Shown here: piece by piece, positions 1 to 64,000 of the stretch | Layout: the number at the start of each line of letters is the position of its first letter | Numbering within the stretch: position 1 is the first letter of the stretch | Assembly: GCA_049303795.1 (NCBI GenBank) | Contig: JBAQNM010000015.1 | Span: 36,590 to 100,589 of the forward strand | Length of the DNA stretch: 64,000 nt | Origin: Candidatus Moraniibacteriota bacterium | GTDB lineage: Bacteria > Patescibacteriota > Minisyncoccia > Moranbacterales > UBA2206 | Direction: 5' to 3' | Position numbers and translations under genes: made by a program | The notes under the pieces: generated by a model | What the model was told of the DNA's origin: nothing | Database searches by the model: none | Seen by the model: only the letters and a program-made list of their open reading frames with translations

Positions 1-1
1 A

Positions 2-292
2 GAAGCACTCTCCTATCCTCCATTTGGAAAGATTGCCAAATTAGTCTTTCAAGATTATAATAAGCCCAGAGTTGATGAAGAAACAAAAAAGGGTTATGAC
101 CGCTTAACTGAAGCAAAGAATGAACTAAAAATAACTGAACCACAAGATTGTTTTATTCCAAAAATCAGAGGAAAATTTCGCAAGCAAATAATAATAAAAT
201 TCGATTCCAGTCTACCAGAAAAAACCAAACAAATCTTGAAATCACTTCCCTCTGGCTGGATTATTGATATCGATCCAATCTCAACTACATAA
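2..292 (+). CDS. priA: primosomal protein N' (PriA) C-terminal fragment; the 5' end lies outside the window
   Basis: Open frame from the window edge to TAA at 290-292. The tail ...IRGKFRKQIIIKFDSSLPEK...GWIIDIDPIS resembles the PriA C-terminal domain. The priA-def-fmt order is conserved. Confidence 0.55.
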   Translation, partial: EALSYPPFGKIAKLVFQDYNKPRVDEETKKGYDRLTEAKNELKITEPQDCFIPKIRGKFRKQIIIKFDSSLPEKTKQILKSLPSGWIIDIDPISTT

Positions 293-303
293 AAATTAGA
301 CCT

Positions 304-744
304 ATGACAATTCTCCCAATTCAAGTTTACCCAGCGCCTTGTCTCAAAAAAAAGACGCAAGAAATTGAAAACCCCAAAGATCCTCAAATTCAGGAACTCA
401 TTTTGGACATGATCGAAACAATGAAGGAAAATAACGGCATGGGCTTGGCCGCTCCGCAAGTGGGAAAATCATTGCGTCTTTGCGTGATCAAATTCGAAAG
501 AAAAACTTATGTACTAATCAATCCTAAGTTCAAATCAAAATCTTGGAGTAAGGAAATTTGCGAAGAAGGCTGTCTTTCATTTCCCGGTCAATTTTTGCCT
601 ATCAAGCGTTCAAAAAAAGTTAAAGTTATTGCCAAAAATAAAGCGGGAAAAGAAATAGAAATCAAAGCAGAAGGTCTTTTGGCCAGGGCATTGCAACATG
701 AAATAGACCATTTAGATGGAATTTTATATATTGAGAGAAGTTAA
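304..744 (+). CDS. def: peptide deformylase
   Basis: All three PDF motifs are present: GLAAPQVG, EGCLSFPG and QHEIDHLDG. Length is 146 aa. Confidence 0.92.
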   Translation: MTILPIQVYPAPCLKKKTQEIENPKDPQIQELILDMIETMKENNGMGLAAPQVGKSLRLCVIKFERKTYVLINPKFKSKSWSKEICEEGCLSFPGQFLPIKRSKKVKVIAKNKAGKEIEIKAEGLLARALQHEIDHLDGILYIERS

Positions 745-751
745 GCATTTA

Positions 752-1726
752 ATGGACAATTTTATGGACGAAAAATCAATCAAATTGAGAGTTATTTTCA
801 TGGGCACATCGGATTTTGCCGATAAAATTTTAAAATCGATTATTGCTGAAAAATATAATGTTATTAGTGTCTATACCCAACCAGATAAAAAAGTTGGGCG
901 TGAACAAACATTGGAAAAAACAGCTGTAAAAATTACTGCGGAAACAAAAAAAATTCCAGTTTTCTCACCTACCAGATTCGGAGATACAGAAATTGCCCAA
1001 CTAGAAGAGCAAAAACCAGATATATTGATTGTAGCCGCTTATGGTAAAATTCTTCCTAAAAAAGTTCTCGAAATGGCAGGTTTTGGGGCAATCAATATCC
1101 ATGCCTCTCTGCTACCCGAATACCGCGGACCATCACCAATTCAAAATGCTATTTTGGATGGAGAAAAAGAAACTGGCGTGACAATAATGCTTATGGACAC
1201 TGGAATTGATACAGGTAAAATTTTAAGTCAAAAGAAAATAACAATCGGACCGGATGAAAAAAGTGCCGAACTTTCAACAAGACTGGCAGAGTTATCGATA
1301 AAACTTCTCTTGGAAACAATCCCACTTTGGATTAGGAGAAAAATTGAACCGATTGAACAAGATGAATCAAAAGCAACTCTCTGCCAACTAATCGAGAGGA
1401 GTGATGGAAAAGTGATGTGGACGAATGCTGCTCAAGATATCTATAATCAATATCGTGCTTTTTTTACCTGGCCAGGCATTTTCACCTATTGGCAAAAAGA
1501 TTCCTCACTTAGTAGAATTAAACTAAATAAAATTAATTTCAAAGATAAGAGTCCTTCAGAGACCCATCACATCGGAGAAGTTTTCATACTAGAAGAAAAA
1601 GTTGTTGTGCAAACTGGCAAAGGTATTATCTTACTAGAAGAATTGCAAAAAGAAGGTAAAACTAATATTAAAATAAATGATTTTGTTAATGGCAACCCGG
1701 AATTTATTGGTAGTATTTTAAAATAA
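752..1726 (+). CDS. fmt: methionyl-tRNA formyltransferase
   Basis: N-terminal IFMGTSDFA and the formyltransferase core NIHASLLPEYRGPSPIQNAILDGEKETGVTIM. Start chosen at ATG 752, just after the def stop; the ORF track starts at 716. Confidence 0.9.
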   Translation: MDNFMDEKSIKLRVIFMGTSDFADKILKSIIAEKYNVISVYTQPDKKVGREQTLEKTAVKITAETKKIPVFSPTRFGDTEIAQLEEQKPDILIVAAYGKILPKKVLEMAGFGAINIHASLLPEYRGPSPIQNAILDGEKETGVTIMLMDTGIDTGKILSQKKITIGPDEKSAELSTRLAELSIKLLLETIPLWIRRKIEPIEQDESKATLCQLIERSDGKVMWTNAAQDIYNQYRAFFTWPGIFTYWQKDSSLSRIKLNKINFKDKSPSETHHIGEVFILEEKVVVQTGKGIILLEELQKEGKTNIKINDFVNGNPEFIGSILK

Positions 1727-1732
1727 TTTTTT

Positions 1733-2587
1733 ATGCAAGATAATATGCATCAACCAAAAAACGAAAATATAAAAATATTGACTATCGGCTTTGTTTTGAT
1801 TTTATTTATTGCCATAATTACAATATTAAAACCCTACGTAGGAGGAAAAAACAATGAAGAAACTCCCAAGGAAGCTACTGCTGATTTGATAAAAAGAGAA
1901 AGCGTGGACACAACAAAAATTAATAAAATTACACCGAAAGAATTATCCGGAAGGATTAAAAGTCGTGATAAAATAATCCTTATTGATTTGCGTGATGCAG
2001 TTGATTTTGAAATGGAACACATCCCAAACTCTCAAAACATTCCAATTGACCAACTATCCTCAGCAATCAAGTCGCTAGATAAAAACAAAGAATACGTCCT
2101 ATTTGACGATATCTGCGAAATAATAAACATAAATTCTATCGCTGATAGTTTGTCAGCTGAAGGTTATAAAAATATTTATTATCTAGAAGGCGGTTTTAAT
2201 AATTGGAAAAATAGTTTCAATCAAACAATCACCGAGGGAAATCCAGATTCATTTTCCGATCAAGCAAAAATTAACTACCTCTCCAGTGATCAACTCAAAG
2301 AAATGATAGCAAGCAAAGAAGAAGGTTCATTTTTATTAATTGACGTACGTAAAAGTTCAGAGTTTGATGCAGGACATCTTAAAGGTGCAATTAATATTCC
2401 ACTAGACGACTTGGAAAGAAGGAACGCCGAAATTCCTTTTAGAAAAGAAGTTGTCCTCTATGACACAACTGGCATTGACGCCTTTAAAGCCGGCGTTAGA
2501 CTTTTTGATCTTGGTAATTTTAATGCCTTTACGCTTTCTGATGGACTGCTTACTTGGAAACAAAAGGGTTATGAAATAGTTAAATAA
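1733..2587 (+). CDS. tandem rhodanese-domain protein with an N-terminal TM segment
   Basis: Two rhodanese-like segments (IDLRDAVDFEMEHIPNSQNIPID and IDVRKSSEFDAGHLKGAINIPLDDL). The second domain lacks an obvious catalytic Cys. There is an N-terminal hydrophobic helix. Confidence 0.65.
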   Translation: MQDNMHQPKNENIKILTIGFVLILFIAIITILKPYVGGKNNEETPKEATADLIKRESVDTTKINKITPKELSGRIKSRDKIILIDLRDAVDFEMEHIPNSQNIPIDQLSSAIKSLDKNKEYVLFDDICEIININSIADSLSAEGYKNIYYLEGGFNNWKNSFNQTITEGNPDSFSDQAKINYLSSDQLKEMIASKEEGSFLLIDVRKSSEFDAGHLKGAINIPLDDLERRNAEIPFRKEVVLYDTTGIDAFKAGVRLFDLGNFNAFTLSDGLLTWKQKGYEIVK

Positions 2588-2589
2588 AA

Positions 2590-2865
2590 TTATTCTATTA
2601 TCGCTAAAATATCCTCCGATTTAAGGATTAGAAAATCACCCCCGTCAATCTTAATTTCTGAACCTGAATATTTAGCAAAAATTATCACTTGATTTTTTTT
2701 AACTTTAATTTTTTCACTATCACCAACAGCAACCACTTTTCCTTCTTGTGGACGGTCAACGCTGGCTGTATCAGGAAGCACAATACCTGATTTAGTTTTT
2801 TGATCGGCCTTAGATATTTTCACTAATACATTTTCTCCCAGTGGTTTAATATTTTCTTTTTTCAT
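2590..2865 (-). CDS. groES: co-chaperonin GroES
   Basis: MKKENIKPLGENVLVKI...SGIVLPD...GKVVAVG... fits the GroES pattern. Internal Met start at 2865 gives 92 aa. No groEL is adjacent. Confidence 0.85.
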   Translation of the reverse strand: MKKENIKPLGENVLVKISKADQKTKSGIVLPDTASVDRPQEGKVVAVGDSEKIKVKKNQVIIFAKYSGSEIKIDGGDFLILKSEDILAIIE

Positions 2866-2881
2866 ATAATTTAAAATTAAT

Positions 2882-3610
2882 TTAATTAACAATCTTAACC
2901 TCATCACATTCACAATTTCTATCTTCACCTTTCTCCATGTAGGCGTGTAAAAAAACTGCCTGAGAAGCAAATAATTTTAAAATTTCAATATTCCTCGGTT
3001 TTTTCTCCTCTTGATCATCATAGTTATTAACCACCAAAAAACTCTTGATTTGATTAATTTTTTGCGGAGAGGAAATAATTAAATAATCTTCTTGTTTTTT
3101 AATATTAACATTTTCAGGCATACCTATCAATTCCTTGTTAGAAACTCGCATATTGGTATTTTCTGGTATTTTAAGCTCCCTTTCAGTTCTTTGCGTTTCT
3201 GTGTTTATGAACCGCAACGTTGTCGAATCGCCTTTCAAAAGAAAATTAGCGGCATTAATAATTGATTCATATACCTCCTTTTCTTTCTTTTTATCTAGAA
3301 GTGATCGGTCAGCCAGACCTAACGCAACTTCCATCAAAATATCCATTTTGCGATTTACTTCGCCGATATAACTATAGGAATCAACTAGATCTTTAACCGT
3401 TTGGTTCATCTTTTTTTGTGCTTTCTCTTTTTCTTTTCGTTGAGCTGCTATGCGACGCTCATTGCGCAAAAAAGTTAGAAAAGCGATTGTTCCCAAAGAA
3501 AAAATGATTATTTCCTCAGCACGTTCTTCTGGCAGAAAAGAAATATTACTTCTGATTATATCGGGAATCATCACTGCTATTATAAATAAAAATGAAAAAA
3601 ACCAATACAT
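2882..3610 (-). CDS. hypothetical membrane protein
   Basis: 242-aa ORF with two N-terminal hydrophobic helices followed by a charged linker. No recognisable catalytic motif. Confidence 0.5.
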   Translation of the reverse strand: MYWFFSFLFIIAVMIPDIIRSNISFLPEERAEEIIIFSLGTIAFLTFLRNERRIAAQRKEKEKAQKKMNQTVKDLVDSYSYIGEVNRKMDILMEVALGLADRSLLDKKKEKEVYESIINAANFLLKGDSTTLRFINTETQRTERELKIPENTNMRVSNKELIGMPENVNIKKQEDYLIISSPQKINQIKSFLVVNNYDDQEEKKPRNIEILKLFASQAVFLHAYMEKGEDRNCECDEVKIVN

Positions 3611-3615
3611 AGGCC

Positions 3616-4581
3616 TTATGAATTATTTTTTAACATTAATAATAAATTTTGTTTTAAGTTGTCTATTTGCTCTTGGTTGTGGATAGAAGCAACATATACA
3701 TTTGAATTTATTTTCTGCATTTGCTTAACTCTTTGATCGATAATCTTCTCGTCAGAAAGATCACTTTTTGTAAGTAGAATAATCTCTTTTTTCTTTATTA
3801 AATCCGGACTATAATTTCCCAACTCTTTTCTGATGACGTCGTAGTCTTTTTTAAGATCAGCTGACTCTAAACTAATACAATGAACTAGAATTTTTGTTCT
3901 CTGAATATGACGCAAAAATTTAATTCCCAATCCCTTTCCATTAGATGCACCTTCTATCAGCCCTGGTATATCAGCTAAAATAACACCGTCCATGACACCT
4001 AAATTAGGTTCCAGTGTTGTGAAATCATAATTACCCACTTTTGCATTCGCCATCGTTAACTCATTAAGTATGGAAGATTTTCCTGCGCTGGGAATACCAA
4101 TCAATCCGATATCCGCAATAAAGCGAAGTTCGATTAGAAAATCAACTTCTTCTCCAGGACTGCCCAATTCTCTTTCCTCAGGGGAAGTGTTGATCGGTGA
4201 GCGAAAACTGAAATTTCCTCGACCACCCATTCCTCCTTTGGCCACAAGCACCTTCTGGCCAACTTCAGTGATGTCAATTTCTTTTTTCATATTCACAAAA
4301 TGAAGAACACTGCCAATCGGAACTGTTAATATTAAGTCCTTTCCACTTTTTCCTTCTGAATTATCCTTCTTACCATTCATTCCATTTTCTGCATAATATT
4401 CTTTTTTGTGCTTATATTTATTTAATGCAGATAAATTAGAAACACCTTCAAAATAGACATTACCTCCCTTGCCACCCTTACCACCAGTCGGTCCGAGACT
4501 CATTTTAATTTTATTAAAAGCTACTACTCCGTCACCACCGTGACCGGCAATGACAGCTATTTTTACTTCATCTGTAAACAC
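3616..4581 (-). CDS. obg: GTPase Obg
   Basis: Obg fold glycine-rich N-terminus (IAVIAGHGGDGVVAF, GGKGGKGGNVYFE) and G-domain (GLIGIPSAGKSSIL, DIPGLIEGA). Confidence 0.92.
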   Translation of the reverse strand: MFTDEVKIAVIAGHGGDGVVAFNKIKMSLGPTGGKGGKGGNVYFEGVSNLSALNKYKHKKEYYAENGMNGKKDNSEGKSGKDLILTVPIGSVLHFVNMKKEIDITEVGQKVLVAKGGMGGRGNFSFRSPINTSPEERELGSPGEEVDFLIELRFIADIGLIGIPSAGKSSILNELTMANAKVGNYDFTTLEPNLGVMDGVILADIPGLIEGASNGKGLGIKFLRHIQRTKILVHCISLESADLKKDYDVIRKELGNYSPDLIKKKEIILLTKSDLSDEKIIDQRVKQMQKINSNVYVASIHNQEQIDNLKQNLLLMLKNNS

Positions 4582-4599
4582 AATTTTTAGTTTAAATAA

Positions 4600-4848
4600 T
4601 TATTTTTTTGGAACGGGATCATACCCTCCATCATTCCAAGGATGACAACGAACTATCCTACGAAATCCTAGCCAACTTCCTTTCAAAATACCAAAACGAT
4701 CAATTGCTTCATAGGTATACTGACTGCAAAGTGGATGAAAACGGCAAATACGTTCAGAGAATAAATAAGAGAAAAACCCTTGATCCAGGGAAAGTGTCTT
4801 TTGATATAGCCTAATAAGACCTAATGCGATTTTTTTCATTTGATTCAT
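4600..4848 (-). CDS. yidD: membrane protein insertion efficiency factor YidD
   Basis: [19 protein letters not shown]...[17 protein letters not shown] is the YidD/hemolytic-domain signature. The start may be the internal M at 4839. Confidence 0.75.
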
Positions 4849-4916
4849 CTTAGTCTTTAAAGCACTTTATGTCAAGCATTTTTTTGCTTCTGTTAGCCAA
4901 TAAATACTCTTCTATA

Positions 4917-6707
4917 TTACTCGACGTCACCCACCTCTTGCAATTTTATTAATTTGTGATACAAGCCGCCGTTTACGCGTGAAAGTTCCAAATGATTGCC
5001 TTGTTCAACAACCTTTCCTCGTTCAAGCACAATAATCTTATCTGCTTTTTTAATTGTGCTTAGGCGATGTGCAATCAGGATTACTGTTCTGTTTTTACTA
5101 ATTTTATCCATAGCATCTTGAATCAAGCGCTCTGAATAGGAATCCAGACTGCTAGTGGCTTCATCAAAAATCAAAATACGTGGATTAGCTAAAATTGCGC
5201 GAGCAATTCCCAATCTCTGTCTTTGTCCACCAGAAAGTTTAATTCCGCGCTCACCAACCGTTGTGTTATATCCATCTTTTAGCTGTAAAATAAATTCTTC
5301 TGCATTAGCAATGCGAGCAGCGGCTTTTATTTCCGAAATTGTCGCGTTCGGTTTGGCATAAGAAATATTATCCCTAACACTTGTATCAAAAATTTCCACT
5401 TCCTGAGGGACAATCGCAATAAATCTGCGAAAAGCATATAAATCATAATCTTTTAAGTCTTTCCCATCTAGCAAAATTTGACCGCCACTTGGATCGTAAT
5501 GACGATAGATCATACGTACAACTGTTGTTTTGCCTCCACCAGATGGACCAACCAAGGCTGTTACACAACCAGAGCCAATTTTAAAACTAACCTCGTCCAA
5601 AGCGCGATTATCACTTCCGCTATAACAAAAAGATAATTTTTTGAATTCAACCACTCCTTCTATATTTTTTGGCTTGATTCCACGTGAATTATTTTTAATA
5701 TCAAACTCTTCCATCGACAAAATATATAGCCTTTCCACTGCCTCACTTGATTCCATGATTCTGTCATATAAACGTGAAATGCGGAAAAGTGAAAGCAAGC
5801 CTTTTTCCGAAATAGTATACACAAAAACTAAACTTCCCACGGTAATTTGCTTCTCCATTACTAGATAAATTCCAAAAAGCAACACACAGCCCCTTCCCAA
5901 ATCAATTACAAAATTGCGCGCCACATTATATTTAAGAATTCTTTTAAATTCTTCAAGAATACTATTTTTAACTTTTTCTGTTGCTTTCACAAATTGATTA
6001 TGCTCACGCAATTCCTGCACAAAGGATTTTACCGTGTTAATATTGATGATTGATTGGGTCATTAAACTTCCCATTACTTCCTGCTCATCAAAGCGTTTTT
6101 TGCGGAAAGGAAAAACCATCTTATTAACACGTAAAGTCAGGAAAATAAAAATAGGCACAAAAATTAAAATGATAAGACCAAAGCGCCAATTAACTACAAA
6201 CAGTGTAATAGTTGTAAAAATAATTTGAAAAATAGTTGGTGCCACTTCCCAAAAGAAATTGCTACATAAATCATCAATCTTATCCACACCACGGTTTATT
6301 TTAATAATTTTACTGCCGGTATTTTCTTTTTCGTGATAACCAAGGCCCAAAAATACCATTTTTTTATGAGCATTGATAGAAAGATAGGAAATCACATCAA
6401 CTAAAATGTCAAAAATTTTCCGATCAGCAAAATAATCAATAAGAGAAAAAATCTGATTAACCAAAAACATTCCGGCAATTAAAATTAAAATACTCCTAAG
6501 CTGTGCCACGTCAAAAGTAGTAATCTTATCAATTATTATCTTGAGCATATATGGACCAACCAGATGGACAACCTCCATAACCATAATCAAAAGCGACAGA
6601 TATATAATCTGCTTGCGACTTGGTTTAAGAAGTTTCCAGATACGAACCCAAAAGCCCTTAAGATCAATCTTTATTTGTTTTTTTTCATCTTGCTTTTGCA
6701 TATTCAA
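4917..6707 (-). CDS. ABC exporter, fused permease/ATPase (MsbA-like)
   Basis: Six-TM N-terminal half. Walker A GPSGGGKTT, ABC signature LSGGQRQRLGIARA, Walker B ILIFDEATSSLD. Confidence 0.9.
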   Translation of the reverse strand: MNMQKQDEKKQIKIDLKGFWVRIWKLLKPSRKQIIYLSLLIMVMEVVHLVGPYMLKIIIDKITTFDVAQLRSILILIAGMFLVNQIFSLIDYFADRKIFDILVDVISYLSINAHKKMVFLGLGYHEKENTGSKIIKINRGVDKIDDLCSNFFWEVAPTIFQIIFTTITLFVVNWRFGLIILIFVPIFIFLTLRVNKMVFPFRKKRFDEQEVMGSLMTQSIININTVKSFVQELREHNQFVKATEKVKNSILEEFKRILKYNVARNFVIDLGRGCVLLFGIYLVMEKQITVGSLVFVYTISEKGLLSLFRISRLYDRIMESSEAVERLYILSMEEFDIKNNSRGIKPKNIEGVVEFKKLSFCYSGSDNRALDEVSFKIGSGCVTALVGPSGGGKTTVVRMIYRHYDPSGGQILLDGKDLKDYDLYAFRRFIAIVPQEVEIFDTSVRDNISYAKPNATISEIKAAARIANAEEFILQLKDGYNTTVGERGIKLSGGQRQRLGIARAILANPRILIFDEATSSLDSYSERLIQDAMDKISKNRTVILIAHRLSTIKKADKIIVLERGKVVEQGNHLELSRVNGGLYHKLIKLQEVGDVE

Positions 6708-6837
6708 TAAAACAAAAAAATAAAGGGAGCTATCCCTTCTTTTATAATAATATTATTTATTCTTTTGCGCAAATTTAGTTAAATAAAAAAGCAGGATTGA
6801 AATAAAATACACTCCCAATTCCACATTGTCAAGCTTT

Positions 6838-7236
6838 TTATTTGTGCAGATTTTTTTCCATAGAAACACTTGAAAAATTCATAGTATCACCCGCAATTGC
6901 CTTTAAAACATAGACCAATTGATCTTCATTTATAGCAATCCGTTCATCATTTAAAATTTCAAATTTAATTTTATTTTCTCCAGTTTCATTTTTTATTACT
7001 ATACCTCCACTATTTATATCCCCTTCTTCAGGCACGACAGAAACTGTTGTGTAATTTGCAGTGTCTCTTTTGACTGCTCTTAGAACAAACAACAATTCCT
7101 TTTTACCGACCACTAACCTTCCGTCTTTCAAAATATCAAATCTAACTACATTTTCTCCAAATTCATTCTTTATTTTTATCATACCACTTTCAGTTTCTCT
7201 TTTTTCAGGTGATGCTGATGGCTCTTTAAATTCCAT
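6838..7236 (-). CDS. hypothetical protein with an internally duplicated ~50-aa domain
   Basis: Two tandem copies: IKIKNEFGENVVRFDILKDGRLV...LFVLRAV and IVIKNETGENKIKFEILNDERIA...VYVLKAI. Confidence 0.5.
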   Translation of the reverse strand: MEFKEPSASPEKRETESGMIKIKNEFGENVVRFDILKDGRLVVGKKELLFVLRAVKRDTANYTTVSVVPEEGDINSGGIVIKNETGENKIKFEILNDERIAINEDQLVYVLKAIAGDTMNFSSVSMEKNLHK

Positions 7237-7271
7237 ATTTTTTAAAATTAATTTTGATTAAAACACAAATC

Positions 7272-9620
7272 CTATTGCAATATTTTTCCTCCTTGCCCGA
7301 CTTGATCAATTCTAACGGAAAGCAATTTTGACATTCCATCTTCACCCATTGTTACTCCATAAAGCAGTGCGGCTTGACGCATTGTTTCACGATTATGCGT
7401 GATAGTCACAAACTGTGTGCGAGAAGAAAGTTCTTGAATAATTCTTCCGAAACGCTTCGAATTAGCTTCGTCCAATGCTGCTTCCACTTCATCTAGAATT
7501 GAAAATGGTGGTGGATTATGAGCAATAATTGCAAAAAGAAGTGCCAGAGACGTTAGTGAACGCTCACCGCCAGAAAGCATAGAAAGATTGCTAATTCTTT
7601 TTCCAGCCGGACAAGCTGAAATGTCAATTCCTATTTCATTATTATCCTCTTTTTCCTTTTCAGAATTTTCCTCTGGAAGAGAATCTGATTCAGCCTCACC
7701 TTCTCCATTTTCCTCATCTGTCAAAATTTCTTTGCTCTTTCTGGGTTTAATATTTATTTTAGTCAAATGTGCGTCTCCGCCTCCAAAAATAATCCGGAAA
7801 TATTTAGAAAATTCTTTATTGATTTCAGCAAAAGTTTCATGAAATTTTTCATTCACCTTCTTTTCCATTTCTCTAATCACCTCTCGCAGTGAAACAAGCG
7901 CATTTTCCAAATCTTGAGATTCTTTAGTCAAAAAATCAAAGCGCTTACTCGTCTCATCATATTCCGTCATCACTAAAGGATCGATTCCTCCAATTTGTTC
8001 CATTTGAAATTTCAACTTAGCGATTTCTCTTTCCAATAAAAATTGATCCTCGACTTCCTTAACTGTCTCACCTAAAACTGAAACTTCTATTTTAAGCTCT
8101 TCTAAGACACGTGCTTTTAAATCCTCCTCTCGCACTTCAATTTTTGCTAGAGATATCTTGAAATCATTAAATTTATCTCGAAAAGTATTTACCTCATTTT
8201 GTCTTTGACGCAGTTCATGCTCAATTTGAAAAAATTGTTGTCTCCTAGCACGATCACGCGCCACCTCTTCTTGAATATCTTTAGCAATTTTTTCCAACTC
8301 TTTTTGCAATTCACTAATTTCTTGACGAACTTTTTCAGCTTTCGCTTTAAGTTCGAGGATAATTGGCGTATCGACACGCGGAACTATTGCCAATTTTGGC
8401 TTCTCATCGGGCACTCGTTCTTCCTTTTTTCCTTTTTCAATATCTAGTTTTAAATCGCTCAATCTCTTTCCGATTTTTCCCGCTAGCACTTGTAAATCCT
8501 TTAGATCTTCAAGACTCTTTGCCTCACTCAGTTTCTTAATCAGCATTTCTTGATCATGCCTAATTTCGTCCAAATTATTTTTCACATAACTTAAATCAAC
8601 CGGCTGACTTTTGATCTTTATTTCTTCAATTATTTGAATACTCTTTTGCTTTTCCCTTTCGATTTCAACACGACCAGACAGAATCATAACTTCGCGCTCC
8701 AAATCATTTAGCTTATTTCTTTTTTCTCTTTGGATTTTTTCCAATTCAGCCAAAGCTTCATTAGCCTTTTCTTCCTTAGACCTACTATTAATCTCGTCAG
8801 TCAATTTATCTGCTTCACGCTGAACATTCATCATGCGCCGACCTAATTCGTCTTTTTCTTCACTTAACCTTATTTTTTCCTCAGTAAATTTATTCCATAA
8901 GTAGGTATAGAGAATTGTTTGTTTTTCTTTTAAGTCTCTAGCAACAACTTCGCTCTGAGCGGCTTTTTCTGCCTGGCGCTTCAAAACCTTAAGATGTGGC
9001 CTAATTTCTTCAATAAGCTCACCAACACGCAATAAATTTTCCTTAGTCGTTTCTAATTTACGCAGAGATCTTTCTTTTTTTATTTGATATTGCTTAACGC
9101 CAGCTGCTTCTTCAATCACAAATCTTCGCTCCAAAGGAGTGGCATTCAAAACTGCGTCTGCCATTCCCTGATTGATAATGGCGTGACTCTCCTTGCCTAT
9201 CCCAGTTTTTGCCAAAATATCAACGATATCTTGCAATCTTACTCGAGAACCATTTATAAGATATTCGCTTTCCCCACTACGAAAAATTTTTCGAGAAATT
9301 GAAACTTCAGAAAAATCTAAAGGAATTCTTTTTTCACTATTATCAAAATATAAGGTTACTTGAGCACTGCCCAACTTAGCTTTTTTTCCTGAGCCAGCAA
9401 AAATAATGTCTTCGGATTTCTTACTTCGCAAGTTTTTCATTGATTGCTCACCAATCACCCAGCGCATTGCATCGGCAATATTAGATTTTCCACTACCATT
9501 CGGTCCGACAATAGCTGCGATGCCACTAACACCATTTTCATTATTAGACAACGAAAAATCCAACACCGTTTTCGTTGCGAAAGATTTAAACCCATTAATT
9601 TCCAGTTTTTTGAGAAACAT
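7272..9620 (-). CDS. smc: SMC-family chromosome segregation ATPase, short and apparently hinge-less
   Basis: Canonical SMC N-terminal head (LEINGFKSFA...IVGPNGSGKSNIADAMRWVIGEQS...ERRFVIEEAAGV) and C-terminal head (LSGGERSLTSLALLFAI...ILDEVEAALDE). Only ~780 aa with continuous coiled coil. Start taken at internal Met 9620. Confidence 0.8.
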   Translation of the reverse strand: MFLKKLEINGFKSFATKTVLDFSLSNNENGVSGIAAIVGPNGSGKSNIADAMRWVIGEQSMKNLRSKKSEDIIFAGSGKKAKLGSAQVTLYFDNSEKRIPLDFSEVSISRKIFRSGESEYLINGSRVRLQDIVDILAKTGIGKESHAIINQGMADAVLNATPLERRFVIEEAAGVKQYQIKKERSLRKLETTKENLLRVGELIEEIRPHLKVLKRQAEKAAQSEVVARDLKEKQTILYTYLWNKFTEEKIRLSEEKDELGRRMMNVQREADKLTDEINSRSKEEKANEALAELEKIQREKRNKLNDLEREVMILSGRVEIEREKQKSIQIIEEIKIKSQPVDLSYVKNNLDEIRHDQEMLIKKLSEAKSLEDLKDLQVLAGKIGKRLSDLKLDIEKGKKEERVPDEKPKLAIVPRVDTPIILELKAKAEKVRQEISELQKELEKIAKDIQEEVARDRARRQQFFQIEHELRQRQNEVNTFRDKFNDFKISLAKIEVREEDLKARVLEELKIEVSVLGETVKEVEDQFLLEREIAKLKFQMEQIGGIDPLVMTEYDETSKRFDFLTKESQDLENALVSLREVIREMEKKVNEKFHETFAEINKEFSKYFRIIFGGGDAHLTKINIKPRKSKEILTDEENGEGEAESDSLPEENSEKEKEDNNEIGIDISACPAGKRISNLSMLSGGERSLTSLALLFAIIAHNPPPFSILDEVEAALDEANSKRFGRIIQELSSRTQFVTITHNRETMRQAALLYGVTMGEDGMSKLLSVRIDQVGQGGKILQ

Positions 9621-9651
9621 TTTTATTTTAAATAAGTGATGTTCAAAAACA

Positions 9652-10341
9652 CTACCAACTTTTTGCTTCCAATGCTTTTTCTGCAGCATTCCTCTGGGCC
9701 TCTTGCTTGGAAAGCCCTTCACCCTTAGCTACCATATCATCACCCAAAAAAGCTCCCACAACAAATTTTTTATCATGATCTGGTCCGCTTTCTTCTAGGA
9801 CACGATAAGATGGTGTTGTGCCGATTCGTTCTTGTGATTCTTCCTGAAAACGGCTTTTTGGATCGAGATATAATTTATTTTCTATGATATCCGGTAATTT
9901 TGTTACAACTTGTTTGAGAATAAACTCCCTGCAAACATTATAGCCTTCTTCTTTTTGATCCAAATAAATTGCCCCCACAATTGCTTCAAATGCATTGGCA
10001 AGTAGATATTGACGTGCCCTTCCCATATCCTTAGCTTCACCTCTGCTCATCATTAAATATTCTTCAACACCAAGTTCTTTGGAAATCTTAGCCAACATTT
10101 CCCCACAAACCAAAGCCGCTCGCCAATTTGTCATTTCACCTTCTGGATTGGAATAATTATTATATAAATGCTCGGTCACAACCAATTCCAAGACCGCATC
10201 ACCTAAAAATTCCAGACGTTCATTATGCTCTAATTTATAGTCTCGATGTTCGTTTAAATAAGAACGATGCGTTACCGCCTGCTTCAATAGATCAAGATTA
10301 TTAAATTTTACTTCAATTTTTTCCGCTAATTTTTCAACCAC
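9652..10341 (-). CDS. rnc: ribonuclease III
   Basis: RNase III signature ERLEFLGDAVLEL and a C-terminal dsRBD ending KQEAQRNAAEKALE. Confidence 0.92.
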   Translation of the reverse strand: MVEKLAEKIEVKFNNLDLLKQAVTHRSYLNEHRDYKLEHNERLEFLGDAVLELVVTEHLYNNYSNPEGEMTNWRAALVCGEMLAKISKELGVEEYLMMSRGEAKDMGRARQYLLANAFEAIVGAIYLDQKEEGYNVCREFILKQVVTKLPDIIENKLYLDPKSRFQEESQERIGTTPSYRVLEESGPDHDKKFVVGAFLGDDMVAKGEGLSKQEAQRNAAEKALEAKSW

Positions 10342-10412
10342 AAAAATGCACTATTTACAATTCGCAACTCCGACTGTTCGGAACTGGGAATTGGAAATTG
10401 AAAATTTAAAAA

Positions 10413-10892
10413 TTATTCTTCTTCTGTTTTTGCCTTTTTCTCTTTAGGTTTAGTCTTATCATCTTTCATCGGTTCACCTAACTCTCGATAGATTGTGCCC
10501 AAAACTCCATTAACAAACCTTCCTGAAGATTCTCCCCCAAAAGACTTAGCCAACTCAATTGCTTCATTAATTGCCACTTTTGGTGGCACCTCCTCATAAT
10601 TACCGAACAAAAGCTCACAAATTCCCAAACGCAAAATATTACGATCAACAATTGTTACTTGTTCCAACGGCCATTCCGGAGCACATTTTTCAATCAGAGG
10701 ATCAATTTTATCCTGGTTAGCTATAGTCATCTCAACAAGTGTGTGCACAAAAGAAACATCATCCATACCTGGTGCAAATTCAGCAATATTTTTTTGCATA
10801 ATATCAGCGACTAGTTCTTTTTTTTGACCTTTAAAATCCCACTCATAGAGGGATTGCATTGCAACTGATCGTGATAGGTGCCGATTGGCCAT
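10413..10892 (-). CDS. nusB: transcription antitermination factor NusB
   Basis: NusB-like helical protein ([36 protein letters not shown]). A lysine-rich C-terminal tail is present. Confidence 0.82.
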
Positions 10893-10905
10893 AGTTGAAT
10901 TTTGT

Positions 10906-11112
10906 TTATTTTTTCTTGGCTTTTCTTGTCAATTTTTTAGTAGTATCAATAACTTCCTTGCCTTTGTATTTACCACAATTGCTACAAGCAACATGTGGTT
11001 CAATTTGAGCTTTACAAGTCGTACATTCCACTAGATTTTTAGGCTTTAGTTTATAGGGAACTCTGGCTCTGTCTCTTCGGGCCTTAGTATGGCGCTTTCT
11101 TGCTACTGGCAT
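10906..11112 (-). CDS. rpmF: 50S ribosomal protein L32
   Basis: [17 protein letters not shown]... with a C..C...C..CG zinc-ribbon pattern typical of L32. Confidence 0.8.
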
Positions 11113-11177
11113 AGTTTAAAAATAAAATAGTTAATCTGCTATGTAATATATCATCAAGTTTGCCTTTTGGCAAATAC

Positions 11178-11780
11178 TCACATTGTGATTGCTAAAAAAA
11201 GAGCGAGCTCTTTTTTTAACTGGTCGGGATTTTTAAACTGAATAGTGCTTAATCCAATCGATTTAGCGGTATTAATATTGTTTTCATTATCATCAATAAA
11301 TAAGCAATCCTCAGCCCTTTCACCTAGTTTTCCCAATAAAATCTCAAAAGTCTTCTTATCTGTCTTACAACATTCAACTTCAAAAGAATACTGTGTAGAA
11401 TGAAATAATTTATGATAATCAAATTTTTTATTACAATGGTCTATCCACTCTCTTGAATGATCAGATAATAAGCCCAGCTTATATCCATCAGCTTTAAGTT
11501 TTTCAATAATATCCCTTGTCCCTTCAATCTCTTCGAAGTTATTTCTAATCGCATTTTTAAATTCTCCAACTTCAACATTCCAATTATTTCTTTGAATATT
11601 TCTTTCCCAAAATTCATCCTCCGTTATCTTTCCCTCCATTAGCGGTCTAAATTCTGGGCCTTGAAGTTTATTTTTAATTTCACTTACTTCTAAATTTAAT
11701 ACATCTTTAAGATAATCCTCTATTCCATAAAAACCCTTAAGATAAACTTCTGCTAAATCAAAAATTATTGTCGTTATCAT
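11178..11780 (-). CDS. HAD-superfamily hydrolase with a degenerate motif I
   Basis: N-terminal IIFDLAEV (motif I: second Asp replaced by Ala), a GLLSDHS-type motif II region and LFIDDNENN motif IV. Paralog of the gene at 33845-34438. Confidence 0.6.
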   Translation of the reverse strand: MITTIIFDLAEVYLKGFYGIEDYLKDVLNLEVSEIKNKLQGPEFRPLMEGKITEDEFWERNIQRNNWNVEVGEFKNAIRNNFEEIEGTRDIIEKLKADGYKLGLLSDHSREWIDHCNKKFDYHKLFHSTQYSFEVECCKTDKKTFEILLGKLGERAEDCLFIDDNENNINTAKSIGLSTIQFKNPDQLKKELALFLAITM

Positions 11781-11798
11781 ACAATTAGAATAAATAAA

Positions 11799-12509
11799 TT
11801 ATTTCGCCAAAAGTTCGATGGTTTTTATAGTCACGTTTTCCACTGGACGATCAGGTGTGGTCGTTTTAACATTTTCAATCTTAAGCGCAACGTCAATTCC
11901 TGACACCACTTCTCCGAAAACGGTATAACTAGCAGGAAGCGCTACCTGAGGACTTGCTGTTACGATAAAAAATTGACTGCCGTTAGTATTAGGTCCTGAG
12001 TTGGCCATAGCCACTGTTCCTTGAGGATATTTTTCTGTTCCTTTGAGCTCATCCTTGAATTTATAACCAGGATCACCAGTTCCCCATCTATTTTTCATTG
12101 CATCATCTTTAGAAAGAGGATCTCCGGTTTGAATCATAAAACCTTTAATCACACGATGAAAACGAACACCGTCATAAAACTTACTGTCTGCTAGCTGCAA
12201 AAAGTTAGTCACAGTCAATGGAGTTTCGACGCCAGCCAGTTTAACCTTAATATCACCGAGATTAGTTTTGATCACGGCGAAGGGATATTTTTTAATTAAT
12301 TCCTGACTGATTGTTGGCGCTTTTAAGGTTGACATCATATTCTTTTGATTATTATTTAAATTATTAGAGCTAACGTTCTCTGTCTTCGCTGTTTTTTGTT
12401 CAGACTCTTCTTTGATTGTTTTATTGTCCCCCAAAGGATTGCTACAACCGGAAAAAATGACTATGAGCGCAAAAATACTCAAAAAATAAAACGTTCTTTT
12501 TATTTGCAT
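11799..12509 (-). CDS. cyclophilin-type peptidyl-prolyl cis-trans isomerase lipoprotein
   Basis: Signal peptide with lipobox FSGC. Cyclophilin core FHRVIKGFMIQTGDP and GTVAMANSGPNTNGSQFFI. Confidence 0.9.
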   Translation of the reverse strand: MQIKRTFYFLSIFALIVIFSGCSNPLGDNKTIKEESEQKTAKTENVSSNNLNNNQKNMMSTLKAPTISQELIKKYPFAVIKTNLGDIKVKLAGVETPLTVTNFLQLADSKFYDGVRFHRVIKGFMIQTGDPLSKDDAMKNRWGTGDPGYKFKDELKGTEKYPQGTVAMANSGPNTNGSQFFIVTASPQVALPASYTVFGEVVSGIDVALKIENVKTTTPDRPVENVTIKTIELLAK

Positions 12510-12661
12510 ATTTTTTATTATTGCCTATTGATTACTTTCTCATTCTATATTCAATTAAAAAAACTGTCTAGGATATTTAAGAGACAAATCAAACTTGCAC
12601 AATAGTTTTAAAAATTGTATAATTCTATTGAAATAAAAAACATAAAAAATAAACAAACATA

Positions 12662-13444
12662 ATGGACGAACAAAATAACAATTCAAGCGAAAAGAACGCG
12701 CAAAAAATTCAAGCGCTTCGCGATATGATTTCTAATGCAGAGATAACATTACAAGGCGCAAAATCGATGCTATTGCAACTGGAAGGCAAGAAAAAAACCG
12801 GCCGCCGACGCAAAGCCGAAGATGAGGATGATGAAAATAATCGAGTTATTGAAGGCACTTTCGATGGCCAAATCATGATTGGAACAGACGGAAAACAATA
12901 TCCCGTTCCAGCTAACTACGCTTCCAAATCAAAACTAGTTAAGGGCGATATGCTCAAATTAACCATCACTTCGGATGGCTCATTTGTGTATAAGCAAATA
13001 GGACCAGTCGTGCGAAAGATGACAATCGGAACAGTCAATCAAGATGTTGACGGAAACTATTTCGTAGCAGCTGAAGGAAAAGCTTATCGCGTGCTCCTTG
13101 CCTCAATCACCTATTTCAAAGTTGAACCAGGAGATGAGGTCACATTAGTAACCCCACGTGATATGGAATCGGAATGGGGTGCAATTGAAAACGTCTTGCA
13201 AAAAGTAACAGAAAAAATGCTGCCCGAAAAAAGTCCTGAACCAAAAAATATTGATGATATTTTTCGAGAAAAACCTAGCTATACAAAACCTAGCTATTAT
13301 ACAGAACCAACTCCTACAGAAGAAAATAAACCTACCGAAGAATCCGCTTCGTCTATTATTGATGAGTGGGCACCGGATCTGGAAGAATTACGCAAAGAGC
13401 TGGCTGAATCTGATGATAAAGCTGAAACTAAAGAGGAAGAGTAA
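12662..13444 (+). CDS. hypothetical acidic protein
   Basis: 260-aa ORF with a clean intergenic lead and no recognisable motifs. The C-terminus is acidic and proline-rich. Confidence 0.5.
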   Translation: MDEQNNNSSEKNAQKIQALRDMISNAEITLQGAKSMLLQLEGKKKTGRRRKAEDEDDENNRVIEGTFDGQIMIGTDGKQYPVPANYASKSKLVKGDMLKLTITSDGSFVYKQIGPVVRKMTIGTVNQDVDGNYFVAAEGKAYRVLLASITYFKVEPGDEVTLVTPRDMESEWGAIENVLQKVTEKMLPEKSPEPKNIDDIFREKPSYTKPSYYTEPTPTEENKPTEESASSIIDEWAPDLEELRKELAESDDKAETKEEE

Positions 13445-13484
13445 TATCAATCCTCTACTTTATTAATAAAATAAAAATTAAGGA

Positions 13485-14141
13485 ATGAAAACTGAAATAA
13501 TTCAAGTGACAAAAAAAGATTTAATTTTTGCCACTTCTGCTGGTTTTTTAATTGGCCTGCTTCTCTTACCAGTTTTAAAAAGCTCCAATCAAAAACTCTA
13601 CGATCAATTATTCTTTGCCACAGTACCATTTTTTTTAATAGCAACCCCTCTTGGTTTAATCATTGCTCATAAAATCAGCAAAAAGATTGCTATTTTTTGG
13701 CAACTGGGAAAATTCGGTATATCTGGCGTGCTTAATGTTTTAGTTGATCTAGGAATGCTCTCTCTTTTAACTTTCTTTTTCAAGAGCACATTTCAAATTG
13801 AAGCAAAAAATGTTATCGTTTCAGGAATCTCTATTTTAACTTTTTATTCCTTATACAAAGCTATATCTTTTATAATTGCTAATATCAATAGTTATTTCTG
13901 GAACAAGCACTGGACTTTTAATAAGATTGGGGATAAAAAATCTGAATTTTTTCAATTTTTTGTTGTTAGCGTTGTTGGTTTTATGATAAACAACCTTGTT
14001 GCTTCTTTTGTTTTTAAATACATTCCTCCAGTCGCAGGAATGGATGATAATCAGTGGGGATTAATTGGCGCAGCTTTTGGTTCAATTATTGGACTAGCTT
14101 GGAATTTTATCGGCTATAAATTTATTGTTTTTAAAAAGTAG
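13485..14141 (+). CDS. GtrA-family membrane protein with an N-terminal extension
   Basis: Four to five TM helices. The GtrA-like motif NSYFWNKHWTF is present. Confidence 0.6.
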   Translation: MKTEIIQVTKKDLIFATSAGFLIGLLLLPVLKSSNQKLYDQLFFATVPFFLIATPLGLIIAHKISKKIAIFWQLGKFGISGVLNVLVDLGMLSLLTFFFKSTFQIEAKNVIVSGISILTFYSLYKAISFIIANINSYFWNKHWTFNKIGDKKSEFFQFFVVSVVGFMINNLVASFVFKYIPPVAGMDDNQWGLIGAAFGSIIGLAWNFIGYKFIVFKK

Positions 14142-14155
14142 CTATTTTTTCAACA

Positions 14156-14188
14156 AAAATCCTGTTAAAATCAGGATTTTTCTTTTTG
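14156..14188 (+). terminator. rho-independent terminator after the GtrA-like gene
   Basis: Hairpin AAAAATCCTG-TTAAAA-CAGGATTTTT followed by a T-run. Confidence 0.6.
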
Positions 14189-14226
14189 GAAAAATAGTGT
14201 TAGACTGATAATAAAGTTACAAAAAT

Positions 14227-15909
14227 ATGTCTCAAACTCTATATCGAAAATACCGACCAAAAAACTTTTCCGAAATCATCGGACAGGCCCATATTGTGCG
14301 CACGCTTTCTAATGCCATCAAGCACAATCGCATTTCTCACGCCTATCTTTTCACCGGATCAAGAGGTACTGGGAAGACAACTTTTGCTAGAATTTTCGCC
14401 AAAACAATTAATTGTGAAGTTGTCGACAAAATCAGCACCGATGAAAAAATAAATTCTTGTGAAAATTGCCAGTCCTGCAAAACAATCCAAAATGGACAAA
14501 CCCTCGATATCATCGAGATCGACGCCGCTTCAAACACGGGAGTGGATAACATTCGTGAATTAAAAGAAACCATTGGCTTGCCTCCTACCCTGCTAAAATA
14601 TAAGGTGTATATAATCGACGAAGTGCACATGCTTTCTACTGGCGCTTTCAATGCACTTTTGAAAACACTCGAGGAACCACCAGCTCATGTCATTTTTATT
14701 CTTGCCACAACTGAAATTCATAAAGTGCCAGAGACAATCATTTCTCGTTGTCAAAGATTTGATTTTCCGCGCCTACCAATGCCAGACATCATCGAAAAAT
14801 TAACCCTTATCGCCGAAAAGGAAAAAATCACGATTGAAAAAGAAGCCTTGGAAATGATCGCCCTTTCAGCTGAAGGCGGTTTTCGCGATGCCGAATCACT
14901 TTTGGGACAAATCTTTTCCATGGAAGATAAAAATATCACCGCCAAAGAAGTGGAAGAAATTCTAGGCACCGCTGATAAAAGTTTTGTCATTGATATTGCC
15001 GAAGACATCGCCACCAAAAATACTACCAATGCAATCAAAAAAATCAATGAGCTAATCGCTAAAGGGTATGACTTGCAAATTTTCACTAAATCCCTGATTA
15101 ATCATTTTCGTCAATTAATGCTCCTCAAGGTTGATGAAAATTTCAAAGATTTTTTCACACGCGAAATGACCCAAGAAAAAATCAAAGCCCTTCAAAATCA
15201 AACAACCAAAATTGAGCTGCCAGAAATAATTTCCGCGATCAATCTTTTCCTGGAAGCGCAAAATAAAATCCATTCTTTTCTTTTGCCTCAATTAGCCCTG
15301 GAAATCGCCATCATCAAAGCCACCAGAAAATTTCCCGCACCAGAACAAATAATAGAGCAAGAGATTGCAGTGGAAAAAAATACTACTACGAGCACACCGG
15401 TAACAAACAAACCGGAATCACCTATCGCACAAAAACCAATAGCGCCAGTCTCGAAGCATACGGAAGTCATTGCAGATTCCCCTATTTCCCCCAAAAAAGA
15501 AATTGAAATAAATCCAAATATTTCGCTTGATGCGTCACTGCTAAAAAGTCGCTGGAACAAACTCTTGATTGAAATTCGCCCTCACAATCATTCTCTTTGT
15601 GCCTTTCTGTCTAATTGTCAAATTCTAAAAACCGAAGGCAACATTATCACGCTTGCCACACCTTATGATTTCTACAAAGAAAAGCTAGATGATCTTAAAA
15701 ATAAATTGACAATTGAAGAAGTTTTTAGTAAGATTCTTGAGTTACCCGTTCGCATCCAAATAGTGGTTGATAAAAATTTAGCGCCAATTCAGTCCTCCTG
15801 TTCTGAAGAAGAAATTCGACAAGAAACAACAAAAGAAGCACCACGCGAACAATCTTCACTCCTAACTTCCGCTATGGAAATTATGGGAGGAAAAGTTGTT
15901 GCAGAATAA
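14227..15909 (+). CDS. dnaX: DNA polymerase III subunit gamma/tau
   Basis: YRKYRPKNFSEIIGQ, Walker A GSRGTGKTT, IIDEVHMLS, a CxxC zinc module (CENCQSC) and sensor SRCQRFDF. Confidence 0.92.
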   Translation: MSQTLYRKYRPKNFSEIIGQAHIVRTLSNAIKHNRISHAYLFTGSRGTGKTTFARIFAKTINCEVVDKISTDEKINSCENCQSCKTIQNGQTLDIIEIDAASNTGVDNIRELKETIGLPPTLLKYKVYIIDEVHMLSTGAFNALLKTLEEPPAHVIFILATTEIHKVPETIISRCQRFDFPRLPMPDIIEKLTLIAEKEKITIEKEALEMIALSAEGGFRDAESLLGQIFSMEDKNITAKEVEEILGTADKSFVIDIAEDIATKNTTNAIKKINELIAKGYDLQIFTKSLINHFRQLMLLKVDENFKDFFTREMTQEKIKALQNQTTKIELPEIISAINLFLEAQNKIHSFLLPQLALEIAIIKATRKFPAPEQIIEQEIAVEKNTTTSTPVTNKPESPIAQKPIAPVSKHTEVIADSPISPKKEIEINPNISLDASLLKSRWNKLLIEIRPHNHSLCAFLSNCQILKTEGNIITLATPYDFYKEKLDDLKNKLTIEEVFSKILELPVRIQIVVDKNLAPIQSSCSEEEIRQETTKEAPREQSSLLTSAMEIMGGKVVAE

Positions 15910-16000
15910 AATAATATCGGAGAATAGCCCTACCGACAGACAGGCAAGCGGCAAGGTGCATTATTTGCAATTTATTGAAAGGAAAATTAAATAATATCAT

Positions 16001-16072
16001 TGGGGAGTAGCCAAGCGGTAAGGCAACGGACTTTGACTCCGTCATGCGAAGGTTCGAATCCTTCCTCCCCAA
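16001..16072 (+). tRNA. tRNA-Gln (anticodon UUG)
   Basis: Hand-folded cloverleaf. Acceptor TGGGGAG pairs with CTCCCCA; D-arm GCCAAGCGGTAAGGC; anticodon stem ACGGA/TCCGT with loop CTTTGAC (anticodon TTG); T-arm GAAGG-TTCGAAT-CCTTC. CCA is not encoded. Confidence 0.85.
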
Positions 16073-16082
16073 CAAATTTAAA

Positions 16083-16112
16083 AAATCGCCATAGAAATGG
16101 CGATTTTTTATT
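16083..16112 (+). terminator. rho-independent terminator after the tRNA
   Basis: ATCGCCAT-AGAA-ATGGCGAT hairpin followed by TTTTTTATT. Confidence 0.65.
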
Positions 16113-16303
16113 AAAAGAAAAAACAATCAGAAGACCGTTTAAATTTTACAATATTTCAGATATTCTTATTATTTCAAGTTGAGTTTCTTCAATTTTTTTT
16201 CTTAACACAAAAACATCGGCCATAAATTCATCATCGGCCTGCAATAAAAGTATTTTATTGTAGATTTTTTCTTTGGTTGAAAATTCTTTAGACATAGATT
16301 ATC

Positions 16304-16813
16304 TTATTGTTTCCTTTTCTTGTTTATATACCAAGCTAGTCCGCCTATGGAAACAGCACCAAACAGAAATCCCCCACCAAAAGAATTATCATCCGCTTTT
16401 TCTTTATTGAGATTTGCTATGGTAGATTGAAGATTATTTTTATCATCCTTCAAGTTGTCATTCTCTTTTTGTAATTCTTGCAACTTACTAGCATTTTCGG
16501 TCGCGGTGCTTTCTACTAGTTGTGAAATTGCACTATTATTTGAATTTTGTGGTTGAGTTGTTTTAACAGGGGTTTTCGGAACAATCGGTGCTGGCTTTGG
16601 TTTTGGAGGAATATATGTGCAACCGCAACTTGGACTATACGAACCATCATTACAGACATATTTTCCTACGGATGTGTCGCAATGCGAAACACCACCGTGC
16701 CAAGAACAACAACCACTTGTAGCATTTGCTGGCGTAGTGGAAAATAAAAAAACAGCCAAAAGTAGGACCGTGATAAAGAGATGTGTTTTTGCCTGCTGGA
16801 AACGAATTACCAT
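16304..16813 (-). CDS. hypothetical secreted protein with a Cys-rich module, Pro-rich linker, coiled coil and C-terminal TM anchor
   Basis: N-terminal signal peptide. Cys-rich segment SGCCSWHGGVSHCDTSVGKYVCNDGSYSPSCGC. Linker PKPKPAPIVPKTPVK. Heptad-like region and a terminal hydrophobic segment followed by KKRKQ. Confidence 0.5.
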   Translation of the reverse strand: MVIRFQQAKTHLFITVLLLAVFLFSTTPANATSGCCSWHGGVSHCDTSVGKYVCNDGSYSPSCGCTYIPPKPKPAPIVPKTPVKTTQPQNSNNSAISQLVESTATENASKLQELQKENDNLKDDKNNLQSTIANLNKEKADDNSFGGGFLFGAVSIGGLAWYINKKRKQ

Positions 16814-17120
16814 ATGATTTTTATTAAAAATTATAGATATGTGACTGTATGCTTATTTTGAGAAAAAGTCAAGGCTAGCCGTGATTGTTTTTTTATTATC
16901 TATTATGCATGTATCTTACTTTTTGGAGACCATAAGGAACTTCAATCCGAAGATCATACTTACCGCATAAAGACATTGGAAATGTTAGGAGATCGAAATA
17001 ATCAATTCACAAAAGTTAAAGTTTCTTCTGCAATAAATAATCCAGAACAAGCCGATCCAAAAAATCAACAAGGATGGCTTTCCAAAGAGGCTTAGGATTG
17101 GTTTAGTCCTTATGAGCAGT

Positions 17121-17156
17121 AACCAAATAAGTTCCCGCCGTCCCATAGCCTCAACA
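17121..17156 (+). repeat. dispersed intergenic repeat, copy 1 (AACCAARTARGTTCC...CCATAGCCTCAACA)
   Basis: Shares its 5' and 3' cores with copies at 21830-21867 and 22499-22536. All three are plus-oriented and upstream of plus-strand genes. Confidence 0.55.
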
Positions 17157-17234
17157 CAAAAAACCCAGCCTTCCAAGTGAGCCGGTTTTATATTATACTT
17201 TTAATAAGTACTAAATAAAAAAATAGCTAAGTCT

Positions 17235-18614
17235 ATGTTTAACCTTGAAAGCGGTCTCATGAGGTCAAAAAAAGAAACCGAGTCAAAATCAGTTGACGAA
17301 AAAAATGTGCAACGAGCAGAATATTTCGCGGACCGCATCATTAATAATGAACCTAGCGATCCGACTGCCCTTGAACATGAAACTCAATATCTAAAAATGC
17401 ATGTGCAAGACCTTTTGGATATACTAGCAAAACCACAGTCTGAAAATGATTCTGAACTTCGCGATAATGCCGAACGAATTATTCTAAAAATATTTAAAAA
17501 TGCTGAATATAAAGATGAAATCCAATTAGACTCACCGCCCGCATACAGAAAATATGCCGATCAATATGGCGGAGTAATGAAAAAAATCTATTCTTTTCTT
17601 GCGTTGCAAACACTGGCATCGTCAGGAAGAACAATAAAAGACTATAACCATCTTTCTCATTACGATAGTAAGGAGGGAGGCATGGGACCTGCCGTCATAT
17701 CAGCACTCGAAAAACGCGACAAAGGAGAAGCGACTAAATATCAAATACAAGCCTCAAATAAACTTCTAATAAAAATACTAGAGGAATATAGCTTGCCTCC
17801 GGAAGATACTATTTCCGCATGGAAATCAAGTGGGTACACGAACAGTGGTGACGAAATTGCTCTGGGAGCCATGCAAAACGTTGAGGCAATGAGATATTTG
17901 GAAAGCGTATATCCGGGGTCTGCAGGTGTTTTGTCTAAACAGTTCGGCATAAGACATTTCGGGCGTTATCCAGAAAAGCTACTTGCGGAACAATATCAGG
18001 AGAGGGATAATTGTGACAAGCCTTATGGCGTGATGTTTTCAGCCATCAGTGATCACAATGGTGTATTTAGAACGGCCTGGGGTGATACAAAATTTCTATG
18101 GGAAAATCTTAAGGGCAAATATTCATTTCGCATTTTCGAAGTTGGCCGTAAATTTGGCATAGGACGACGACTTGTTGAATGCAATGTAAAGTATGGAGAA
18201 CGCCATAAAATATCGTTTGCCAAATTTAATGGACACGGAGAAAAAAATAAAATAATTTTCGGCAGAAATGATGAGAATGTTTTTAATTTCTTGACCCGCA
18301 CGCTTTTCAGAAAAAGTGAACCGACATCAATATCCTCTCGAGACTTGGAAGGAGGAGGGTTTAAGCGTGCCAAAAAATTTTTTATCGAATCTCCCCATCT
18401 TATATTTGAAGCATGTGGCGCTGGAGTTGAGAACGGAATCGTACAGAAAGCATCTAAAATCTATGAAACTGAAACCTTAGGGCAAGATTACGTCGGCAGT
18501 TCCCTCCCTATACACCCAGTACTGGATAACGAAGGCGTAATTAGCAGCTTTGCAACTTATTCAAAAGAATGGGAAAAGCTAGCTGGACGTTATCGCAAGG
18601 GAGAAAGAATATAA
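17235..18614 (+). CDS. hypothetical protein (459 aa)
   Basis: Long ORF with no recognisable catalytic motifs. Confidence 0.5.
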   Translation: MFNLESGLMRSKKETESKSVDEKNVQRAEYFADRIINNEPSDPTALEHETQYLKMHVQDLLDILAKPQSENDSELRDNAERIILKIFKNAEYKDEIQLDSPPAYRKYADQYGGVMKKIYSFLALQTLASSGRTIKDYNHLSHYDSKEGGMGPAVISALEKRDKGEATKYQIQASNKLLIKILEEYSLPPEDTISAWKSSGYTNSGDEIALGAMQNVEAMRYLESVYPGSAGVLSKQFGIRHFGRYPEKLLAEQYQERDNCDKPYGVMFSAISDHNGVFRTAWGDTKFLWENLKGKYSFRIFEVGRKFGIGRRLVECNVKYGERHKISFAKFNGHGEKNKIIFGRNDENVFNFLTRTLFRKSEPTSISSRDLEGGGFKRAKKFFIESPHLIFEACGAGVENGIVQKASKIYETETLGQDYVGSSLPIHPVLDNEGVISSFATYSKEWEKLAGRYRKGERI

Positions 18615-18639
18615 ATTCTAAATCATCAATAAACATAAT

Positions 18640-19275
18640 ATGAAACCATATCTAAAAATGAATTCAGAAAATACAGCACTATTGATTATAGATGTAGTTA
18701 ATAGTTGCTGTCATGAAAATTCTGAGGATCCAGAAATTGGTATTTGTTATTCCAAGATAAGAAAAATGATTCCTAGGCTGGCCAAGTTTATTGATATTTT
18801 TAAAAAGAAAATAAAGAGTCAAGTTATTTTTGTAAAAATAGATCCCTGGACGAAAAAATGTCTATCTCCAAATGTAATAGAACTGTATGACAATGACCCG
18901 TCAGCTTGTTATTATTCCGATGATGAAACTGGATTTTCGGAAGAATTTTATTTAGTTAAACCTGAAAAGGAAGATTTGGTTATTACAAAAAATAATTATG
19001 ATGCCTTTGCCAACCGCGATCTCGAAAAGATACTCAAAGAAAAGAATATCCAATACCTACTAGTCACCGGCGTATTCACTGATGGTTGTGTTTTGGCAAC
19101 AGTCTGCGGAGGTTTCCAAAAAGGTTTTAATTTTATTATCCTAAAAGATCTTGTTGAAACTACCGATGTTAAAAAAAGACAAAACTTACAAAAACATCTC
19201 ATTGACTACACATTCCCTATGTTATACGGAAAAACAGTAACTTCTAAAGATTTTTTGGATAATTGGGATGAATAA
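18640..19275 (+). CDS. isochorismatase-family cysteine hydrolase
   Basis: ALLIIDVVNS (catalytic Asp region) and LLVTGVFTDGCVLATV (nucleophile Cys) are typical of the isochorismatase/nicotinamidase fold. Confidence 0.7.
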   Translation: MKPYLKMNSENTALLIIDVVNSCCHENSEDPEIGICYSKIRKMIPRLAKFIDIFKKKIKSQVIFVKIDPWTKKCLSPNVIELYDNDPSACYYSDDETGFSEEFYLVKPEKEDLVITKNNYDAFANRDLEKILKEKNIQYLLVTGVFTDGCVLATVCGGFQKGFNFIILKDLVETTDVKKRQNLQKHLIDYTFPMLYGKTVTSKDFLDNWDE

Positions 19276-19350
19276 GTTTTGACTTAGTCCTACAAACGCA
19301 ACAAAATAATACTTAACGCTAAATAACATTCAGACAACAGGAGGTGTTCT

Positions 19351-19659
19351 TTGAAAAAAACCAACCGATGGAAAAAGCTCGTTGAGAGATTATTCATTAT
19401 CATTCATGCGATCAGATCATCGCAGATGAAAGAAAACTCTCAGGGATACAAAATGAAAGTTATCGTGGCAAATTCACAAGACGTAACAAGCCCACAGGAA
19501 AAGGTCAATAATCCTTGTCAAACCTTTTCTCCAAAAACAAAAAAATATTGCGGGCAGGAATCTACACATGTCTATGCGGGCCTACAAATCTGCACTGCTT
19601 GCGCAGAACAACTAAACGCCGGGGGCGCCAATCCCCCACCAACAAAATTTAACTTTTAA
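19351..19659 (+). CDS. hypothetical small protein (TTG start)
   Basis: ORF preceded by AGGAGGTG 5 nt upstream of TTG. The C-terminal half is Cys-rich (CQTF...YCGQ...CTAC). Followed by a terminator. Confidence 0.4.
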   Translation: MKKTNRWKKLVERLFIIIHAIRSSQMKENSQGYKMKVIVANSQDVTSPQEKVNNPCQTFSPKTKKYCGQESTHVYAGLQICTACAEQLNAGGANPPPTKFNF

Positions 19660-19690
19660 AAAGTGCGTCAATTAAAAGTTAAAATATTAT

Positions 19691-19728
19691 CGCCCCTATC
19701 AATAAATTGACTGGGGCGCTGTTTTTTA
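19691..19728 (+). terminator. rho-independent terminator
   Basis: CGCCCC ... GGGGCG stem followed by CTGTTTTTT. Confidence 0.55.
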
Positions 19729-19943
19729 ATCTCCTAATTAATTTTTCTGCCGATCTGTCGCCTTAGCTCTCCTCTTTTTATTTTCCTTTTTCCAGACAGA
19801 ATAAATGACTCTGGCTAAAATAATTATTGCGATGTATGGTAGAAATAATTTAAACACACTCCAAAATGGAACAAAAAACATTGCGGGTGTGATTTCTAGA
19901 TTCAACATATTTTTTATTTATTAAAATTTTTAGATACAAAAAA

Positions 19944-20080
19944 GGTCACACGACGGCGGTGCCCTTGCGAACACCCCAAAACCCTTTCGAGTGAGAACCT
20001 GCGTAACAAGTACCGATCATGAGACCGTTTATGTTACGCGAGGTTCCAGACCATGCCCCACCAAAGAGTGAGGTTTAGGT
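19944..20080. ncRNA. GC-rich structured element of unknown identity (candidate small RNA)
   Basis: ~140-nt island of about 55% GC in a ~25% GC intergenic region with no ORF. Complementary segments include CCTGCGTAACA/TGTTACGCGAGG and GGTG/CACC. It sits directly 5' of a copy of the 20085-20130 direct repeat. Confidence 0.3.
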
Positions 20081-20084
20081 CAAT

Positions 20085-20130
20085 TCAATTGTATTTGTAT
20101 TTTGCCTTATTTTTGGACAAAAATCAACCT
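20085..20130 (+). repeat. direct repeat, copy a (...TGCCTTATTTTNNGACAAAAATCAA)
   Basis: Matches copies at 33765-33818 and 36372-36427. Confidence 0.55.
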
Positions 20131-20192
20131 CTTTATATTTTTAAAAACAAAAAACCAGCTGATTGGGCTAGTTTCTAGATACCAGAGAATAC

Positions 20193-20807
20193 TTATCTTT
20201 CCGAAATGAATCGCAACTTATCTATCGCTGGAGTGTTATATATAAAATCAATTTTCTCTGAAACAATTTTAAGTATTTGCTGAGACGGCAGAGGCAGTAT
20301 TATACTGAAATTTTGATTTGGTGCTGGTGGCGTAGGCATTGTCGCCTGATTTACATTCACAACATTAATAAAATTACTATTTTGATGATCAGAAATTTTT
20401 TCAATCACAACATCTAAATATGCAGCATTTGTATAGAATCTACTTATAATGTCAATTTCTGATTCCTTAAGATCATTAACAAATAAATGAATATTTTTGT
20501 GCCAGCTATTGGTAGGCAAAAGTTTATCGGCAAGTTGATAGTTATAATCATTCACGCGAGCATCTTTTATTTGATGCTCTGCATATCTAATTTCTTGTAT
20601 AATCAATTGAGCAGAGTCCCGTTTATGATCAGACTTTTGTTTTAAATATAATGCTATAGCGGTTCCACCAACTAGTAATGTGACGATGGCCAAAAAGAAA
20701 TTAGAATTAAAAAAAGTATTAAATTTTGTATAAGATAAATATGCTAATGACGACCCAATTCCCAAGAGTAATATATAAAAACTTATTATATTCTTATCTT
20801 TTTTCAT
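20193..20807 (-). CDS. hypothetical membrane protein (2 N-terminal TM), co-operonic with the proteasome-like gene
   Basis: 204-aa ORF starting 4 nt after the stop of the upstream gene. Two hydrophobic helices. Confidence 0.55.
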   Translation of the reverse strand: MKKDKNIISFYILLLGIGSSLAYLSYTKFNTFFNSNFFLAIVTLLVGGTAIALYLKQKSDHKRDSAQLIIQEIRYAEHQIKDARVNDYNYQLADKLLPTNSWHKNIHLFVNDLKESEIDIISRFYTNAAYLDVVIEKISDHQNSNFINVVNVNQATMPTPPAPNQNFSIILPLPSQQILKIVSEKIDFIYNTPAIDKLRFISER

Positions 20808-20811
20808 AAAA

Positions 20812-21738
20812 TTATTCTATTTTTAGCTCTTTTTGCTTAATCCAGTTAAAACCACTCGGAGTTAGAACTAAAACATCCACAGGTCCACCGACACCAGGAA
20901 TATCACCTGGATCAGCTTGGATTCCATCAGAAAATCTTTGCAATGCTGCGGTTGTTTGTATAACCAGAACAGTAAAATCAATAGCGTCCTGAAGTGTCAT
21001 TGCCCCCCAATTTATGGCATATTCCAGTCCATTAAGTTGCTTCTCTATTTCTGCTTGTTTACCATTCTTTACACTTTCAACAACAAAAGGTGCATTAAAA
21101 ATTCTAGGATCCCAACCCTTAACAATTCTTGTAACAACATCGGTTTGTCCAAGCCAGCCAGCACCGTATTCTAAATTCTGTTGTTTGCTATCTCTCATTT
21201 TTAAAACTTCTCCTGGCACATTAACATTGTAAACTTCATGTGAACCGTCCGCGTTATATCCAGCAACAAATAAAGCTAACCCATCCACTGTTCCAATTCC
21301 ATCTTTAACTATTCCTGCTTTATCCTTAAATTTAAATTTTATACCAGGCGCCTCCTTTTTGATTTCCAAAAGTTCTAATCCTTGATTGGATAAATCAATT
21401 TTTACACGTTCCATGAGCTTATCCAACTCTGCATCAGGATTAATCTTCTTATCAAAAAGATAATGCAATTTATCAGCAACGTCTCTCACTGAAAAGTCTG
21501 CCACTTCAACCTCCCGCTTAAACTGCTCAATAAATTTACTAATATTTTTAAGTACACCATTCTCCTGAATAAAAGCAATCCCAGTTATTGCAACACCTAT
21601 GCGATCATTTATTAAAAATAATTTAGTAGCAGAATCAGAACCAACCCTAGAAACGCCTTTTTGATTTCTGTAAGATTGACGACTATCAGCTGCTAAAACC
21701 ATGCCTTCTGGCGTTGTTGTATTTATAGCTAAACTCAT
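20812..21738 (-). CDS. proteasome beta-subunit/HslV-like Ntn-hydrolase family protein with a C-terminal extension
   Basis: N-terminus ...NTTTPEGMVLAADSRQS...SATKLFLINDRIGVAITG parallels proteasome beta TT(I)VG..VVLAADTR...K(33)...AG. Putative Thr1 after a short propeptide; Lys at +33. An extra ~100 aa at the C-terminus. Confidence 0.5.
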   Translation of the reverse strand: MSLAINTTTPEGMVLAADSRQSYRNQKGVSRVGSDSATKLFLINDRIGVAITGIAFIQENGVLKNISKFIEQFKREVEVADFSVRDVADKLHYLFDKKINPDAELDKLMERVKIDLSNQGLELLEIKKEAPGIKFKFKDKAGIVKDGIGTVDGLALFVAGYNADGSHEVYNVNVPGEVLKMRDSKQQNLEYGAGWLGQTDVVTRIVKGWDPRIFNAPFVVESVKNGKQAEIEKQLNGLEYAINWGAMTLQDAIDFTVLVIQTTAALQRFSDGIQADPGDIPGVGGPVDVLVLTPSGFNWIKQKELKIE

Positions 21739-21829
21739 ATAATTGATTTTACTTTATTTAAAAGCCTTCTTATCCTATTTTACCATATTTAACATAAAAA
21801 TCAACCCGTAATTAAAAGGTATACTTGCT

Positions 21830-21867
21830 AACCAAGTAGGTTCCAACTTCATCCCATAGCCTCAACA
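21830..21867 (+). repeat. dispersed intergenic repeat, copy 2
   Basis: AACCAAGTAGGTTCCAACTTCATCCCATAGCCTCAACA. Confidence 0.55.
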
Positions 21868-21878
21868 TTTCACTAACT

Positions 21879-21906
21879 TAGGCTCATTTGAGCCTTTTTT
21901 ATTTTA
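21879..21906 (+). terminator. hairpin plus T-run immediately 3' of repeat copy 2
   Basis: AGGCTCA-TT-TGAGCCT followed by TTTTTTATTTT. Confidence 0.5.
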
Positions 21907-21911
21907 ACCTC

Positions 21912-21940
21912 TGGACAAGTGGCGTTTTTTGTGCTATACT
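21912..21940 (+). promoter_or_regulatory. sigma70-type promoter
   Basis: TGGACA, then 17 nt, then TATACT, with TG at -15/-14. About 50 nt upstream of ATG 21991. Confidence 0.55.
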
Positions 21941-21990
21941 TTCCAGTTAACGGTGAAAATGACAATCATTCAGAAAAAGGAGAGTTCTTT

Positions 21991-22293
21991 ATGAAAAATT
22001 TCGTTGAAACCTATCTGGTAGGTGTAGCAGTTCAGGCTCTTGCTAGTTTTTGCGAAAAGAAGGGCGTAAAGCTCCTTCCGCATACCCTTGCGGATATCGC
22101 AATGACTTGGCGGGAAAGAAGAACTTTTGAATGGACCCCCTGCGAGCCAGCTTTTCGGAGGATTATGTTCATCAATCCGCTCCAAACGGGTGCCAATGTT
22201 GCGGTGGTATTTAACTACCAAGACATCGACAGCTCACTGACTGAGGAGCTTAACAGGAGCATTTACAATGCCACCAACAATCGTTGGGCATAA
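21991..22293 (+). CDS. hypothetical protein, GC-richer than its surroundings
   Basis: RBS AAAGGAGAG precedes ATG 21991 (the track ORF starts at 21919). 100 aa. Local GC is clearly above the backbone. Followed by a ~140-nt GC-rich 3' region and a strong terminator. Confidence 0.45.
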   Translation: MKNFVETYLVGVAVQALASFCEKKGVKLLPHTLADIAMTWRERRTFEWTPCEPAFRRIMFINPLQTGANVAVVFNYQDIDSSLTEELNRSIYNATNNRWA

Positions 22294-22433
22294 TGGCCAC
22301 GATTACACGGGCTGGCACCGTTGTGTTGAAGGCCGATTGACTGACGAACGCCATCCGGAGTGGAATTACAAAACTGGAAAAACTCGCTACAGCTAGCCCA
22401 ACAAAAACGGCCGTTTCTATCACTGAAACTTTG

Positions 22434-22480
22434 GACGACCCGCCCGCTCGAAAGAGCAAAGTGGTCGTCTTTTTTTTATT
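22434..22480 (+). terminator. rho-independent terminator
   Basis: GACGACC...GCTC-GAAA-GAGC...GGTCGTC two-tier hairpin followed by TTTTTTTTT. Confidence 0.65.
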
Positions 22481-22498
22481 TTTCTAAACCATAGCAGA

Positions 22499-22536
22499 AA
22501 CCAAGTAAGTTCCCACTTCTTCTCACAACCTCAATA
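22499..22536 (+). repeat. dispersed intergenic repeat, copy 3
   Basis: AACCAAGTAAGTTCCCACTTCTTCTCACAACCTCAATA. Confidence 0.5.
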
Positions 22537-22656
22537 TTGTGCGAAATATATGCGGTATAAGGTATTCCGATTTTATCAAGATATGCACTCTGATTATGGT
22601 CGGAGCTTCCTCAATATTCAACAAATTAGGCTTTTTAGGCCTTTTTATTTTTCACA

Positions 22657-22685
22657 ATTGACAAAATCCCAAGAACATACTAATA
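22657..22685 (+). promoter_or_regulatory. near-consensus sigma70 promoter plus a conserved ~110-nt leader (module P1)
   Basis: TTGACA, 17 nt, TAATAT. The downstream leader TTTTTATCCTAATTGGGGTAAGAATTGG...CATAAAGGAGA is shared with the leader at 35300-35410. Confidence 0.65.
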
Positions 22686-22803
22686 TCCATAGTCCGCTCT
22701 TTAACAAGTTTAATCATCCAATTTTTATCCTAATTGGGGTAAGAATTGGGTGATTAATAAAATAGGAACTAAAAAACAATCATACACATAAAGGAGAGGG
22801 TCC

Positions 22804-23418
22804 ATGAACAAGCGGAAAGAAAGCATTGCAGAATTTTTTAAAATATTTACTACTCCCCATATGGTATCATCGTTGATGGCAATAATCGTATTTGTCGTAG
22901 CCGTACGATACTTTACTCAGGCCTGGTGGAATATTGATTTCGATGATACCATTTCGGAAGTCGAGTACGTACCACCAACGAAGGTTCACTTCAAAATGAT
23001 CCGCGGAAGAGATATCAGAAAGGAAGAATTGACAGAAATTCTAAGTGAAAATCTTTTTTGGCAAATCGCCAAGAACGCCGATGTAGAAGTTTTAGCTCAA
23101 AACAAAGGTGCGGACATTCAAAACATCTTGCTTTATGTAAGCTTTGACAATGATAAAGATGTTGTTGTGCATAAATTGATGTTCATGCCAAAGCCAGCAG
23201 TGGATTATTGTGACAACCTCCTGTTGACTTATGGCGCGTTTGCGTCACAAATCAAGGACGACAGAATCGTCTTTTACTGCAAATGGCACAAGGCACCAAC
23301 TATCATTGCTTCCACATTGACATTCATAGCCAGCTTAGCAGTGGCGGCTATTGCATGGGGGTTATCGATGCTCATTATGAGCCTTGTGCTACTGATGCTA
23401 TTTAACTCCCCCCGATAA
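22804..23418 (+). CDS. hypothetical membrane protein with N- and C-terminal TM; paralog of 35411-36049
   Basis: Shares architecture with its paralog: N-terminal TM, a conserved FWQIAKNADVEV / FWEIARDSDVEV block and a C-terminal TM helix. Same leader and RBS. Confidence 0.6.
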   Translation: MNKRKESIAEFFKIFTTPHMVSSLMAIIVFVVAVRYFTQAWWNIDFDDTISEVEYVPPTKVHFKMIRGRDIRKEELTEILSENLFWQIAKNADVEVLAQNKGADIQNILLYVSFDNDKDVVVHKLMFMPKPAVDYCDNLLLTYGAFASQIKDDRIVFYCKWHKAPTIIASTLTFIASLAVAAIAWGLSMLIMSLVLLMLFNSPR

Positions 23419-23518
23419 TTTCCTCCCGGTTTTTTTAAAAATTAAAAAAACGGTTGACCAATTAAGGCAAACCGCTTTTGTTTTAATATAAACTACACTT
23501 ATTATACAAATAGTTCTT

Positions 23519-24559
23519 TTATTTTAATGCGTAACGCAATTGAGATGATAAAGAATTCTTGCCGCCTCGATCAGAGATATTATAGGAACCAAAAGGCAAA
23601 TAGTTGCAACCAACCGCATCCACATCTGTATTGAAACATCCTATTTTAGTCTCAAAAAACGGCATTTTTTCAATAATTTCAATCATCTGCTCCGCTGTTT
23701 CTTTTTGAGTAAGCGGTCTATTGATGCCGCCTTCTTCCTCCTGTCGCATCTTTTGTGCATAAAGACTTTGAATGCCCGCATTTACCCCCATAAAAGTAAG
23801 AAATCGTGGTCGGATAACCCCTAGTAATTCAGCGGTGCGTTCAACGTGTTCAATATAATGTTTAATCCCACCAAGTCCCGGCATTATCATTACTGAAGTG
23901 TTCATATTAACCGTCCTTAAAATAGTTGCTGCATCTATCATATTCCTACTTGTACATCCTTTTTGTACATAACGAAGCACATCATCAGAGCCAGATTCAA
24001 CGCCCCAGTAGATCAAATCCAAAACAGCAGGAAAATATTTACTACGCACATACCATTTTTTTCCTTTACGCCATCTTCCGCCGTGGCAAAGATTAGCCAT
24101 ACCATCTTTTCCATGCTTCAAAATATCTGTAGTACGACCATACAAAGCAACACGATTCGGTGTTCTGCCTATGTTTTTGGAAAATTCAATTTGTGTATAC
24201 AAAAGAAGCTGATGAAGCATTTCTCCGTCGATATTTAAGGAATTGCCCCCTCCTACAAAAATGCGCTTAAGTTTCCTTGAAAAATATTTTTCGCCAATAA
24301 GTCTCCAGATATTGTCGACATGTTGTTTATATTCTTCTGGAGTTTTTATGGAATATTTTATTCCACAATATCCTCCGCAGAAAGTACATTTTCCCCAGCT
24401 ACATCCCTTGGTCAACTCAAATTGTATTACATGATCTAGTCTTTCTGATGGAGGTGAAAACATATTTGGCGAACTGTATAAACCTGGAATTCTATATAGA
24501 TCTTCTAAGCTTTTCATCCTCTCACTCCTTTCTACATTGATATTTTTAAAAAAAAACAA
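23519..24559 (-). CDS. radical SAM-superfamily protein with a non-canonical CX4CX2C motif
   Basis: KGCSWGKCTFCGG cluster motif, FVGGGNSL (GGE-like SAM motif) and GVESGSDDVLRYVQKG (the GxES(G)S...L...KG radical-SAM motif). Confidence 0.55.
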   Translation of the reverse strand: MFFFKNINVERSERMKSLEDLYRIPGLYSSPNMFSPPSERLDHVIQFELTKGCSWGKCTFCGGYCGIKYSIKTPEEYKQHVDNIWRLIGEKYFSRKLKRIFVGGGNSLNIDGEMLHQLLLYTQIEFSKNIGRTPNRVALYGRTTDILKHGKDGMANLCHGGRWRKGKKWYVRSKYFPAVLDLIYWGVESGSDDVLRYVQKGCTSRNMIDAATILRTVNMNTSVMIMPGLGGIKHYIEHVERTAELLGVIRPRFLTFMGVNAGIQSLYAQKMRQEEEGGINRPLTQKETAEQMIEIIEKMPFFETKIGCFNTDVDAVGCNYLPFGSYNISDRGGKNSLSSQLRYALK

Positions 24560-24692
24560 ATTCCTGTTTTAAAGAACATTTATATTACCCCCAAATCATA
24601 TACATTTTTTCATTTTTGTCAAGGAATACGTCTTAAATTCTAATCTAATTATCACAATCTTAGAAGAAAAGCCAGACAAACTCAAAATTATC

Positions 24693-25313
24693 CTAGAATC
24701 CCAAGATTTGTCTGACAAAAATAATGTGAATCCTATTAGGAACGAATTCTTTTTCAACTAGCAATATTTTTCCAATCACACTACCAGCATAGTCACTATT
24801 TTTCATGCGCTGATCTTCCAACGGGAAAACATATTCTCCGAGCCTAGTAAAGGCATCCTCCAAATTTTCCGTGATCTTATGTGCTCCAACCACCCAGATA
24901 ACATGCGGACTCGTAAATGCGTATGATGGCAATTGACTGCCTGTCGCACTAGCGTCCAAAACAACACCATCCTTTGTTATGGCATGGATACTGCCTAAAA
25001 AATAATCCGCCAGAACGCTTTTTCTACGCAATTCGTTTTGTTTGGTCAAATCCTCTTCCGCCAGCACTTCTTCTTTTAGATTTTTCCAAGAATGTTTACC
25101 AGATTTTAAAAATTCAGAAAAACCAATCTGATCTAGCGTCGTTGAACTACCAGTCATCAAACTAACACCGGCGGGAATGAGTTCTTTTAATCTATCCAAC
25201 GCCTGCGTTTGATCGTCCACAATTTCGGCTGAAATATTCCTATTTTTTAGGTTTTCAATCACTTTTTTAATAACGGCTTTTGTTGGGATTTTTTCCCATT
25301 TAGAATTACTCAT
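24693..25313 (-). CDS. LUD-domain (LutC/YkgG-like) protein
   Basis: LMTGSSTTLDQIG...HVIWVVGAHKI pattern typical of DUF162/LUD. Confidence 0.6.
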   Translation of the reverse strand: MSNSKWEKIPTKAVIKKVIENLKNRNISAEIVDDQTQALDRLKELIPAGVSLMTGSSTTLDQIGFSEFLKSGKHSWKNLKEEVLAEEDLTKQNELRRKSVLADYFLGSIHAITKDGVVLDASATGSQLPSYAFTSPHVIWVVGAHKITENLEDAFTRLGEYVFPLEDQRMKNSDYAGSVIGKILLVEKEFVPNRIHIIFVRQILGF

Positions 25314-25545
25314 ATAATTTTTAAATTAAACATTTATACTCTGTTATTTTAATACGATATTTCCAGTATAATTATTACACTATAGCTTTTGATTTCAAAG
25401 AAATTGTTTGCTACACTTTATTTACTAAAAATGATACTATAATCTCGTCTCTTAAATTGAGAAGTTTATCAAGAAGTGGTTTTTTATTTTAGAAGTATAG
25501 TTATAATATAAGACTTAATCCAAAAAAAATTAAATATTTTGAAAT

Positions 25546-26289
25546 ATGAAAGAAAACTATTTGACCGCTGAAAATTATTATGAAACTTATTCCGGTTGGG
25601 ATCTCAGATTGATGTATGAAAGAATAAAAAAAATGCAAATTCCAGATAATAATCGGGAGCAACTTAGCACAAAAGAAAAAGCAAATATATTAATTTTGGG
25701 ATCGGCCACGCCAGACAATCTTTCTCGTATTGCCCAAATCGATTCTTATCTTCGACCAGGTAAAGTTGAACAAGATGTGGCTATAATTATTGATCAAAAT
25801 ATGCATCCTCTTGCGAAACATAAAGAGGATATTCTTTGTCTTGAAGGCAAGGATGGATGGAGTAATACACCAAAATCTACACCAGAATTCCCTCTTCCAA
25901 AATTTGAATTGTCCCAAGCTGATATCAGAGAACTCCCTTTTAAAAATAATGAAGTTGATATAATCATATCTGACTACACTCTCAATTACTTAGAAACTAT
26001 TGAGGACATCAATAGAACATTTGAAGAAATTTCTCGCGTACTCTCAACAAATGGACTTGTTTTTATCTCCCTTAGAGGCAATGAAAAATATCCTTACCAA
26101 AAAGAAAACCCCATCAAATTGCAAAATGATGTACAGCAAAAAAATCAAGGAGGTGTAATGGTTAATTATTTCCCCTTACACACCTACTTCGAGATTGCTA
26201 AAAATCATAACTTAAATATCGTCAATACTGATAATGCTGGAACGGATATTTGCGCTCTTATAGTCAAAAAGCAAGAATCACCCAATTGA
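25546..26289 (+). CDS. putative class I SAM-dependent methyltransferase
   Basis: Motif-II/III-like segments: IRELPFKNNEVDIIISDYTLNYL then LSTNGLVFISL. Motif I is atypical. Confidence 0.5.
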   Translation: MKENYLTAENYYETYSGWDLRLMYERIKKMQIPDNNREQLSTKEKANILILGSATPDNLSRIAQIDSYLRPGKVEQDVAIIIDQNMHPLAKHKEDILCLEGKDGWSNTPKSTPEFPLPKFELSQADIRELPFKNNEVDIIISDYTLNYLETIEDINRTFEEISRVLSTNGLVFISLRGNEKYPYQKENPIKLQNDVQQKNQGGVMVNYFPLHTYFEIAKNHNLNIVNTDNAGTDICALIVKKQESPN

Positions 26290-26373
26290 TTGATTCTTTT
26301 TTTGCATAAAAAAATGACTGCCTAGTAATCTAGAACAGTCATTAAATAGAAACACGTAAGTTACAACCTCACA

Positions 26374-27261
26374 TCAACTGCACGGGTCGTCATCTCGATC
26401 ATGATGATCATTATACTTCCTACTGGCTTTATCATATCCTTCTTCATAACCATCCGTGTAGCCTTTGCTATGCCCAGCCGCTTTGCCTTTTCCATAGCCA
26501 GCCTTATAGCCTTTCGCATGACCATCAATATAGCCCGCTGTTAGCCCTTGATCATAGGTTCCTTTACCGTAACTACCGATAATAGTCCACTCCAGACCGA
26601 TTTCGGAAGCTTTTTTTACAAGATCAAGAAAATTATCGACCTTGTCCGGCTCATTTTTGAGCATATGGACAATGCAGAGTATCAGTTCGTGATAGAGAGT
26701 CGCCTCACTAAGATTGAGCAGATTGATTGCCTCCAGAATATTCAAGCTTCTGCCCGCACTCCATGTGTGCAAGCTAATTGCATCCATTATGAATTGGCTC
26801 AACTCTCCTCCTGCCAAATCCCAGATCGCAAAACATCTCCGAATGTATTCTTTGCCTACAGCAGCATCATAAAGTTTTTTTATTTCGATGGCGTACGCCT
26901 CGACCTTCACTTTGTCTTTTTCAGCAGAAAGGGTTCTGAGTTTTTTCGGTCCCAGAGTTGAATAGATATAGGCCCCGTTCCGGATGAGTGTTACCGCGAA
27001 GTCATCATCCATAGCGTTATCGATAACAATCTGGAAAAAATCAGACAGGTCTCCGGATTTTAGTTGTTCGATTATGACCATTCCCTGGCGAATAATTTCA
27101 AGACACGCCTTCGATGGTTGACTTAATGGGACCGCGTTCCTGATGCTATAAGCACCATTTAGGAATATGTCCACAACAGTCACTCCCATAGATTCAAGGA
27201 TTTCACTCAAATCGTCTCCACCGCCGAGTGATTGCAATCTTCTTTTTTGTTCATCGTTCAT
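26374..27261 (-). CDS. hypothetical protein with a C-terminal Gly/Tyr repeat (GYxxG..)
   Basis: 295-aa ORF with GC distinctly above the backbone. C-terminal GYIDGHAKGYKAGYGKGKAAGHSKGYTDGYEEGYDK repeats. Confidence 0.5.
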   Translation of the reverse strand: MNDEQKRRLQSLGGGDDLSEILESMGVTVVDIFLNGAYSIRNAVPLSQPSKACLEIIRQGMVIIEQLKSGDLSDFFQIVIDNAMDDDFAVTLIRNGAYIYSTLGPKKLRTLSAEKDKVKVEAYAIEIKKLYDAAVGKEYIRRCFAIWDLAGGELSQFIMDAISLHTWSAGRSLNILEAINLLNLSEATLYHELILCIVHMLKNEPDKVDNFLDLVKKASEIGLEWTIIGSYGKGTYDQGLTAGYIDGHAKGYKAGYGKGKAAGHSKGYTDGYEEGYDKASRKYNDHHDRDDDPCS

Positions 27262-27543
27262 CTGTCATCCTCCCTTTCGATTGTTGTAAGTTAATAAACG
27301 ACCATTGTTAATGTAAATTTAAAAGAACTTTCAATCTTACACCAAAAAATCAACGCTGTCAATGCACGATTGACAAAAATCAATTTTAATAGTATTATCG
27401 AAAATCGATCATTAAAAATTAAATACTCATTTGAGTAGCAATAAGAATGTAAATCTGTATATTATTATTTTATTACTACTCATATAACCCAGCAAAAAAA
27501 CTATAATCATTTATCCACATCAAATCAAAATAAGGAGTTTCCG

Positions 27544-27843
27544 ATGAAAAATTTATTATTGAAGGCAGAAAATGGGAAGTCCGCCAGCATTACCGTCAAG
27601 AAAGGAGAAAATATAACTTTCGGCGGTACTAATGGTAAAAAATTCAGCTTCAGAAATATCGACGGAGAAAATTATAATATCTCCAATGCTTCAAAAAGAG
27701 TCTTTAAGCAAAGGATTAATGCAAGAAACAACTATCTGATGGATGATTATGGTACTGCCAGAATTGTGTGTGATTGGCGAATAAAAAAAGCTGATGAGCA
27801 CGCAATGATCGTTTATACAAACGAAGGTTACCATCATCTTTAA
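27544..27843 (+). CDS. hypothetical small protein
   Basis: 99-aa ORF with RBS AAGGAG, a TATAAT at 27503-27508 upstream and a terminator downstream. Confidence 0.45.
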   Translation: MKNLLLKAENGKSASITVKKGENITFGGTNGKKFSFRNIDGENYNISNASKRVFKQRINARNNYLMDDYGTARIVCDWRIKKADEHAMIVYTNEGYHHL

Positions 27844-27891
27844 AAACACTCACACAATCAAAAATAGAAATTCCATCACTCAAAAAAAATC

Positions 27892-27930
27892 GGCAGGTTT
27901 GCATAGCAAACCTGCCTTTATTTTTTTATT
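27892..27930 (+). terminator. rho-independent terminator
   Basis: GGCAGGTTTGC-ATA-GCAAACCTGCC followed by TTTATTTTTTT. Confidence 0.7.
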
Positions 27931-28059
27931 AAAAATTTATCTTTACAATAAAAAAGCAGGAACTTTCATTTAGAAATGGCCCGCTCTTCACGACATATAA
28001 TTTATTAGATTAGAGATTAAGGCGATATACTCTCGTAAATAATTAATATTTTGTCAATT

Positions 28060-28836
28060 TTATTTCCTTAATTCTTTTGACCCTACCCATAAGCCTTCGA
28101 ACATAGCTGACATAGTTTCATTTATTTCATTCGATTGAATAAGCACGGCAGAAATATTTTTAATAGACGTTATGAAAGCCACTTTATCATCAAAGATAAT
28201 TATGACTGACTGAAATCTACCTTGCATTATTTTAGGCAAATAGCGCGGATTACGTTCGCGCATATCCTCTGGAGTCAAACTTTTCGCATCTGAAACATAT
28301 TCCCAAAGCGAGCGCGATTGAATGTTATTTTCTTTTCGTGTTTTTAAATAATAACGAGCATAACTAGAATCAAATTCACTAAAAAAATTCTTCTTCGGTG
28401 CAATAATATTCCACTGACGACTCCTGCAGTAAAGCGCTTCCTCGACCACCAATTTTATCCCTTCAATACCCTCAAAATGAGAAACCTTGAAAGTATCTTC
28501 TTTTTGCTTAACGCGATCAAGAAGTAGCGGAATAACACTTTCAATTTCCTGTTTTCTTTCTTGAAGCAATCTTATCTCACGATCAAAAAATTTTTTAATA
28601 TTTTCTGGCGAAGTCATAGAGAATATTAATTTGGCCCCCGTCCCACTTTCCCGTTTTGAAGCTAATCCCTTTTGAATCAAAGTATTCAGAGCATGATAAA
28701 TAGTCGTCCTATTAATACGCGTTGTTTTTTCCAATTCCTTAACACCAATTGAATCATAAGAGAGACCTCTTAAATAAATTTCTATTTCCGTATCAGTTAA
28801 ACCCATCTTTTGAAGAATAGTTTTCACTTGAGACAT
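28060..28836 (-). CDS. TrmB-family transcriptional regulator
   Basis: N-terminal wHTH LGLTDTEIEIYLRGLSYDSIGVKELEKTTRINRTTIYHALNTLIQKGLASKR typical of TrmB. Start at internal Met (the track ORF begins at 28890). Confidence 0.65.
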   Translation of the reverse strand: MSQVKTILQKMGLTDTEIEIYLRGLSYDSIGVKELEKTTRINRTTIYHALNTLIQKGLASKRESGTGAKLIFSMTSPENIKKFFDREIRLLQERKQEIESVIPLLLDRVKQKEDTFKVSHFEGIEGIKLVVEEALYCRSRQWNIIAPKKNFFSEFDSSYARYYLKTRKENNIQSRSLWEYVSDAKSLTPEDMRERNPRYLPKIMQGRFQSVIIIFDDKVAFITSIKNISAVLIQSNEINETMSAMFEGLWVGSKELRK

Positions 28837-29061
28837 AAACTTGTAATAATAATTATATCCGCATTTTACCCCATATTCTTTTTTTGTCAATTTATATTTG
28901 AACTATATAATGCTTTTTTTAAGGCATATCACAAGCTTGTCATTCATTCATTATAAACACATATTAACACTTTTTTTATTTCCATTAATATAAAGTTATG
29001 ATGAGTTCTTTAAAAATAAACAAATTTGATTTTTAATCTTCAAGAGAAAGGAAACAAAATT

Positions 29062-29733
29062 ATGAAATCTACTACAATGAAAGTACTCGTTACTGCTGGC
29101 AGCACACTTATGTCGATCGATCAGGTACGTGCGATCACTAATATTTTTAAAGGAAAAACAGGTACTGCGATCGCGACATTCATTGCGCACACAAAGGCAG
29201 ATGTCACATTGGTTACATCAAATCCAGCTATTGCGTCAAAGATCGATACGATGAGTGTCATTCCCTATAAGACATATGCAGATCTTGCTGAGATCATGGA
29301 GCAGCAAATCGTGCATGGTGCATATGATATCATCATCCACTCAGCTGCAGTAAGTGATTTTTTTGTGAGTAATGTATGTGTGATGGATACAGATGGTCAA
29401 CTAGTAAAAATTGACGCGACAAAAAAAGTATCATCAGCATATCCAAAACTCTATTTGGAACTCTCTCCCACTGAAAAGCTTATCAATAAGATTCGGTCTG
29501 ATTGGGGTTATTCTGGGAAGCTGATCAAATTTAAACTGGAGGTTGAAAAAACGTATGATGAATTGATCTCGATCGCTATAGCAAGTGTTCGAGCGTCTGG
29601 AGCTGATCTCATTGTTGCAAATTGCCTTGAATGGTGTGATCGATCAGCTGTGATCATATATGCAGACGGTGCATATATAGAAGTCGATCGTCACAAGTTA
29701 CCAGAGGAATTATGGAGGAGGATAAACAGATGA
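29062..29733 (+). CDS. coaB: phosphopantothenate-cysteine ligase (stand-alone CoaB)
   Basis: KVLVTAGSTLMSIDQVRAITNIFKGKTG matches the CoaB/Dfp C-terminal signature (TAGxTxExIDxVRxIxNxSxGxxG). Stop TGA overlaps the coaC ATG (ATGA). Confidence 0.78.
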   Translation: MKSTTMKVLVTAGSTLMSIDQVRAITNIFKGKTGTAIATFIAHTKADVTLVTSNPAIASKIDTMSVIPYKTYADLAEIMEQQIVHGAYDIIIHSAAVSDFFVSNVCVMDTDGQLVKIDATKKVSSAYPKLYLELSPTEKLINKIRSDWGYSGKLIKFKLEVEKTYDELISIAIASVRASGADLIVANCLEWCDRSAVIIYADGAYIEVDRHKLPEELWRRINR

Positions 29734-30281
29734 AAAAAATTCTATTAGGCGTAACGGGTAGTGTTGCCGCAAAATTGACGCCAAAACTGGTTAATCTTCT
29801 TGAGGCATCAGATTATGAAGTGCGAGTGGTTGCTACTGAGCAGTCTCTTTACTTTTGGGACTCGAAAGATGTAAACATCCCAATCTTTCGTGAGACAGAT
29901 GAATGGTCAGGTTTTGCCTATATAAAAGATCAAATCATCCCACATATTGCATTGTGTGATTGGGCTGATGTATTTCTTATTGCACCGCTCACTGCTAACA
30001 CACTCGCTAAAATGGCATGTGGCATATGTGACAATCTTATCACATCTGTGGTGAGAGCATGGCCGTTAGCAAAACCATTGATCGTAGCACCATCTATGAA
30101 TACACAAATGTGGAAAAACCCACTGACTAAAAAACATCTTACCAATCTCTCTGAATATTATCAGGCAATTATTATCCCGCCCATTGAAAAAAAATTGGCT
30201 TGTGGCGAAGAAGGTCTCGGGGCAATGGCTGAACTTTCAGATATCCTAAATATTTTAGCAGATATTATTGACAAAAAATAA
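29730..30281 (+). CDS. coaC: phosphopantothenoylcysteine decarboxylase / HFCD-family flavoprotein (stand-alone CoaC)
   Basis: ILLGVTGSVAA (FMN-binding), IAPLTANTLAKMACGICDNL, APSMNTQMW and LACGEEGLGAMAE motifs. Confidence 0.82.
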   Translation: MKKILLGVTGSVAAKLTPKLVNLLEASDYEVRVVATEQSLYFWDSKDVNIPIFRETDEWSGFAYIKDQIIPHIALCDWADVFLIAPLTANTLAKMACGICDNLITSVVRAWPLAKPLIVAPSMNTQMWKNPLTKKHLTNLSEYYQAIIIPPIEKKLACGEEGLGAMAELSDILNILADIIDKK

Positions 30282-30304
30282 TGATATCTCATCAAACCTC
30301 GCTG

Positions 30305-30345
30305 TTTTCAAAAAAACAGCGAGGTTTCTTTAATTAAAAAGCAAT
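30305..30345 (+). terminator. rho-independent terminator after coaC
   Basis: AAACCTCGCTGTTTTT-CAAAAAAACAGCGAGGTTT followed by CTTT. Confidence 0.7.
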
Positions 30346-30482
30346 TTTTAAATTATTATGAATACACAAAAACTGATTAATTAAATCAGTTAAGCGCATA
30401 CTTATTATAAATAAAAATCAAACTTACAAGTAAAATTACGGCTTTTTCTTGTTTTCACTTTTTCTTTTCTTAAGTTCTTTTT

Positions 30483-30526
30483 TTAAAAATAAAAAATTCC
30501 CATCCAGACATTTGTCCAGATGGGAA
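30483..30526 (-). terminator. terminator of the radical SAM gene
   Basis: TTCCCATC...GATGGGAA hairpin with a T-run on the minus strand (A-run 30485-30496 on plus). Confidence 0.5.
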
Positions 30527-30544
30527 TTTATGCAACAAGCAATC

Positions 30545-31972
30545 TTATAGCCAAAGCTCGTTTATAGATACGATTTGATCGGGAATAGCTCGCTCCAGAA
30601 TCCTCTCCTTCATCAGGTCAACAAATTCTGAAATGAGTCTATAAACATAGGCGTAGCAATCCATTCGCGGATAGTTGTTTTTCTGCACAACGCAACCACC
30701 GCCACACAAAGGACCAATATGGCAAATTCTGCAATCCTCCTTTTCCATAAAAGTCTTGCTCTTAAGTTTTGCTTCGTTTTCAGAAAAACCACTGCTTGCC
30801 TCGCCAATGCAGAAAGTATTATTATTGATAGTTCTTGGGCAATGAAAAATCCTTCCATCAGTTGAGAATACATAATGGAAACCTTTTTGAGGTTCACAAA
30901 AACCAAACTTGGGCCCCCAATACGTTTTATATCTGCCCAACCAATCGAAGCTATGGGTGAGGTGTGCAAGATATTTAAAACTTTCAAACTTCAGCTTGCC
31001 TCGAAGTTCAGGATGATTTTCCCAGAGCTCAATGATTGATTTCACCATTATCGCTTCGGTTATTTCATCCTTCCGAGAGTCCAGATTGGCATAATCATGA
31101 GAGCCTTCGATTCGCCACTGAAAATTAGATAAACTAAGCCAGCCTTTATCTTTAATGAACGAGGATAATTCTTCCAAGCAGTCCGCATTGCCTGCACCAA
31201 GAATAGTTTGCACCTTTACCTGAAAATTTCTTTTGAGCAGACTATCCACGGCCGAAACAACTTCGGTGAAAGATCCTTTGCCTCCCCTGAAAGGTCTTCG
31301 TAAATTGTGCGCATGAGAAGGTCCATCAATTGTTATCCGAAAATCGGATATAACCTCTCTGAACCTCTCGAAAACCTTCATAAAATTTAACACTCTAGAC
31401 CCATTGGTTACAATAACGCATTTCCAATTATTCCGCTCGGCCGTCTCCAGTATCCAATTAAGAATATTTCTGCTGGAAACCAGCAGTGGCTCTCCCCCGA
31501 AAATAATAAGATTCATCTTGTCCGCTGGTATATTCTTTTCTTCCTGAATCTTTTTTATCCGACTGCTTACATCCTCCAATACCCTCCTGCTGATTTGCGA
31601 ATTTTTTAGGATTTTTTTCTCATAGCAGATAGGGCAAGCGAAATTACAATTGAGCGTTGTAAGAACGTAGAACCAGTAGGGCACATGCTTGCCGTGCTCT
31701 TGACTAGTTTTAATTAGCCTCTCCAGTTGCAATGAATCATCATTCTGAATCAAATAGCCTCTTGAATTAAGAATATCCCCTTCTTTACTGTCAATTTTCC
31801 CCTCAAGAATTCTTTTGGGAACGATATCAATCGCTCCTGTGAGTGTGTTAATCAGCAACAAAAATAAATCACTGAGCTCAAATACAATTGTCCTTGCATT
31901 AAATATGGCCACGATAGTCTCCTTTATATAGGTCTTTATTATTTGGTATTTACTATTTTTAATATAAGTCAA
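30545..31972 (-). CDS. radical SAM / SPASM-domain protein with an N-terminal extension
   Basis: CX3CX2C (LNCNFACPICYEKK). C-terminal Cys-rich SPASM-like segment (CPRT...CRICHIGPLCGGGCVVQ...C). Extra ~100 aa at the N-terminus. Confidence 0.8.
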   Translation of the reverse strand: MTYIKNSKYQIIKTYIKETIVAIFNARTIVFELSDLFLLLINTLTGAIDIVPKRILEGKIDSKEGDILNSRGYLIQNDDSLQLERLIKTSQEHGKHVPYWFYVLTTLNCNFACPICYEKKILKNSQISRRVLEDVSSRIKKIQEEKNIPADKMNLIIFGGEPLLVSSRNILNWILETAERNNWKCVIVTNGSRVLNFMKVFERFREVISDFRITIDGPSHAHNLRRPFRGGKGSFTEVVSAVDSLLKRNFQVKVQTILGAGNADCLEELSSFIKDKGWLSLSNFQWRIEGSHDYANLDSRKDEITEAIMVKSIIELWENHPELRGKLKFESFKYLAHLTHSFDWLGRYKTYWGPKFGFCEPQKGFHYVFSTDGRIFHCPRTINNNTFCIGEASSGFSENEAKLKSKTFMEKEDCRICHIGPLCGGGCVVQKNNYPRMDCYAYVYRLISEFVDLMKERILERAIPDQIVSINELWL

Positions 31973-32048
31973 ATACTACTTGTGAAAGAACCAATGTTAA
32001 AGGATATAAGTAAAAATGAGGATAGTCAAGTCTCGATCTTCCGTTCAA

Positions 32049-32234
32049 TTATTCTTTCAGCTTCTCTAAATATTCCATGCCTTGCTTATAATTCTTAAAT
32101 TTATCCGCTTTTGCTCCAAAAAAAGATCTTGAATTTTTAAAAGGAAATGTCGAAAGTAAATTGAATGTAAAATTTGACCAATAAGGCACTTTGATTCGCT
32201 TACCTGGCGGTAGACAGAAATCCTTCCTCCTCAA
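32049..32234 (-). pseudogene. remnant of a HAD-hydrolase paralog
   Basis: The C-terminal ~22 aa (FGAKADKFKNYKQGMEYLEKLKE) align with the C-terminus of the HAD at 33845-34438 (LGMKTIEFKNYKQCVEDLEML), and the DNA similarity extends past the stop. The remainder of the ORF is not HAD-like. Confidence 0.45.
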
Positions 32235-32286
32235 CAGACGAGAAAAGTTTTAATATAGCCTTTTCATTGTGTTTAATTCACAGATA

Positions 32287-32315
32287 TTGACATGATGGCT
32301 ATTTTATGCTATCAT
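32287..32315 (+). promoter_or_regulatory. near-consensus sigma70 promoter (module P2)
   Basis: TTGACA, 17 nt, TATCAT. The -10/+1 region TATGCTATCATTGTTAGTTCATT is almost identical to the promoter at 35264. Confidence 0.65.
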
Positions 32316-32410
32316 TGTTAGTTCATTAGGGTGGTCCTAGTGAAAGTTCATTCCACTATCGATCTCAAAAAGATTTGGGACGAAAAGAAGAAAGGAAAGG
32401 AGAATACAAC

Positions 32411-32833
32411 ATGTCGTCAATTCATGGATGGAAAAATGGCGTAGCAGAGGGAAGGGCTGTTGGAAGTGAACTTACTCTTGCCAGGAAAGAAATTCTTAAT
32501 GCAGGAAATTTTGATTATCTCACTTCATACACTTATTTTCACACGTGCCCTCCTCGCATAAGAGGAGAATACCGCATAGGTAGCAGCGTGGGAACACTGG
32601 ACTACATCAATAAAGCAATGACCAAGTCCGTTGAATACAAGCTGATCATTGAATTTACAGACCTTGATGAAGCGTTAGTGTTGTATAATTTGATTCGAGG
32701 CGGAAAAATCTGGCCAGTCATCAACTATGAAGACCCTCAAGTGCCATCGCCCTGCCGTCACCTGAAAGATATTTTCCGTGAAGGCCTGGGAATTATCCGT
32801 CGCGAAATTGCAAAAAAACTGCACTTCGCATAA
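32411..32833 (+). CDS. hypothetical protein
   Basis: RBS AAAGGAGAA precedes ATG 32411. 140 aa. GC-richer than the backbone. Confidence 0.5.
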   Translation: MSSIHGWKNGVAEGRAVGSELTLARKEILNAGNFDYLTSYTYFHTCPPRIRGEYRIGSSVGTLDYINKAMTKSVEYKLIIEFTDLDEALVLYNLIRGGKIWPVINYEDPQVPSPCRHLKDIFREGLGIIRREIAKKLHFA

Positions 32834-32878
32834 TCACTCAATACAGCAAATGCACTAATTCAAGGAAAGGATTAAGTC

Positions 32879-33115
32879 ATGTATATAGACGATTCTCCCG
32901 TTCCAAATTTCCCACCGTCTTCGTCCGGACAAGTTATCGTTATCGATAAAACAGACAAGGACGCGGATTCTGTCATCGAGCTGGCCCGCGACGAAGGAGC
33001 TACCTCCATCGATGCTGACGGAGATGAAACCTTCTGGGTAGTTTTCTCCGATGAACCCCGTCGCGTGTGGGACTTCACTGAAGAAGCCCTGAGAGGGGAA
33101 ATTAAAAAGATGTAG
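32879..33115 (+). CDS. hypothetical small acidic protein
   Basis: RBS AGGAAAGGA. 78 aa, rich in D/E. Followed by a strong terminator. Confidence 0.45.
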   Translation: MYIDDSPVPNFPPSSSGQVIVIDKTDKDADSVIELARDEGATSIDADGDETFWVVFSDEPRRVWDFTEEALRGEIKKM

Positions 33116-33150
33116 CTCGCGTAACACCCGAGCATAACACATTCAAAACA

Positions 33151-33183
33151 GGGTCACTAGATATTTCTAGTGACCCTTTTTCT
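33151..33183 (+). terminator. rho-independent terminator
   Basis: GGGTCACTAGA-TATTT-TCTAGTGACCC followed by TTTTTCT. Confidence 0.75.
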
Positions 33184-33285
33184 ATGATAAATTCAACGAA
33201 GATATTTTAATTTAATTCCATAACCTAAATACTGGCTTAAATTAGCCATTTCTTGCTTATTTTACTCAAATCGCTATCACGGCAC

Positions 33286-33313
33286 TTGACAAGTTCCATA
33301 GATAGTGTATACT
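33286..33313 (+). promoter_or_regulatory. near-consensus sigma70 promoter (module P3) driving a noncoding unit
   Basis: TTGACA, 16 nt, TATACT, preceded by the AATTAGCCATTTCTTGCTT box that also precedes promoter P4. Confidence 0.55.
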
Positions 33314-33770
33314 GTAGTGTACGATTGGTTGATTTACAATTTTTGTCACTCGAAAGATTTTCGAAAAATAGCCCTGGCATGAACAGTTGTGCTCGCAAAC
33401 AGGATGAAATTCGAAATTCAATCGAAACTTGATTTATCCGATGCAAGAGGTGCATTAGGCAATCAAGGATGAAAGTTGCGAATGCAACTGATCGTAGGTA
33501 GTGGTTCTTTTATTTTTTATTTTTTAAGAAAAACGTTGCGTGCATGTAAGCGCAACGCGAGAGTGCAAGTATTTTTTTATTTTTGTTCAAAAGTAAGACC
33601 CTTGCGAGCACTAGCCGTCTGAATTGAATCTGATTTAAGCACAATGTGGATTCGGTCAGAAGTTCGTTTAGATGGCGAAAAATGGAGAAGGATCCACAAA
33701 AAGTCGAGACCAGACTATAATGGTCGAGTACCCAATCTATGGGGGATATGCGCTGCATATCCCCTTTTTT
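33314..33770 (+). ncRNA. candidate ~450-nt noncoding transcript bounded by a promoter and a terminator
   Basis: No credible ORF on the plus strand; the minus-strand ORFs look spurious. GC is above the backbone. Internal hairpins include GTTGCGAATGCAAC and CGTTGCGTGCATGTAAGCGCAACG. It ends in the terminator GGGGATATG-CGCTG-CATATCCCC-TTTTTT (33742-33770). Confidence 0.35.
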
Positions 33771-33818
33771 ATTTTCCAATTTCTAATCTCCCCTGCCTTA
33801 TTTTCAGACAAAAATCAA
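33765..33818 (+). repeat. direct repeat, copy b
   Basis: TTTTTTATTTTCCAATTTCTAATCTCCCCTGCCTTATTTTCAGACAAAAATCAAGC, about 85% identical to copy c. Confidence 0.6.
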
Positions 33819-33844
33819 GCTAGCTTTGCTATATAATATCAAAA

Positions 33845-34438
33845 TCAATTGCCTAAAAGCATTTCTAAATCTTCCACACATTGTTTATAATTCTTAAACT
33901 CGATCGTCTTCATTCCAAGAATTTTAGCAGGTTCTAGATTTTTTATTCTATCTTCAATATAAATACACTCCCCTGCTTCTAAATTCAATCTTTCAAGGAC
34001 TTTTTTATATATTTCTATATCTGGTTTTGCAAAACCCACATCATAAGACGTCACTATCACATCAAAAACTTCTCTAAATTTCTTCTCTTCCAAAATAGGC
34101 TCGAGCCAAGATTCTATCTGATTGGACAGTATCGCTAATTTATATTTACCCTGTAGATTATTTTTAACATAAGCATAAAGCTCATCGCGAAAGCCAGTGT
34201 ATTCAACAAAATATTTTTTGAATTTAAATGCATCCATTCCCACAAAAGCTCCAAGTTTTTCCCAGAAAATATTAGAATCTATTTTTCCAACTCTAGCTTC
34301 TAACCAAATAGACAGCCCTATCTCATTTGCTTTTTGCGAATCGACATTCAACTTCACAGCATTGTTCAACCAAAATTCCTGAATATCATCATTTATGGAG
34401 AAAACGCCGCCGAAGTCAAATATTATTGCTTTATACAT
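33845..34438 (-). CDS. HAD-superfamily hydrolase (canonical motifs)
   Basis: Motif I IIFDFGGV, motif II LSNQ, and YIEDRIKNLEP for motif IV. Confidence 0.75.
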   Translation of the reverse strand: MYKAIIFDFGGVFSINDDIQEFWLNNAVKLNVDSQKANEIGLSIWLEARVGKIDSNIFWEKLGAFVGMDAFKFKKYFVEYTGFRDELYAYVKNNLQGKYKLAILSNQIESWLEPILEEKKFREVFDVIVTSYDVGFAKPDIEIYKKVLERLNLEAGECIYIEDRIKNLEPAKILGMKTIEFKNYKQCVEDLEMLLGN

Positions 34439-34591
34439 ATATTTGCTAATTTTAATTATACCTTAATCATAGCACCCAATTAAATCATTTTCAATTATTC
34501 GCTTCTATACTAAAATAGGACGTTGAAATATTTTGTGATAGAATTTATTCAAACTGCTTTTAGTGTTTTGTCCTGAAAAATAATAAACCTT

Positions 34592-35170
34592 ATGCATTAT
34601 AAAAATAAAATTTTTGCAGAAAAAGAAGTTCGCGGTGAACATTTTTCTGATTGCCAATTTTCCGCTTGTTCCTTTCCTGAAATTAACCTAAAATTCACCA
34701 CTTTTAACAATTGCACATTCAATGCCTGCGATCTCTCATCCATCAACTGCGAAAGCACTGGCTTTTCCAATTGCTCTTTTCCTGAAAGTAAATTAAGCAA
34801 CCTAAACTTTCTGGCGGTCAAATTCACTGATTGCGATTTCTCTGGCGCTATCATGCAAAATTGCATCTTTGAAAAACGCCAAGGAATAAACAATTTGCCA
34901 GCGAAAAAATTCTCTCTCGCCGATTGTAAATTTGAAGAAACTGATTTATCAGGCAGTATCTTTTTTCTTTCTGATTTAACTGGAGTAAGCTTTAGAAACT
35001 CCAAACTAGAAAAGACTGGCTTTGAAAAATGCATTATCAGAAAAGTAGATTTTACCGGCGCAACAATCAATGGCGCACATTTCACAGATTGCACGATCGA
35101 AAAAACTATTTTGGATTTTCAAGGCTTTATTCATTTTGGCAATTCGCATGGGTTTGAGTTGAATGGTTAA
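34592..35170 (+). CDS. pentapeptide-repeat protein
   Basis: Tandem A(D/N)LxX-type pentapeptides throughout, for example FSDCQFSACSFPEINLKFTTFNNCTFNACDLSSINCE. Confidence 0.8.
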   Translation: MHYKNKIFAEKEVRGEHFSDCQFSACSFPEINLKFTTFNNCTFNACDLSSINCESTGFSNCSFPESKLSNLNFLAVKFTDCDFSGAIMQNCIFEKRQGINNLPAKKFSLADCKFEETDLSGSIFFLSDLTGVSFRNSKLEKTGFEKCIIRKVDFTGATINGAHFTDCTIEKTILDFQGFIHFGNSHGFELNG

Positions 35171-35263
35171 AATCATATAGACAGACAACCACTAACTTCT
35201 TTCTATGATCTCAAAGTTTTAAAAAATCGCCTCAATTAGCCATTTTTTGCTTTTCCTGATCGA

Positions 35264-35292
35264 TTGACAAAGAGCCTTAAATATGCTATCAT
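35264..35292 (+). promoter_or_regulatory. near-consensus sigma70 promoter plus conserved leader (module P4)
   Basis: TTGACA, 17 nt, TATCAT. The leader carries the palindrome CCTAATTAGG and shares about 100 nt with the P1 leader. Confidence 0.65.
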
Positions 35293-35410
35293 TTCAAGTT
35301 AGTTCATTGACAATATTGATCGTCCTATTTTTATCCTAATTAGGGGTAAAACTTGGACGATTAAGTATACTAAAAAAACCACACAAATCACTCATAAAGG
35401 AGACTCCGAA

Positions 35411-36049
35411 ATGAACAAAAAGGAAAAGCTCGTTGGATTTTTGAAAAAAATGGCAACCCCCGACAGCCTATCTGGAATAATTGCAGGCTTTATCTTTATT
35501 TTCATTATGATAGTTACAATCAACAGCTACCGGTCAATAAAGATCGACCCATGGAAAACAACAGAGGAGGTGCTTACTGCGCCAGTTCCAGCTACGCTGG
35601 TTAAAATCGGGAAAACCACCCCCAAAATATTGACGGTAATAGTCAATGAGCAAATTTTCTGGGAAATTGCCAGAGACTCGGATGTTGAAGTTTCAATTGA
35701 TTACAAGAAAGGGTTTGCAGAAGTGACTTATTTTAAACGTTTCGGCAAAGGCGAAATCGCGGTCATGCACAATTCCCTGTTCACGCCTAAAAAGCCCATG
35801 GATTCATTTCAGTCTTTTTTCAAATATGAACCATCGGCATTCCGCTTCGAAAATAATAAAATAATCTTTGATTATAGGTCAAGCCCAAGCCCCACTACTG
35901 CATATGGGGTAGTCATCCTTTCCGTGGTTAATCTAATGATTGCATTTTCATGTTGGTTTTTTTTATTTATTACCTTTAAGTTAGTACTTGATGAAAAACG
36001 GAAAGCGCTTTTCAAACGCAAAAAACAATTACCCATTAAGGAGGAATAA
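35411..36049 (+). CDS. hypothetical membrane protein, paralog of 22804-23418
   Basis: Same leader and RBS (CATAAAGGAGA), same start MNK(K/R)KE, and the conserved FWEIARDSDVEV block. Confidence 0.6.
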   Translation: MNKKEKLVGFLKKMATPDSLSGIIAGFIFIFIMIVTINSYRSIKIDPWKTTEEVLTAPVPATLVKIGKTTPKILTVIVNEQIFWEIARDSDVEVSIDYKKGFAEVTYFKRFGKGEIAVMHNSLFTPKKPMDSFQSFFKYEPSAFRFENNKIIFDYRSSPSPTTAYGVVILSVVNLMIAFSCWFFLFITFKLVLDEKRKALFKRKKQLPIKEE

Positions 36050-36050
36050 A

Positions 36051-36302
36051 ATGAAAAAGCACCTGTTAAGATTGGTTCTGTCCGGAGTGGAAGGCGTCAA
36101 AATCGTATGGTCTGACGTTGTTCCTGAGGCTGAAAAAGCCTACATCTTTGATGGCATTTCTGACCAAGTGCATTTCATCGGAGAAGTCAGTGTGTGCGAT
36201 AAGGATACCTATCGAGTCATTGAAGGAAATCCTTCCGCATTCAAAGAGGCATCCATTGCCTTAAAAAATCCGACAACCATCCAAGTCAAACCCATTGTCT
36301 AA
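36051..36302 (+). CDS. hypothetical small protein, translationally coupled
   Basis: RBS AAGGAGG lies inside the end of the upstream gene. ATG 36051 sits 1 nt after the upstream TAA. Confidence 0.45.
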   Translation: MKKHLLRLVLSGVEGVKIVWSDVVPEAEKAYIFDGISDQVHFIGEVSVCDKDTYRVIEGNPSAFKEASIALKNPTTIQVKPIV

Positions 36303-36347
36303 ATCCAGCAAAAAAATGCTAGAATTTAGGCGACTCCACCGTACACG

Positions 36348-36382
36348 GACCCTCTTTTCTCAAGAGGGTCCTTTTTTATTTT
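36348..36382 (+). terminator. rho-independent terminator
   Basis: GGACCCTCTT-TTCTCA-AGAGGGTCC followed by TTTTTTATTTT. Confidence 0.75.
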
Positions 36383-36427
36383 CCAATTTATTAATTTCCC
36401 CCTGCCTGATTTTTAGACAAAAATCAA
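36372..36427 (+). repeat. direct repeat, copy c
   Basis: TTTTTTATTTTCCAATTTATTAATTTCCCCCTGCCTGATTTTTAGACAAAAATCAAAT. Confidence 0.6.
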
Positions 36428-36448
36428 ATATTACTTTAGTATTAAATT

Positions 36449-37567
36449 ATGCAGAATAAAAAATTTATAAATGTTTTAACTTTCTATGTGACCTATCTTT
36501 GGTTCACATCTTTTGGTGGTGCCATATTACCTACGCATTTTTTAGCGCAAGGCATTAATTATAATCAAATGATTTTGGGAAAGTTTTTAATTTTTACCAG
36601 TCCACTTGTTTTACTTGTGTTCCTAAAATCCTTTTCTTCTAAAATTGCCTGGCGATTAGCTCCGTTTTCCTATTTAATGTTTGTATTATTATCTATTAAA
36701 ATTCTTGGCGTAACACAGTTTTATATCGCCAGTATATTTATCGGATTTTCTATCTTCTTCTTTTATGTCTTCTATAATATTGCTCATTTTAGAAATACTC
36801 AAAAAGAAAAAACTGGCCACAGCTCGGCTATAATGTTCAGCTTAGGACCGATAATAAATATCCTCGCCCCTCTAGCTTCCGGATATATTGCTAACATTAG
36901 TTTCACATTATTGTGGATTCTAGCAATTGTTTCTTTTTTTGTTTGTATTTTTTTTGCCGAAAAGCAAGAAAGTTTTCGCGTTTCATATACCGTGAAAAAT
37001 GCCTTGCGAGAGATAAGAGCTACTCGATTATTTATTTTTATTGGAGGAATATGGGAAGCAATCCCCTTTGGGATTATTCCCGTCTTTACTTTATATTTCA
37101 TAAAGGATCCTCTCCCTTATGGCGCTTATTTAGCCTATCTTTCCTTGATTGCCGTGTTTGCTAATTTGGTTTTAGGAAAAATTACCGATAGAATACAAAA
37201 AAGATCCATCTTTCTCTATCCTATAACGATAGCTATGGCTCTCATAACTTTTCTTCTCTATTTCTCAATTGATAATTTATATCTATGGATAGTAGCCACT
37301 AGTCTATTGCAATTCGTTTTGCCATTATTTTGGAATATTTCTACTGCCATGGTTATCGACACTCACTCAAATTTAGAGCTGGCCATTCCTGGTCGTGAGA
37401 TTATGCTCACGAGTGGAAGGATAATTGGACTTCTCCTTACTTTTCTCAGTTTGCTAATTGAAAAAACACCCAAAGATATTTTTATTTTTTTAGGCTTTGT
37501 AATTTTATTATATCCAACTCTTCTATTTTGGAACACACGGATAACTAAAAAATATAGCTATCTATAA
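36449..37567 (+). CDS. polytopic membrane protein (about 10-12 TM), transporter-like
   Basis: 372-aa highly hydrophobic ORF with regularly spaced helices. No diagnostic motif. Confidence 0.55.
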   Translation: MQNKKFINVLTFYVTYLWFTSFGGAILPTHFLAQGINYNQMILGKFLIFTSPLVLLVFLKSFSSKIAWRLAPFSYLMFVLLSIKILGVTQFYIASIFIGFSIFFFYVFYNIAHFRNTQKEKTGHSSAIMFSLGPIINILAPLASGYIANISFTLLWILAIVSFFVCIFFAEKQESFRVSYTVKNALREIRATRLFIFIGGIWEAIPFGIIPVFTLYFIKDPLPYGAYLAYLSLIAVFANLVLGKITDRIQKRSIFLYPITIAMALITFLLYFSIDNLYLWIVATSLLQFVLPLFWNISTAMVIDTHSNLELAIPGREIMLTSGRIIGLLLTFLSLLIEKTPKDIFIFLGFVILLYPTLLFWNTRITKKYSYL

Positions 37568-37615
37568 TTGCAAAAAAGAGATACAATGCATATATAATTA
37601 TTTTAACTTAAATAT

Positions 37616-37840
37616 ATGATTCACACTCTCGCGCTGACATTATTTTTAGGAAAACCGCTAGTGATGTATGGCGGAATTTTAACTCTCCTGATGATGTTGT
37701 TTACCGCCACAGTTGGAGCATTAAATATGAAAGGTATTCATGTAATTCCCTTGAAATGCCATTTCAAATTAGCGATTATTACAATAATCATTGGCCTCGT
37801 TCATGCCTTTTTTGGACTGTCTATTTTTTTCAATTTCTAA
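37616..37840 (+). CDS. small hydrophobic protein (2 TM)
   Basis: 74-aa ORF, almost entirely hydrophobic. Confidence 0.4.
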   Translation: MIHTLALTLFLGKPLVMYGGILTLLMMLFTATVGALNMKGIHVIPLKCHFKLAIITIIIGLVHAFFGLSIFFNF

Positions 37841-38080
37841 AAAATCAAGACCCCACTGCTAGTTTCCCCATGAAAACTTATTTTGCTTGAAATCACCAGA
37901 AAAATGCTACTGATTCTTTTGGCGATATAGCCACTTGCTTTTTTCTTTATTCTGTATTAACCTGAATTCAGGCAGTTTTAAACAAAAAACTGCCAAAAAT
38001 ACAACAGAACCTTAACAAAAAGCATTGTGCTTTTTTTTGTTTTAGCCAACCAATACCCACATAATATCAGGAGGCGTTTT

Positions 38081-39367
38081 ATGCGAAATACTATTCTAGC
38101 GAAGCTAGAAAAAAGATTTTCCTTAACCTCCCCTATTAATATATGGATGAGGTTAGTAACAAAAATTGAAACAGAAGCTGGCAAGATGATTATATCTTGC
38201 CCAAACAACACCACCAAAAAAAGACTCGGGGCACTTTCCGAAGAGATCTGTTCCGCGCTTGACTTAAAAGAAATCAGTCTGGTTATTGCGGGTACCAGCG
38301 CTGAGGAAAATACAAAAACAGTCCCCGCTGGAGATCCACAGTTGCATCTTCCAATGCACATTTCCACAAAATCGCCAAGACTTAGACCAAATTTTAATTT
38401 TGCTAATTTTTTCGTTGGCAACTTTAATAGTGTAGCCTATCATTCGGCGATGGCTTTGATTGATGAAAAGCAAAAAGCAACGGCGCCTGTGTTCATTTTT
38501 TCCGAACCGGGACTTGGCAAGACCCATCTCGCGCAAGCAATTTGTGCGAGTAATCATTCGGCTTGCTACATAACTGCCCCTTTTCTTATGGACGAGGTAG
38601 TTTATGCCTGTAGTAACGGTGGCACTGGAAGCATAAGAAAAAGATTTGCAATAAACATTGACCTGCTTGTGGTCGATGAGGTTCAAAGCTTATCGGGAAA
38701 AAACAGAACTCAAGAAGAGCTGTGCTATATAACCGATACGATACTTGACCGAGGTAAAAAAATAATCTTTTTGGGAATGCTCTCGCCAGGTGAACTTTTA
38801 AGGATAAGCGACCCTCTTCTTTCTCGTTTTCAATCATCCACTATTTGCAGTATAACTAGGCCCGATCTTGAAGATAGATTCAACCTTATTCAAAAAAAGG
38901 CCTCTGTATCTGAGCAAGTGATTTCCGATGAAGTTATTGACATCTTGGCAAGAAGATTGAGCGGTGACGTAAGAGTTATTGAAGGCTGTATTACCAGCAT
39001 GTTAAATAAGGCCACTTTTTCAAGTAGACCAATTGATACTGTTTTGGCAGAGGAAATAATCGAACAATTTGCCTCCGCCAAGAAAAAAGATCCGGCCAGC
39101 GACATCCTGAAAGTTGTCACATCCAACTTCAATCTTAAGGAAAAAGATTTATTCTCAAAAAGCCGACAGAAAAAAACTGTAATGGCAAGACAAATCTGCA
39201 TGTTTTTCTTAAGAGAACAAACGAATATGTCGCTAAAAGCGATTGGAGAAATTTTCAATCGTGATCACGCGACAGTAGCATACGCTATAACGGAAGTTCA
39301 GGAGAAAATAAATCACCTCCCAAGTTTCCTAACAACTATCGCGATTCTTAGAAAACAAATCACATAA
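38081..39367 (+). CDS. dnaA: chromosomal replication initiator DnaA
   Basis: RBS AGGAGG then ATG 38081. AAA+ domain (Walker A GLGKTHL; LLVVDEVQ). C-terminal DnaA signature RDHATVAYA within the HTH domain. Confidence 0.85.
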   Translation: MRNTILAKLEKRFSLTSPINIWMRLVTKIETEAGKMIISCPNNTTKKRLGALSEEICSALDLKEISLVIAGTSAEENTKTVPAGDPQLHLPMHISTKSPRLRPNFNFANFFVGNFNSVAYHSAMALIDEKQKATAPVFIFSEPGLGKTHLAQAICASNHSACYITAPFLMDEVVYACSNGGTGSIRKRFAINIDLLVVDEVQSLSGKNRTQEELCYITDTILDRGKKIIFLGMLSPGELLRISDPLLSRFQSSTICSITRPDLEDRFNLIQKKASVSEQVISDEVIDILARRLSGDVRVIEGCITSMLNKATFSSRPIDTVLAEEIIEQFASAKKKDPASDILKVVTSNFNLKEKDLFSKSRQKKTVMARQICMFFLREQTNMSLKAIGEIFNRDHATVAYAITEVQEKINHLPSFLTTIAILRKQIT

Positions 39368-39545
39368 CCACCTCCCAAATGCGCTGCATTCTGGGAGGTA
39401 TTTTTTTTATTTCAATTCAATTCTTAGCAAATTCGAACCTACTATTGCAATTATTTTTATTTTATGCTAAATTTTCCTATCAGTTTATCGTCAGCTTTTT
39501 AACAAAACACTCACCCAAATCACCCTAAGAAGAAGGAGCCTGGCC

Positions 39546-40166
39546 ATGGATTATTTCGAATTAATCAAGAAAAATGTCCCGATGTTTGCGAAGAATTTCC
39601 CTGGAGATATTAAAATCTCTCTCTTTGGAAGTAGAGCGCGGGAAGCGGTTGCGCCTCCACCACCGGATGATGAAGAATTCGATATCCTGAAAGGAGCATT
39701 TGAAAAAGCTCAAGATATCGACCTGCTTTTCGAAGTCAACGCTGAAACTTTCCTGCGCTATCAGCAAGAATGTCAAAATCACTCGCTCAATTTTTTCACT
39801 GACATTCCCCTCGATCCGCATGATTGTTTTTGGGAATACTTCTCCCCAAAAGAAATCAGACTTTCAGCAATTCTTAAAATAATCCGAATTAACGCGTCAA
39901 CGATGACAAAAATTTATGAGGCTTTCGATTATACTGGCGAGGTTGATATCATCATTCTCCCTTTTGGTTGGAGAAAAAACAAACAAATCATCCGGGCTAT
40001 CAACTCATATGACCGAGGTTTTTCCCGATCACTGAAAAAGGACGCTATATTGCTTTTCGAAAAAAACAAAGTGGAGTCGCCAACCCCTGTCTGCGCATGC
40101 GGTAATGGAGATAACTGTTGCAAAAACGGCGGGAAAATTCATGCCGACTGCAAATGCAAAAAATGA
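39546..40166 (+). CDS. hypothetical protein with a Cys-rich C-terminus
   Basis: 206 aa. The C-terminal segment is PVCACGNGDNCCKNGGKIHADCKCKK. Confidence 0.5.
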   Translation: MDYFELIKKNVPMFAKNFPGDIKISLFGSRAREAVAPPPPDDEEFDILKGAFEKAQDIDLLFEVNAETFLRYQQECQNHSLNFFTDIPLDPHDCFWEYFSPKEIRLSAILKIIRINASTMTKIYEAFDYTGEVDIIILPFGWRKNKQIIRAINSYDRGFSRSLKKDAILLFEKNKVESPTPVCACGNGDNCCKNGGKIHADCKCKK

Positions 40167-40266
40167 ACAGCTACGTAACTATCTGGCTAAAAAAACAACC
40201 GGGATGGACTCAAAAAGTCCATCCCGTTTTTATTTAATCAAAGTCAATTTTATTTTAAAATATTAA

Positions 40267-43200
40267 TTACGGGTTGCTAGCTGGATTTTTTCCGTTAATT
40301 TTTGCCTGAAAATCCATTAGCACCTCCACGGCGATTCGTTTAATTTCTTTATTATAATCATCGTTCTCCTTATTACTAGCTTTCTTGTCAGGCTTTTTTA
40401 TTTTATTAGTTTTCTTGAGAAAATCTTGAGTTAGGCCATCTACTTGTCGCATCGTTTCAAGCATTAAGTCCTTAAGACTAACATTTAATCTTATCGCCGT
40501 CTTTCGCAAAACATCTTCAGTGAATTTGTTTTCACTGATCATATCCATCATTTCTTTCGCCCCCTTATCAGCATTTAATTTTCGCTTTAATTCACCTTCA
40601 AACTCAAAAGGCTTTCCGGTAAGCTTAGAAAAAATTTCTTCCAAAGTTACTGTTAATTTTTCCGTGTTTTGCTTTTGCTTTGTCCACATGTGTCCGCGTA
40701 CACTAAATCCTTGGGAAAACATGTCCGGAGCCATCTTTTCTTGAGTGTATATTACAAAAGAATTGTCTTTTGGCGACCAGATAAGATAGGCGCCATAGCC
40801 TTTCGAAAAAACTGCCATTTGACTGGAACTGCCTTCTCCACTAATTTTAGGATACCACTTCCCTTTTTTACTCATTTTTCCAGTATCAATCAAGACCTTC
40901 CCAAAGCGATCATCGCCCGTATCAAAAACGAATTTGCCACATTCCTTGTTCTTTAAAAATCTTTCTCCATTTTCTATTTGATTTTGAATGTATTTTGCAA
41001 ATTCAGAAAGTGTTTCTGTCGTTCCTTTTTGTTGATTGGCGTAAGCGTACTTATCAAGATAGTCACTTGGAAGATCTGCCGCCGGATCCGTTCCGTTTCT
41101 AAAAAGTTCGATTATATCTTTGGTTTTCATTTTGTGTGACAAACCATACATATTCTTAGAATAATTTTGATAAACTTGTTTTATTTCAGCTTGTGTAAAA
41201 TTAAAATTATCAATTTTAGTGACAAATTCTACATATTTATCCAAATACGCTTCTTTTTTCAAAAGGCCCATTTCAACCAAAGTTTCATAGACGAGACTTG
41301 TAGCACAAGTTGTTCGATCAGATTCGTCTCCATGATGATCAAGAATCAAACGTTTACCGTCCTCCTCGGCAATAACCCCATGCTTCTTTTTTGAGGTATC
41401 CATAATCACACCGCTTTCTGAAATTTCTCCCGGCTTCACAAAATTAACTTTGTCCATATCCACTTTAATGCCCGCCAATTCCATAAGCTCCAAGCAAGAA
41501 TAGGCATCCAGATCTGCTTGCTTAACAATTTTTCCATTCACCTCTTTTCCGTGAATAGTCAACTCATCCCATAACTCACGCGTTAATGCCAAAAATTTTT
41601 GATCAGCTTCTTCAAGTGTTGGTGCGTTAAGATCCTCATATTTCTTAACCTTATAGATAGTATGCAAAGCCGCCGCACGCACCGGTGCATATTTTTTCTC
41701 TTTTTCCTTTAGCGCTTCAGCACGCCGATCATTTAAATTTTTTAGTGAAGTTAAAAAAGCCTTCAGATCTTCCTTTTTTGCCTTTTCCATCACTACTTCT
41801 TTTTCATCCTCCGCCACACTTGCCGGCTCTGCTTTGCCCAAAGTGGCCGCTGCTAATGCTGCTTTAACTTCTGCATCAAGCGCTCTTTCTCTTTCTTCGG
41901 CAGCAATTTGAGCTGCTAATTTTTCCGCCGATGATTCTGTTGGAGTTTTTTTCACTAGAGCCTCCAAAGGAGTTCTGACTTTCAATAGCAACATAGCCGC
42001 CCATGCAACTTTTTTACTTTTCATTTTATTAAATAACTCATCCTTTAGTGTTTTTTCTTTTAGAAAATCTTTCTGGATTTTTTCTTCCTTGATCTTTTGC
42101 AAATATTCATTAAGTTTCTGCTCGGTGTCGTAGGCTGTCGCCCAAGGCGCTTGAATATTTTTCTTCAAAAATACTTTTGCTTCAGCAACTGCAATATACA
42201 TTTCAGTTCTTTCCTGTTCAATATTTTTTGCATCTGAAAAGCCAATGAGATCAATTTTTTCTTGCTCGGAAAAAGTAATGCGAGATCCGATCTCATTAAT
42301 ATTCTCTAAAATTTCATGCATTTTTTGTTCGTCAGGATTGTGCTTTAATTTTTGCAAGCTTTTTCTTAGATTATCAGTAAGCTCAGTTGCACTTTTTGTT
42401 TCATATCTAAATCTTTCCATTTCCTCTCTTCTCTTTGATCCTTTTTCTATTACTTTTCCTTGAGCCATTTCTCGAGCATGTTGAGTGCGCTCCTCCTTGA
42501 TACGCCTATTTTCCTTCATCCCAGAGATAAGACTTCCGATACCAAGTCCAGCTCCAGCAGTAATTGGACTCAGCGCCCATTTTGCGAGTCCTTGAGTTAT
42601 ATTCACTGAACCCTTAGCCATTGCGCCTATAGCAATCGCCAAGGCAGAAACAATCACTGAATCTTTGACAAGTTTTCCGATAAATGATTTCTTTATTTTT
42701 TCCCTAATTTTATCTAACGCATTATGTTGTGGCTCTGTTTCAACTCCCATTTTCGCCCTTCCAATCACCACTTCAAAATCTCTATCAAGAGCATCCGATC
42801 CTTGTTTATGTGAAATATTATTTTTCACCTGCTTTGCTATTTCCAAAAGATTATCAGCAAAAACTAAATTATTTTTTTCTTTGGGTAAATAAATATTATA
42901 AAGTTTTCTCTTTTCTATTTGAAATTGTTCCTCAGTCAAATTCCCACCAGCAAAATTTTTAATAAGCTCGTTAACCTTATTTTTGATCTTAACATCAACA
43001 GGATCACTATTTTTTAAAGTATTTCTCTCTTCTCCTTTGCGCAACAAACTTTCAGATTCATATTCCGCCTCAAATCTCTTCACGATTGCCATCATCGCTT
43101 CTTTGTGGTCAGCCTTTTCACCATCCCCCGCTATAAGCGAATCACCTGCTAAGCGGATCTCTCTTTTGGCTTTAGCAATTTCTTTTTGGCGATAATAATC

Positions 43201-43398
43201 CTGCGCTAAATTATATTTCCAGATTTTTTTTAAAAAACCTTTAAAACCTTTTAACTCTGTCTTTGAAGACAACAATTTTTCTTCTGCAATATCACGAGCT
43301 TGTTTTTCAATGTCAACACTGGCAATAACAACGGTTTGTCTTTTTTCAATGGACGGCTGTTGAGGAAAGCTTGTTTTATTTTTATTATTTAATTCCAT
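40267..43398 (-). CDS. giant membrane protein (1043 aa): coiled-coil N-terminal region, Gly-rich TM hairpin, large C-terminal domain with DHH-like motifs
   Basis: Central hydrophobic Gly-rich helices (SVIVSALAIAIGAMAKGS...SPITAGAGLGIGSLISG). C-terminal region contains DLDAYSCLELMELAG and LILDHHGDESD, which resemble DHH phosphoesterase motifs I and III. The architecture parallels the ORF at 57985-61227. Confidence 0.6.
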   Translation of the reverse strand: MELNNKNKTSFPQQPSIEKRQTVVIASVDIEKQARDIAEEKLLSSKTELKGFKGFLKKIWKYNLAQDYYRQKEIAKAKREIRLAGDSLIAGDGEKADHKEAMMAIVKRFEAEYESESLLRKGEERNTLKNSDPVDVKIKNKVNELIKNFAGGNLTEEQFQIEKRKLYNIYLPKEKNNLVFADNLLEIAKQVKNNISHKQGSDALDRDFEVVIGRAKMGVETEPQHNALDKIREKIKKSFIGKLVKDSVIVSALAIAIGAMAKGSVNITQGLAKWALSPITAGAGLGIGSLISGMKENRRIKEERTQHAREMAQGKVIEKGSKRREEMERFRYETKSATELTDNLRKSLQKLKHNPDEQKMHEILENINEIGSRITFSEQEKIDLIGFSDAKNIEQERTEMYIAVAEAKVFLKKNIQAPWATAYDTEQKLNEYLQKIKEEKIQKDFLKEKTLKDELFNKMKSKKVAWAAMLLLKVRTPLEALVKKTPTESSAEKLAAQIAAEERERALDAEVKAALAAATLGKAEPASVAEDEKEVVMEKAKKEDLKAFLTSLKNLNDRRAEALKEKEKKYAPVRAAALHTIYKVKKYEDLNAPTLEEADQKFLALTRELWDELTIHGKEVNGKIVKQADLDAYSCLELMELAGIKVDMDKVNFVKPGEISESGVIMDTSKKKHGVIAEEDGKRLILDHHGDESDRTTCATSLVYETLVEMGLLKKEAYLDKYVEFVTKIDNFNFTQAEIKQVYQNYSKNMYGLSHKMKTKDIIELFRNGTDPAADLPSDYLDKYAYANQQKGTTETLSEFAKYIQNQIENGERFLKNKECGKFVFDTGDDRFGKVLIDTGKMSKKGKWYPKISGEGSSSQMAVFSKGYGAYLIWSPKDNSFVIYTQEKMAPDMFSQGFSVRGHMWTKQKQNTEKLTVTLEEIFSKLTGKPFEFEGELKRKLNADKGAKEMMDMISENKFTEDVLRKTAIRLNVSLKDLMLETMRQVDGLTQDFLKKTNKIKKPDKKASNKENDDYNKEIKRIAVEVLMDFQAKINGKNPASNP

Positions 43399-43400
43399 TT

Positions 43401-43730
43401 TTATAGATTCAGATAAATGTTTCTAAAATTAACCAACGACTGAGCTATAGCTTCATCAAGATTTAAAATATTACTTTGACAAAAAGCTTGAATTCTTCCT
43501 GTATCAGCAACATCCAAAAGAGCAGAAAATTCCTCTAATTTTTCAGGTGGCATATTTTCCAATATTGTTGCATTGATCCTATCTTCAACCCTTTCCGCTA
43601 AATCCTTTTTAATCTGATCCATAATCTCCGGATCAAGATTTTGAAAGTTTTTTTCTACAATCAATTGATTGATAAAGTCATCGATTGCTTGTGATTGATT
43701 CGCCATATTTTTACATTTAAAAATTTTCAA
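43401..43730 (-). CDS. small acidic helical protein; paralog of 57620-57952
   Basis: 109 aa immediately upstream of the giant protein on the same strand. Its pattern LDPEIMDQIKKDLAERVEDRINATILENMPPEKLEEFSALLD parallels SLPKDKQEELLIRMTEVLLKRIFVETMEKLNDADREAYEKMID in its paralog. Confidence 0.5.
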   Translation of the reverse strand: MKIFKCKNMANQSQAIDDFINQLIVEKNFQNLDPEIMDQIKKDLAERVEDRINATILENMPPEKLEEFSALLDVADTGRIQAFCQSNILNLDEAIAQSLVNFRNIYLNL

Positions 43731-43780
43731 CTTTCCTATAATAAAATTATACTTCTAATTTATTCTTTAATCAAATAATT

Positions 43781-43822
43781 AAAATAAAAATCAGACTCCC
43801 CCGGGTCTGATTCTTGTTTTTA
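43781..43822. terminator. bidirectional hairpin terminator
   Basis: AATCAGAC-TCCCCCGG-GTCTGATT flanked by an A-run and a T-run. It serves the SPFH gene on the minus strand. Confidence 0.55.
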
Positions 43823-43852
43823 TATTATTGCAAAACTTTTTTGAAATAATTC

Positions 43853-44938
43853 TTACTCGCCGATGCCTTTAAATAGCGGCATACCACTTGAAGGATTTAC
43901 TGGAACATAAATTGTTCCTTGGCGATCTTTTAGTTCCTTGATATAGAGATAATTCAAGTATTCGCTGCTTAGACTTTCATTGATAATTTTTTGTGCATCT
44001 CTCTGTCCTTCTGCTTCAATTCTTTTTCTATCAGCCTCTTTTCTTTCTTTTTCCAAAACAAAGTCATAACGTTGTGCTTCTTGTTCGGAAGCTAATTTTT
44101 CCTGAATGGCTTTGGCAAGGCTTTGTGGAAGTTGCACATTGCGAATCACTGCCTCTTCGATAATAATTCCTCTTGATTCAACTTTCTCTTTTAGGTTAGA
44201 AAATATTTTACTAGAGGCCTCCTGTCTTTTTTCTGAATATAATTCCTTAGCATCATATTGTGAGACAACATCCCGAATGATTCCTCGGATTTCAGGACGA
44301 ATAATCTTTTCAACATAGTCCAATCCGACTTCACGATAAATGTCTGAAGCTTTGGACTCTTCTAAGCGATATAGAGCAGTAAAATCAATACTGACGTCCA
44401 AGCCTTCCTTAGTTAGTGATAAAATTGAATCATCCCCTTTTCTTTGTCCTTCAGCAGAGGCAATACTCATCGTATATTGTTCAGTTCGAATATTCATCAA
44501 TGTAATTTTGGCCAAGGGATTAACAAGATGAATCCCTGATCGTAATTCTTCGTCATTGACTTTTCCAAAAAGTGAATAAACGCCAGTTTCTCCAGCATCA
44601 ATAACTATAACGAATCTGAAAAAGATCCAGATGACAACTATTAATAACAATCCTATTTTACCAATTCTCCAAAACCAACTCGCCTTTCGACCTAAGTCAC
44701 TTAGATCAGGTGCCTGATTAACCATATTATTTTTATTAAATAAATTATTTATAAAACTTAAAAATGTTTCATTCTTGGAAATCTTTTTTCGAAACAAGAC
44801 CACTGCAATAACAATCAAAATTAAAAAACCACCATATCCAAACATGCTGAATATAATCGGAAGTCCAACAGCTATAAAAATAATTGCTGGTGCAAGATAT
44901 TTTGAATTTATACTTTTATTAGGATTAAGCATTTGCAA
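43853..44938 (-). CDS. SPFH/band-7 (HflK/C, prohibitin-like) membrane protein
   Basis: N-terminal TM segments followed by a band-7 core (VYSLFGKVNDEELRSGIHLVNPL...ALYRLEESKASDIY...) and a C-terminal coiled coil. Confidence 0.8.
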   Translation of the reverse strand: MQMLNPNKSINSKYLAPAIIFIAVGLPIIFSMFGYGGFLILIVIAVVLFRKKISKNETFLSFINNLFNKNNMVNQAPDLSDLGRKASWFWRIGKIGLLLIVVIWIFFRFVIVIDAGETGVYSLFGKVNDEELRSGIHLVNPLAKITLMNIRTEQYTMSIASAEGQRKGDDSILSLTKEGLDVSIDFTALYRLEESKASDIYREVGLDYVEKIIRPEIRGIIRDVVSQYDAKELYSEKRQEASSKIFSNLKEKVESRGIIIEEAVIRNVQLPQSLAKAIQEKLASEQEAQRYDFVLEKERKEADRKRIEAEGQRDAQKIINESLSSEYLNYLYIKELKDRQGTIYVPVNPSSGMPLFKGIGE

Positions 44939-45142
44939 TAAACTTATTTGTTTAATCTCATAATAAACTAGTTTATGACTTTTGTAAAATAAAGCTTTTA
45001 AAAATAATTGGTCTCCTACGAGAAGATTACATTACACCAGATTGTTAATACCAACTTTCAGCCAATAATTTTATTATTTACAAAATTATGCTAATATAAA
45101 AATTATAAAAATAACCGGCTTATTTCTAATAAAATTCAACTA

Positions 45143-46297
45143 ATGGAAAAATATGACGTCATTATAGTTGGGGCTGGACCAGCTGGAAGCACAGCAGCCT
45201 ACTATATCAATAATCTAAAAGTATTAATAATCGATAAATTTGATTTTCCCCGTGATAAGGCGTGTGGTGGCGGGCTCTTAAATTCACTTGATTGGCCATT
45301 AGAATTTGATAATTTTAAAAAAATAGAGCCACGTCTTAATAAATATTCCAATTCTACTGTAAACGCTTATTGGAATAAAATGCCAATTATCACGTTTAGG
45401 CCAAACCATTTTTTTGACCAAGTTAAAAGAGCAGAATTTGATCACCTTCTCTTGCAAGAAGCTCTTCTTAAGGAAAATATATCTTTTCAAAAATTTAATC
45501 TGAAAACAATCAAAAAGAATGGTCAAGGAGATAAACAAGAATTTATAATTTCAGATGGAGAAAAAGAAATATCTGCTCGCTTTCTGATCGGAGCGGATGG
45601 TGTTTATAGTCTCGTTTCTCGTTTTATTGGAAATAAACCCCTTAGTATAAATCAGTCCGGACTTTGCTTGGAATATGATATTGTTTGTGAAAAAAAATCG
45701 TTGGATGTTCATCTAGTTGGTGGCTTTGGAAGGGAAATTGGCTATTCATGGATCTTTCCAACGCTCGACGGATATTATGTGGGATTAGGTATTGTAAGAA
45801 AACCAAAAAAACCTCTCAAGGAATATCTCGACGAACTTTTGAGCTGGGGAGTTGAAAAAGAATTTCTACCTAAGGATTATAAAATCAGAAAAATTTTTGG
45901 AGGTACTGATCCATTAAAAGTTCCTAAAAAATATTGCACTGACAAAATAATGCTTTGTGGTGATGCAATGGGACTCGTAAAAATTTGGAGTGGAGAAGGA
46001 ATTTATTACGCTATGAAAAGTGGAAAAATTGCTGGAAAAACAATAACAGAAAACCAAGTTAATTTAGAAAAAAGATACAAACAAAATATTAAATCAACAA
46101 TTAAAGATGTTTTGGCTACTCCCTATGTTCCTCCAAGATTTATTACTGTCAATTTTTTCTCCGTACTTTTTCATCTTTCGCTTATTCCCCTACCTTTTGG
46201 GATTATGCAAAAAATTAAAGGTTTCGTCTTTAGTATCGCCACAAGAAGAAACACCCTACCAAAAAAAAGCGCTTACGTTCCATTTCAAAAGCTTTAA
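45143..46297 (+). CDS. FAD-dependent oxidoreductase of the geranylgeranyl-reductase family
   Basis: YDVIIVGAGPAGSTAA (FAD GxGxxG) and DKACGGGL, the Cys motif characteristic of GGR-family reductases. Confidence 0.65.
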   Translation: MEKYDVIIVGAGPAGSTAAYYINNLKVLIIDKFDFPRDKACGGGLLNSLDWPLEFDNFKKIEPRLNKYSNSTVNAYWNKMPIITFRPNHFFDQVKRAEFDHLLLQEALLKENISFQKFNLKTIKKNGQGDKQEFIISDGEKEISARFLIGADGVYSLVSRFIGNKPLSINQSGLCLEYDIVCEKKSLDVHLVGGFGREIGYSWIFPTLDGYYVGLGIVRKPKKPLKEYLDELLSWGVEKEFLPKDYKIRKIFGGTDPLKVPKKYCTDKIMLCGDAMGLVKIWSGEGIYYAMKSGKIAGKTITENQVNLEKRYKQNIKSTIKDVLATPYVPPRFITVNFFSVLFHLSLIPLPFGIMQKIKGFVFSIATRRNTLPKKSAYVPFQKL

Positions 46298-46299
46298 TG

Positions 46300-47328
46300 C
46301 TAAACTTTTCCGGCCAACTGGCCACAAGCGCCTTGAACTTCTGCTCCAAGACTTTTTCTAATTGTCACGCTTATTCCATTATTTTCGATATACTTTTTGA
46401 AAATTTGCATTTTATTACCAGAAGTAGCCATAATATCACCGCCTGACTCGTTGTAACGAATTAGATTAATATGCAAAAGCTGCCTATTTCCTATTGATTT
46501 TAAATATGTAGCAAGCAAATAAGCGTCCTCCTCACTATCGTTAATTCCAGCCATCATAACATATTCCATGAAAACCTGCCTTCTTGTTTTAGAAAAATAA
46601 TTTTGCAAAGCCTTTTTCAGCTCTGCTAGATTATATTTTTGATTGATTGGCATATATTGATTTCTTTTTTCGTCAGTTGCAAAATGTAAAGAAACCGCCA
46701 AATTAACTTGAGGAAATTCTTCCGCCATACCTTCAATCCCTTCAGAAATTCCAGCTGTTGAGACAGAAATACTCCGCGAACCGAAAGCAAATAAATTTTT
46801 ATCAATTAGATTTTTGAGGCTTTTTCTTACTTCATCCCAATTCAGAAAAGCCTCACCCATGCCCATATAAACAATGTTGGAAATCTGATCTGTTTTCCAG
46901 TTTTTTTCTAAATATTGTCGCCAAAATAAAACTTGATCGGTAATCTCTTCTGATGTAAGATTTCTTTTAAAACCAGCCTTGCCAGTTGCACAGAACCGAC
47001 AATTCAGCGGACAGCCTACTTGAGAAGAAACGCATACCGACCATTTTTTTGGCAACGCTGAAAGCAAAACTGTTTCTATTAAGCTACCGTCAGTTAGCCT
47101 TAGCAGAGCTTTAACAGATTGCTTATCATTTGAAACTAAAATTTTTTCAGAAGAAAAAGTTAAAATTTTAATTTCTCTTTCTAGTAGTTCACGCAAATCC
47201 TTTGAAATATTAGAGATTTCTAAAAAACTTGAAATACCATCTTGATAGATGGCTTTTTGAATTTGAGTTGCGCGATAGCTTGGCTGATTATGCTCAGTTA
47301 ATATTTTTTTTAATTCTTCAACATTCAT
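46300..47328 (-). CDS. rlmN: 23S rRNA (adenine2503-C2)-methyltransferase RlmN (radical SAM)
   Basis: YRATQI, SSQVGCPLNCRFCATG (CX3CX2C), NIVYMGMGEA. Confidence 0.88.
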   Translation of the reverse strand: MNVEELKKILTEHNQPSYRATQIQKAIYQDGISSFLEISNISKDLRELLEREIKILTFSSEKILVSNDKQSVKALLRLTDGSLIETVLLSALPKKWSVCVSSQVGCPLNCRFCATGKAGFKRNLTSEEITDQVLFWRQYLEKNWKTDQISNIVYMGMGEAFLNWDEVRKSLKNLIDKNLFAFGSRSISVSTAGISEGIEGMAEEFPQVNLAVSLHFATDEKRNQYMPINQKYNLAELKKALQNYFSKTRRQVFMEYVMMAGINDSEEDAYLLATYLKSIGNRQLLHINLIRYNESGGDIMATSGNKMQIFKKYIENNGISVTIRKSLGAEVQGACGQLAGKV

Positions 47329-47336
47329 GTATTTTT

Positions 47337-48800
47337 TTATTTAAAATATAATGCAACTGAAATTACAGAAAGAGTAATCATAAAAACAATTGCTAGCCAA
47401 CCAAAAAATTTAACCCACTTGGGATGAGTTTCTTTTCCCATAATTTTTTTATTATTGCCAACAATCATGATTACAATCAGAAGTGGCAGCGCAATAATAC
47501 CATTCAGAAAAGCAGAATAATATAAGGCTGCGATTGGATTGATATGAAGCAGATTCAATGCTAATCCAACTAGAATAGAAAGGGTAATAATCAAATAAAA
47601 ACCCTTTGCCTGATTAAGTTTCAGCCCTAGACCTTCTTGTAATTTTAATAGTTCTGCCATAGCATAAGCACCAGAGCCGGCTAAAATCGGTATGGCTAGA
47701 AGACCAGTCCCAATAATACCAATAGCGAAAAGCAAATAAGCATAATCGCCAGCTAGTGGTCTTAATGCTAGTGCCGCTTGCTCTGCTGAATCAATATTAG
47801 TTATTCCGTTTGCAAAAAAAGTATGAGCAGCTGTGAGCACAATAAAGAAAAAAACTATATTTGCTAAAATCATTCCGGCGCCAACATCAGTACGCATGCG
47901 AGCAAGTTTGAAACGCAAAGAAGGATTTCTTTTTCCGGAAAGCATTTCGTGCTCTAATTTATTCTCTTCTACTTCTTCAGACGCTTGCCAAAAAAAGAGA
48001 TATGGGGTAACGGTCGTTCCAAATACCGCCATCATGGCAAAAACATATTCTCCATTAAAATTAATTTCTGGTAAAAAAGTCCATCGTAAAACAGCTAGCC
48101 AATCAGGGTGAATTATTATGCCAGTTATGATATAAGCTAGAACGGAAAGCGTCAGCCACTTTAAAAACTTAACGTAGTAATGATAACCGACAAATATTTC
48201 CATGACGATAGATAGAAGAGCGAAAAAAAGTGCTCCAATATAAAAATTCAGATTCGTAAGCATGGAAAGTGCCGCCGCCATCGCTCCTAAATCAGCACCA
48301 ATATTGGCAACGTTAGCAATAATCAATAAGATGACGGCTACTGCAACTACTCTTTTCTTATAATGCCTCGATAATACACCCGTCAATCCTTGATTAGTCA
48401 CAATCCCGATTCGTGCACAAACCTCTTGCACAGCAAGCATCACTGGCAAGAGCCAAGCAGCCATCCAAATGATTGAGAAGCCAAATTGTGCTCCAACAGA
48501 AGAATAAGTTCCAATACCAGAAGGATCATCATCAGATGCTCCGGTTATTAGGCCTGGCCCAAGTGCTCGAAAAAAATATTGTGCCTTTTTTCTAGGATTA
48601 GACATTATACTTCTAGCCACAGCAACCTCTGAATGAGCAATTTGAAAAGTTCCGTCAATAGCGCGCACTGCTTTAATTTCTCCCCACAAAACCAACTTTT
48701 TAGCTAGAACCAAGGGAATGCCTATCTCATGACGAAATTCAGAAAGAGTGAAAAATTGCTTATTATCATTTTGCTCTTGGATATTCTTTTCTTGTTCCAT
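47337..48800 (-). CDS. NRAMP-family divalent metal transporter with an N-terminal extension
   Basis: GPGLITGASDDDPSGIGTYSSVGAQFG matches the NRAMP consensus GPG...DPG......GA.FG. About 11 TM helices. Confidence 0.75.
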   Translation of the reverse strand: MEQEKNIQEQNDNKQFFTLSEFRHEIGIPLVLAKKLVLWGEIKAVRAIDGTFQIAHSEVAVARSIMSNPRKKAQYFFRALGPGLITGASDDDPSGIGTYSSVGAQFGFSIIWMAAWLLPVMLAVQEVCARIGIVTNQGLTGVLSRHYKKRVVAVAVILLIIANVANIGADLGAMAAALSMLTNLNFYIGALFFALLSIVMEIFVGYHYYVKFLKWLTLSVLAYIITGIIIHPDWLAVLRWTFLPEINFNGEYVFAMMAVFGTTVTPYLFFWQASEEVEENKLEHEMLSGKRNPSLRFKLARMRTDVGAGMILANIVFFFIVLTAAHTFFANGITNIDSAEQAALALRPLAGDYAYLLFAIGIIGTGLLAIPILAGSGAYAMAELLKLQEGLGLKLNQAKGFYLIITLSILVGLALNLLHINPIAALYYSAFLNGIIALPLLIVIMIVGNNKKIMGKETHPKWVKFFGWLAIVFMITLSVISVALYFK

Positions 48801-48863
48801 GTATTTTTAATTATTTTCTTTATTTAAGAATAACTACAAAAACAATAAAAGACAAGCGACAAT

Positions 48864-48894
48864 TAAAAAAGACGCCTCATCGACGTCTTTTTTA
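48864..48894 (-). terminator. terminator downstream of rplL
   Basis: AAGACG...CGTCTT hairpin flanked by an A-run and a T-run. Confidence 0.55.
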
Positions 48895-48908
48895 AAATAG
48901 AAAAGCTA

Positions 48909-49319
48909 TTATTTCAAAGTTACAGTCGCACCAGCCTCTTCCAATTTCTTTTTCATGTTGTCAGCATCAGCCTTGGAAACTTTTTCCTTAATTACCTTTG
49001 GAGCAGCATCTACTAAATCTTTAGCATCCTTAAGTCCTAGGCCAGTTAATTCACGAACGGCCTTGATTACATTGATTTTTGAAGCTCCACAATTTGTTAC
49101 TTCAACATCGAATTCTGATTTTTCTTCAACTGCAGCAGCCTCACCAGCAGCAGCTGGAGCAGCAGCCATCATCATTCCTGCAGAAGCAGAAACACCAAAT
49201 TTCTCTTCTAGAACCTTAACTAGCTCAGATAATTCCAAAACACTCATTGTTTCAATTTCAGAAACAAGCTTTTGAAATTTTTCTGGAACTACTACTTCTT
49301 CTTTCTTTTCTTCTGTCAT
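48909..49319 (-). CDS. rplL: 50S ribosomal protein L7/L12
   Basis: N-terminal dimerisation helix, Ala-rich hinge and C-terminal [24 protein letters not shown]...[12 protein letters not shown]. Confidence 0.92.
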
Positions 49320-49359
49320 ATTTTTATACTTATATATTTAATTAACTTAATTAGTAAAA

Positions 49360-49875
49360 TTATTTTGAATCTGCCACTGCTTTAAGCACACGAACCAAAC
49401 CACTAATATTTCCTGAAAGCACTCGAACAAAACCAGAAACAGGTGCATTGATTGTTCCAATAAATTTTGCCAGAAGTTCTTGTTTGGACGGTAGTTTGGA
49501 AAGAGCCACAACTTCTTCAGTAGAAAGCATCTTGCCATCTAATACTCCCCCGGTTACCTTTAGATTGGTATTTGTCTTAGCGAAATTGCTAATTATTTTC
49601 GCCGCAGCAACCTCGTCTTTAGGTGAAACAGCAATAGCGATTTGTCCTTCCATGTCTTTCACACTAGCAGCAATCCCCGCTTCTTTAAGAGCAATATCTA
49701 TCAGTGTTTTTTTAACAACCTTAAGACTGATGCTTTCAGTGCGCAATTCTTTTCTCAGGGCAACCAAGTCCTTCATGGTCATTCCCTTGAAATCAGAAAA
49801 AACGACAGCCTTAGCCTCTTTTAATTTTTCAACCAACTCTTTTGTAATTAATTCTTTTTGAGTCCTTGTTTGCAT
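49360..49875 (-). CDS. rplJ: 50S ribosomal protein L10
   Basis: MQTRTQKELITKELVEKLKEAKAVVFSDFKGMTMKDLVALRKELR is a typical L10 N-terminus. Confidence 0.9.
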   Translation of the reverse strand: MQTRTQKELITKELVEKLKEAKAVVFSDFKGMTMKDLVALRKELRTESISLKVVKKTLIDIALKEAGIAASVKDMEGQIAIAVSPKDEVAAAKIISNFAKTNTNLKVTGGVLDGKMLSTEEVVALSKLPSKQELLAKFIGTINAPVSGFVRVLSGNISGLVRVLKAVADSK

Positions 49876-49893
49876 AAAATTTTTCGTTTATTA

Positions 49894-49920
49894 AATTAAA
49901 AAACTGCGGGCTTTCCGCAG
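49894..49920 (-). terminator. terminator after rpsP
   Basis: CTGCGG-AAAGC-CCGCAG hairpin followed by a T-run on the minus strand. Confidence 0.6.
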
Positions 49921-50009
49921 AATTAAAACAAAAAAATATATTTTTGTTTTCCTCAATAGGACTTATTAATGCCTATGGTCTACGGAAAAAACTTTATTCT
50001 ATTTTAAAA

Positions 50010-50438
50010 TTATTCGCTCTTTACGGTCTCAGTTGACATTTCTTCTACTACTGGCGCAGCAACTTCTTCAATTTTATCTTCAATCTTAGTCTTGATTTCC
50101 GCTACAGCATCTTCTGCCTTAGCTTCAACTTTATTCCCACCTTCTGGAGAAACTTCAGCAACAGCAACTTTTTTCTCTGGTAATTTTACTTTTCTTTTCT
50201 CTCCAGTGATAACTGCATTTTTAACCAATAAGTTATAAACAGTATCTGAAGTATGAGCGCCTTTTTCAATCCAATACTTAATTCTCTCTTCATTTAAAAC
50301 TGTTACTTTTGAGTGCGGATTATGGCTTCCCAGTATTTCCACATGTCGTCCTCCCGGAGCAATGGTGCGTTCTTGAAGCATTATTTTGAATTGAGCCTTA
50401 TTCCTCTTTCCTGCTCTTGCAAGTCTTATAGTCAGCAT
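50010..50438 (-). CDS. rpsP: 30S ribosomal protein S16 with a C-terminal extension
   Basis: MLTIRLARAGKRNKAQFKIMLQERTIAPGGRHVEILGSHNP matches the S16 N-terminus. About 60 extra acidic residues at the C-terminus. Confidence 0.85.
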   Translation of the reverse strand: MLTIRLARAGKRNKAQFKIMLQERTIAPGGRHVEILGSHNPHSKVTVLNEERIKYWIEKGAHTSDTVYNLLVKNAVITGEKRKVKLPEKKVAVAEVSPEGGNKVEAKAEDAVAEIKTKIEDKIEEVAAPVVEEMSTETVKSE

Positions 50439-50712
50439 AATTGTTTTGTTTAATAAAAAGCACGGCGCAAAAAGCGCTTATTTATATAATTTAGGTTACT
50501 GGTACAGTTTATGTTTTTTTTGAATTATTGTCAAGTTTTATGCCCTATATCACCAAATAAACTATATATTACAAAAAAATCATACTATATGACATTTATT
50601 TTTATATTGAATAGTATTCAAAAAATAAACACCCGACTAAACCTACTAATAATACGCCATACTTGTAAAAATTTACAATATACTGACTAGTAGTTTTATT
50701 TTTTTAAGGATT

Positions 50713-53286
50713 ATGCTAAAATTAAACCATTATATAGATACTCCTATGTCAAGAAAAAAACCCGACAAAAAAACACAACTTTTGAAACCAGAATTTCAAA
50801 ATATTTTAATTTGTAAGAAAAAAGAGCACCGCCCGTTCCTAGAGATTCTTATTGAAGAACCAGAAAATATCTCAAGAAAAAACCTAGGTGTCCTTGTTGG
50901 AATTTTTCAAATCAATGATTATTCTGAAGACTCCTCCTATATTGTAAACTACCTTATTTCGGTTATAAAAAAGGAGTATTTTTCTCATATTAATCACGGA
51001 TCAGTGGAAAATTTCGAAGCAGCTCTACATAAAGCTAATCTCGCCCTGGCAAAATTAGCTTCTCATGAAAATATTGACTGGATTGGTAATCTTAATGCTG
51101 TTTGTGCTGTAATCGAAAAAAATAATATCCTAATTTCTCAGACTGGAACAGCATCTGTCTTTCTACTACGCAAAACAAACTTTATTGAAATAACTGAAAG
51201 CACCCAAGAGCAATCTGAAATAAGTCCGCTCAAAACTTTTCAGGATGTAATATCGGGAAAGATAGAAAAAGATGATAAGATTATTTTTACGACAAAAGAA
51301 ATTTTTGAGCTTTTTTCCTTAGAAGAAATAAAAAGAAGCGCACTTAAATTCTCCCAAGATAATTTCATTCAATTTCTCAATACCGCTCTTATCAACGAAC
51401 TTGATCAAGTAGCGACATTAATTGTGGATGTTTTTGAACAGGAAGATCCAAGTGTCATGGCCTCTGCGCCAACAAAAAAAACACCCCAAATTAATGCTTT
51501 CAGTCAAACGACATTTAGAAAAAAAGAAGCCCCGCGTCAAACATTAAAAGAATCAGAAGAAATACCACCCGTAACCATTCTCAACCAAAACGAAACAACA
51601 GCGAAATCCAAAGAGAAGGAGGATTTTATTGATAAAAAAAATGGTCACATCTACATGAAGGAAGAGCTTGATTCAGAGGGAAAATCTGAAGAAAAAACGC
51701 CTTTGATTGATTTTTCTTTATTGTGGAATAATTTTATTACTTCCTCCTCTACTTTTGGAAAGAGTGCTAAAAAACAAATGACGATTATTGGAAAATCAAT
51801 CGCAATGCCAATATTATCCGTTAAAGCTAATACGAGAAAATACATAATAGCATCAACCAGAAATATTAAGGCAATCCCTGCTAAACTTAAAAAGAAAAAA
51901 GAAAGAACGCCTGATGAATTAGAAGCAATGGTTTTGAATAATTTAAGAAAAGAAGCAGCAAGCCAGCTAATAGAAAAACCAATTATTGACAATAACGAAC
52001 TGACAGAATCACTCCCGCCTAAAACATCAATCTATTTAAAGACAATTCAAACATATAATGACTACATTCCTAAGTTTAACAAAAAGTTTGCCTGGCTTTG
52101 GGAGGGATTTATTGACATTTCTGTTATTGTTTTACATCAACCAGTTAAAGGTTTTTTCGCTATTAAAGCTTTCCTCGAAGAGAAAAAACAGAGAGAAAAA
52201 ATAGAAAAAACTCCTGTTACTTTCGAAGAGAAGTTGAGCGAGAAAGATATTGAAGCTTTTTTTTCAAAGGATACTATCGCAACGTCTTCAATTGAAAAAG
52301 ATGTAGAAAAAAATTGGCTTCTCAAAGCAAAACAGGTCCTTCCTGATTTTTCCAGACTTAAGGATTTCGGAAATAAATTCAATTCCAAGCAAAAACTATC
52401 GGCCATCCTGATTCTATTCATGCTTTTGATAGTCCCCTATTGGATAGCAAAATGGGCGAATAAAACAACTGAGGAAAAAACAATTCCGATTGTTGAAACA
52501 GCGCCTATTGCAATATTACCGTTAGAAAAAGATAAAAATGTCATAAGATTAGAAAATTTAAATGAATTATATTCCGGAGAAAATATTCAAAACATAATCA
52601 ATCTCAAAAGCAAGTTGCTTGTTATCAAATCTGATTCCATTATCAATCTTGAGACACAAAAAAACATTCCAATTCCAGCTGATTTTAAAAATCCAGACTC
52701 ATCCTTCATCATGCAAGATTTAAATACTATCTTTCTTATTAAAAACAACCAACTATCAGGGTTCACTCCATCCAACGAAAAATTTGCAACCAATAATCTT
52801 GCTTTTCCAACTAGTGACAAAATAACTGATATTAAAACTTATCTCACCTATCTCTACATTTTAGATAAAAATAATAATCAAATTTATCGCTACCCAAAAA
52901 CTGAAGGCGGATTTAATGATAAATCAGCTTGGATCAGTGAAAATATCGATTTATCCAATTCCAGCAGTATGACTATAAACCAAAGTATTTTTGTCATTAA
53001 TAATAATGAGATCATTAAGTTTTTTTCCCATAAAAGAATGCCTTTTTCAATAGAAGAAACTGCCACGCCAATCATGCTGAGTAAAATATTCACCGCACAA
53101 GACATAACAAATTTATATATTCTTGATAATAAGAATTCAAGAATAATCAAATTAGATGCTGATGGAAATATAGTGGCTCAATATTACAATGAAAAAATTG
53201 CTACTGCTAATGTTTTTTCTGTATCAGAAGAAAATAATTTGATCTATATTTCAAATGGGAATGGGGTGGAAAGTTTTAATATGTAG
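50713..53286 (+). CDS. large hypothetical protein (857 aa) with a central TM helix
   Basis: Long ORF with a Lys/Glu-rich middle and one clear TM (LSAILILFMLLIVPYWIAKWA). The C-terminal ~350 aa has a beta-rich composition. Confidence 0.55.
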   Translation: MLKLNHYIDTPMSRKKPDKKTQLLKPEFQNILICKKKEHRPFLEILIEEPENISRKNLGVLVGIFQINDYSEDSSYIVNYLISVIKKEYFSHINHGSVENFEAALHKANLALAKLASHENIDWIGNLNAVCAVIEKNNILISQTGTASVFLLRKTNFIEITESTQEQSEISPLKTFQDVISGKIEKDDKIIFTTKEIFELFSLEEIKRSALKFSQDNFIQFLNTALINELDQVATLIVDVFEQEDPSVMASAPTKKTPQINAFSQTTFRKKEAPRQTLKESEEIPPVTILNQNETTAKSKEKEDFIDKKNGHIYMKEELDSEGKSEEKTPLIDFSLLWNNFITSSSTFGKSAKKQMTIIGKSIAMPILSVKANTRKYIIASTRNIKAIPAKLKKKKERTPDELEAMVLNNLRKEAASQLIEKPIIDNNELTESLPPKTSIYLKTIQTYNDYIPKFNKKFAWLWEGFIDISVIVLHQPVKGFFAIKAFLEEKKQREKIEKTPVTFEEKLSEKDIEAFFSKDTIATSSIEKDVEKNWLLKAKQVLPDFSRLKDFGNKFNSKQKLSAILILFMLLIVPYWIAKWANKTTEEKTIPIVETAPIAILPLEKDKNVIRLENLNELYSGENIQNIINLKSKLLVIKSDSIINLETQKNIPIPADFKNPDSSFIMQDLNTIFLIKNNQLSGFTPSNEKFATNNLAFPTSDKITDIKTYLTYLYILDKNNNQIYRYPKTEGGFNDKSAWISENIDLSNSSSMTINQSIFVINNNEIIKFFSHKRMPFSIEETATPIMLSKIFTAQDITNLYILDNKNSRIIKLDADGNIVAQYYNEKIATANVFSVSEENNLIYISNGNGVESFNM

Positions 53287-53311
53287 AAACCTACTACATT
53301 AAAAAATACCC

Positions 53312-53356
53312 AAAAAAAAGAGGCCTTATCCTTTCAGATAATGCCTCTTTTTAAAA
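53312..53356. terminator. bidirectional terminator between convergent genes
   Basis: AAGAGGC...GCCTCTT stem flanked by an A-run and a T-run. Confidence 0.45.
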
Positions 53357-53361
53357 AATCA

Positions 53362-53736
53362 TTATTGTAGTTTTTCCATTGCTGCTGCTTTTTCTAATTC
53401 ATCCTTCTCTGCTGAAATCTCCCTATAAGCCTGATCTGAATCATTTTTAACACCATCGATCTCTTTTCCAAAAGTTTCTTCTGCACTTTTCAGGCTATCT
53501 ACCAAAATTTGCTTCTCTGCCTGAACCTCGGGAGAGTCCGCATCCAAAGTGACATCTTCGCCTTTGAAAGTATCCTCGATTTCTGCTTGCAAGGCATCAT
53601 CAACTAAATCTAGGGCCTCAGTTTCAGTTTTTTCTCCACTTTTTATTTCCTCAATTAATTGAGCTTTTTTTTCACCATCAAGCTCTTCAATTTCCCCTAT
53701 TTGCCTAACAATATCTTCTATATTTTGATTTTCCAT
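53362..53736 (-). CDS. hypothetical small acidic protein
   Basis: 124-aa ORF, D/E-rich and helical. Last gene of the minus-strand cluster. Confidence 0.45.
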   Translation of the reverse strand: MENQNIEDIVRQIGEIEELDGEKKAQLIEEIKSGEKTETEALDLVDDALQAEIEDTFKGEDVTLDADSPEVQAEKQILVDSLKSAEETFGKEIDGVKNDSDQAYREISAEKDELEKAAAMEKLQ

Positions 53737-53793
53737 TTCTTTAATTTATAAATTAAAAATTATCTCCAATCTCCATCTTATTGACTAACTAGC

Positions 53794-54483
53794 TTAGTTA
53801 GCACCACCAAGCGCCGCTATCTTAGCTCTAATTTCTGCTTGTTTTGCCATAAGTTTGTTGATTTTCTCCTGCTTTTTGCTATCTTTAGATCTCAATTTTT
53901 CCATTCTTCTGTTATTAATGAAATCGCGAAACCTTCCCTTTGCTGCATTCATTTTAGAAACTAAATTATCATAAGCTTCCGAACCTCTCTCTGCTAGTTC
54001 ATTGTATTTTTCACTTGCCTTATTTGTTAATATTTTTGCGCCTTCTACTGTCTTAGATGTCACGAAAGAACCTGCTTCTACTGTAGCCATTCCCGCAGCT
54101 AATCCCGCTTCTCCAACGGCTCTCGCCCCTCTACCGGCAGCATCAACACCACTTGTAATAATTTCACCAGCTTTATTTTTTACCACATTTGCCCCTTCAA
54201 CCGTTTTGGAAACTACCAATGCTCCCGCTTCCATACTAGCTGTCCCAACAGCCTGTGCTGCTCTGCTAGAAGCCTCTGGTAACGCTAGCATCTTAAACAT
54301 TCCTTTTTTAATGCCACCCCATGTTTTACTGGCAGCTTCCGCAATAGCAGCAGCTCTCTTTTCTCCTATTGACTCTAGACTCTCTTGACTTTCAGGTTTT
54401 TGTTGAGCCTCAACATTTTCCCCTACAGGACTCACTTTTTCTGTTTTTGAACCGGAACCGCCACCATCTGGACTTTTAAACAT
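53794..54483 (-). CDS. hypothetical protein with an internal ~45-aa duplication
   Basis: RAAQAVGTASMEAGALVVSKTVEGANVVKNKAGE and RGARAVGEAGLAAGMATVEAGSFVTSKTVEGAKILTNKASE. Confidence 0.5.
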   Translation of the reverse strand: MFKSPDGGGSGSKTEKVSPVGENVEAQQKPESQESLESIGEKRAAAIAEAASKTWGGIKKGMFKMLALPEASSRAAQAVGTASMEAGALVVSKTVEGANVVKNKAGEIITSGVDAAGRGARAVGEAGLAAGMATVEAGSFVTSKTVEGAKILTNKASEKYNELAERGSEAYDNLVSKMNAAKGRFRDFINNRRMEKLRSKDSKKQEKINKLMAKQAEIRAKIAALGGAN

Positions 54484-54644
54484 ACGCTTTTTGATTTCAA
54501 CTAAAAAGTTTATAAAAAAACTTCTTAATTAAAATGAATTAATAATGAATTATTTAAATCGCATCCTCTCCATACTGATTTTACACAAAAATTGACCCGC
54601 TTGCAAACATAGAAAAAACAAGCTGAATAATACTTTAATAGCAA

Positions 54645-57110
54645 TTACAATCTTGTTCTCGCAATAATTTCCTGATTGACAATGTGTCTATCTCGACCGT
54701 ATGTTAGGCGGGATAATTCTTTTATCGCATTGGCAATTTCTTGACTGCCCTTAGTTGGAGCGAAGCCTTCAATATTAAACGGTTTCGTCAAAACACCATT
54801 AATCAAAACCTTGGCGAAGCCTTTATGGTTATCCACATTCACCAGATCATTACGAGTGAATACTGGCGCGACTTGTTTTTCCAAAAATTCCGCATCCTCC
54901 GGACCAACACGATATAGAATCATTGAGCCAATATTACCGAATACCGCTTTCGAAATTTCTTCTTTGAGCTGAGCTATAAATTGATGAGCAATATTAAGAC
55001 AAAGTCGATATTTTCGCGCTTCTGATAAAATTTGAGCGATAGAATTAGTAGTTACATTTTGAAATTCATCAAGATAGAGATAAAAATCAACACGATCATT
55101 TTCCGCGATATTAGTCCGCCCCAATGCTGCCATCAATATTTTACCTACGATCACCATACCGAGAAGTCTTGCGTTAATTTCACCAATTTTTCCCTTGGAA
55201 AGAGCAACTAGAAGAATTTTTTTATTATCCATTATTTCGCGAAAATTGATTGTACTCTTTTGTTGCGAAATAATTGGGCGCATCATGTCATTGGAAATAA
55301 AGGGCGTCAGCTTGGAAGTAATATAAGGCACCATATTAGCTAATGCTGCATCTCCTCCAGCTTTTTCAGCTTCTTTTGTCCAAAAATCAACCACTGTTTG
55401 ATTAGTGCATTTGGAAATTTTCATTGCACGAAATTCTTCATCCGCCAACACTTTAGAAATTTCCATTAAAGTTGAACCTGACTCAGGATCACTCATGACA
55501 AGAAACATAGCATTTCGCATATATTGCTCAAACATCGGTCCTCCAGTTGCCTTCAAATCATATAATTGATCAAAAATACCAATCATCTCATTAATCACGA
55601 AAGTCATTTGCTCCGGATGCTCAGGGTCATATTCCATCATATTAAGACCGAAAGGACGCTCAACATCAGACGGATCAAAAAAGACTACGTCTTGCGCTCT
55701 TTCCTTAGGAATTGAAGCTAGAATATCTTCAATTGCATCCCCATGGGGATCAATAAAGCAAAAACCTCGTCCCTCACGCGCATCTTGTTTAGCCATTTCT
55801 TGTAAAATAGTAGTCTTTCCAGTTCCAGTTTGACCAATTGCGTAAAGATGCCTTCTTCGATCACTTTCTGTCAAACGAATATCTGTTTTTACTCCACGAT
55901 ACTCATTAAAGCCAATTAGAATCCCCTCATTTGGAATCCCAACTGGAGGTGGTGCAGCATTAGCCTTGAGCCACTTAATTTTTGGCGCCTCAGTTGTAGA
56001 TATCGGAATATGAAAAATACTAGCTATTTCCTCTACCCCTAAAATCATCCCTTCTTCTGGTTTAAAATTACGGAAAATAAAATCATAGGCTGTTATTTGA
56101 TTATTACCTCTTTTGACCTTAAAGCAGTTAATGTCACCGTTTTCATATTGTGAAAAAGCATTTTCCAGATGCGATAAAATTTCTTGTGCTCGCTCGCTGG
56201 TAGCAGCTGATGCGACTAAGCGGATATTAGTTTCAAATCCTGTCTTTGAAGCTTTTTTCTCAATGCCCTTGACTAACTCTTGTTCTTCGGGGGTTAGCTG
56301 AACAGTCTTGTTTTTATCCATACCACTCTCGTCTTTTTTACCTGAAGACAACATTGTTGAAAAAACCTCACCGATTCCATCGAATACGTGAGCTCCAAAA
56401 GATTTATCCGCATCTTCAAGTCTTTTTCCTTGTTGCATCTTGTGTGCGATCTTTTTTCCCTCACTACGCCAAAGCGTTCCAGCTGGCTTGATAATCAACT
56501 GAATCCCGGCTCCCTCCGTTTCATTTTCTAGTTTACTAATTGCATTAGCGATAGCGTTAAGCGGATCCATTTTTTGGCTTTCATATGTACGAATCGGAAG
56601 TGCAGGCTTATTTTTAAGTTTAATTATCGACGTTACGGTTTTACTGCCAGGAGAAAAAATGTTGTAATCAGCTGCTCTTTCCAAAGAAGCATATGGAAAA
56701 AAACTATTAATCTGTTTTTCAATATTTTCTCTATACTTTTTTGGCACAGCAATAAAAAAAATAATCTCCTCGCTTTTTGATGGCTTTGCAATTTCTAAAG
56801 AAATACACGGAGAACCATACATTAATTTTTTGAAAAAACTATGCGTATCCTTAATAGATGAAAAAGCCGTCAACATTTGCTCCATCGCACCAATTTCACC
56901 CTTCCAAGACTCACCGTCCTTGCTTTTTTCTTCTTCTGATTTATTAAGCTTGGATACTCTAATTACATCTAAATCAAGGTTCATTGATTGGTTAATTTGA
57001 GCACGGAAACCAAGAAAACTAGAAATTATCATCCAGATTCCACTGATAAAAGTTAAAATACCAGAGACAATAAGGCAAATATTAATCAAGGGGGAGAGAT
57101 CTATATTCAT
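54645..57110 (-). CDS. membrane-anchored P-loop ATPase of the VirD4/TraG/TraD (type IV coupling protein-like) family
   Basis: N-terminal TM helix. Walker A HLYAIGQTGTGKTT, then FIDPHGD, Walker B YLYLDEFQN followed by IAHQFIAQL. The order and spacing of these motifs is what is seen in T4CP/FtsK-HerA-type ATPases. Confidence 0.65.
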   Translation of the reverse strand: MNIDLSPLINICLIVSGILTFISGIWMIISSFLGFRAQINQSMNLDLDVIRVSKLNKSEEEKSKDGESWKGEIGAMEQMLTAFSSIKDTHSFFKKLMYGSPCISLEIAKPSKSEEIIFFIAVPKKYRENIEKQINSFFPYASLERAADYNIFSPGSKTVTSIIKLKNKPALPIRTYESQKMDPLNAIANAISKLENETEGAGIQLIIKPAGTLWRSEGKKIAHKMQQGKRLEDADKSFGAHVFDGIGEVFSTMLSSGKKDESGMDKNKTVQLTPEEQELVKGIEKKASKTGFETNIRLVASAATSERAQEILSHLENAFSQYENGDINCFKVKRGNNQITAYDFIFRNFKPEEGMILGVEEIASIFHIPISTTEAPKIKWLKANAAPPPVGIPNEGILIGFNEYRGVKTDIRLTESDRRRHLYAIGQTGTGKTTILQEMAKQDAREGRGFCFIDPHGDAIEDILASIPKERAQDVVFFDPSDVERPFGLNMMEYDPEHPEQMTFVINEMIGIFDQLYDLKATGGPMFEQYMRNAMFLVMSDPESGSTLMEISKVLADEEFRAMKISKCTNQTVVDFWTKEAEKAGGDAALANMVPYITSKLTPFISNDMMRPIISQQKSTINFREIMDNKKILLVALSKGKIGEINARLLGMVIVGKILMAALGRTNIAENDRVDFYLYLDEFQNVTTNSIAQILSEARKYRLCLNIAHQFIAQLKEEISKAVFGNIGSMILYRVGPEDAEFLEKQVAPVFTRNDLVNVDNHKGFAKVLINGVLTKPFNIEGFAPTKGSQEIANAIKELSRLTYGRDRHIVNQEIIARTRL

Positions 57111-57154
57111 TTATTTGTTTTAATTTAAATTTTATTTTTATAGAATATCCGGTT

Positions 57155-57598
57155 CTATATTTCAGTAATCAAACCTTTTCTAACTAAGGCATCATGTAAA
57201 TCATCCGCCAATAAACGATCATGTAACTCGTCTAATAAATAATTGTCTTCCAAGTGTTGAGCGACTTTCACTGCATGTGCAACGCCTTTTGTTTCAGCTA
57301 GCTGTACTAAGTGTGTGATTTTACTTTCATAATCAAGTTTGTCATTTGCCAATTTTGCATCATCAGAAACATCGTCATGAGCAATTGCTGTTGAACTTTT
57401 TACTTTGGACAAAATCCTATTATAGGCGTCGTCCTTTTCCATTGAACCCTCTAATCTTTCTTTGGTCTCCGGGGCATTAGATATTTTTTCAAGCTCCGTC
57501 TGATTTAATGTGCCATCAGTTTCAATATTTTCTTTTCTATCCAAGCCACCTCCAAACTTAGCTTTCAAATTCAATTCTTCATCGATTGGTTCCAACAT
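57155..57598 (-). CDS. hypothetical acidic protein
   Basis: 147-aa ORF tightly packed between the ATPase and the 110-aa gene. Confidence 0.5.
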   Translation of the reverse strand: MLEPIDEELNLKAKFGGGLDRKENIETDGTLNQTELEKISNAPETKERLEGSMEKDDAYNRILSKVKSSTAIAHDDVSDDAKLANDKLDYESKITHLVQLAETKGVAHAVKVAQHLEDNYLLDELHDRLLADDLHDALVRKGLITEI

Positions 57599-57619
57599 AA
57601 AATTGCACTTAAATAATTA

Positions 57620-57952
57620 TTATTCCACATTCTTCATTTCTTCTTTAAATTCAACAATGATTTTCTGCACCATTTCATCATAATTATACACCTTTTCTTT
57701 TAAAAATGCACCGATTTTTTCAGGATCCATATTTTCATCTATCATTTTTTCATAAGCTTCACGATCGGCATCGTTCAATTTCTCCATCGTTTCAACGAAA
57801 ATCCTCTTTAAAAGCACCTCTGTCATTCTAATTAGCAGCTCTTCTTGTTTATCTTTTGGCAAACTTGAAAGTCCTAATTCTTCAATCAATTCTTTTTGCA
57901 TTTGCAATTGTTTCTCATCTAATTCATCATCTTGATCATTTTGATTGGTCAT
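57620..57952 (-). CDS. small acidic helical protein; paralog of 43401-43730
   Basis: 110 aa. See the shared pattern under 43401-43730. Confidence 0.5.
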   Translation of the reverse strand: MTNQNDQDDELDEKQLQMQKELIEELGLSSLPKDKQEELLIRMTEVLLKRIFVETMEKLNDADREAYEKMIDENMDPEKIGAFLKEKVYNYDEMVQKIIVEFKEEMKNVE

Positions 57953-57984
57953 ATTTTTATTTTATTATTTAATAAGCTACCCCC

Positions 57985-60900
57985 CTAAGCCGTCACTTTT
58001 CTACTTGAAAAAAGTTTAGTAACTCTGGCAACCCAATGCAACATATCTTCCCTATTACCATTGATATTTCCGCCTTCCGTATTGCCAATTCTTGCTTCAT
58101 CTCCCAGAAGATGAACGAAATCAGCTTCTATATTTTTTATTTTTTCAGCTAAAGCTGCATTAACAATTCCATTTTCCCTAGTTGATTCATAGGTTATTTC
58201 CCAAATTCTCCTATTTTTTATTATATCCCAGTTTTTAGGATCACCTAGCGACAATTCTACCATTAAATTCTTTCCAAAAGCTACTTCCTTAGTCATAAAA
58301 GAAGTTGCTTCGACATCATATTTCTCAAGTATTCCGATTGATTTTGAATCTAAATTATCATAGCCAGAATTTGACTGTTCCAAAGATTCAGTCTCAGCAG
58401 GTGTAACGTCTGATTCAACAGGAGCGACAGTTGCAGCTCCTTCTGCGCTATTCAAAGAATCATTTCCGGTTGATGCCGGCTTATTTTCAATATTTTTTTC
58501 CGTATCCAGCGGAGCAGGAGTGGCTTCTTTGGGAGCTGAAATTTCACTATCTGGCGTTTCAGAATCTGCGACATCAATATCTGGATTTCCAATTTCTCCA
58601 TCCATACCCGATTCAACCGCATTATCCGCACTTAAAATTTCAGGCTTTAAGTTTTCAGAGGTATTTTTGATAATTTCTTCCACCTTAGCTGGGGTCAGTG
58701 GTTGATCCGGGTTATCAATCCTCCAGCTAGCTATTTTGGCATTATTTTCAGTAATATTTTTCAACTCTTCGGGATTTAAACTTTCAGCTTGATAGAATGC
58801 ATCTGTAATATCAGAATCGTCCTCAAACAAACTGGACAGGTCGACTTCTTGACCAACATTAATTTCATCAACATTTTCCAATCCAAAACTGCTTGGATCA
58901 TTCGCCACTTTATCTTTCAATGCGTCTATAATATGGGCTTGTATGGCTGGATCGAGTTTGGAAAATCCCTCATAACGCCCTTGCAGTTGCCTATCAATCA
59001 TCTTCCAAACTGAATCGCCTTTTCCGACAATCTCAACGCCCTTAATATTTTCAACTGGCGAATTCGTGTCAAAACCTTTTTCAAAAGCATCCCCAGAGGC
59101 AATAGTCGAACTAGGTCCTGCTTCAGTTTCAAGATCCACTGACAACTCAGGAACTTTTTCTGAATAAATTTCAGAACTAGCGCCAACAGGAATCTCATGA
59201 TTATCTGAAGGAATTTCTGGATTAACCGGACTAACATTCGCATGCTCTGTTAAATTAATTGGTTTACCAATTTCTTCTAGTGAATCATTTCCCACTGAAA
59301 AGTTAGGGTCATACAAAGGAATTGTTGAATTGGTTGGTGGAAGATCAAATCCGGAGTCAGACGGAACCTTAGAGGCGTCCTTGAATAAATTATGAAAAAA
59401 TTCCTTCTTCCTTGCTAAATCAGCAGCTTTATCGGGTCTAAGACCAGAATCACTGCCTGCAGAATCAACGCTAGCATCAGATCCAGGGGAAACATCTGGA
59501 TTAGCATTTGCGTCGCTAGTTAAATCAACTGGCTTGCCGATTTCTTCCAAATGAGTATTTTCTGGTGAAACATCCGGATTAGCATTTGCGTGCTCCGCTA
59601 AATCCACTGGCTTGCCGATAGTCTCCAAGTGAGAACCAGGCAAGGGAACATCAACACTATTTCCAGTTGGAATTTCTGCGCTATTAAAATGACTGAAGAG
59701 GTAGGAGCCAGATCCAACAAGAATACCCGCTGTTATGCCAAAAAGCCTCCTGCTTCTCGCCTTATCCTTTTCCGTTTTTAAACCTTTAGCATATCCGTTA
59801 ATCTCCTCTTGCATTAATTCCTTCATTGCTTCATATTTTGCTTCCGGATTATTTATACTTTCAACATTTCTAATGATTTCTGCTTGTTTTTTTTGTCTTT
59901 CTGCTCCTTCTTTTTTTCTATATCTGACTTCAAGCGCTCCAGTTATACCAGCCCCAGCCATCAATCCAGATAAACCTCTTTTCATGAGTTTAGCGACTCC
60001 TACGGCACTGGCGAGACCAGTGGCACCTGCGAATCCAGCAGTGCCAGCGATGCCAACCGCCACACCAGCAGAAAGAAGCCCAACAGAAGCCAGCATTTTC
60101 AGCTTCCAATCCAATTTTCTATATCCATTAACAAACTTCTCGCTTTTTTTTGCTAGATAGTTAGGCAACTTATATTTATTCTCCCATGCCTCTGTCTTTG
60201 CATTAGTTCGCGCTTCAATAAGATTCATTTGCTCACTTTCGTTATAATACTTTGCCAAAACTTCCATTTTTTCAGTCAGTTCCGTTGGAGAAAGACTTTC
60301 TTTTTTAAGTTCTTTTATTTGATGATCAAGAAGATCTTTAAGTGCATCTTTATAATTGGCGAAATAAATTTTAGATTCTTGAGAAATTTGCTGATTAGGA
60401 CGAAAAAATCTTCCCAAAGTATTTTTTATTCCAGTAATAGCATTTGTCAGTTCATAGTCTTTTTTAGCATAGAGACCTCTCGCTATTTCAACTGCCGTCA
60501 TAAGATCTGCCTCTCGCTCCTTTCCATCAATGCCAGCATATTTCAGGTCTGCTGGAACAACATCCACTACCTCGGGAATGATTACTTCGGCGTTCTTACT
60601 AGTTTCCGGCTTAGCTTCAAAAATTTCCCGCAACGTCATTGTTCCGTCTTGCACACCTTTAACTAGATTCTCAAATTCCTCCACGCTTTCAATAGTCCTT
60701 TCCTCGAATCCACCACCCGGCAATTTAATACTAATTTCGACTATTCCAGTATTTTCTGAATAATCCTTAACAAAAAAAGCATCGCCATTCTTATCAAAAA
60801 CTCTATCATCCGGAGCTTTTTTCAAACCAAGACTATTGCATTTTTCAAAAAATTCTTTTTTACTTATAACACCTTCCTTTTTTACTTCCTCCTTGCTTCT

Positions 60901-61227
60901 AGCTTTATCCTGATAGTCTTTAAATTTTTCAGAATTCTTAAAATCTTCCAGCTGTTCAGATAAGGCTTTAAGATTCTCCATAGAAATATCCTCAGGTTTT
61001 TTAAAACTATCAGACTCTGCTCCGAAAACTTCTTTATACATCTTCTTGAGATCGCTGCGTAAATTTTTTCGTAGACCATTAAGATTCCCTTTGAGATCTT
61101 TATTTGCTAATTCATTTTCCAGTAAATCATTATACGCTTTCTCGCAAGCTGCAAGCAGTTCTGCTTGCTCATTTTTTCCATCTGTTTCAACCTTAGGCTT
61201 TGGTTTATAAACGTCCTCTTTGCTCAT
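57985..61227 (-). CDS. giant membrane protein (1080 aa) with coiled-coil N-terminus, Gly-rich TM hairpins and a C-terminal region with tandem ~28-aa repeats
   Basis: TM block LASVGLLSAGVAVGIAGTAGFAGATGLASAVGVAKL...LSGLMAGAGITGALEV...LFGITAGILVGSGSYLF. Repeats IGKPVDLAEHANANPDVSP / IGKPVDLTSDANANPDVSP / IGKPINLTEHANVSPVNP. Confidence 0.6.
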   Translation of the reverse strand: MSKEDVYKPKPKVETDGKNEQAELLAACEKAYNDLLENELANKDLKGNLNGLRKNLRSDLKKMYKEVFGAESDSFKKPEDISMENLKALSEQLEDFKNSEKFKDYQDKARSKEEVKKEGVISKKEFFEKCNSLGLKKAPDDRVFDKNGDAFFVKDYSENTGIVEISIKLPGGGFEERTIESVEEFENLVKGVQDGTMTLREIFEAKPETSKNAEVIIPEVVDVVPADLKYAGIDGKEREADLMTAVEIARGLYAKKDYELTNAITGIKNTLGRFFRPNQQISQESKIYFANYKDALKDLLDHQIKELKKESLSPTELTEKMEVLAKYYNESEQMNLIEARTNAKTEAWENKYKLPNYLAKKSEKFVNGYRKLDWKLKMLASVGLLSAGVAVGIAGTAGFAGATGLASAVGVAKLMKRGLSGLMAGAGITGALEVRYRKKEGAERQKKQAEIIRNVESINNPEAKYEAMKELMQEEINGYAKGLKTEKDKARSRRLFGITAGILVGSGSYLFSHFNSAEIPTGNSVDVPLPGSHLETIGKPVDLAEHANANPDVSPENTHLEEIGKPVDLTSDANANPDVSPGSDASVDSAGSDSGLRPDKAADLARKKEFFHNLFKDASKVPSDSGFDLPPTNSTIPLYDPNFSVGNDSLEEIGKPINLTEHANVSPVNPEIPSDNHEIPVGASSEIYSEKVPELSVDLETEAGPSSTIASGDAFEKGFDTNSPVENIKGVEIVGKGDSVWKMIDRQLQGRYEGFSKLDPAIQAHIIDALKDKVANDPSSFGLENVDEINVGQEVDLSSLFEDDSDITDAFYQAESLNPEELKNITENNAKIASWRIDNPDQPLTPAKVEEIIKNTSENLKPEILSADNAVESGMDGEIGNPDIDVADSETPDSEISAPKEATPAPLDTEKNIENKPASTGNDSLNSAEGAATVAPVESDVTPAETESLEQSNSGYDNLDSKSIGILEKYDVEATSFMTKEVAFGKNLMVELSLGDPKNWDIIKNRRIWEITYESTRENGIVNAALAEKIKNIEADFVHLLGDEARIGNTEGGNINGNREDMLHWVARVTKLFSSRKVTA
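59200..59650 (-). repeat. in-frame tandem DNA repeats (~84-nt unit) inside the giant ORF
   Basis: Two near-identical adjacent units (59491-59574 and 59575-59650) plus a diverged copy near 59215-59290. Confidence 0.6.
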
Positions 61228-61422
61228 AATTATTCTTTTATTTTATATATCAAAATTATACAACAAAAAAATAAATAGCACCAGAGAAAAAACAATTTAT
61301 CACCAAATAGTATTGATAGATAAAATATGCTATAATAGATTCATAAATTTCGAATACTTTTCAATAAAAAAATATAAGTTTTTTATATTTTAAAAAATAA
61401 ATAAAAATTAAATAAAAAAACC

Positions 61423-63270
61423 ATGATAAAATTCCTAGAAAAAAACCACAAAGTCTTAATTGGACTAATTTTGACTTTTATGTTTATTGTTTCCGCACTC
61501 AACGCTTGGTGGGATAGTGCCATCTTCGACGAAACCGCCCACATTCCCGCTGGCTATTCCTATCTAACGATGCATGACATGCGTCTTAATCCTGAGCATC
61601 CACCGCTCTTGAAAGATCTCGCTGCGATTCCTTTAACTTTTATGAATCTAAAATTTGATACTACTCAAAATTTTTGGACAACTGATGTGAATGGTCAATG
61701 GGTTGCGGGAAATAATCTTTTTTGGCAAATGGGAAACAATGCCGATCAACTAATTTTTTGGGCACGCATTCCCCTCGTCCTCCTTTCTCTAATTTTTGGC
61801 TTATTTATTTTTAAATGGACTAAGGAATTAGCAGGCACAATTGCCGGACTTTTCGCTCTCATACTTTATGCGTTCGATCCAAATATTCTAGGTCATAATC
61901 ACTTTGTAACAACCGACGTTGGTATTGCTGGATTCATGATGCTTTCATTCTATTATTTCTTGCGCTTCATCAAGAACCCCACCTGGAAAAATGTCGCTGT
62001 CGGTGGTTTATTTTTGGCTTTGGTTCAGTTGACCAAATTTTCATCTATTATGCTTTTCCCGATTTTTGGATTAGTTATGATTGTTTACCCGCTAGTCAAA
62101 AAAGTTCCACCAGAAGAAAAAAGTGCCTTTATCTTCAAATTAAAAAAACTAAGTTTCTATTTGGGAAAAAGTATTATAGCTTTTGCCTTTTCAATTATTA
62201 TTGTTTGGATTTTTTATGCTTTCAATAATTATGAAATGCCAAAAGATAAACTAGCTCAAACAATAGACTTCTATTTTGAGACAACCGACACTAATATCAA
62301 AACTGTATACACGAGACAGCTACTACATAAACTAAACGATACTGTAGTGACTCGCCCCCTATCAGAATATGTTCTGGGAATTGCGATGGTTTTCAAGCGT
62401 GTATCCGGAGGAAATGGAGCTTACTTTATGAGTCAAGTTTCCAGCTCAGCTTTTCCTTCATATTTTCCAACCGTGTTTCTGTTGAAAGAAACTCTTGTAA
62501 TGCTATTTTTCATACTTTCCGCAATAATTATCGTGTTTTGGAAAAATATCCTAGCCTTTATTGGGCGTATTAAGCAACAAGCCAAACAACCATCTTGGTC
62601 CAGTTCCATTCAAGATTATCTAAGACATAATATCGAAATCCTCTCCATGTTCCTTTTTATTCTTCTCTATTCATATATTAGCATCACTGGTAATCTTAAC
62701 ATTGGATTTCGTCATCTGTTCCCCATCCTGCCTTTCGTCTATATCCTCACTGCCAGAACAATCGTTAACTTCTATAAAAATATCAAAACTCCTTTTGTGA
62801 AGAAGTCTTTTTTTGCAACAGTTTTTATGCTTTTGCTATTCCTAATTGCCGAAACTGTCGCTGCTTACCCTAGCTATATGTCCTATTTTAATAGAGCAGC
62901 TGGCGGACCAAAAAATGGTTACCATTTTGTAACAGACTCTAACGCTGACTGGGGACAAGACTTGAAAAGGCTGCAACTTTTCTTGAATAAACATCCAGAA
63001 ATTGATAAAATTCGTGTTGATTATTTTGGTGGAGCAGATATTAAATACTACATAAAAGATAAATATATTATGTGGTATGATTCAAAAAGACCAATTGAAT
63101 CTGGCTGGTATGCTATTTCCACCAATTTCCTTCAAGGAAGCATCTATGATAAAGCCAAAGAAAATTCTGCAAGCTACCGCTGGACCCAGAAAATTGAGCC
63201 AATTTATCAAGTTGGCACATCAATTCTTCTTTATTATATTAGCCCAGAAAATGCGAAAGTCTTAAACTAG
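61423..63270 (+). CDS. GT-C fold glycosyltransferase of the PMT/ArnT (GT39/GT83-like) family
   Basis: N-terminal loop WWDSAIFDETAHIPAGYSY (DE motif) and EHPPLLKDL, followed by more than 10 TM helices. Confidence 0.65.
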   Translation: MIKFLEKNHKVLIGLILTFMFIVSALNAWWDSAIFDETAHIPAGYSYLTMHDMRLNPEHPPLLKDLAAIPLTFMNLKFDTTQNFWTTDVNGQWVAGNNLFWQMGNNADQLIFWARIPLVLLSLIFGLFIFKWTKELAGTIAGLFALILYAFDPNILGHNHFVTTDVGIAGFMMLSFYYFLRFIKNPTWKNVAVGGLFLALVQLTKFSSIMLFPIFGLVMIVYPLVKKVPPEEKSAFIFKLKKLSFYLGKSIIAFAFSIIIVWIFYAFNNYEMPKDKLAQTIDFYFETTDTNIKTVYTRQLLHKLNDTVVTRPLSEYVLGIAMVFKRVSGGNGAYFMSQVSSSAFPSYFPTVFLLKETLVMLFFILSAIIIVFWKNILAFIGRIKQQAKQPSWSSSIQDYLRHNIEILSMFLFILLYSYISITGNLNIGFRHLFPILPFVYILTARTIVNFYKNIKTPFVKKSFFATVFMLLLFLIAETVAAYPSYMSYFNRAAGGPKNGYHFVTDSNADWGQDLKRLQLFLNKHPEIDKIRVDYFGGADIKYYIKDKYIMWYDSKRPIESGWYAISTNFLQGSIYDKAKENSASYRWTQKIEPIYQVGTSILLYYISPENAKVLN

Positions 63271-63362
63271 AAGCAGTAGTTCAATCTCTCTGATATAAAA
63301 ACAAGGATAAATAAATTATCCTTGTTTTTATATGTACTAAAATAGATCTAATCTAAAAGGTT

Positions 63363-63974
63363 TTATTTTTTCTTTTTTTCATCTTTCTTTTTTTCATCCA
63401 AAGCAGCGCTTTCTATGTTTTCGACCATACTCTGAGCTCCACTTTTAAATTTATAAAAAACTTTATTATTAACTCGAAGATCAATATATTCTAAATCTTT
63501 TTGGAGATCTTTTTCAATTTTATTTTCCAAAACTGCGCGAAGCACTGAAATTGATTTCTCTAATCCAACACTCTCATTAAAATAAACGATCCATCCATCC
63601 TGAGTCTCTATTTTCAAATCACCCGACATACGATTGGACGTTTCGTAGTTTTTTTTGAAATTAATCCCTGTTTCATCCTGAACTGCCTCAGCTAAACCTA
63701 AAATAAAAAGTCGGAAATCTTTTTCAAGAGGCACTTCGTCATCAAACTGAGAGTTACTCAGATCTTTAAGCGTAACTAAATTTTCCGCCGCTAATTCTTC
63801 CTGGGTGAAATTACTCGCTGGATAGCTCAATCCGTTTTCATCTAACGTGTAACAAGTGCTAGTTCCACAAAGTAACATCGAAAGCTTTCTCTCCTTAATT
63901 ATGAACTCAAGAGTATTTGGAAAAATTTTCTTAATCTGCACATCTTCAATTCGCTTAAAGCCATTTAGCAGCAT
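63363..63974 (-). CDS. ftsQ: cell division protein FtsQ/DivIB-like; the 5' end may extend beyond the window
   Basis: POTRA-like segment RIEDVQIKKIFPNTLEFIIKERK. Lys-rich C-terminus. The ORF start is at the window edge. Confidence 0.5.
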   Translation of the reverse strand: MLLNGFKRIEDVQIKKIFPNTLEFIIKERKLSMLLCGTSTCYTLDENGLSYPASNFTQEELAAENLVTLKDLSNSQFDDEVPLEKDFRLFILGLAEAVQDETGINFKKNYETSNRMSGDLKIETQDGWIVYFNESVGLEKSISVLRAVLENKIEKDLQKDLEYIDLRVNNKVFYKFKSGAQSMVENIESAALDEKKKDEKKKK

Positions 63975-64000
63975 TGTCTTAATTTTGTTTTTCCTAAATA

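Follow-up and report, generated by a model that had tools for sequence, protein, structure and literature searches.

Small intergenic repeats that carry promoters are known, for example the Correia elements of Neisseria. Short direct repeats also bracket gene blocks at the att sites of tRNA-linked islands and at the attI/attC sites of integrons. We know of no function for the LOOT RNA (RF03000), and to our knowledge the promoters of candidate-phyla-radiation bacteria are nearly uncharacterised. The sigma-70 core promoter is composed of a -35 hexamer (TTGACA), a 17-bp spacer, a -10 hexamer (TATAAT), a discriminator and a start element; the combination of a 17-bp spacer, a 5-bp discriminator and a YRY start is a common bacterial promoter architecture (PMC12641261). 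Here we describe a short repeat from an uncultured Candidatus Moraniibacteriota bacterium and its relatives. Its 24-nt core probably constitutes the -35 hexamer and the 17-nt spacer of a promoter module that is of the sigma-70 type and specific to the lineage.

The window, that is, the whole stretch of DNA analysed, is 64 kb long. The core, GCCTkATTTTnnGACAAAAATCAA, occurs in it three times, where no occurrence would be expected by chance; the three-copy direct repeat reported in the first-pass annotation is thus borne out. A longer version, CTGCCTkATTTTnAGACAAAAATCAA, lies on the plus strand at 20102-20127 (copy 1), 33793-33818 (copy 2) and 36402-36427 (copy 3), with 0 matches in dinucleotide shuffles, and the variable positions directly 5' of GACA read TG, CA and TA in the three copies. 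The same family was recovered from the window by a repeat finder, and a profile search across the window gave no significant copy besides these three. Copies 2 and 3 align over ~55 nt, from a terminator T-run through ...AAATCAA, and the repeat finder returned a second segment (33763-33793 and 36370-36400, 84%) common to these two only; copy 1 shares with them the core and a weaker 'CAATT' farther left. Read on the minus strand, 3/3 copies carry TTGATT, a TTG-type hexamer resembling a -35 (at least 4/6 matches).

On this strand copy 1 reads TTGATT-17 nt-CAAAAT-ACAAA-TAC. The predicted promoter (20099-20127, minus) consists of a -35 hexamer at 20127-20122, a 17-nt spacer (TTTGTCCAAAAATAAGG) at 20121-20105 and a -10 hexamer at 20104-20099, followed at 20088-20098 by the 5-nt discriminator ACAAA and an invariant TACAAT, whose TAC would be the YRY start element. 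Transcription would start at about 20092, on an A. This geometry is the common bacterial one and is therefore counted in favour of a promoter, although initiation and promoter strength are read here from the sequence. By plain consensus scoring TTGATT plus CAAAAT match at 8 of 12 positions, which is under the threshold of the promoter scan. The invariant TACAAT could itself be an alternative -10, with a start at ~20081, but it would then be without a -35 at 17 nt. Just ahead of the promoter, the 204-aa gene that lies upstream (20193-20807, minus) is closed by an intrinsic terminator (20150-20176, minus).

What lies downstream is a LOOT RNA gene (19958-20081, minus), which matched the full length of the model in cmscan at 57.5 bits (gathering score 46.4; LOOT in relatives scores 77-87 bits) and begins 23 nt from the core. 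The first-pass annotation had copy 1 lying 3' of a GC-rich structured element; the element is this RNA, and on its own strand copy 1 is 5' of it. The Rfam model begins 11-12 nt past the predicted start, which leaves the promoter outside the model; the invariant TACAA is probably part of the LOOT transcript, at its 5' end. Farther downstream on the same strand, a membrane-like ORF of 56 aa (19738-19908) would probably be transcribed from copy 1 as well. A region homologous to this ORF was found in L043 too, and in L021 a diverged promoter copy directly precedes it.

In related metagenomic genomes the same -35/17/-10 architecture stands at the same distance from LOOT at 10 LOOT loci, where it forms a conserved sequence directly 5' of the RNA gene; the 23-nt spacing of the window recurs in L001, L005/L016, L019, L021, L027 and L043. 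Alignment of the 10 upstream regions showed TTGATT in 8 (the remaining two have ATTTGT and TTCAAT), invariant A2, A5 and T6 in the -10 hexamer and an invariant TACAA at the predicted start (10/10). A diverged copy in L012 reads TTGATT-16-TATAAT. L043/L044 was found through a protein and not through the motif, and is therefore an ortholog free of motif search bias: it is 85.6% identical across window positions 21868-19914 and keeps the order 308-aa gene, 204-aa gene, terminator, core and LOOT. Its promoter has an intact -35 (TTGATT), CAATAT as the -10 and a spacer differing at 2/17 positions.

Exact-match scans gave 19 instances, a pattern-ascertained set in which the exact identity of the 24 nt among loci is partly an effect of the search itself. 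Outside the searched bases, A[GA]AAT is found in 12/19 instances (giving a -10 of CA[GA]AAT), and the core recurs upstream of co-oriented genes: in 15/19 the start of a gene, for an RNA or a protein, lies no more than 135 nt away in the TTGATT orientation. These genes are LOOT (6 instances), DpnI, NgoPII, tRNA-Gln with GIY-YIG, RadC-Dam, a cytidylyltransferase and others, so that the core is found without LOOT as well. The first-pass annotation would have given up its insertion reading had the repeat turned up at many unrelated intergenic sites across the genome; instead, the element has few copies and keeps to one neighbourhood, that of dnaX, tRNA-Gln (16001-16073, plus, in the window) and LOOT.

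Copy 1 and its relatives thus resemble a sigma-70 core promoter in the TTG-type -35, the 17-nt spacer (16 in L012), the invariant A2 and T6 of the -10, the 5-nt discriminator, the YRY at the predicted start and the gene directly downstream in the right orientation. They differ from it in that the hexamers match at 4/6 positions each, the spacer is quasi-palindromic and has changed unusually little between the copies found, and the -10 is missing in 2/3 window copies. Like Correia-type repeats, the element is a short repeated intergenic sequence able to give promoter hexamers to its neighbours, possibly in both directions; however, its copies are very few (3 in the 64 kb of the window and 0 in 46 kb of related DNA sampled without bias), and the core has no terminal inverted repeats, target-site duplication or sign of transposition.

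Copies 2 (33763-33818, core 33795-33818) and 3 (36370-36427, core 36404-36427) begin, as the first-pass annotation had described, in the T-runs of terminator hairpins, to which about their first 10 nt belong. These hairpins, of 11 pairs at 33741-33765 (followed by TTTTTATTTT) and of 10 pairs at 36347-36371 (followed by TTTTTTATTT), have the build of intrinsic terminators on the plus strand, a GC-rich hairpin and then a T-run, and the former ends an ORF-less transcript of ~450 nt. Both copies are placed between such a terminator and a plus-strand gene, and no co-oriented gene or RNA starts shortly downstream of either on the minus strand, where they read TTGATT-17-CAGGGG, the -10 being lost. 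Since the homology reaches the 'AATTG' of the start region, they would be descendants of the same ~46-nt module as copy 1, now either relics or re-used in the opposite direction, in which the xxGACA of the core may serve as a plus-strand -35. At copy 3 it stands 17 nt upstream of a -10-like hexamer, forming a promoter-like site, TAGACA-17-TAGTAT (36414-36442, plus; 9/12 matches), which ends 6 nt before the ATG of an MFS gene (36449-37567, plus) whose start is conserved in homologs; an mRNA from this site would be essentially leaderless. At copy 2 the plus reading is CAGACA (33805-33810), and a HAD-hydrolase gene (33845-34438, minus) separates the copy from a pentapeptide gene. L020 is without the HAD gene, and there the copy 2 ortholog is directly upstream of the pentapeptide gene and reads TGGACA-17-TATATT on the plus strand, 51 nt before the ATG. 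Across instances, plus-strand -10 matches after the core were no better than chance. The alternative offered in the first-pass annotation, a terminator plus a promoter, comes closer to the evidence than its main proposal, except for GACA as the -35: copy 1 and most relatives are read on the opposite strand, towards LOOT, with TTGATT (the reverse complement of AATCAA) as the -35.

Any activity of copies 2 and 3 is thus conjectural, and it is possible, if rather doubtful, that promoter duplications or rearrangements left both behind as neutral remnants, with no present function, and that copy 1 alone matters. The destroyed -10 of both copies is consistent with this, as are the MFS orthologs of relatives, none of which has such an element upstream, and the comparison of copy 2 with its L020 ortholog, where the 2/24 core differences were judged to show no deficit against the ~4 expected at 81-84% identity. 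However, the same substitution pattern (TCCCCTGCC) in copies 2 and 3 suggests shared constraint or recent copying, and the strong terminator immediately ahead of the MFS gene means that a promoter for this gene must lie in the 78 nt holding copy 3. A near-perfect core is also kept without a usable -10 in the TTGATT orientation in L020 and L011, as it is in copies 2 and 3, which counts against a pure promoter model, as such a model does not require it. It would suit a core that is chiefly an operator for a dimeric DNA-binding protein, overlapping the -35 and the spacer and controlling LOOT and neighbouring accessory genes in either orientation. The core is indeed a quasi-palindrome, CTTATTTTTG-GA-CAAAAAT(C)AAG, equalled in score by just 1-2% of shuffles or random 23-mers of the window; its 24 nt recur unchanged in 16 different genomic contexts, and in L011 two copies stand in tandem, 8 nt apart. 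We nevertheless find this unlikely: in the unbiased L043 ortholog two spacer substitutions break the dyad without compensation, at about background divergence, the diverged LOOT promoters of L012, L019b and L019c keep the -35 and the -10 but not the palindrome, no regulator gene recurs beside the element, and the exact identity is made to look greater by searching for exact matches. Operator and promoter functions of the core would be compatible.

The reading favoured in the first-pass annotation was that one or two islets (20.1-33.8 kb and 33.8-36.4 kb) had been inserted site-specifically, with att-like or cassette-boundary repeats as the traces. The likeness to att, attI and attC lies in short direct repeats bracketing gene blocks, in their location, a variable stretch close to a tRNA gene (the vicinity of tRNA-Gln is an integration hotspot in relatives), and in accessory genes, often restriction or nuclease genes but also DUF2726, right behind the element in other genomes. 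Moreover, the break in homology with L020, which lacks the HAD gene, begins at the core end; in L009 a 102-aa ORF is enclosed by a perfect direct repeat of 71 nt; and in L001 and L019 LOOT and DUF2726 (1.86 kb) separate two promoter copies that stand side by side in L011. Such an origin is nonetheless highly improbable. Pfam scans of the ORFs at 16.3-40.2 kb gave no integrase, resolvase or transposase, which upholds the first-pass statement that the block holds no integrase or transposase, and the block at 20085-36427, thought to be compositionally atypical, proved normal (GC 0.365 vs 0.354 outside, with tetranucleotide distances inside the range of the window) and contains the housekeeping genes CoaB and CoaC. 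The end points of the duplications vary from case to case (T-run to TCAA in the window, from inside the core in L009, 49 nt in L021), no crossover point is common to the three, and the window copies differ at the positions 5' of GACA. No precise empty site, with the block gone, one copy left and the flanks joined, was seen among the thinly sampled relatives compared: L043 retains both flanks of copy 1, its variable genes lying between tRNA-Gln and the 56-aa ORF and not at the core, and L020, compared at copy 2, is without the HAD gene alone. Among relatives, one clear integrative element was seen, in L045; it makes use of a tRNA-Gln fragment and lacks the core. An integron cassette array was rejected: the core is shorter than attC and lies 5' of the accompanying genes, and no IntI-type or other tyrosine recombinase was found among the Pfam-tested ORFs. 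We thus regard the repeats as probable regulatory DNA, and not as scars of inserted mobile islands.

As a promoter beside tRNA-Gln, the core might also be a fixed 'expression platform' of Moraniibacteriota, right behind which accessory genes are repeatedly captured and exchanged, although we give this speculation little credence. The candidates for capture would be LOOT with DUF2726 and the restriction or nuclease genes (DpnI, NgoPII, GIY-YIG, RadC-Dam); the highly conserved and possibly protein-bound 24-mer would act as a portable patch of homology or recognition, and its footprints would be the copies found in tandem or split apart (copies 2 and 3 of the window, L009, L011 versus L001/L019, and L021). 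Such a platform, if true, would be functionally similar to the Pc/attI of integrons but without an integron integrase. At present the element, tRNA-Gln and the fast-changing defence-type genes together are only a lead on accessory-gene turnover in tiny genomes. More directly, recognition of a promoter repeat keeps these sequences from being annotated as island boundaries, and LOOT gains a strand (minus), a conserved promoter and a likely start at about 20092, which makes it easier to study by expression constructs and by look-ups in metatranscriptomes.

The three-copy repeat noted in the first-pass annotation was recovered as CTGCCTkATTTTnAGACAAAAATCAA at 20102-20127, 33793-33818 and 36402-36427 (copies 1, 2 and 3), all on the plus strand. 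An independent repeat search returned the same three-copy core, 100 dinucleotide shuffles yielded no core match, and two profile searches of the 64-kb window found no further significant copy. Copies 2 and 3 alone share an extra 31-nt segment (33763-33793 versus 36370-36400, 84% in the repeat search) and do begin, as had been described, in the T-runs of terminator-like hairpins (33741-33765 and 36347-36371). A contig of a near-identical metagenome-assembled genome starts almost exactly at the start of copy 2 (equivalent to window ~33765), which fits a ~55-nt repeat breaking short-read assemblies. The GC-rich element adjoining copy 1, previously placed 5' of the repeat, is a LOOT RNA gene at 19958-20081 (RF03000; full-length match, 57.5 bits; gathering score 46.4). 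Since this gene lies on the minus strand, copy 1 is upstream, not downstream, of it.

Exact-pattern scans of genome and metagenome collections returned 27 loci, of which ~16 distinct ones are intergenic and on Moraniibacteriota-like AT-rich contigs, the remainder being chance matches in coding DNA. A generic genome-wide motif was rejected: a looser pattern gave 7 matches versus 3.1 expected, two profile searches returned only the three window copies, and 46 kb of unique DNA from relatives, chosen independently of the motif, gave none. A phage or mobile origin of the core was dropped for want of any match in 2.9 million viral contigs. LOOT RNA stands beside the core in six intergenic loci, on the opposite strand and at a distance of 23 nt, exactly as in the window. 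On the LOOT strand the conserved block runs TTGATT, TTTGTCCAAAAATAAGG (17 nt) and CA(G/A)AAT; the last five bases of the latter, which lay outside the search pattern, read A[GA]AAT in 12/19 instances, and an RNA or gene starts within 135 nt of the core in LOOT-strand orientation in 15 of the 19. Behind the core are LOOT (6 instances), DpnI, NgoPII, tRNA-Gln followed by a GIY-YIG gene, a RadC-Dam methylase fusion, a cytidylyltransferase and several unknowns. The flanking genes of copy 1 are not shared by two of these loci, L001 and L005 (tblastn of window proteins against all loci). In ORF clustering across loci, dnaX, GIY-YIG and a small number of syntenic genes were all that recurred beside the core, with no regulator gene among them.

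The repeat is a real, low-copy, lineage-specific promoter module, best understood as the inferred promoter of the LOOT RNA and two copies derived from it. Two related loci (L043/L044), retrieved via the proteasome-like protein and not via the motif, match window 21868-19914 at 85.6% identity, with the same arrangement of 308-aa gene, 204-aa gene, terminator, core, LOOT (86.5 bits) and small membrane ORF. Their element reads TTGATT-TTTATCCGAAAATAAGG-CAATAT, with an unchanged -35 and with A2, A5 and T6 still in place in the -10; two substitutions in the spacer, roughly the background divergence, break its dyad symmetry. Diverged promoters at three more LOOT genes (L012 and two short variants in L019) retain a hexamer pair at 16-17 nt, for example TTGATT-16-TATAAT in L012 and TTCAAT-17-TAAAAT in L019c. 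When ten LOOT upstream regions were aligned, -10 positions 2, 5 and 6 were invariant, as was TACAA five nucleotides past the -10. The prevailing bacterial architecture comprises a 17-bp spacer, a 5-bp discriminator and a pyrimidine-purine-pyrimidine start triplet (PMC12641261). TAC fits this triplet and initiation is for that reason predicted at its A; LOOT transcription would thereby begin at window 20092 (minus strand), 11 nt ahead of the first base of the Rfam model. TACAAT could itself serve as the -10, but this is a minor alternative: it has no -35 at 16-18 nt, and the perfect TATAAT of L012 stands at the -10 position of the main reading.

No functional information on LOOT was found in the literature. 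A 56-aa membrane-like ORF (19738-19908, minus strand) lies behind LOOT on the same strand, and a DUF2726 gene follows LOOT in L001, L005 and L019; LOOT may act as a 5' leader, either in addition to or in place of a role as a free sRNA. In L019 (8667-8750, 9461-9547) LOOT occurs three times, once at full length and twice as short variants that have their own terminators.

The alignment of copies 2 and 3 with copy 1 covers the core and extends as far as the 'AATTG' of the start region, so that these two copies come from the same ~46-nt module. In the LOOT-type orientation they have CAGGGG at the -10, and transcription in that direction would enter a plus-strand terminator and meet no gene beyond it. 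In the plus orientation, copy 3 offers TAGACA-17-TAGTAT, a site that ends 6 nt ahead of the conserved ATG of an MFS gene; this gene needs a promoter there because of the strong terminator just upstream. In L020, a related locus, the ortholog of copy 2 (flanks 81-84% identical) reads TGGACA-17-TATATT and precedes a pentapeptide-repeat gene by 51 nt; in the window an opposite-strand HAD-hydrolase gene (33845-34438, within 33819-34581; minus strand, own promoter) now separates the two. This gene is present in the window and near-identical strains and missing from L020, where the core abuts the pentapeptide gene. As plus-strand -10 matches across all instances are no better than chance, and the core element is absent upstream of the MFS orthologs of three relatives, copies 2 and 3 are either relics or sequences put to new use in the plus direction.

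The earlier reading of the repeats as att-like or cassette boundaries of an inserted block (20085-36427) was not sustained. ORFs between 16 and 40 kb encode the proteasome-like protein, two radical-SAM proteins, a LUD-domain protein, a methyltransferase, a TrmB-type regulator (28060-28890), CoaB, CoaC, the HAD hydrolase, the pentapeptide-repeat protein, the MFS transporter and DnaA; integrase, resolvase and transposase are all absent among them, and the annotation had already noted no integrase or transposase inside the block. The window's MFS and proteasome-like proteins have 100% identical counterparts in a Candidatus Moraniibacteriota metagenome-assembled genome. The block is not compositionally atypical as supposed (GC 0.365 versus 0.354; tetranucleotide distances in the range of the remaining window), and the lack of a recombinase, the normal composition and the essential CoA-biosynthesis genes inside it tell against an islet. 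Against a repeat-bounded insertion, both sides of copy 1 are conserved in L043, where gene content varies away from the core, in the stretch from tRNA-Gln to the small ORF. Duplications of the element have different borders in each genome: a perfect 71-nt repeat starting inside the core in L009, a 49-nt repeat in L021, and T-run to TCAA in the window. Among relatives, a clear integrative element occurs only in L045 (large serine recombinase, methylase, MutH and Rep); it has a tRNA-Gln 3' fragment and lacks the core. Near-identical strains are colinear with the window (synteny via the MFS gene); assemblies of such strains are GCA_049296135.1, GCA_049286985.1 and GCA_049305975.1. Synteny through the pentapeptide gene is uninformative for the block, as that gene occurs in unrelated contexts in relatives. 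A replication-origin element near dnaA (38027-39367) was also rejected, DnaA boxes being neither enriched nor clustered (19 versus 18 expected) and the window showing no GC-skew turn.

Two minor readings are kept alive by other features of the core. It is a quasi-palindrome (p about 0.01-0.02), persists without a -10 at several places, lies 0.07-5 kb from tRNA-Gln in the window and ten related loci (eleven distinct genomes or contigs) and is often followed by restriction or nuclease genes; L011 has two tandem core copies, and in L001 and L019 LOOT and DUF2726 are inserted between the two. Taken together, these features leave some room for an operator of a putative regulator and for a promoter-proximal hotspot for gene capture. 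The comparison with L043 speaks against the dyad being strongly constrained.

Several neighbouring features were observed. The two copies of the L009 direct repeat (5730-5800 and 6222-6292) enclose a 102-aa ORF that has a strong Shine-Dalgarno sequence, an arrangement that looks like a recent duplication or insertion at the promoter. The tRNA-Gln neighbourhood (window 16001-16112; L004 427-818; L045 544-2127, 1964-2031) is a hotspot of variation; L004 has a GIY-YIG gene between tRNA-Gln and a perfect 34-nt duplicate of the tRNA 3' end, and the L045 methylase is of the N6/N4 type. The 308-aa proteasome-like protein and a ~204-aa membrane protein, which travel together, are encoded at 20193-21738 (minus strand). 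Homologs of the former number >1000, and hundreds of these share 70-75% identity across Patescibacteria. In L045 the pair is inside the apparent integrative element, and it is possibly a mobile two-gene system. Two paralogous ~205-aa membrane proteins are encoded inside the block, at 22804-23418 and 35411-36049 (26% identity, E 1e-13). The pentapeptide-repeat gene (34574-35172; L020 2333-2923; L028 7542-8140) shows 82-84% nucleotide identity in three unrelated neighbourhoods, with homology stopping at the gene borders, which suggests that this single gene moves between genomes or loci.

Ending at copy 2 (33286-33775, plus strand) is a ~450-nt stretch with a good promoter (TTGACA-16-TATACT) and a strong terminator, conserved in L020 (81%) and partly in L014. 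It shows no conserved ORF or codon periodicity, and its indels are not multiples of 3; no credible Rfam match was obtained. The predicted fold contains long-range helices (GATTGG/CCAATC and GTGCTCGCAA/TTGCGAGCAC) and 6 compensatory pairs between two sequences only, making the transcript a candidate new structured RNA. A second small repeat (33226-33258 versus 35220-35252, 82%), comprising the hairpin GGCTnAAATTAGCC and then TTTyTTGCTT, lies ~30 nt upstream of two separate TTGACA promoters, those of this ncRNA and of a 212-aa gene. Its first copy continues as TTGCTTATTTTACTCAAATCG, which bears a weak, loose likeness to the core and occupies the site of a perfect core in L014.

The promoter module shared by the three copies is ordinary in kind, and useful for annotating LOOT.

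Follow-up and report, generated by a model that had tools for sequence, protein, structure and literature searches.

Gene A of the locus described here encodes a genuine proteasome-superfamily Ntn hydrolase, which probably belongs to the proteasome homologues with multiple insertions (PMI), subtype PMI-3, and which forms a two-gene operon with gene B, encoding a membrane-anchored protein. Both ORFs lie on the minus strand of the window, the 64,000-nucleotide stretch of a Candidatus Moraniibacteriota contig that was analysed: A (20812..21738) encodes 308 aa beginning MSLAINTTTPEGMVLAADSRQS, and B (20193..20807) encodes an all-helical protein of 204 aa.

Superfamily, fold and catalytic register

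The sequence-only reading of this DNA had proposed a proteasome-beta/HslV-like Ntn hydrolase, and this is borne out by family and fold. A scored 25.6 bits against Pfam PF00227, above the gathering cut-off of 22.4, in a match that spans residues 9-55 only. With A alone, phmmer found no match among PDB sequences, and a 23-sequence family profile gave sub-threshold alpha-subunit matches only; a superfamily profile built from 62 sequences was therefore needed, and this matched mature yeast 20S beta1 (E=2.4e-6, profile positions 4-145). The AF2 monomer model of A (pLDDT 71, pTM 0.71), whose pLDDT drops in loops 190-209 and 272-284, both among the most conserved, has a proteasome-type Ntn fold. Foldseek returned 117 PDB matches to this model at E<=1e-3, of which the best 50 were all 20S alpha or beta subunits (prob 1.0, target-normalised TM ~0.6), with alignments covering the whole query length. 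Searches of Pfam and NCBIfam at E<=10 gave no class II glutamine amidotransferase and no penicillin acylase, PF00227 being the sole Pfam match, and neither these searches nor Foldseek nor the profile pointed to another Ntn family or away from the Ntn fold. The (V)LAADxR strand noticed earlier, (V)LAADSR in A, is a real proteasome-family motif, as is the Lys in 'ATKLF'. A itself contains no TM segment.

The superfamily profile sets A in register with mature beta1, position 2 falling at Thr1, DSR at D17-S18-R19, K at K33 and G at G47. Ser2 (codon 21733..21735, minus strand) is the predicted N-terminal nucleophile, equivalent to Thr1 once the initiator Met is removed; Asp18 (21685..21687, minus strand) corresponds to Asp17, its D-S-R aligning to yeast beta1 D17-S18-R19; Lys39 (21622..21624, minus strand) corresponds to beta1 K33, with a 5-residue insertion ahead of it; and Gly53 (21580..21582, minus strand) corresponds by the beta1 alignment to Gly47 of the oxyanion hole. 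Met1, Asp18, Lys39 and Gly53 are each present in 90 of 90 homologues from bacteria and archaea, and residue 2 is Ser in 89 of these and Thr in one, so that the triad Ser2/Asp18/Lys39, aligned to Thr1/Asp17/Lys33 of 20S beta1, is conserved in 89-90 of 90. An 'MS' start is found in 115 of 117 close homologues, and M1-S2-L3, which aligns to Thr1-Thr2-x of mature beta subunits, is invariant in the family. In the wider superfamily the nucleophile position holds only Ser or Thr (232 of 232 sequences with a placeable motif) and is residue 2 in 206 of the 232; the remaining sequences have an upstream extension that ends before the nucleophile with M followed by S/T, with G followed by T or with a signal-peptide-like site.

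Thr7 had previously been read as the catalytic Thr1. Thr7-9 are unconserved across the superfamily, and the predicted catalytic nucleophile is Ser2, not Thr7. The count of 33 residues from this first Thr (T7) to the Lys (K39) holds, but it is coincidental, the register starting at Ser2. The putative equivalent of Ser129, in a G192-A/S193 motif within a loop of low pLDDT, is Ala in 59 of 90 homologues and Ser in the other 31. The invariant Asp271 is a candidate for the Asp166 equivalent, likewise in a loop of low pLDDT.

Insertions and relation to other proteasome homologues

Compared with 20S beta, the ~100 extra residues of A form five internal insertions, and not the C-terminal extension formerly ascribed to it: the terminal core strands are at residues 287-301 of the AF2 model, the Foldseek alignment is full-length, and the family motif VAGY(N/D)xDG is at residue ~160 in A as against ~100 in yeast beta1, 60 residues 'ahead'. 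The hairpin between Thr1 and the AAD strand, which had been judged ~5 residues short, is of full length, since strands S1 (3-9) and S2 (12-18) are both complete in the model, and by the beta1 alignment there are instead 5 extra residues in the S2-S3 loop. A small beta-hairpin is inserted at 56-65, ahead of helices H66-76 and H84-99 (H1/H2), which are present. The insertion after H2 (residues ~101-150; 21289..21438, minus strand) adds a helix and a three-stranded beta-meander (H101-118, E122-129, E132-138, E144-150; pLDDT 90-94); it is the least conserved stretch of the family, and is missing or shorter in relatives of 260-280 aa. The H3-H4 insertion (residues ~209-248; 20995..21114, minus strand) consists of AF2 helices 211-214, 217-226 and 228-244, which sit between H198-206, just past the YGAGW motif, and H249-270; the order of secondary structure in the model suggests that these two flanking helices are H3 and H4. 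The last insertion, ahead of strand S9, is the highly conserved loop SDGIQADPGDIPGVGGP (residues 271-286; 20881..20928, minus strand), in which D271, G272 and G284 are invariant and G285 is found in 89 of 90 homologues. This loop is a candidate for the Asp166/Ser169/Gly170 region, a structural role that we infer, because pLDDT is low there.

The PMI group was described computationally by Fuchs, Alva and Lupas (2021, Bioinformatics 37:4694; PMC8665760), who reported 22 new families of orphan proteasome homologues but could draw no clue to function from genomic context or partners. In their description, PMI-3 and PMI-4 have insertions after H1/H2 and between H3/H4, and PMI-3, represented by OGZ26396.1, comprises few, very similar sequences from 'other bacteria' and Euryarchaeota (PMC8665760, Table 1). 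A has both features, a long insertion after H1/H2 at ~101-150 (AF2 and beta1 alignment) and an H3-H4 insertion, helices 211-244, if the helices of the model are correctly named. More than 1,139 homologues of A were found, and those at 53-75% identity are from Patescibacteria (CPR), Atribacterota, Omnitrophota and Methanobacterium, the last with ~30 genomes carrying an A homologue, a PMI-3-like taxon spread and tight clustering. Mean column identity in the family is 74%. OGZ26396.1 is presumably a CPR-type accession. A therefore probably fits subtype PMI-3, whose published architecture and taxon spread match it, and like PMI-3 it has a core with Thr/Ser1-Asp17-Lys33-Gly47, both insertions, no propeptide and no AAA+ partner. 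The two accounts differ in that no informative genomic context is given for PMI-3 in the paper, whereas the A family has lineage-specific partners (B, LexA-type HTH and TM-TPR proteins), and in that propeptides are there confined to beta subunits and HslV (PMC8665760), whereas some wider relatives of A have N-terminal extensions ending in G before T or in signal-peptide-like sites. In the literature on PMI proteins we found no biochemical characterisation of any member, and later literature on PMI proteins and on operons of SDH-type proteases gave nothing relevant. A phage origin of A was also considered and dropped, as scans of viral contigs and of a viral structure library yielded no relatives.

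The 20S beta subunits (PF00227, MEROPS T1), the best PDB matches by sequence and structure, share fold, strand order and catalytic register with A. They differ in using a Thr exposed by autoprocessing, where A has a Ser predicted to be exposed by Met removal, and A adds ~100 residues in its five insertions and is accompanied by neither an alpha-subunit gene nor an unfoldase. These insertions may hinder ring assembly; those after H2 and between H3/H4 have been suggested to be able to block both ring and double-ring assembly (PMC8665760). HslV, of the same superfamily, also has its nucleophile at residue 2 through Met removal, as predicted for A, but it is compact (~175 aa), lacks insertions, uses Thr and is encoded beside hslU, in contrast to the 308 aa, insertions, Ser and lack of an AAA+ neighbour of A. 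Anbu and BPH resemble A as proteasome-like Ntn hydrolases without a dedicated AAA+ partner. Valas and Bourne are said to have described in 2008 the operon partners of Anbu as ATP-grasp, alpha-E and transglutaminase-like proteins; none of these is encoded among the ten genes flanking A. Anbu has a long C-terminal H5 helix (PMC8665760) that is missing from the A model, which ends in strands 287-301, BPH combines a compact build with a long acidic pore loop, and the multiple insertions of A are foreign to both. Among the best 60 PDB sequence matches of the superfamily profile there was no Anbu, BPH or HslV. Given the insertions, the absent H5 helix, the absent Anbu operon partners and the fit to PMI, an identity of A as Anbu or BPH was rejected. 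The earlier assignment to an orphan, poorly characterised class without a partner ATPase stands as to class, while the Anbu/BPH type gives way to PMI (PMC8665760). Connectase, an archaeal protein ligase related to beta subunits (PMC7980362), shows that a monomeric proteasome homologue can act as a ligase. Like A it is a divergent homologue, carries extra elements and is found in methanogens, and it shows that the fold can serve specific non-degradative chemistry. In Connectase (DUF2121) H1/H2 are missing, and two helices inserted between S3 and S4 lie over the active site (PMC8665760), in contrast to A, in which the model retains H1/H2 and has only the short beta-hairpin 56-65 at the S3/S4 site.

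The operon, gene B and the neighbours of A homologues

A and B form one operon, with a 4-nt gap between the A stop and the B start, as had been seen in the sequence-only reading. A candidate sigma-70-like promoter (21777..21804, minus strand; TTGATT-16 nt-TAAAAT with extended TG) lies ~38 nt 5' of the A start; it is a consensus match only, and because such sites are no more numerous in the region than expected from shuffles it carries little weight. A terminator-like hairpin (20150..20176, minus strand; 10-bp stem and T-run) begins 17 nt past the B stop and is the probable end of the operon, such sites being over-represented in the region (7 vs 1.8 in shuffles). The ten flanking genes encode isochorismatase, radical SAM, LUD and methyltransferase proteins and unknowns. 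Neither these ten nor the ten largest ORFs of the window include an AAA+ unfoldase, in keeping with the earlier remark that no HslU, ARC/Mpa or other AAA+ protein is adjacent. Our neighbour census likewise found no AAA+ partner of A homologues, in agreement with PMC8665760, and no neighbour conserved across phyla.

B was correctly foreseen as a two-TM protein. Its transmembrane region (20643..20786, minus strand) comprises TM1 (residues 8-26) and TM2 (residues 36-55) by hydropathy, alignment and model; TM1 is specific to the sub-lineage of this B, and TM2 is family-wide. In the AF2 model (pLDDT 84) helices span 4-27 and 36-85. K/R-rich stretches lie ahead of TM1 and past TM2, and so by the positive-inside rule the soluble domain is predicted to be cytoplasmic. 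Pfam, NCBIfam and PADLOC assigned B to no family, the sole Pfam signal being a weak, sub-threshold one to PF10112 in the TM region, and its model had no significant match among PDB folds. The 184 homologues of B all lack a protein name, and wherever their source is named it is Patescibacteria.

B was rejected as a dedicated partner of A. It directly follows an A homologue in only ~10 of 80 B-encoding metagenome loci, and a ~341-aa PF01972 SDH-type serine protease of ClpP fold is commoner, being the upstream ORF in 35 of the 62 B loci that have one; a PF00574 Clp protease is downstream of B in 4 loci. From the side of A, B adjoins 5 of 90 sampled loci, the window included, and in the other four genome loci the B homologue begins 2-17 nt downstream of the A homologue. 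The A-B pairing is thus lineage-specific. As most lineages, among them Methanobacterium, Atribacterota and many CPR, have no B beside A, B is not essential to the core function of A. Since its family mostly follows an unrelated protease, B looks like, and probably is, an associate of proteases, as anchor, regulator or substrate, by which proteolysis is brought to the membrane. Of the membrane-tethered version envisaged earlier, the co-operonic 2-TM partner is confirmed; the hydrolase itself has no TM, its partner occurs in a minority of lineages (5/90; ~10/80), and tethering of A is at best indirect.

Other closely linked partners occur in other lineages. At 7 loci the A homologue is preceded, at a distance of 1-16 nt, by a gene for a PF01726 LexA_DNA_bind protein that lacks an S24 domain; at 11 Atribacterota loci the gene 27 nt upstream encodes a 2TM+TPR protein. 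Proteins of one further cluster (cluster 48) are encoded downstream of A homologues, as B is in its loci. One A homologue (locus L001) has a PhdYeFM/ParE toxin-antitoxin pair on one side and a methylase with a ResIII helicase on the other, and another locus (L104) has the order A relative, HEPN protein, B. In a census made without a background control, the commonest neighbour families at bacterial A loci were DNA methylases, recombinases, GmrSD, AbiEii-like AAA_21 and HNH. In the ~30 Methanobacterium genomes the A homologue has a stable housekeeping synteny (HisF, DNA glycosylases, PPIase), which we judged uninformative. No model of PADLOC-DB 2.0 matched A, B, the SDH protease, cluster 48 or cluster 65, and partners otherwise had only generic TPR matches.

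Proposed mechanism and its alternatives

We consider it likely that A is a cytoplasmic PMI Ntn hydrolase with Ser2 as nucleophile, acting independently of ATP and with a lineage-specific partner, here B, in place of an AAA+ unfoldase. In such a mechanism A, having no propeptide, would lose Met1 to methionine aminopeptidase, and the predicted removal would expose Ser2, whose hydroxyl would be the nucleophile and whose free alpha-amine the base. Asp18 and Lys39 would complete the triad and Gly53 would provide the oxyanion hole, as Thr1, Asp17, Lys33 and Gly47 do in 20S beta. The presumed peptidase would be substrate-selective, and its partner in this genome would be B, through a putative physical contact with the helical cytoplasmic domain of this membrane-anchored protein. 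We counted against this explanation the pLDDT of only 71 for the A model, the putative Ser129 equivalent that is mostly Ala, the rarity of B beside A, and a promoter match at the level of chance.

The lineage-specific partners also suggest a rather unlikely alternative, in which A, carried in small mobile cassettes, would be a conflict-system or regulatory protease that cleaves a dedicated partner in trans (an S24-less LexA-type HTH protein, B or the TPR protein). Equally doubtful is its corollary, a response such as defence, abortive infection or mobile-element induction that the cleavage would trigger by a logic comparable to that of ImmA/ImmR. Consistent with such a role are the closely linked partners that differ by lineage (LexA-type, 7 loci; 2TM+TPR, 11 loci; cluster 48; B), the toxin-antitoxin and methylase-helicase flanks of L001, the HEPN protein of L104, the DNA methylase, recombinase, GmrSD, AbiEii-like AAA_21 and HNH families heading the neighbour list, and the 53-60% identity between CPR and Methanobacterium homologues, which implies inter-domain transfer. 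However, PADLOC matches nothing but generic TPRs here, viral contigs and structures hold no relatives of A, synteny in ~30 Methanobacterium genomes is stable and housekeeping, the census had no background control while CPR genomes are rich in RM genes, and the neighbours of A in the window are metabolic. Use of the proteasome fold for sequence-specific ligation or transpeptidation, by analogy with Connectase, or for hydrolysis of small-molecule amides, is improbable. The ligase activity of that monomeric homologue (PMC7980362), insertions at H2 and H3/H4 that could prevent ring or double-ring assembly (PMC8665760), a mean column identity that would suit one specific macromolecular substrate and the frequency of the family in Methanobacterium would all be compatible with it. 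Yet the A model keeps H1/H2 and lacks the two-helix S3/S4 insertion of Connectase, PF00227 is the only Pfam match, and A fills the slot that genuine protease folds (PF01972, PF00574) occupy in the B operon, which argues for a peptidase.

The sequence-only reading taken literally, with Thr7 as Thr1, an Anbu/BPH-like enzyme, a truncated hairpin, a ~100-aa C-terminal extension and a family-wide membrane tether through the 2-TM partner, deserves very little credence. It accounts for K39 as the 33rd residue from T7 and for the 2-TM protein 4 nt downstream, and partners with TM anchors do recur beside family members, in the form of two proteins unrelated to each other, B and the TPR protein of Atribacterota; but it needs a 6-residue propeptide, 'MSLAIN', where M1-S2-L3 is invariant and aligned to Thr1-Thr2-x, and it conflicts with the unconserved Thr7-9, the complete S1/S2 hairpin, core C-terminal strands that end at 301 with the added length internal, the absence of Anbu, BPH and HslV from the 60 best PDB sequence matches, and the lack of a membrane partner for most family members. 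Hardly more credible is a catalytically dead, alpha-subunit-like scaffold that has kept the fold and lost activity. The family profile does match alpha subunits besides beta, and two-thirds of members carry Ala at the putative Ser129 position, but across two domains of life the catalytic positions (nucleophile, Asp, Lys and Gly) are invariant, and the nucleophile is uncovered, without the N-terminal extension typical of alpha subunits.

Orphan proteasome homologues are acknowledged to pose an open problem. The family is already in the literature; the value of the finding is incremental and the broad view of proteasome evolution is unchanged. A speculative extension, to which we assign a low probability, is that B proteins define an unrecognised 'protease + membrane partner' module of Patescibacteria, its protease slot filled by non-homologous enzymes (usually SDH-type, sometimes A), with PMI-3 proteins as trans-acting switch proteases for B, S24-less LexA-type repressors and TM-anchored TPR proteins; if true, this would be the first functional context for an orphan proteasome homologue. 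The firm catalytic register with a serine nucleophile is open to mutagenesis and activity-based probes, and experiments are feasible outside uncultured CPR bacteria, because completely sequenced Methanobacterium strains in culture have the family in highly conserved form; Methanobacterium ferruginis NBRC 105197, for one, has an orthologue of A. The recurrent membrane partner B is a candidate interactor or substrate, and the coupling of most of its family to a protease of unrelated fold suggests a protease-dependent membrane module.

Locus and fold of the proteasome-like protein

The interval is occupied by two minus-strand ORFs, gene A (20812-21738), which encodes a 308-aa protein beginning MSLAINTTTPEGMVLAADSRQS, and gene B (20193-20807), which encodes a 204-aa membrane protein and starts 4 nt past the A stop. 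A terminator-like hairpin with a 10-bp stem starts 17 nt past the B stop, and a sigma-70-like site ~38 nt upstream of A matches the consensus no better than chance; the layout fits a two-gene operon. Each gene is present in a single copy in the window, where GC is 0.32-0.40 throughout and its profile gives no sign of a foreign island. A protein identical to A, labelled 'hypothetical protein', is encoded in a Candidatus Moraniibacteriota MAG, which places the window in a Patescibacteria (CPR) genome. Between A and the gene upstream there is also a plus-strand terminator-like hairpin (21880-21895 (+); AGGCTCATTTGAGCCT then a T-run), ahead of which no plus-strand gene ends.

A is a proteasome-family Ntn hydrolase, as a sequence-only reading of this DNA had proposed. 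A scores 25.6 bits with Pfam PF00227, whose gathering score is 22.4, with coverage limited to residues 9-55, while the archaeal beta and alpha matches in NCBIfam were all below threshold. With an AlphaFold2 model of A built from 23 homologues (pLDDT 71, pTM 0.71), Foldseek returned 117 PDB matches at E<=1e-3, the best 50 of which were all 20S alpha or beta subunits with probability 1.00, a target-normalised TM of ~0.6 and alignments covering the whole query. A profile from 62 diverse superfamily members matched the mature yeast 20S subunit beta1 (PRE3) at E=2.4e-6, and its best 60 PDB matches were 20S subunits throughout. No other Ntn family appeared in the profile or fold searches, so neither a different family nor the lack of an Ntn fold, the two findings that were to count against the proposal, emerged from Pfam, NCBIfam or the PDB. 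The remark that no AAA+ unfoldase adjoins A also holds, as none is encoded in the ten flanking genes or the window's ten largest ORFs, and none is recurrent among 138 non-redundant neighbours at bacterial A loci.

Catalytic register, insertions and distribution

Four independent lines place the nucleophile of A at Ser2, and not at T7, the residue previously read as Thr1. The model has full S1 (3-9) and S2 (12-18) strands, and the hairpin seemed ~5 residues short only because T7 had been taken as Thr1. When mature beta1 is aligned by HMMER, its chain residue 3 lies opposite profile position 4 and position 2 therefore corresponds to Thr1; in the same register D-S-R is D17-S18-R19, Lys is K33 and Gly is G47, with beta1 gapped by 5 residues in the S2-S3 loop. 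An 'MS' start is found in 115 of 117 close homologues, the remaining two being over-called ORFs with an internal M|S. Finally, all 90 bacterial and archaeal family members compared keep Met1, Asp18, Lys39 and Gly53, and 89 of them have Ser at position 2 with Thr in the remaining one, so that the Thr1/Asp17/Lys33 triad has conserved equivalents in Ser2, Asp18 and Lys39; Thr7-9 of A are not conserved in the superfamily. The lysine noted 33 residues on is indeed K39, the 33rd residue counted from T7, but this is coincidence: an offset of 5 residues is almost made up by the 5 residues inserted in the loop. With Ser at position 2 the context favours methionine aminopeptidase, and Met1 is probably removed from A.

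In the representatives that remain after clustering at 50% identity, a Ser or Thr always stands 10 positions ahead of the hairpin Gly, lying at residue 2 in 91 (40 MS, 43 MT, 8 VT) and behind an N-terminal extension in 24. The junction is G|T in 10 of these 24, as at the classic beta-subunit autoprocessing site, and most others have signal-peptide-like A|T, S|T or A|S sites or the internal Met of an over-called start. Extended relatives include P0158, P0165, P0168, P0172, P0175-P0177, P0184 and P0188, together with P0203-P0205, P0224, P0227, P0229, P0231, P0240, P0245 and P0248. In distant relatives the extensions stop exactly at the nucleophile, and their A-x-A|T or A|S sites suggest putative secreted forms. 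Propeptides are confined to beta subunits and HslV according to Fuchs et al. 2021 (PMC8665760).

The ~100 extra residues assigned to the C-terminus are not there: the final core strands of the model (287-293 and 296-301) reach almost to the chain end at 308, and the motif VAGY(N/D)xDG lies at residue ~160 in A opposite residue ~100 in beta1, so that 60 extra residues have accumulated by that point. Assigned from secondary-structure order, and partly inferred, the additions are an S2-S3 loop insertion (residues ~22-36; 5 extra residues, low pLDDT), a short hairpin (56-65), an insertion after H2 (101-150; helix 101-118 and three-stranded meander 122-150, pLDDT above 90), another at ~209-248 between H3 (198-206) and H4 (249-270), and a conserved loop ahead of S9 (271-286; SDGIQADPGDIPGVGGP). 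Of all regions in the A family, conservation is lowest in the after-H2 insertion, and many relatives of 260-280 aa lack part of it.

The 22 proteasome-like families newly described by Fuchs, Alva and Lupas (2021; PMC8665760) include six 'PMI' (multiple insertions) variants, which have neither propeptide nor AAA+ partner; PMI-3 and PMI-4 carry a long insertion after H1/H2, and all variants from PMI-2 to PMI-6 have one at H3/H4. Their PMI-3 (PMC8665760) is a small, tight cluster (28 sequences at 90% identity, 11 at 70%) from 'other bacteria' and Euryarchaeota, represented by OGZ26396.1. The A family agrees with PMI-3 in features and taxon spread. Its place in the PMI group rests on the tested features, and the subtype is probably PMI-3, whose representative accession we take to be of the Rifle CPR series. 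HslV, Anbu, BPH and Connectase were rejected on membership tests, and the suggested Anbu/BPH type gives way to the PMI features. A literature search turned up no subsequent study of PMI proteins. A is a further member of a family known from computational description and so far uncharacterised; what it adds is a serine register, conservation between domains of life, and a partner, B, that alternates between two protease folds.

Many Patescibacteria, Atribacterota, Omnitrophota and Peregrinibacteria, and ~30 Methanobacterium genomes, encode full-length relatives at 53-75% identity, with remoter members in Fusobacteriota and Methanosphaera; scans of viral contigs and viral structures gave no relatives. 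Orthologues 55-57% identical to A are present in cultured or complete Methanobacterium genomes (M. ferruginis NBRC 105197, NZ_AP027738.1:640998-657924; CP099988.1), and in Methanobacterium the surrounding housekeeping genes keep a conserved order. Identity this high between CPR and archaeal orthologues implies inter-domain transfer and strong constraint.

Partners of A and B

B has no family assignment in Pfam, NCBIfam or PADLOC, and its 184 detected homologues are all unnamed, those with a source label all being from Patescibacteria. The all-helical model (pLDDT 84) has no significant PDB fold match. TM1 (residues 4-27) is restricted to the window's sub-lineage, and TM2 continues into a long helix (36-85). 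Behind this come a conserved LLPTNSW loop and another long helix (115-152), from which a disordered linker rich in P and Q leads to a conserved helix at the C-terminus. K/R-rich segments ahead of TM1 and behind TM2 would place the soluble domain in the cytoplasm alongside A.

An A homologue lies upstream of B in only ~10 of 80 B-encoding metagenome loci, and one further locus (L104) encodes a 30%-identical A relative (179-937), a Cthe_2314-like HEPN protein (PF18730; 959-1702) and a B homologue (1752-2288). An ORF lies upstream of B at 62 loci, and at 35 of these it encodes a ~341-aa PF01972 'ClpP-like SDH-type serine proteinase' (L119:2890-3966, L162:1242-2372 and 33 more among L090-L169), and the gene overlaps B or sits a few nucleotides away; at four loci a PF00574 Clp protease is also encoded directly downstream of B (e.g. 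L118:4585-5157). The window holds no SDH protease. The PF01972-B pair appears undescribed so far. About three-quarters of B genes thus stand immediately behind a gene for a peptidase, and the peptidases are of two unrelated folds; this gene order suggests that A does work as a peptidase and that B is a protease-associated anchor, regulator or substrate and not a specific 'proteasome tether'.

No neighbour of A is conserved across phyla, and its partners are tightly linked yet lineage-specific. B-like proteins are encoded 2-17 nt downstream at five loci (the window, L011, L013, L021 and L043) and an unannotated ~210-233 aa protein (cluster 48) downstream at three. The proposed membrane partner stands as a two-gene layout with a 4-nt gap and a B protein carrying TM1 and TM2, but not as a family trait. 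At seven loci a LexA-type HTH protein (PF01726) without the S24 peptidase domain is encoded 1-16 nt upstream of A (L010:7610-7984, L014:2181-2555, L017:7611-7985, L025:7013-7999, L030:6989-7999, L040:590-1387, L046:3082-3744), which raises the idea that the A homologue cleaves it in trans. At 11 Atribacterota loci, a TPR-repeat protein of 392 aa, with two TM helices at its N-terminus, is encoded 27 nt upstream (L033:6780-7973, with a long TPR array; also L029, L032, L034, L035, L037, L038, L042, L045 and L047); it is a second membrane-anchored partner of the family, unrelated to B. DNA methylases, recombinases, GmrSD, AbiEii-type ATPases and HNH lead the raw count of neighbour families at bacterial A loci, which may hint at variable or defence regions; PADLOC gave no defence-system match. 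In one Yanofskybacteria genome (L001:5325-11743) the A homologue is flanked on one side by a PhdYeFM/ParE toxin-antitoxin pair and on the other by a 149-aa protein, an N6_N4 DNA methylase and a ResIII helicase (type III restriction-like).

Interpretation and other features of the window

The observation holds up and the protein had been assigned to broadly the right family, with three anatomical statements wrong. It is likely that A is a PMI-type Ser1 Ntn peptidase that would act on selected substrates without ATP and, in the window's lineage, would be coupled to B at the cytoplasmic membrane face. An overlapping and distinctly less probable explanation, to which the LexA-type and restriction-like neighbours lend themselves and the housekeeping synteny in Methanobacterium does not, is that A is a switch protease of small mobile or conflict cassettes, cleaving dedicated partners (LexA-like, B, TPR). 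Chemistry other than proteolysis, of the kind that Connectase performs, is doubtful; the position of B genes behind peptidase genes points to proteolysis. The literal sequence-only model, right as to family and missing unfoldase and wrong as to T7, is very improbable, and so is an inactive scaffold, which the conserved Ser2, Asp18 and Lys39 argue against.

DnaA (38027-39367 (+)) and a DNA polymerase III gamma/tau subunit (14227-15909 (+)), the latter judged from sequence, are both encoded in the window, and a chromosomal origin region may therefore be nearby; cumulative GC skew does not turn anywhere in the window. The gene for a TrwB/TraG-like type IV coupling protein has three very large ORFs (821-1080 aa) nearby that match nothing in Pfam, and the group (54645-57110 (-), 57985-61227 (-), 50713-53286 (+), 40267-43398 (-)) may be a conjugation- or secretion-related cluster. 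Two unannotated proteins are of odd composition, one of 169 aa (16304-16813 (-)) with a signal/TM segment, a Cys-rich region, a coiled coil and a C-terminal TM, and one of 295 aa (26374-27261 (-)) with terminal repeated GY-x-x-GY-x-KG motifs.

Follow-up and report, generated by a model that had tools for sequence, protein, structure and literature searches.

A stem-loop conserved in the predicted 5' leaders of paralogous orphan membrane-protein genes of a Candidatus Moraniibacteriota bacterium

A 64-kb window (64,000 nucleotides of one Candidatus Moraniibacteriota contig) was used for the analysis, and the four units P1 to P4 described here all lie on its forward strand. P1 and P4 carry genes for membrane proteins. 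Gene A (22804-23418, 204 amino acids) belongs to an orphan family and encodes a transmembrane helix, a beta-rich domain and a second transmembrane helix; gene B (35411-36049, 212 amino acids) is its paralogue. Both are preceded by the Shine-Dalgarno sequence AAAGGAGA, at 22790-22797 and 35396-35403, respectively. Comparison of the two proteins revealed 26% identity (E 1e-13), in agreement with the paralogy proposed by the first-pass annotation, and a set of 1.84 billion representatives holds no more than six clusters of their family. A gene for 83 amino acids of no known family (36051-36302) starts one base past the stop codon of gene B, and the P4 operon is predicted to end at an intrinsic terminator (36347-36371). 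The P2 unit has a leader (32322-32383) with two hairpins of its own (32322-32344 and 32359-32383), both kept with compensatory changes in an orthologous unit of another organism (L125), and its cargo (32411-33115) encodes proteins of 140 and 78 amino acids that have no Pfam family and are unrelated to A and B. The P3 unit (33320-33765) consists of about 450 nt without a convincing open reading frame or a called gene and closes with an intrinsic terminator at 33741-33765 followed by a T-run; with a z of -6.9 and no Rfam match, it is a candidate non-coding RNA.

Promoter-like sites were present at all four positions where sigma-70 promoters had been annotated, the coordinates of P1 having been given one base too low. 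The sites are TTGACA-17-TAATAT at P1 (22658-22686; TTGACA at 22658-22663 and TAATAT at 22681-22686), TTGACA-17-TATCAT at both P2 (32287-32315) and P4 (35264-35292), and TTGACA-16-TATACT at P3 (33286-33313). Each matches the sigma-70 consensus at 10-11 of 12 positions, and the TG of an extended -10 element occurs in P2 and P4 and is missing from P1 and P3. The four do not stand alone: the window contains 13 TTGACA-N16-18-TANNNT sites where 2.9 +/- 1.7 would be expected, and 8 of the 13 lie between 22.6 and 35.3 kb. Four further sites (24622, 27362, 27370 and 28890) each lie just 5' of a correct-strand open reading frame in the ORF list and the gene calls of the assembled genome. The pattern of this promoter class gave 103 metagenome matches with diverse downstream sequence. 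Its consensus consists of TTGACAAA, an A/T-rich spacer and an extended -10 TGnTAT.AT, and a small terminator-like hairpin with a T-run often lies directly 5' of such promoters. Overall, our analysis suggests that the many short transcription units here have stereotyped, near-consensus sigma-70-type promoters, and that P1-P4 are ordinary housekeeping promoters of this type with predicted start sites. The spacer, extended -10 and start-site element of sigma-70 promoters are broadly conserved across bacteria, including one CPR species, and the spacer and start region of the present sites follow this widespread consensus (PMC12641261). P1-P4 are like housekeeping sigma-70/sigma-A extended -10 promoters in the TTGACA, the spacer of 16-17 nt and the TA...T hexamer; compared with the housekeeping promoters of many bacteria they are nearer to consensus and more uniform, and otherwise nothing about them is unusual. 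Where promoters are this stereotyped, identities of 12 to 20 nt between the promoters of unrelated genes are to be expected and are no signal of recombination.

Alignment of the window with itself revealed the region around P1 and P4 as its best non-self alignment (35234-35472 against 22624-22868; 65.6% of 250 nt, E 1e-17), and local alignment of the pair gave a z-score of 26.5. The shared leader described by the first-pass annotation was thereby borne out, and its core 20-mer occurs at these two sites only (0.01 expected). Alignability is not restricted to the leader and spans the whole upstream region. The terminator-like hairpin upstream of P1 (AGGCTT/AGGCCT, with T-run; 22628-22652) corresponds to the AATTAGCC box that precedes P3 and P4. 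These alignments identify P1 with gene A and P4 with gene B as ancient paralogous units, in which the upstream hairpin and T-run, the predicted promoter, the 5' leader and the open reading frame are all homologous.

A different origin had been proposed for P4, namely that promoter, leader and box are separable modules which recombined, P4 combining a P2-type core promoter with a P1-type leader in a wider shuffling of cassettes. The shared block on which the proposal drew was found: the 12-mer TATGCTATCATT and the 11-mer GTTAGTTCATT have exact matches at P2 and P4 only. The 12-mer, however, is contained in the class consensus, and the P2-P4 score over -60..+60 (26.0) falls within the range of 81 unrelated class promoters compared with P4 (mean 20.0, sd 5.2, top 32.5). 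When the promoters were placed in register by their -35 elements, P2 and P4 were no more alike than random class members, and their copies of the 11-mer stand 4 nt out of register. The longest match of P4 to any of the 81 background promoters is 9 nt, which the 11-mer exceeds, and on that basis a small specific relation between P2 and P4 is conceivable. The history of the P2 unit also argues against recombination. Its orthologue in the other organism is 74.9% identical in nucleotides from terminator to stop codon, promoter and leader included, so that the P2 promoter and leader have descended with their own gene family. The upstream region of this orthologue shows no significant similarity to P4 (z 2.0), nor is the P2-type leader significantly similar to the P1/P4 type (z 1.7), while P1 and P4 align throughout. 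The likeness between P2 and P4 is accordingly read here as the promoter consensus that they have in common, and a chimeric P4 is not upheld.

P3 and P4 have both flanks in common around unrelated interiors (33 nt on the 5' side and 91 nt on the 3' side). The box AATTAGCCATTTYTTGCTT, which had been noticed before both promoters, was confirmed with exact matches at 33240 and 35234 only, and the similarity around it extends to 33 nt at 82%. In the 5' flank of P3 (33226-33258, containing AATTAGCCATTTCTTGCTT) it forms part of a terminator-like hairpin TGGCT-TAAATT-AGCCA with a T-run, of which the 5' flank of P4 (35220-35252, containing AATTAGCCATTTTTTGCTT) holds a degenerate copy; the box is the 3' arm and T-run of a small terminator-like hairpin. 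The 3' flank of the P3 unit (33763-33848) is repeated after the P4 operon at 36370-36460, with 79% identity, where it runs into the start of an MFS gene. Both carry a 25-mer (33794-33818 and 36403-36427). A third copy of the 25-mer adjoins the LOOT RNA. The shared flanks are the only signal that fits a shuffling of cassettes; they are equally accounted for by local duplication, which would be the simplest explanation. The P2 unit stands in the other organism as a discrete block in a wholly different gene neighbourhood, directly after what we read as a tRNA gene, and this too would suit recombining modules. On the other side, Pfam scans of 20 open reading frames between 20 and 37.6 kb detected no recombinase, integrase or transposase, and neither the 25-mer nor the leader hairpin had copies in the other loci and collections searched. 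Taken with the comparisons of P2 and P4, recombination of separable modules is improbable.

The shared P3/P4 flanks, the 25-mer copy beside the LOOT RNA and the P2 block in the other organism are also the grounds for a related reading, in which the units are self-contained, insulated accessory-gene cassettes of CPR bacteria that relocate or swap cargo from one genomic site to another. Such a cassette may consist of terminator-like hairpin, promoter, leader, cargo, terminator and a conserved 3' flank with the 25-mer. This is a long shot in our estimation; were it true, one cassette family would carry the leader hairpin as its regulatory signature. The units are like integron cassettes in being short single-gene units bounded by imperfect palindromes, and P3 and P4 have common boundaries with unrelated cargo. 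Unlike integron cassettes, each unit has its own promoter, and the palindrome lies 5' of the open reading frame inside the leader. An integron attC site was considered for the hairpin and rejected: no integrase is present among the 20 scanned open reading frames, and the hairpin flank is GTTTAAT, not GTTRRRY.

Within the P1/P4 leader, analysis of the fold revealed a stem-loop of 48-50 nt. In P1 (22710-22757) it forms 22 contiguous base pairs closed by the loop AAUU and scores 72.3 bits; in P4 (35316-35364) it forms a 10-bp basal stem, a 3x3 internal loop and a 9-bp apical stem closed by the loop AAUUA, and scores 72.7 bits. Predicted folding energies are -27.3 kcal/mol (z -8.3) for the P1 hairpin and -22.3 kcal/mol (z -6.2) for that of P4, and no other 120-nt window within 19.8-37.6 kb is as structured as the P1 leader. 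The palindrome CCTAATTAGG, which the first-pass annotation had placed in both leaders, is the tip of this hairpin; it is intact in P4 and one A shorter in P1. No U-tract or terminator follows the hairpin.

The same stem-loop was found at the same position upstream of a third family member in another organism (P0003, L015/L016). In all three units it begins about 17 nt past the predicted start site, and its 3' end lies 43-46 nt from the ATG. The copy at L016 forms a helix of 10 + 9 bp with an internal loop, as in P4. Comparison of the three units revealed 71-85% identity in the hairpin, against 42-47% in coding nucleotides and 19-29% in amino acids, and the leader was the sole similarity that blastn found between L016 and the window at the DNA level. 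The stems keep their sequence while the loops vary (AAUU, AAUUA and UGACCU). Across 22 pairs, 89% of cells are paired, with a single compensatory change from A-U to G-C and six one-sided changes compatible with wobble pairing. In the covariation check suggested by the first-pass annotation, 177 of 500 shuffles reached the observed score, so that with three hairpins, drawn from two organisms, covariation does not attain statistical significance. The sequences themselves, the paralogy of the genes and the fixed position of the hairpin are direct observations, as is its conservation across organisms.

The element is confined to part of the family. The other three family clusters (L017, L018-20 and L021) lack it in their upstream regions, so that it is not universal in the family. 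Covariance models of Rfam 15 gave only chance-level matches (E up to 10, below the gathering threshold) to the leaders and the P3 unit, and over the whole window detected only tRNA and LOOT, both away from the leaders. The hairpin occurs twice in 64 kb, at the same position before each paralogue; about 657 kb of other loci and the JGI metagenomes contained no copies, and the GTDB representatives gave three chance matches only. A dispersed palindromic repeat of the REP or MITE kind was rejected, with two copies in 64 kb, both linked to paralogues, and negative collections. Eleven contigs of the same population are 99.995-100% identical to the window, so that no variation within the population could be used.

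These results bear on the possibility that the likeness of the leaders has no function and reflects gene conversion between the copies or a palindromic repeat that hitch-hikes. Bacterial intergenic DNA commonly contains small palindromic repeats, and conversion is possible between P1 and P4, which are separated by 12.6 kb of a single genome. The element, however, occupies the same position before a homologue in another organism of different GC content (42% for L016, against 35.6%), as the sole similarity at the DNA level, and its only two copies in 64 kb both precede paralogues. A functionless likeness is very unlikely.

Conservation of the stem sequence would also fit recognition of DNA. A palindromic operator just downstream of the promoter, bound by a dimeric transcription factor, could repress both paralogues; conserved stems around a variable loop resemble a palindrome with a free spacer, the inner half-sites of L016 (TTATCC/GGATAA) are a perfect palindrome, and the block also includes a gene for a TrmB-family regulator (28060-28890). 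Against this, our own reading of the alignment gives an inner half-site spacing of N6 in P1 and L016 and N7 in P4, a change that a dimer would tolerate poorly. A simple operator would be expected to be shorter and nearer to the promoter than an element of about 50 bp that starts about 17 nt past the predicted start. Furthermore, the symmetry of the half-sites depends on counting G-U pairs. The sense strand of the hairpin scores 68-73 bits and the antisense strand 14-48 bits (42-48 against 72-73 bits for the copies in the window, 13.8 against 67.9 bits for L016), because G-U pairs turn into C-A on the opposite strand. With this observed sense-strand pairing bias, an operator is unlikely, though it deserves the most weight among the alternatives. 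A riboswitch that senses a ligand and controls the membrane proteins would likewise account for a strongly conserved 5' UTR element outside known families, and the internal loop of P4 and L016 could form a pocket. The invariant columns, however, lie in the helices; apical and internal loops vary, and P1 is fully paired. There is no expression platform and no U-tract, and alternative pairing with the Shine-Dalgarno is not conserved: the 5' end of the P1 fold pairs with it and that of P4 does not. We consider a riboswitch quite improbable.

Overall, our analysis suggests that the stem-loop is most likely a conserved cis-acting element acting as RNA and specific to the six-cluster family, and probably represents a new regulatory RNA element of small size; the first-pass annotation had suggested a cis-regulatory RNA or an operator for the long leader, and its presence before a distant homologue, with conservation above that of the protein, agrees with the suggestion. 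The reading as a whole, that ancient duplicates keep a cis-acting leader stem-loop on their mRNA and that the promoter likenesses are consensus, is given a probability of roughly 0.6. An ancestral unit with a small orphan membrane-protein gene would have duplicated to give P1 with gene A and P4 with gene B, and strong purifying selection would have kept the stem-loop of 48-50 nt in both 5' untranslated leaders. On the mRNA it may be recognised in cis by a protein or by a double-strand-specific RNase (RNase III, for example), and this recognition may determine how stable the message is or how well it is translated. Leader transcription, start sites and mode of action are here predicted from sequence. 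Regulatory RNA has hardly been explored in CPR/Patescibacteria, where recognisable regulators are few; a stem-loop conserved across organisms, far above the orphan envelope protein, gives this group a concrete candidate for post-transcriptional control that can be put to the test.

Stem-loops in 5' UTRs are known determinants of mRNA processing and stability, for example the target hairpins of RNase III and 5' stabiliser hairpins of the ompA type. The present element is like these in being a single long leader stem-loop without a terminator or an expression platform. By the size criterion for RNase III (about 20 bp or more, largely continuous), P1 with 22 contiguous pairs, or about two helical turns, has the size of a substrate, and in P4 and L016 an internal loop divides the helix into 10 + 9 pairs. 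Unlike a classical 5'-terminal stabiliser such as ompA, the stem-loop is preceded by about 17 nt of predicted transcript. It also differs from hairpins of both kinds in a stem sequence conserved far past the needs of pairing. Protein-binding leader motifs tied to a single gene family, for example the leaders of ribosomal-protein genes in Rfam, differ from the present element, which has no Rfam match, is known from three examples only and precedes a gene for a membrane protein, for which reason binding of the product to its own mRNA is unlikely. As in those leaders, a short structured leader has been inherited with a gene family and is conserved above the coding sequence.

Self-alignment of the window revealed that its top non-self alignment (65.6% of 250 nt, E 1e-17) joins two sigma-70-type promoter-like sites, P1 and P4, and extends from an upstream hairpin and T-run through the promoter and the leader, reaching 60 nt into the ORFs. 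The genes behind these sites, A and B, are paralogous, and the membrane proteins encoded are 26% identical (E 1e-13). Both the shared leader and the kinship of the genes had been proposed in the first-pass annotation, and both are borne out. A stem-loop was found in each leader: the P1 copy (22710-22757) has 22 contiguous pairs (-27.3 kcal/mol, z -8.3) and the P4 copy (35316-35364) has 10 + 9 pairs, separated by a 3x3 internal loop (-22.3 kcal/mol, z -6.2). When 19.8-37.6 kb was scanned on both strands in 120-nt windows, the P1 leader was the most structured window (z -8.45), and the leaders of P4 (z -4.56) and of P2 (z -5.96), the promoter-like site preceding genes for 140-aa and 78-aa proteins, ranked among terminators and the LOOT RNA.

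The same hairpin (TGATCGTCTTGTGTTTATCCTGACCTGGATAAGACTTGGGCGATTAAG) occurs upstream of P0003, a distant member of the protein family found at two loci (L015 and L016; GC 42%), where it is preceded by a promoter of the form TTGACA-17-TAATGT. In all three copies about 17 nt separate the predicted start site from the hairpin, and 43-46 nt lie between its end and the ATG. Sequence is conserved in the stems, with 89% of cells paired over 22 pairs and the internal-loop region paired in P1, and the apical loops are AAUU, AAUUA and UGACCU. Among the changes, one is double-sided (A-U to G-C) and six pairs changed on one side, via G-U; the covariation shuffle control (177/500 shuffles) is uninformative at a sample size of only three sequences. 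The hairpins are 71-85% identical, compared with 42-47% for codon-aligned coding DNA and 19-29% for the proteins, and the leader is the sole stretch of L016 alignable with the window by blastn. Retention of the stem-loop before P0003 upholds the suggestion that the leader is a cis-regulatory element, and on comparative grounds we consider the hairpin a conserved element, probably of this kind.

HMMER was run exhaustively over 1.84 billion cluster representatives, in which the protein family comprises only six clusters, and the DNA around the four clusters other than A and B was taken for comparison. Word-seeded searches for further members brought up nothing beyond the proteins of the window itself and two of the distant clusters. 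A covariance model, R1, built on the sense strand from the three hairpin copies, detected no additional copy, either in the window or across about 770 kb of loci; the hairpin was missing from the other three family loci and from 657 kb of unrelated loci. The exact hairpin core gave three chance matches only (Flavobacteriaceae, Methylobacillus) in 185,579 GTDB species genomes, and a degenerate pattern gave none in JGI metagenomes and none in IMG/VR. The AlphaFold model of the membrane protein (pLDDT 79.7) places a beta-rich domain between two TM helices; its only matches were weak ones, to alpha-crystallin-type chains (E 0.025, low TM-score), and no function is claimed from them.

All four promoter-like sites of the first-pass annotation are present: P2 (32287-32315), P3 (33286-33313) and P4 (35264-35292) lie as described, and P1 lies one base further right, at 22658-22686. 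The window contains 13 matches to the pattern TTGACA-N16-18-TANNNT where 2.9 are expected, eight of them between 22.6 and 35.3 kb, and the four such sites compared with the ORF list all precede a correctly oriented ORF. Near-consensus promoters are not peculiar to the P1-P4 units.

P4 had been read as a chimera of a P2-type core promoter and a P1-type leader. The exact 12-mer and 11-mer common to P2 and P4, and the 19-mer box common to P3 and P4, are each restricted to those sites in the window. The pattern TTGACA-N14-TGCTATCATT-N4-GTT, which fits P2, P4 and the promoter of the family loci L018-L020, retrieved 103 loci from JGI metagenomes (L022-L124; 81 non-redundant) with very diverse downstream sequences. 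The consensus of this promoter class, drawn from unconstrained positions, is TTGACAAAat..t.aAaaTATGCTATCATT....GTTa; it covers the P2/P4 12-mer, which is therefore mere class consensus. When aligned on the -35 hexamer, P2 and P4 have the same base at 6 of the 18 free core positions, against a class mean of 6.9 with P4. The gapped P4-P2 score over -60..+60 is 26.0, and P4 scores a mean of 20.0 (sd 5.2, top 32.5) with the class. The 11-mer (GTTAGTTCATT), at a 4-nt offset, is slightly above background, where no match is longer than 9 nt (AGTTAGTTC); six unrelated promoters also carry AGTTAGT(T).

An orthologue of the 140-aa protein behind P2, 66% identical to it, is encoded in another organism (locus L125). 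L125 9913-10501 and window 32243-32836 are 74.9% identical in nucleotides across terminator, promoter, leader and ORF, with no synteny beyond this unit, and both P2 leader hairpins are preserved in L125 with compensatory changes. The upstream region of the orthologue is not significantly similar to P4 (z 2.0). The P2 promoter is thus orthologous along with its gene and not significantly P4-like, and therefore belongs to the P2 gene. With the P2-P4 likeness inside the class range, the chimera interpretation of P4 is rejected; the promoter "modules" are generic. Two further relationships were considered. The second P2 leader hairpin has a UCG(A)UC/GGACGA stem in common with the P1/P4 hairpin and looked like a shortened homologue of it, yet similarity between the leaders is not significant (z 1.7, and z 0.4 for the L125 orthologue). 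That the P4 box and core promoter are ancestral for the gene family had looked likely since L018-L021 carry AGCCATTTTTTG...TTGACAAA...TGCTATCAT; the P4-L018 and P4-L021 scores of 31 and 32 come close to the upper limit of the class range (32.5) without passing it, and this reading is not adopted.

Many uncultivated organisms have the promoter TTGACAAA-N-AAAATATGCTATCATT-N4-GTTA in extremely uniform shape (103 exact matches to the pattern). According to a published survey (PMC12641261), spacer tracts, the extended -10 and an element at the start site are broadly conserved across bacteria. Several of the L022-L124 promoters drive long ORF-less stretches with GAAAGTCC-like motifs, unrecognised by Rfam at E 0.001. 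The presence of GAAAGTCC in several downstream sequences had suggested RNase P RNA genes, for which no Rfam match was obtained even at that threshold. At one of these loci, L059, a group I intron (1144-1380, minus strand; Rfam, 74 bits) lies among tRNA genes, in agreement with the published reports of tRNA introns in Patescibacteria.

The box preceding P3 and P4 corresponds to part of a terminator-like hairpin. In L125, L018 and L021 this region holds a small hairpin that is intact and has a T-run behind it (GGCT..AGCC or AGGCTT..AAGCCT); the P3 box is the 3' arm and T-run of TGGCT-TAAATT-AGCCA, and the 5' arm has decayed in P4 and P2. A WWWWAGCY box stands upstream of 20 of 82 class promoters, with about 5 expected; we do not take this as a true motif, as the control regions are probably mostly coding and the enrichment is likely due to the stems of terminators in tightly packed intergenic DNA. 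Units of a single gene that have a terminator-promoter junction of their own are seen repeatedly, in different organisms and unrelated gene surroundings (L125, and L019 and L020 upstream of the gene for the family protein P0005), and in L019 and L125 the box hairpin and T-run directly follow a tRNA gene.

P3 falls outside the promoter class, and its similarity to P4 (24.0) is higher than any of the 81 scores obtained against the class (mean 11.2, sd 2.4, top 19.5). The sequences 3' of the P3 terminator and 3' of the terminator of the P4 operon, which includes an 83-aa gene, share 79% identity across 91 nt and form the window's second-best self-alignment. The interiors of the two units are unrelated, and a decayed copy of gene B and the 83-aa gene was not recognised in P3 (DNA similarity z 0.2; no family HMM match). 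The simplest reading of these flanks is local duplication of the junctions, or of the whole unit with later cargo replacement. Cassette shuffling by recombination of modules, as first proposed, is unsupported: no recombinase was found in Pfam scans of the ORFs between 20 and 37.6 kb, and there were no further copies in the collections searched. In the MAG assembly GCA_049305975.1 a break between two contigs falls at 33763-33765, exactly where the 91-nt repeat begins.

From P3 to the terminator at 33741-33765 there are about 450 nt (33320-33765, plus strand) with no called gene and no convincing ORF, no Rfam match and no homologues found. The strongly negative folding z of -6.9 comes from long-range and not local pairing. 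This stretch is a candidate non-coding RNA; action in trans by pairing with the leaders was discounted (duplex energy -39.7, background mean -40.6). On the minus strand, at about 33565-33530, a clean terminator-like hairpin (CGTTGCGCTTACATGCACGCAACG) with a T-run (TTTTTCTT) lies within the unit, and therefore a convergent, antisense HAD transcript may overlap it.

A 25-mer, TGCCTKATTTTYRGACAAAAATCAA, occurs on the plus strand at 20103-20127, 33794-33818 and 36403-36427 with at most one mismatch (0 expected), and was absent from all other loci and from IMG/VR. Two copies sit in the 91-nt repeat following the P3 and P4 terminators; the third is 22 nt from the 5' end of an Rfam LOOT RNA (RF03000; 19958-20081, minus strand; 57.5 bits, gathering score 46.4), which is placed just downstream of the minus-strand gene 20193-20807 in this CPR genome. 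A description of the LOOT motif was not found in the main text of the 2017 survey. The 25-mer includes a -35-like hexamer, then AAAATCAA as at the promoter-like site 27370, and the 36403 copy (TAGACA-17-TAGTAT, ATG 7 nt on) may act as promoter for a leaderless mRNA of the MFS gene.

The window has a GC content of 35.6%, and that of the 20-39 kb stretch is not anomalous. Identity to the window is 99.995-100% for all 11 contigs of this species, which come from three NCBI MAGs and several Logan assemblies. The stretch contains many short units on both strands, with genes for radical SAM enzymes, a LUD-domain protein, a methyltransferase, a TrmB-like regulator, CoaB/CoaC-like proteins, a HAD hydrolase, a pentapeptide-repeat protein and an MFS transporter, besides several proteins without a Pfam family. 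The dnaA gene (38027-39367, plus strand) lies 2 kb downstream of the P4 operon; the tie to a replication origin that it suggested was dropped, as DnaA boxes in the window are neither enriched nor clustered and the GC skew shows no switch.

R1 scores on the sense strand were 68-73 bits, against 42-48 bits on the antisense strand in the window and 13.8 bits in L016. Antisense scores are lower because G-U pairs become C-A, and part of the asymmetry is a consequence of building the model on the sense strand. We infer, as the best explanation, that the hairpin would act on the mRNA as a recognition site for a double-strand-specific RNase or an RNA-binding protein, which fits the helix length, loop sizes that differ by one base and the dependence on G-U pairs. 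A DNA operator is possible, and conserved arms around a free centre match that pattern too; the varying spacing and the asymmetry of the strands agree with it less closely. With regard to known leader types, no U-tract follows the hairpin and no alternative Shine-Dalgarno pairing is common to the leaders, and these features, along with conserved stems and variable loops, argue against a riboswitch or attenuator. The hairpin matches no Rfam family; judged by Rfam and by the collections that were searched, the leader element is new, and it has a very narrow distribution.

Follow-up and report, generated by a model that had tools for sequence, protein, structure and literature searches.

A probable structured noncoding RNA gene of about 450 nt, outside the Rfam families, in a Candidatus Moraniibacteriota bacterium

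Large structured RNAs are rare in bacteria, and the few that have been characterised are ribozymes, ribonucleoprotein scaffolds or self-assembling particles. The CPR/Patescibacteria, which account for a large share of bacterial diversity and have tiny genomes, are to our knowledge almost unstudied at the RNA level. Here we describe a locus in a 64,000-nucleotide stretch of DNA (the window) from a Candidatus Moraniibacteriota MAG that belongs to this group; the proteins encoded around the locus are 100% identical to Candidatus Moraniibacteriota MAG proteins, which sets aside an origin in Leptospira, suggested by the occurrence of LOOT RNA there. The plus strand from 33319 to 33772 is probably an independently transcribed gene for a structured ncRNA of about 450 nt, of a family absent from Rfam 15. 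Like OLE, GOLLD, ROOL, raiA and HEARO, this RNA forms its own transcription unit of several hundred nucleotides, with multi-domain junctions and conserved single-stranded segments, and it shares with them a patchy and narrow distribution, the lack of an evident partner protein gene and a function that is not deducible from context. Unlike them, it gives no sequence or structure match to any of the five (cmscan, E <= 10). It is smaller than OLE, GOLLD and ROOL and is so far known from CPR/Parcubacteria-type contigs alone, and as it has far fewer homologues than those five RNAs its structure is much less well supported. Among known RNAs we group it with the large structured bacterial RNAs of the orphan kind, as a family of its own.

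An earlier note on this DNA had taken a promoter and a terminator with nothing coding between them as the signature of an RNA gene, and homologues, slow divergence and compensatory changes now support that proposal. The unit, its boundary elements and its surroundings are as follows.

33226-33258 (+): upstream element, a small hairpin (TGGCT/AGCCA) and a T-run with the core AATTAGCCATTTYTTGCTT, terminator-like in a scan
33286-33313 (+): sigma-70-type promoter TTGACA-16-TATACT, matching the consensus at 11/12 positions
33319-33772 (+): predicted primary transcript (ncRNA), about 450 nt, its 5' end placed from the -10 hexamer and its 3' end from the terminator U-run
33741-33772 (+): intrinsic terminator, GGGGGAUAUGC-GCU-GCAUAUCCCC then a U-run, kept as a hairpin in the homologous contig L031
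33794-33818 (+): 25-nt element TGCCTTATTTTCAGACAAAAATCAA with a palindromic core, at the 3' edge of the conserved block
33845-34438: HAD gene, next downstream of the unit and convergent with it
Genes around the unit: split CoaBC; a radical-SAM protein; small proteins of 152 aa and 78 aa of unknown function; the convergent HAD phosphatase; a pentapeptide-repeat protein; two further unknown proteins; an MFS transporter; a DnaA-like protein

Both signals named in the note are present. The promoter hexamers and their spacing are identical in the window and in the two homologues, L031 and L026. As the same promoter type lies upstream of real neighbouring genes, at 32287 and 35265, the promoters of this organism are sigma-70-like and the match at the ncRNA is meaningful. 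The canonical terminator has an 11-bp stem with six G-C pairs (33741-33765) followed by TTTTTTATTTT. Its counterpart in L031 is GGGGUAUGCA-CUCGU-UGCAUACCCC followed by Us, with compensatory changes in the stem, so that the letters of the stem have altered while the hairpin has been retained. Terminator-like sites are frequent here, with eight in the 3-kb region against 2.2 expected, and the upstream 152-aa and 78-aa genes have a strong terminator of their own at 33150-33177.

The upstream element belongs to repeat D9, which pairs 33226-33258 with 35220-35252 and has motif copies at 33240 and 35234. The neighbouring operon for proteins of 212 aa and 104 aa has the same 5' and 3' boundary elements as the ncRNA unit. 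The idea that the unit is a decayed copy of that operon was rejected, as neither blastn nor tblastx finds residual similarity in the payload. GC, which the note had put above the backbone, is so only marginally, at 0.355-0.435 across the ncRNA region (200-nt windows) against 0.32-0.40 for the window (2-kb bins). G exceeds C on the plus strand throughout the region, as expected for a G-U-rich folded RNA.

The locus is carried by nine contigs from several assemblies and runs, and the RNA region is 100% identical wherever it is covered. Pfam and PADLOC searches, which covered the ORFs of 120 aa or more from about 20.2 to 44.9 kb, detect no gene for a reverse transcriptase, a Cas protein, TnpB/IscB, an integrase or a toxin, in agreement with the note's view that no reverse transcriptase, Cas gene or toxin is adjacent. 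The sole PADLOC matches among these ORFs are generic, a radical-SAM core to pVip and a weak MotB. No tandem array was found near the unit. Accordingly, these ORFs include no partner gene, and there is no array, for a retron msr/msd, a DRT ncRNA, a tracrRNA/crRNA, an omega RNA or a type III antitoxin, and HEARO gives no match. A replication origin, suggested by a DnaA gene 4 kb away, AT-rich tracts and ATCCACA strings, was rejected given that the window has no GC-skew switch and that its DnaA boxes are neither in excess nor clustered.

Homologues were found by scanning JGI metagenomes with the 25-nt element as probe; the element is present on 15 contigs, two of which contain the RNA. One of these, L031, has it at full length (1744-2261; nhmmer E 6e-95, 83% identity over aligned columns), the counterpart of the transcript itself being L031 1802-2250. 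The other, L026, has on its minus strand the 5' ~180 nt (177) up to the contig end (nhmmer E 1.4e-14, 71% identity). Their covariance model scores are 184 bits (L031) and 146 bits (L026). Comparative alignment thus shows that the whole unit is kept in L031, and its 5' domain also in L026, with compensatory substitutions in several helices. Judged by these alignments, the RNA appears to be present in the Candidatus Moraniibacteriota bacterium and in at least two related uncultured populations.

Elsewhere the RNA was not encountered. No additional copy in the window or in 29 other loci is picked up by a covariance model built on the 5' domain, and the RNA is absent beside the homologues of the 152-aa (L010-L012), 78-aa (L013-L015) and HAD (L021-L024) proteins and at the radical-SAM homologue loci L016-L020, whose radical-SAM copies are distant, apparently horizontally transferred, and located in DPANN archaea and other CPR. 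With no homologue beside the homologues of its neighbours, the known distribution of the RNA is narrow. A metagenome scan with a 21-mer of the RNA gave no matches, phage and plasmid BLAST likewise gave none, and viral-contig scans with two RNA segments and the motif returned 0 matches. The invariant probe sequence of the RNA is TGTGCTCGCANACAGGATGAAATT.

Each of the three contigs has its own gene upstream of the unit: the window has the 78-aa gene there, L031 a RhuM-like gene, and L026 a divergent cytidylyltransferase-like gene. The conserved part is the RNA unit. The homology that the window shares with L031 begins at 33223, at the upstream hairpin that forms the 5' edge of the conserved block, runs to 33818 at the end of the 25-nt element, and then ends. 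The alignment picks up again 10 nt ahead of the pentapeptide-repeat start codon (ATG) and the intervening DNA is not alignable, the HAD gene being an insertion or deletion difference between the two genomes. In the RNA, 17% of aligned sites differ from L031. In the neighbouring pentapeptide-repeat gene, which has 87% protein identity, the corresponding figures are 46% at four-fold sites and 34% at third codon positions. Divergence of the RNA is therefore about 2.7-fold below that of the four-fold sites and the spacer cannot be aligned, which shows purifying selection on the unit.

The different flanking genes and the narrow known distribution could also be expected of a non-functional spacer or mobile-element debris with fortuitous signals, conserved through recent shared ancestry or cassette transfer. 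The area is moreover rearranged, as a fragment of the HAD 3' end at 32059-32122 is 72% identical to 33858-33921, and the genes upstream of the unit have raised GC. We regard such an origin as improbable, given the low divergence relative to four-fold sites beside spacers that do not align, the exact retention of the promoter in the 71%-identical L026, and the compensatory changes in helices. In addition, no transposase, integrase or terminal inverted repeats were detected around the unit, and no phage, plasmid or viral match was obtained.

Could the conserved sequence encode a small protein, or have done so formerly? The note had seen no plus-strand ORF after the promoter, which is true to the extent that none is conserved, but ORFs of 48, 54 and 59 aa do exist within the unit. 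The plus-strand ORF beginning MNSCARK is shortened by a stop codon in L031 and lacks a start codon in L026. In the one beginning MAKNGE, three nucleotide changes alter two codons, both non-synonymously, and the frame passes through the terminator into non-homologous sequence. A frame that starts with GCU in the conserved segment stops at three different positions in the three homologues. The two minus-strand ORFs, of 72 and 89 aa, which the note had described as of poor, low-complexity composition, have neither a Pfam match nor a protein homologue. No ORF of the region has a significant Pfam or PHROG match (the best PHROG match of the 89-aa ORF has a non-significant E of 0.072). The 89-aa ORF forms a singleton cluster, and among 1.84 billion (1.84e9) representative proteins it matches nothing but itself and, weakly, two very long proteins.

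Gene callers do predict the 89-aa gene on several Logan contigs, and short ORFs lie on both strands, so that a protein encoded by the 89-aa or 72-aa minus-strand ORF or a short plus-strand peptide deserves mention. However, the NCBI annotation of the same sequence (L001) has no gene there, the plus-strand ORFs are broken or frame-shifted in the homologues with their few substitutions all non-synonymous, and the substitution pattern tracks base-pairing and not codon periodicity. We consider a coding origin, present or past, extremely unlikely, and it is already largely refuted: neither a degraded nor a real protein gene was found with Pfam, PHROG, the representative proteins or the homologues.

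A riboswitch or leader is a same-strand 5' UTR of the gene it regulates and carries a conditional expression platform. In L031 the pentapeptide-repeat gene follows the RNA by about 100 nt on the same strand, and the window retains the same gene 820 nt downstream of the RNA. This arrangement raises the possibility of a long cis-acting leader, riboswitch- or attenuator-like, controlling the pentapeptide-repeat gene by conditional termination at 33741-33772, with the L031 arrangement ancestral. In the window, however, the convergent HAD gene intervenes, so read-through cannot reach the pentapeptide-repeat gene without crossing an antisense gene, and as the gene directly downstream is convergent, the RNA is not a leader in this genome. 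In L031 itself, a separate site that resembles a promoter, TGGACA-17-TATATT, follows the terminator and precedes the gene. Furthermore, reading the sequence revealed no alternative antiterminator that could pair with the 5' half of the terminator stem, none of the riboswitch or leader families gives a match, and about 450 nt with two closed domains would be unusually long for a leader. We therefore view a leader function as quite unlikely and favour a free-standing RNA gene.

The predicted fold of this RNA gene consists of two domains and includes the following features.

33319-33497 (+): 5' domain, a three-way junction (RNAalifold on three sequences, 52 pairs; z = -5.0)
33388-33411 (+): most conserved segment, UGUGCUCGCA(A/G)ACAGGAUGAAAUU, identical in all three sequences except for one A/G site (A in the window)
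33476-33489 (+): hairpin GTTGCGAATGCAAC
33501-33697 (+): 3' domain, a multi-helix junction (RNAalifold of window and L031)
33535-33558 (+): variable hairpin CGTTGCGTGCATGTAAGCGCAACG, CGUUGCG-loop-CGCAACG, kept as a hairpin with its sequence replaced in L031
33602-33611 (+): UUGCGAGCAC, a perfect 10-nt complement of 33389-33398 in the P4 loop
33614-33676 (+): long imperfect hairpin GCCGUCUGAAU...UUUAGAUGGC, covarying between window and L031
33703-33731 (+): predicted hairpin with the core GACCA/UGGUC, inside a near-invariant stretch (33672-33741)

The plus strand from 33320 to 33775 folds at -148 kcal/mol with z = -6.9, against z = -3.9 for the minus strand, and the homologues give z = -6.8 (L031) and -4.1 (L026). 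The stable hairpins that the note had pointed out, at 33476-33489 and 33535-33558, are both present. In the 5' domain, a closing helix P1 of about 26 bp joins 33320-33348 to 33469-33497, and from the junction extend one arm of P2-P4 and another of P5-P6. Three independent MFE folds of this domain have the same topology, and 94% of cells are paired in its three-sequence consensus. Eight pairs changed on both sides, a number reached in 0/500 shuffles, and slid controls gave 0-1. With a set of three sequences, two of them full length, such covariation has little statistical strength, and the helix sets were derived from these same sequences. When the 5' domain of the window MFE is projected on L031, it has three broken pairs where 9.6 are expected (P = 0.001); projected on L026 the result is marginal (P = 0.08). 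Similarly, in the less biased test, the full-length window MFE projected on L031 keeps 17 changed pairs and breaks 22, a marginal outcome (P ~0.1), and many long-range A/U-rich pairs of the single-sequence MFE are probably spurious. Overall, structural support from these three sequences is moderate.

The 3' portion (33498-33775) folds with z = -5.8. The closing helix of the 3' domain pairs GUGGUUCU (33501-33508) with AGAAGGAUCCAC (33686-33697) and differs from L031 by two one-sided changes that retain pairing (G-C to G-U and U-G to U-A). In place of the variable hairpin L031 has another, GGCUGCAU-GCAA-AUGUAGCC, which is folded in the L031 MFE, and the U-rich linkers of the domain vary in length between homologues. 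The long imperfect hairpin has two pairs changed on both sides (U-G to G-U and U-A to C-G), three changed on one side and none broken. The near-invariant stretch of about 70 nt that spans the end of this domain has three changes relative to L031.

Membership of a known family was judged against the 4227 covariance models of Rfam 15, by a match at the gathering threshold or a consistent sub-threshold match in all homologues. No Rfam 15 family accommodates the RNA: at E <= 10 the region gives chance matches to terminators and U-runs alone, and L031 and L026 yield nothing in common at the same cut-off. The Rfam/Infernal scan thus being negative, the RNA family is uncatalogued. Across the window, matches at the gathering threshold are a tRNA-Gln and a LOOT RNA alone, both away from the ncRNA region. 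Given the conserved signals, selection without coding and covarying helices (n = 3, with marginal projections), the locus has the general features of a structured ncRNA.

CPR genomes are divergent and the size of the RNA lies within the range of RNase P RNA and tmRNA, so a highly divergent housekeeping RNA (RNase P RNA, tmRNA, 6S or SRP RNA) could in principle have been missed by standard models. Isolated look-alike strings exist for two of these: GAUGAAAGU resembles the GAGGAAAGU of RNase P, and GGAUUCGG the GGAUUCGAC of tmRNA. However, none of the RNase P, tmRNA, 6S and SRP families gives a match at E <= 10 in the three homologues. A tmRNA has a tRNA-like domain of acceptor and T-arm plus a tag reading frame; ARAGORN detects none in the window, Rfam gives no tmRNA match, and the RNA has no tRNA-like acceptor/T-arm or CCA-proximal structure. 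Bacterial RNase P RNA has CR-I to CR-V and the long-range helix P4; the sole P4-like partner, CGCAAC at 33552-33557, sits in the hairpin that is replaced in L031, and a P4 pairing partner is therefore absent.

The comparison with 6S RNA is closer in some respects. The 5' domain is of about 180 nt, a 6S-like size, its ends form a long imperfect closing helix, and the promoter is strong and constitutive-looking. A 6S RNA, about 180 nt long in all, is a long hairpin with a large promoter-mimicking central bubble. Here the 5' domain forms a three-way junction instead, a further ~270 nt follow as an extra 3' domain, and no homologue gives an Rfam 6S match. The absence of the RNA beside the homologues of its neighbours and its narrow known distribution are also unlike an essential RNA. 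We consider a disguised housekeeping RNA very unlikely.

The note had called the RNA regulatory, a role that is an assumption, and small or medium in size; its length of about 450 nt and its two multi-helix domains give it more the look of the large structured RNAs than of a typical small regulator. It does resemble trans-acting base-pairing sRNAs in its own promoter, its Rho-independent terminator and a highly conserved, exposed potential seed, but typical sRNAs are two to five times shorter, and this RNA has two closed multi-helix domains. When RNAduplex was used to match the conserved segment to the translation-initiation regions of the window, no target stood out clearly from shuffled controls. 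The strings ACAGGAUGA and CAAGGAUGA resemble the CsrA-binding consensus; a CsrA sponge was dropped, as one site alone is conserved in all three homologues. Our literature search found nothing relevant on CPR ncRNAs or the LOOT context.

The 24-nt segment at 33388-33411 takes in the loop of P4 together with the 3' strand of that helix, and its near-invariance makes it the likely best candidate for a functional site. Within it, 33389-33398 could form a duplex of -19.6 kcal/mol with 33602-33611; both sides are invariant and are kept in L031. RNAalifold selects this candidate long-range helix, which competes with an overlapping local helix, UGCAAG/CUUGCG, that has one compensatory and two wobble changes relative to L031. 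The candidate pairing may be an alternative conformation, or the loop may be free for an external partner.

We propose that the RNA works in trans and in a stably folded form, as a protein-binding scaffold or a regulator, and not as the leader of a neighbour. The near-invariant segment in and next to the P4 loop would be its functional site. The segment may dock on its 10-nt complement and tie the two domains together, or alternatively its partner, in base-pairing or in binding, may be an external molecule. We think a real structured ncRNA of a new family likely, and are much less confident of any one mode of action.

On a bolder and, in our estimate, unlikely reading, this RNA is the first representative of a new class of large RNAs with complex folds that is particular to CPR/Patescibacteria. 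Its biochemical role would then go further than regulation by base-pairing; it might, for instance, be a ribozyme, assemble with itself or serve as the scaffold of a ribonucleoprotein. On this view the near-invariant P4-loop segment would contact its 10-nt complement, either between domains or between molecules, and the RNA might be co-regulated with LOOT RNA through the 25-nt palindromic element that they have in common.

As to its meaning, the maintenance under selection of a ~450-nt gene with a consensus promoter in a streamlined genome suggests a role worth its cost. If confirmed, the RNA would add a new family to the short list of large structured RNAs and would be a target for metatranscriptomics and structure work. 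Its occurrence in CPR and its comparatively large size are what make it notable, within the limits of a narrow distribution and thin covariation.

The same genome holds one further orphan ncRNA gene that adjoins the same 25-nt palindromic element:

19958-20081 (-): LOOT RNA (RF03000), by Rfam, in the same window

Unlike the RNA described here, LOOT is of about 120 nt, its sequence and fold are unrelated, and the element is placed differently. Pairing predicted by RNAduplex between the complete RNA and LOOT did not stand clearly apart from that of shuffled controls. The element occurs in three copies in the window against 0 expected. It lies 3' of the terminator in the window and L031, and 5' of the RNA promoter in L026 alone. 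It is probably a promoter or operator element, outside the RNA proper, and as such could give a first view of the promoter/operator architecture of RNA genes in CPR. In five places, the element is found 21 nt from the 5' end of a LOOT RNA.

The sequence 3' of the structured RNA gene includes a 25-nt element, TGCCTKATTTTYRGACAAAAATCAA, whose palindromic core reads ATTTTTG-GA-CAAAAAT and whose probable role is that of a promoter or operator module. The window holds three copies against an expectation of zero, and exact copies are present in 15 JGI metagenome contigs (L025-L039; GC 31-46%). One of the copies in the window accompanies a LOOT RNA, and the ncRNA unit and the operon of the 212-aa protein share a further, upstream element:

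20103-20127, first copy of the 25-nt element
33794-33818, second copy of the 25-nt element
36403-36427, third copy of the 25-nt element
19958-20081, minus strand, LOOT RNA (RF03000; 57.5 bits), the host being a Moraniibacteriota MAG
33226-33258 and 35220-35252, upstream element, a small hairpin followed by a T-run, AATTAGCCATTTYTTGCTT; also at 1710-1741 of L031, the contig with the full-length ncRNA homologue

More LOOT RNA copies (78-80 bits) are encoded on three of the metagenome contigs (L028, L030 and L032), and on these as in the window the distance from the 5' end of the RNA to the 25-nt element is exactly 21 nt. At the same loci, and also on L039 where the LOOT-like sequence is sub-threshold, a -10-like hexamer (TACAAT or TACAAC) lies 9 nt past the element. 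On L026, which carries a homologue of the 5' ~180 nt, the element is found upstream of the ncRNA promoter, and on L036 it precedes a tRNA by 64 nt. In promoter-like sites of the L031 pentapeptide gene and the MFS gene of the window, the -35 (TGGACA or TAGACA) falls within the element.

The ncRNA and 212-aa operon units have similar terminator-promoter boundaries around unrelated payloads. At both promoters the upstream element precedes the -35 by 12-27 nt, and a repeat on the 3' side (33763-33848 versus 36370-36460) is ~79% identical between the two. In two NCBI assemblies for this organism, the contigs L004 and L008 end at window ~33763-33765, approximately at the start of a 56-nt repeat 3' of the ncRNA terminator, which fits with the repeat having misled the assembler.

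The area around the ncRNA is also prone to rearrangement. Adjoining the radical-SAM gene is a 64-nt fragment (32059-32122) that resembles the 3' end of the HAD gene (33858-33921; 72% identity), and thus the block of the 152-aa gene, the 78-aa gene and the ncRNA is flanked by imperfect direct repeats. The ORF at this fragment (32049-32234) terminates in ...FKNYKQGMEYLEKLKE. L031 is entirely without the HAD gene.

Two neighbouring proteins were traced in other genomes.

30545-31972, minus strand, radical-SAM protein of 475 aa

Among GTDB representative genomes, the closest relatives of this protein (L016-L020; 49-56% identity) are in DPANN archaea (Woesearchaeota, Nanoarchaeota), Saccharibacteria and CPR2, a distribution suggestive of horizontal transfer between episymbiont lineages. 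The core of the protein matches the PADLOC pVip (viperin) models, probably due only to the generic radical-SAM core. The 152-aa protein has homologues (52-64% identity) at L010 7832-8700 and L012 12-1036, encoded directly 3' of a tRNA (Gln or Glu). After them, on the opposite strand, comes a sequence in which a GGTTCGAATCC/GGTTCGATTCC motif resembles a T-loop. Neither ARAGORN nor Rfam made a call on this sequence, which may represent a fragment of a tRNA or tmRNA, or else what is left of an attachment site.

Farther along the window there is a gene of the DnaA family.

38027-39367, plus strand, DnaA-family gene (446-aa ORF; 428 aa as called)

No dnaN lies 3' of it, and neither a GC-skew switch nor a DnaA-box cluster was found in the window; the gene is either a DnaA paralogue or part of an atypical origin region. 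At 59216-59633, three diverged copies of a 70-nt repeat (60-80% identity; start-to-start spacing of 270 and 78 nt) fall within a 1080-aa minus-strand ORF (57985-61227), which points to a large protein containing repeats.

Within the ncRNA itself, the 9-mer AGGAUGAAA occurs twice, at 33401-33409 and 33466-33474 (contexts ACAGGAUGAAA and CAAGGAUGAAA). It looks like a Shine-Dalgarno sequence plus AUG and also resembles the consensus for CsrA binding. Conservation in all three ncRNA homologues is limited to the first copy (33401-33409).
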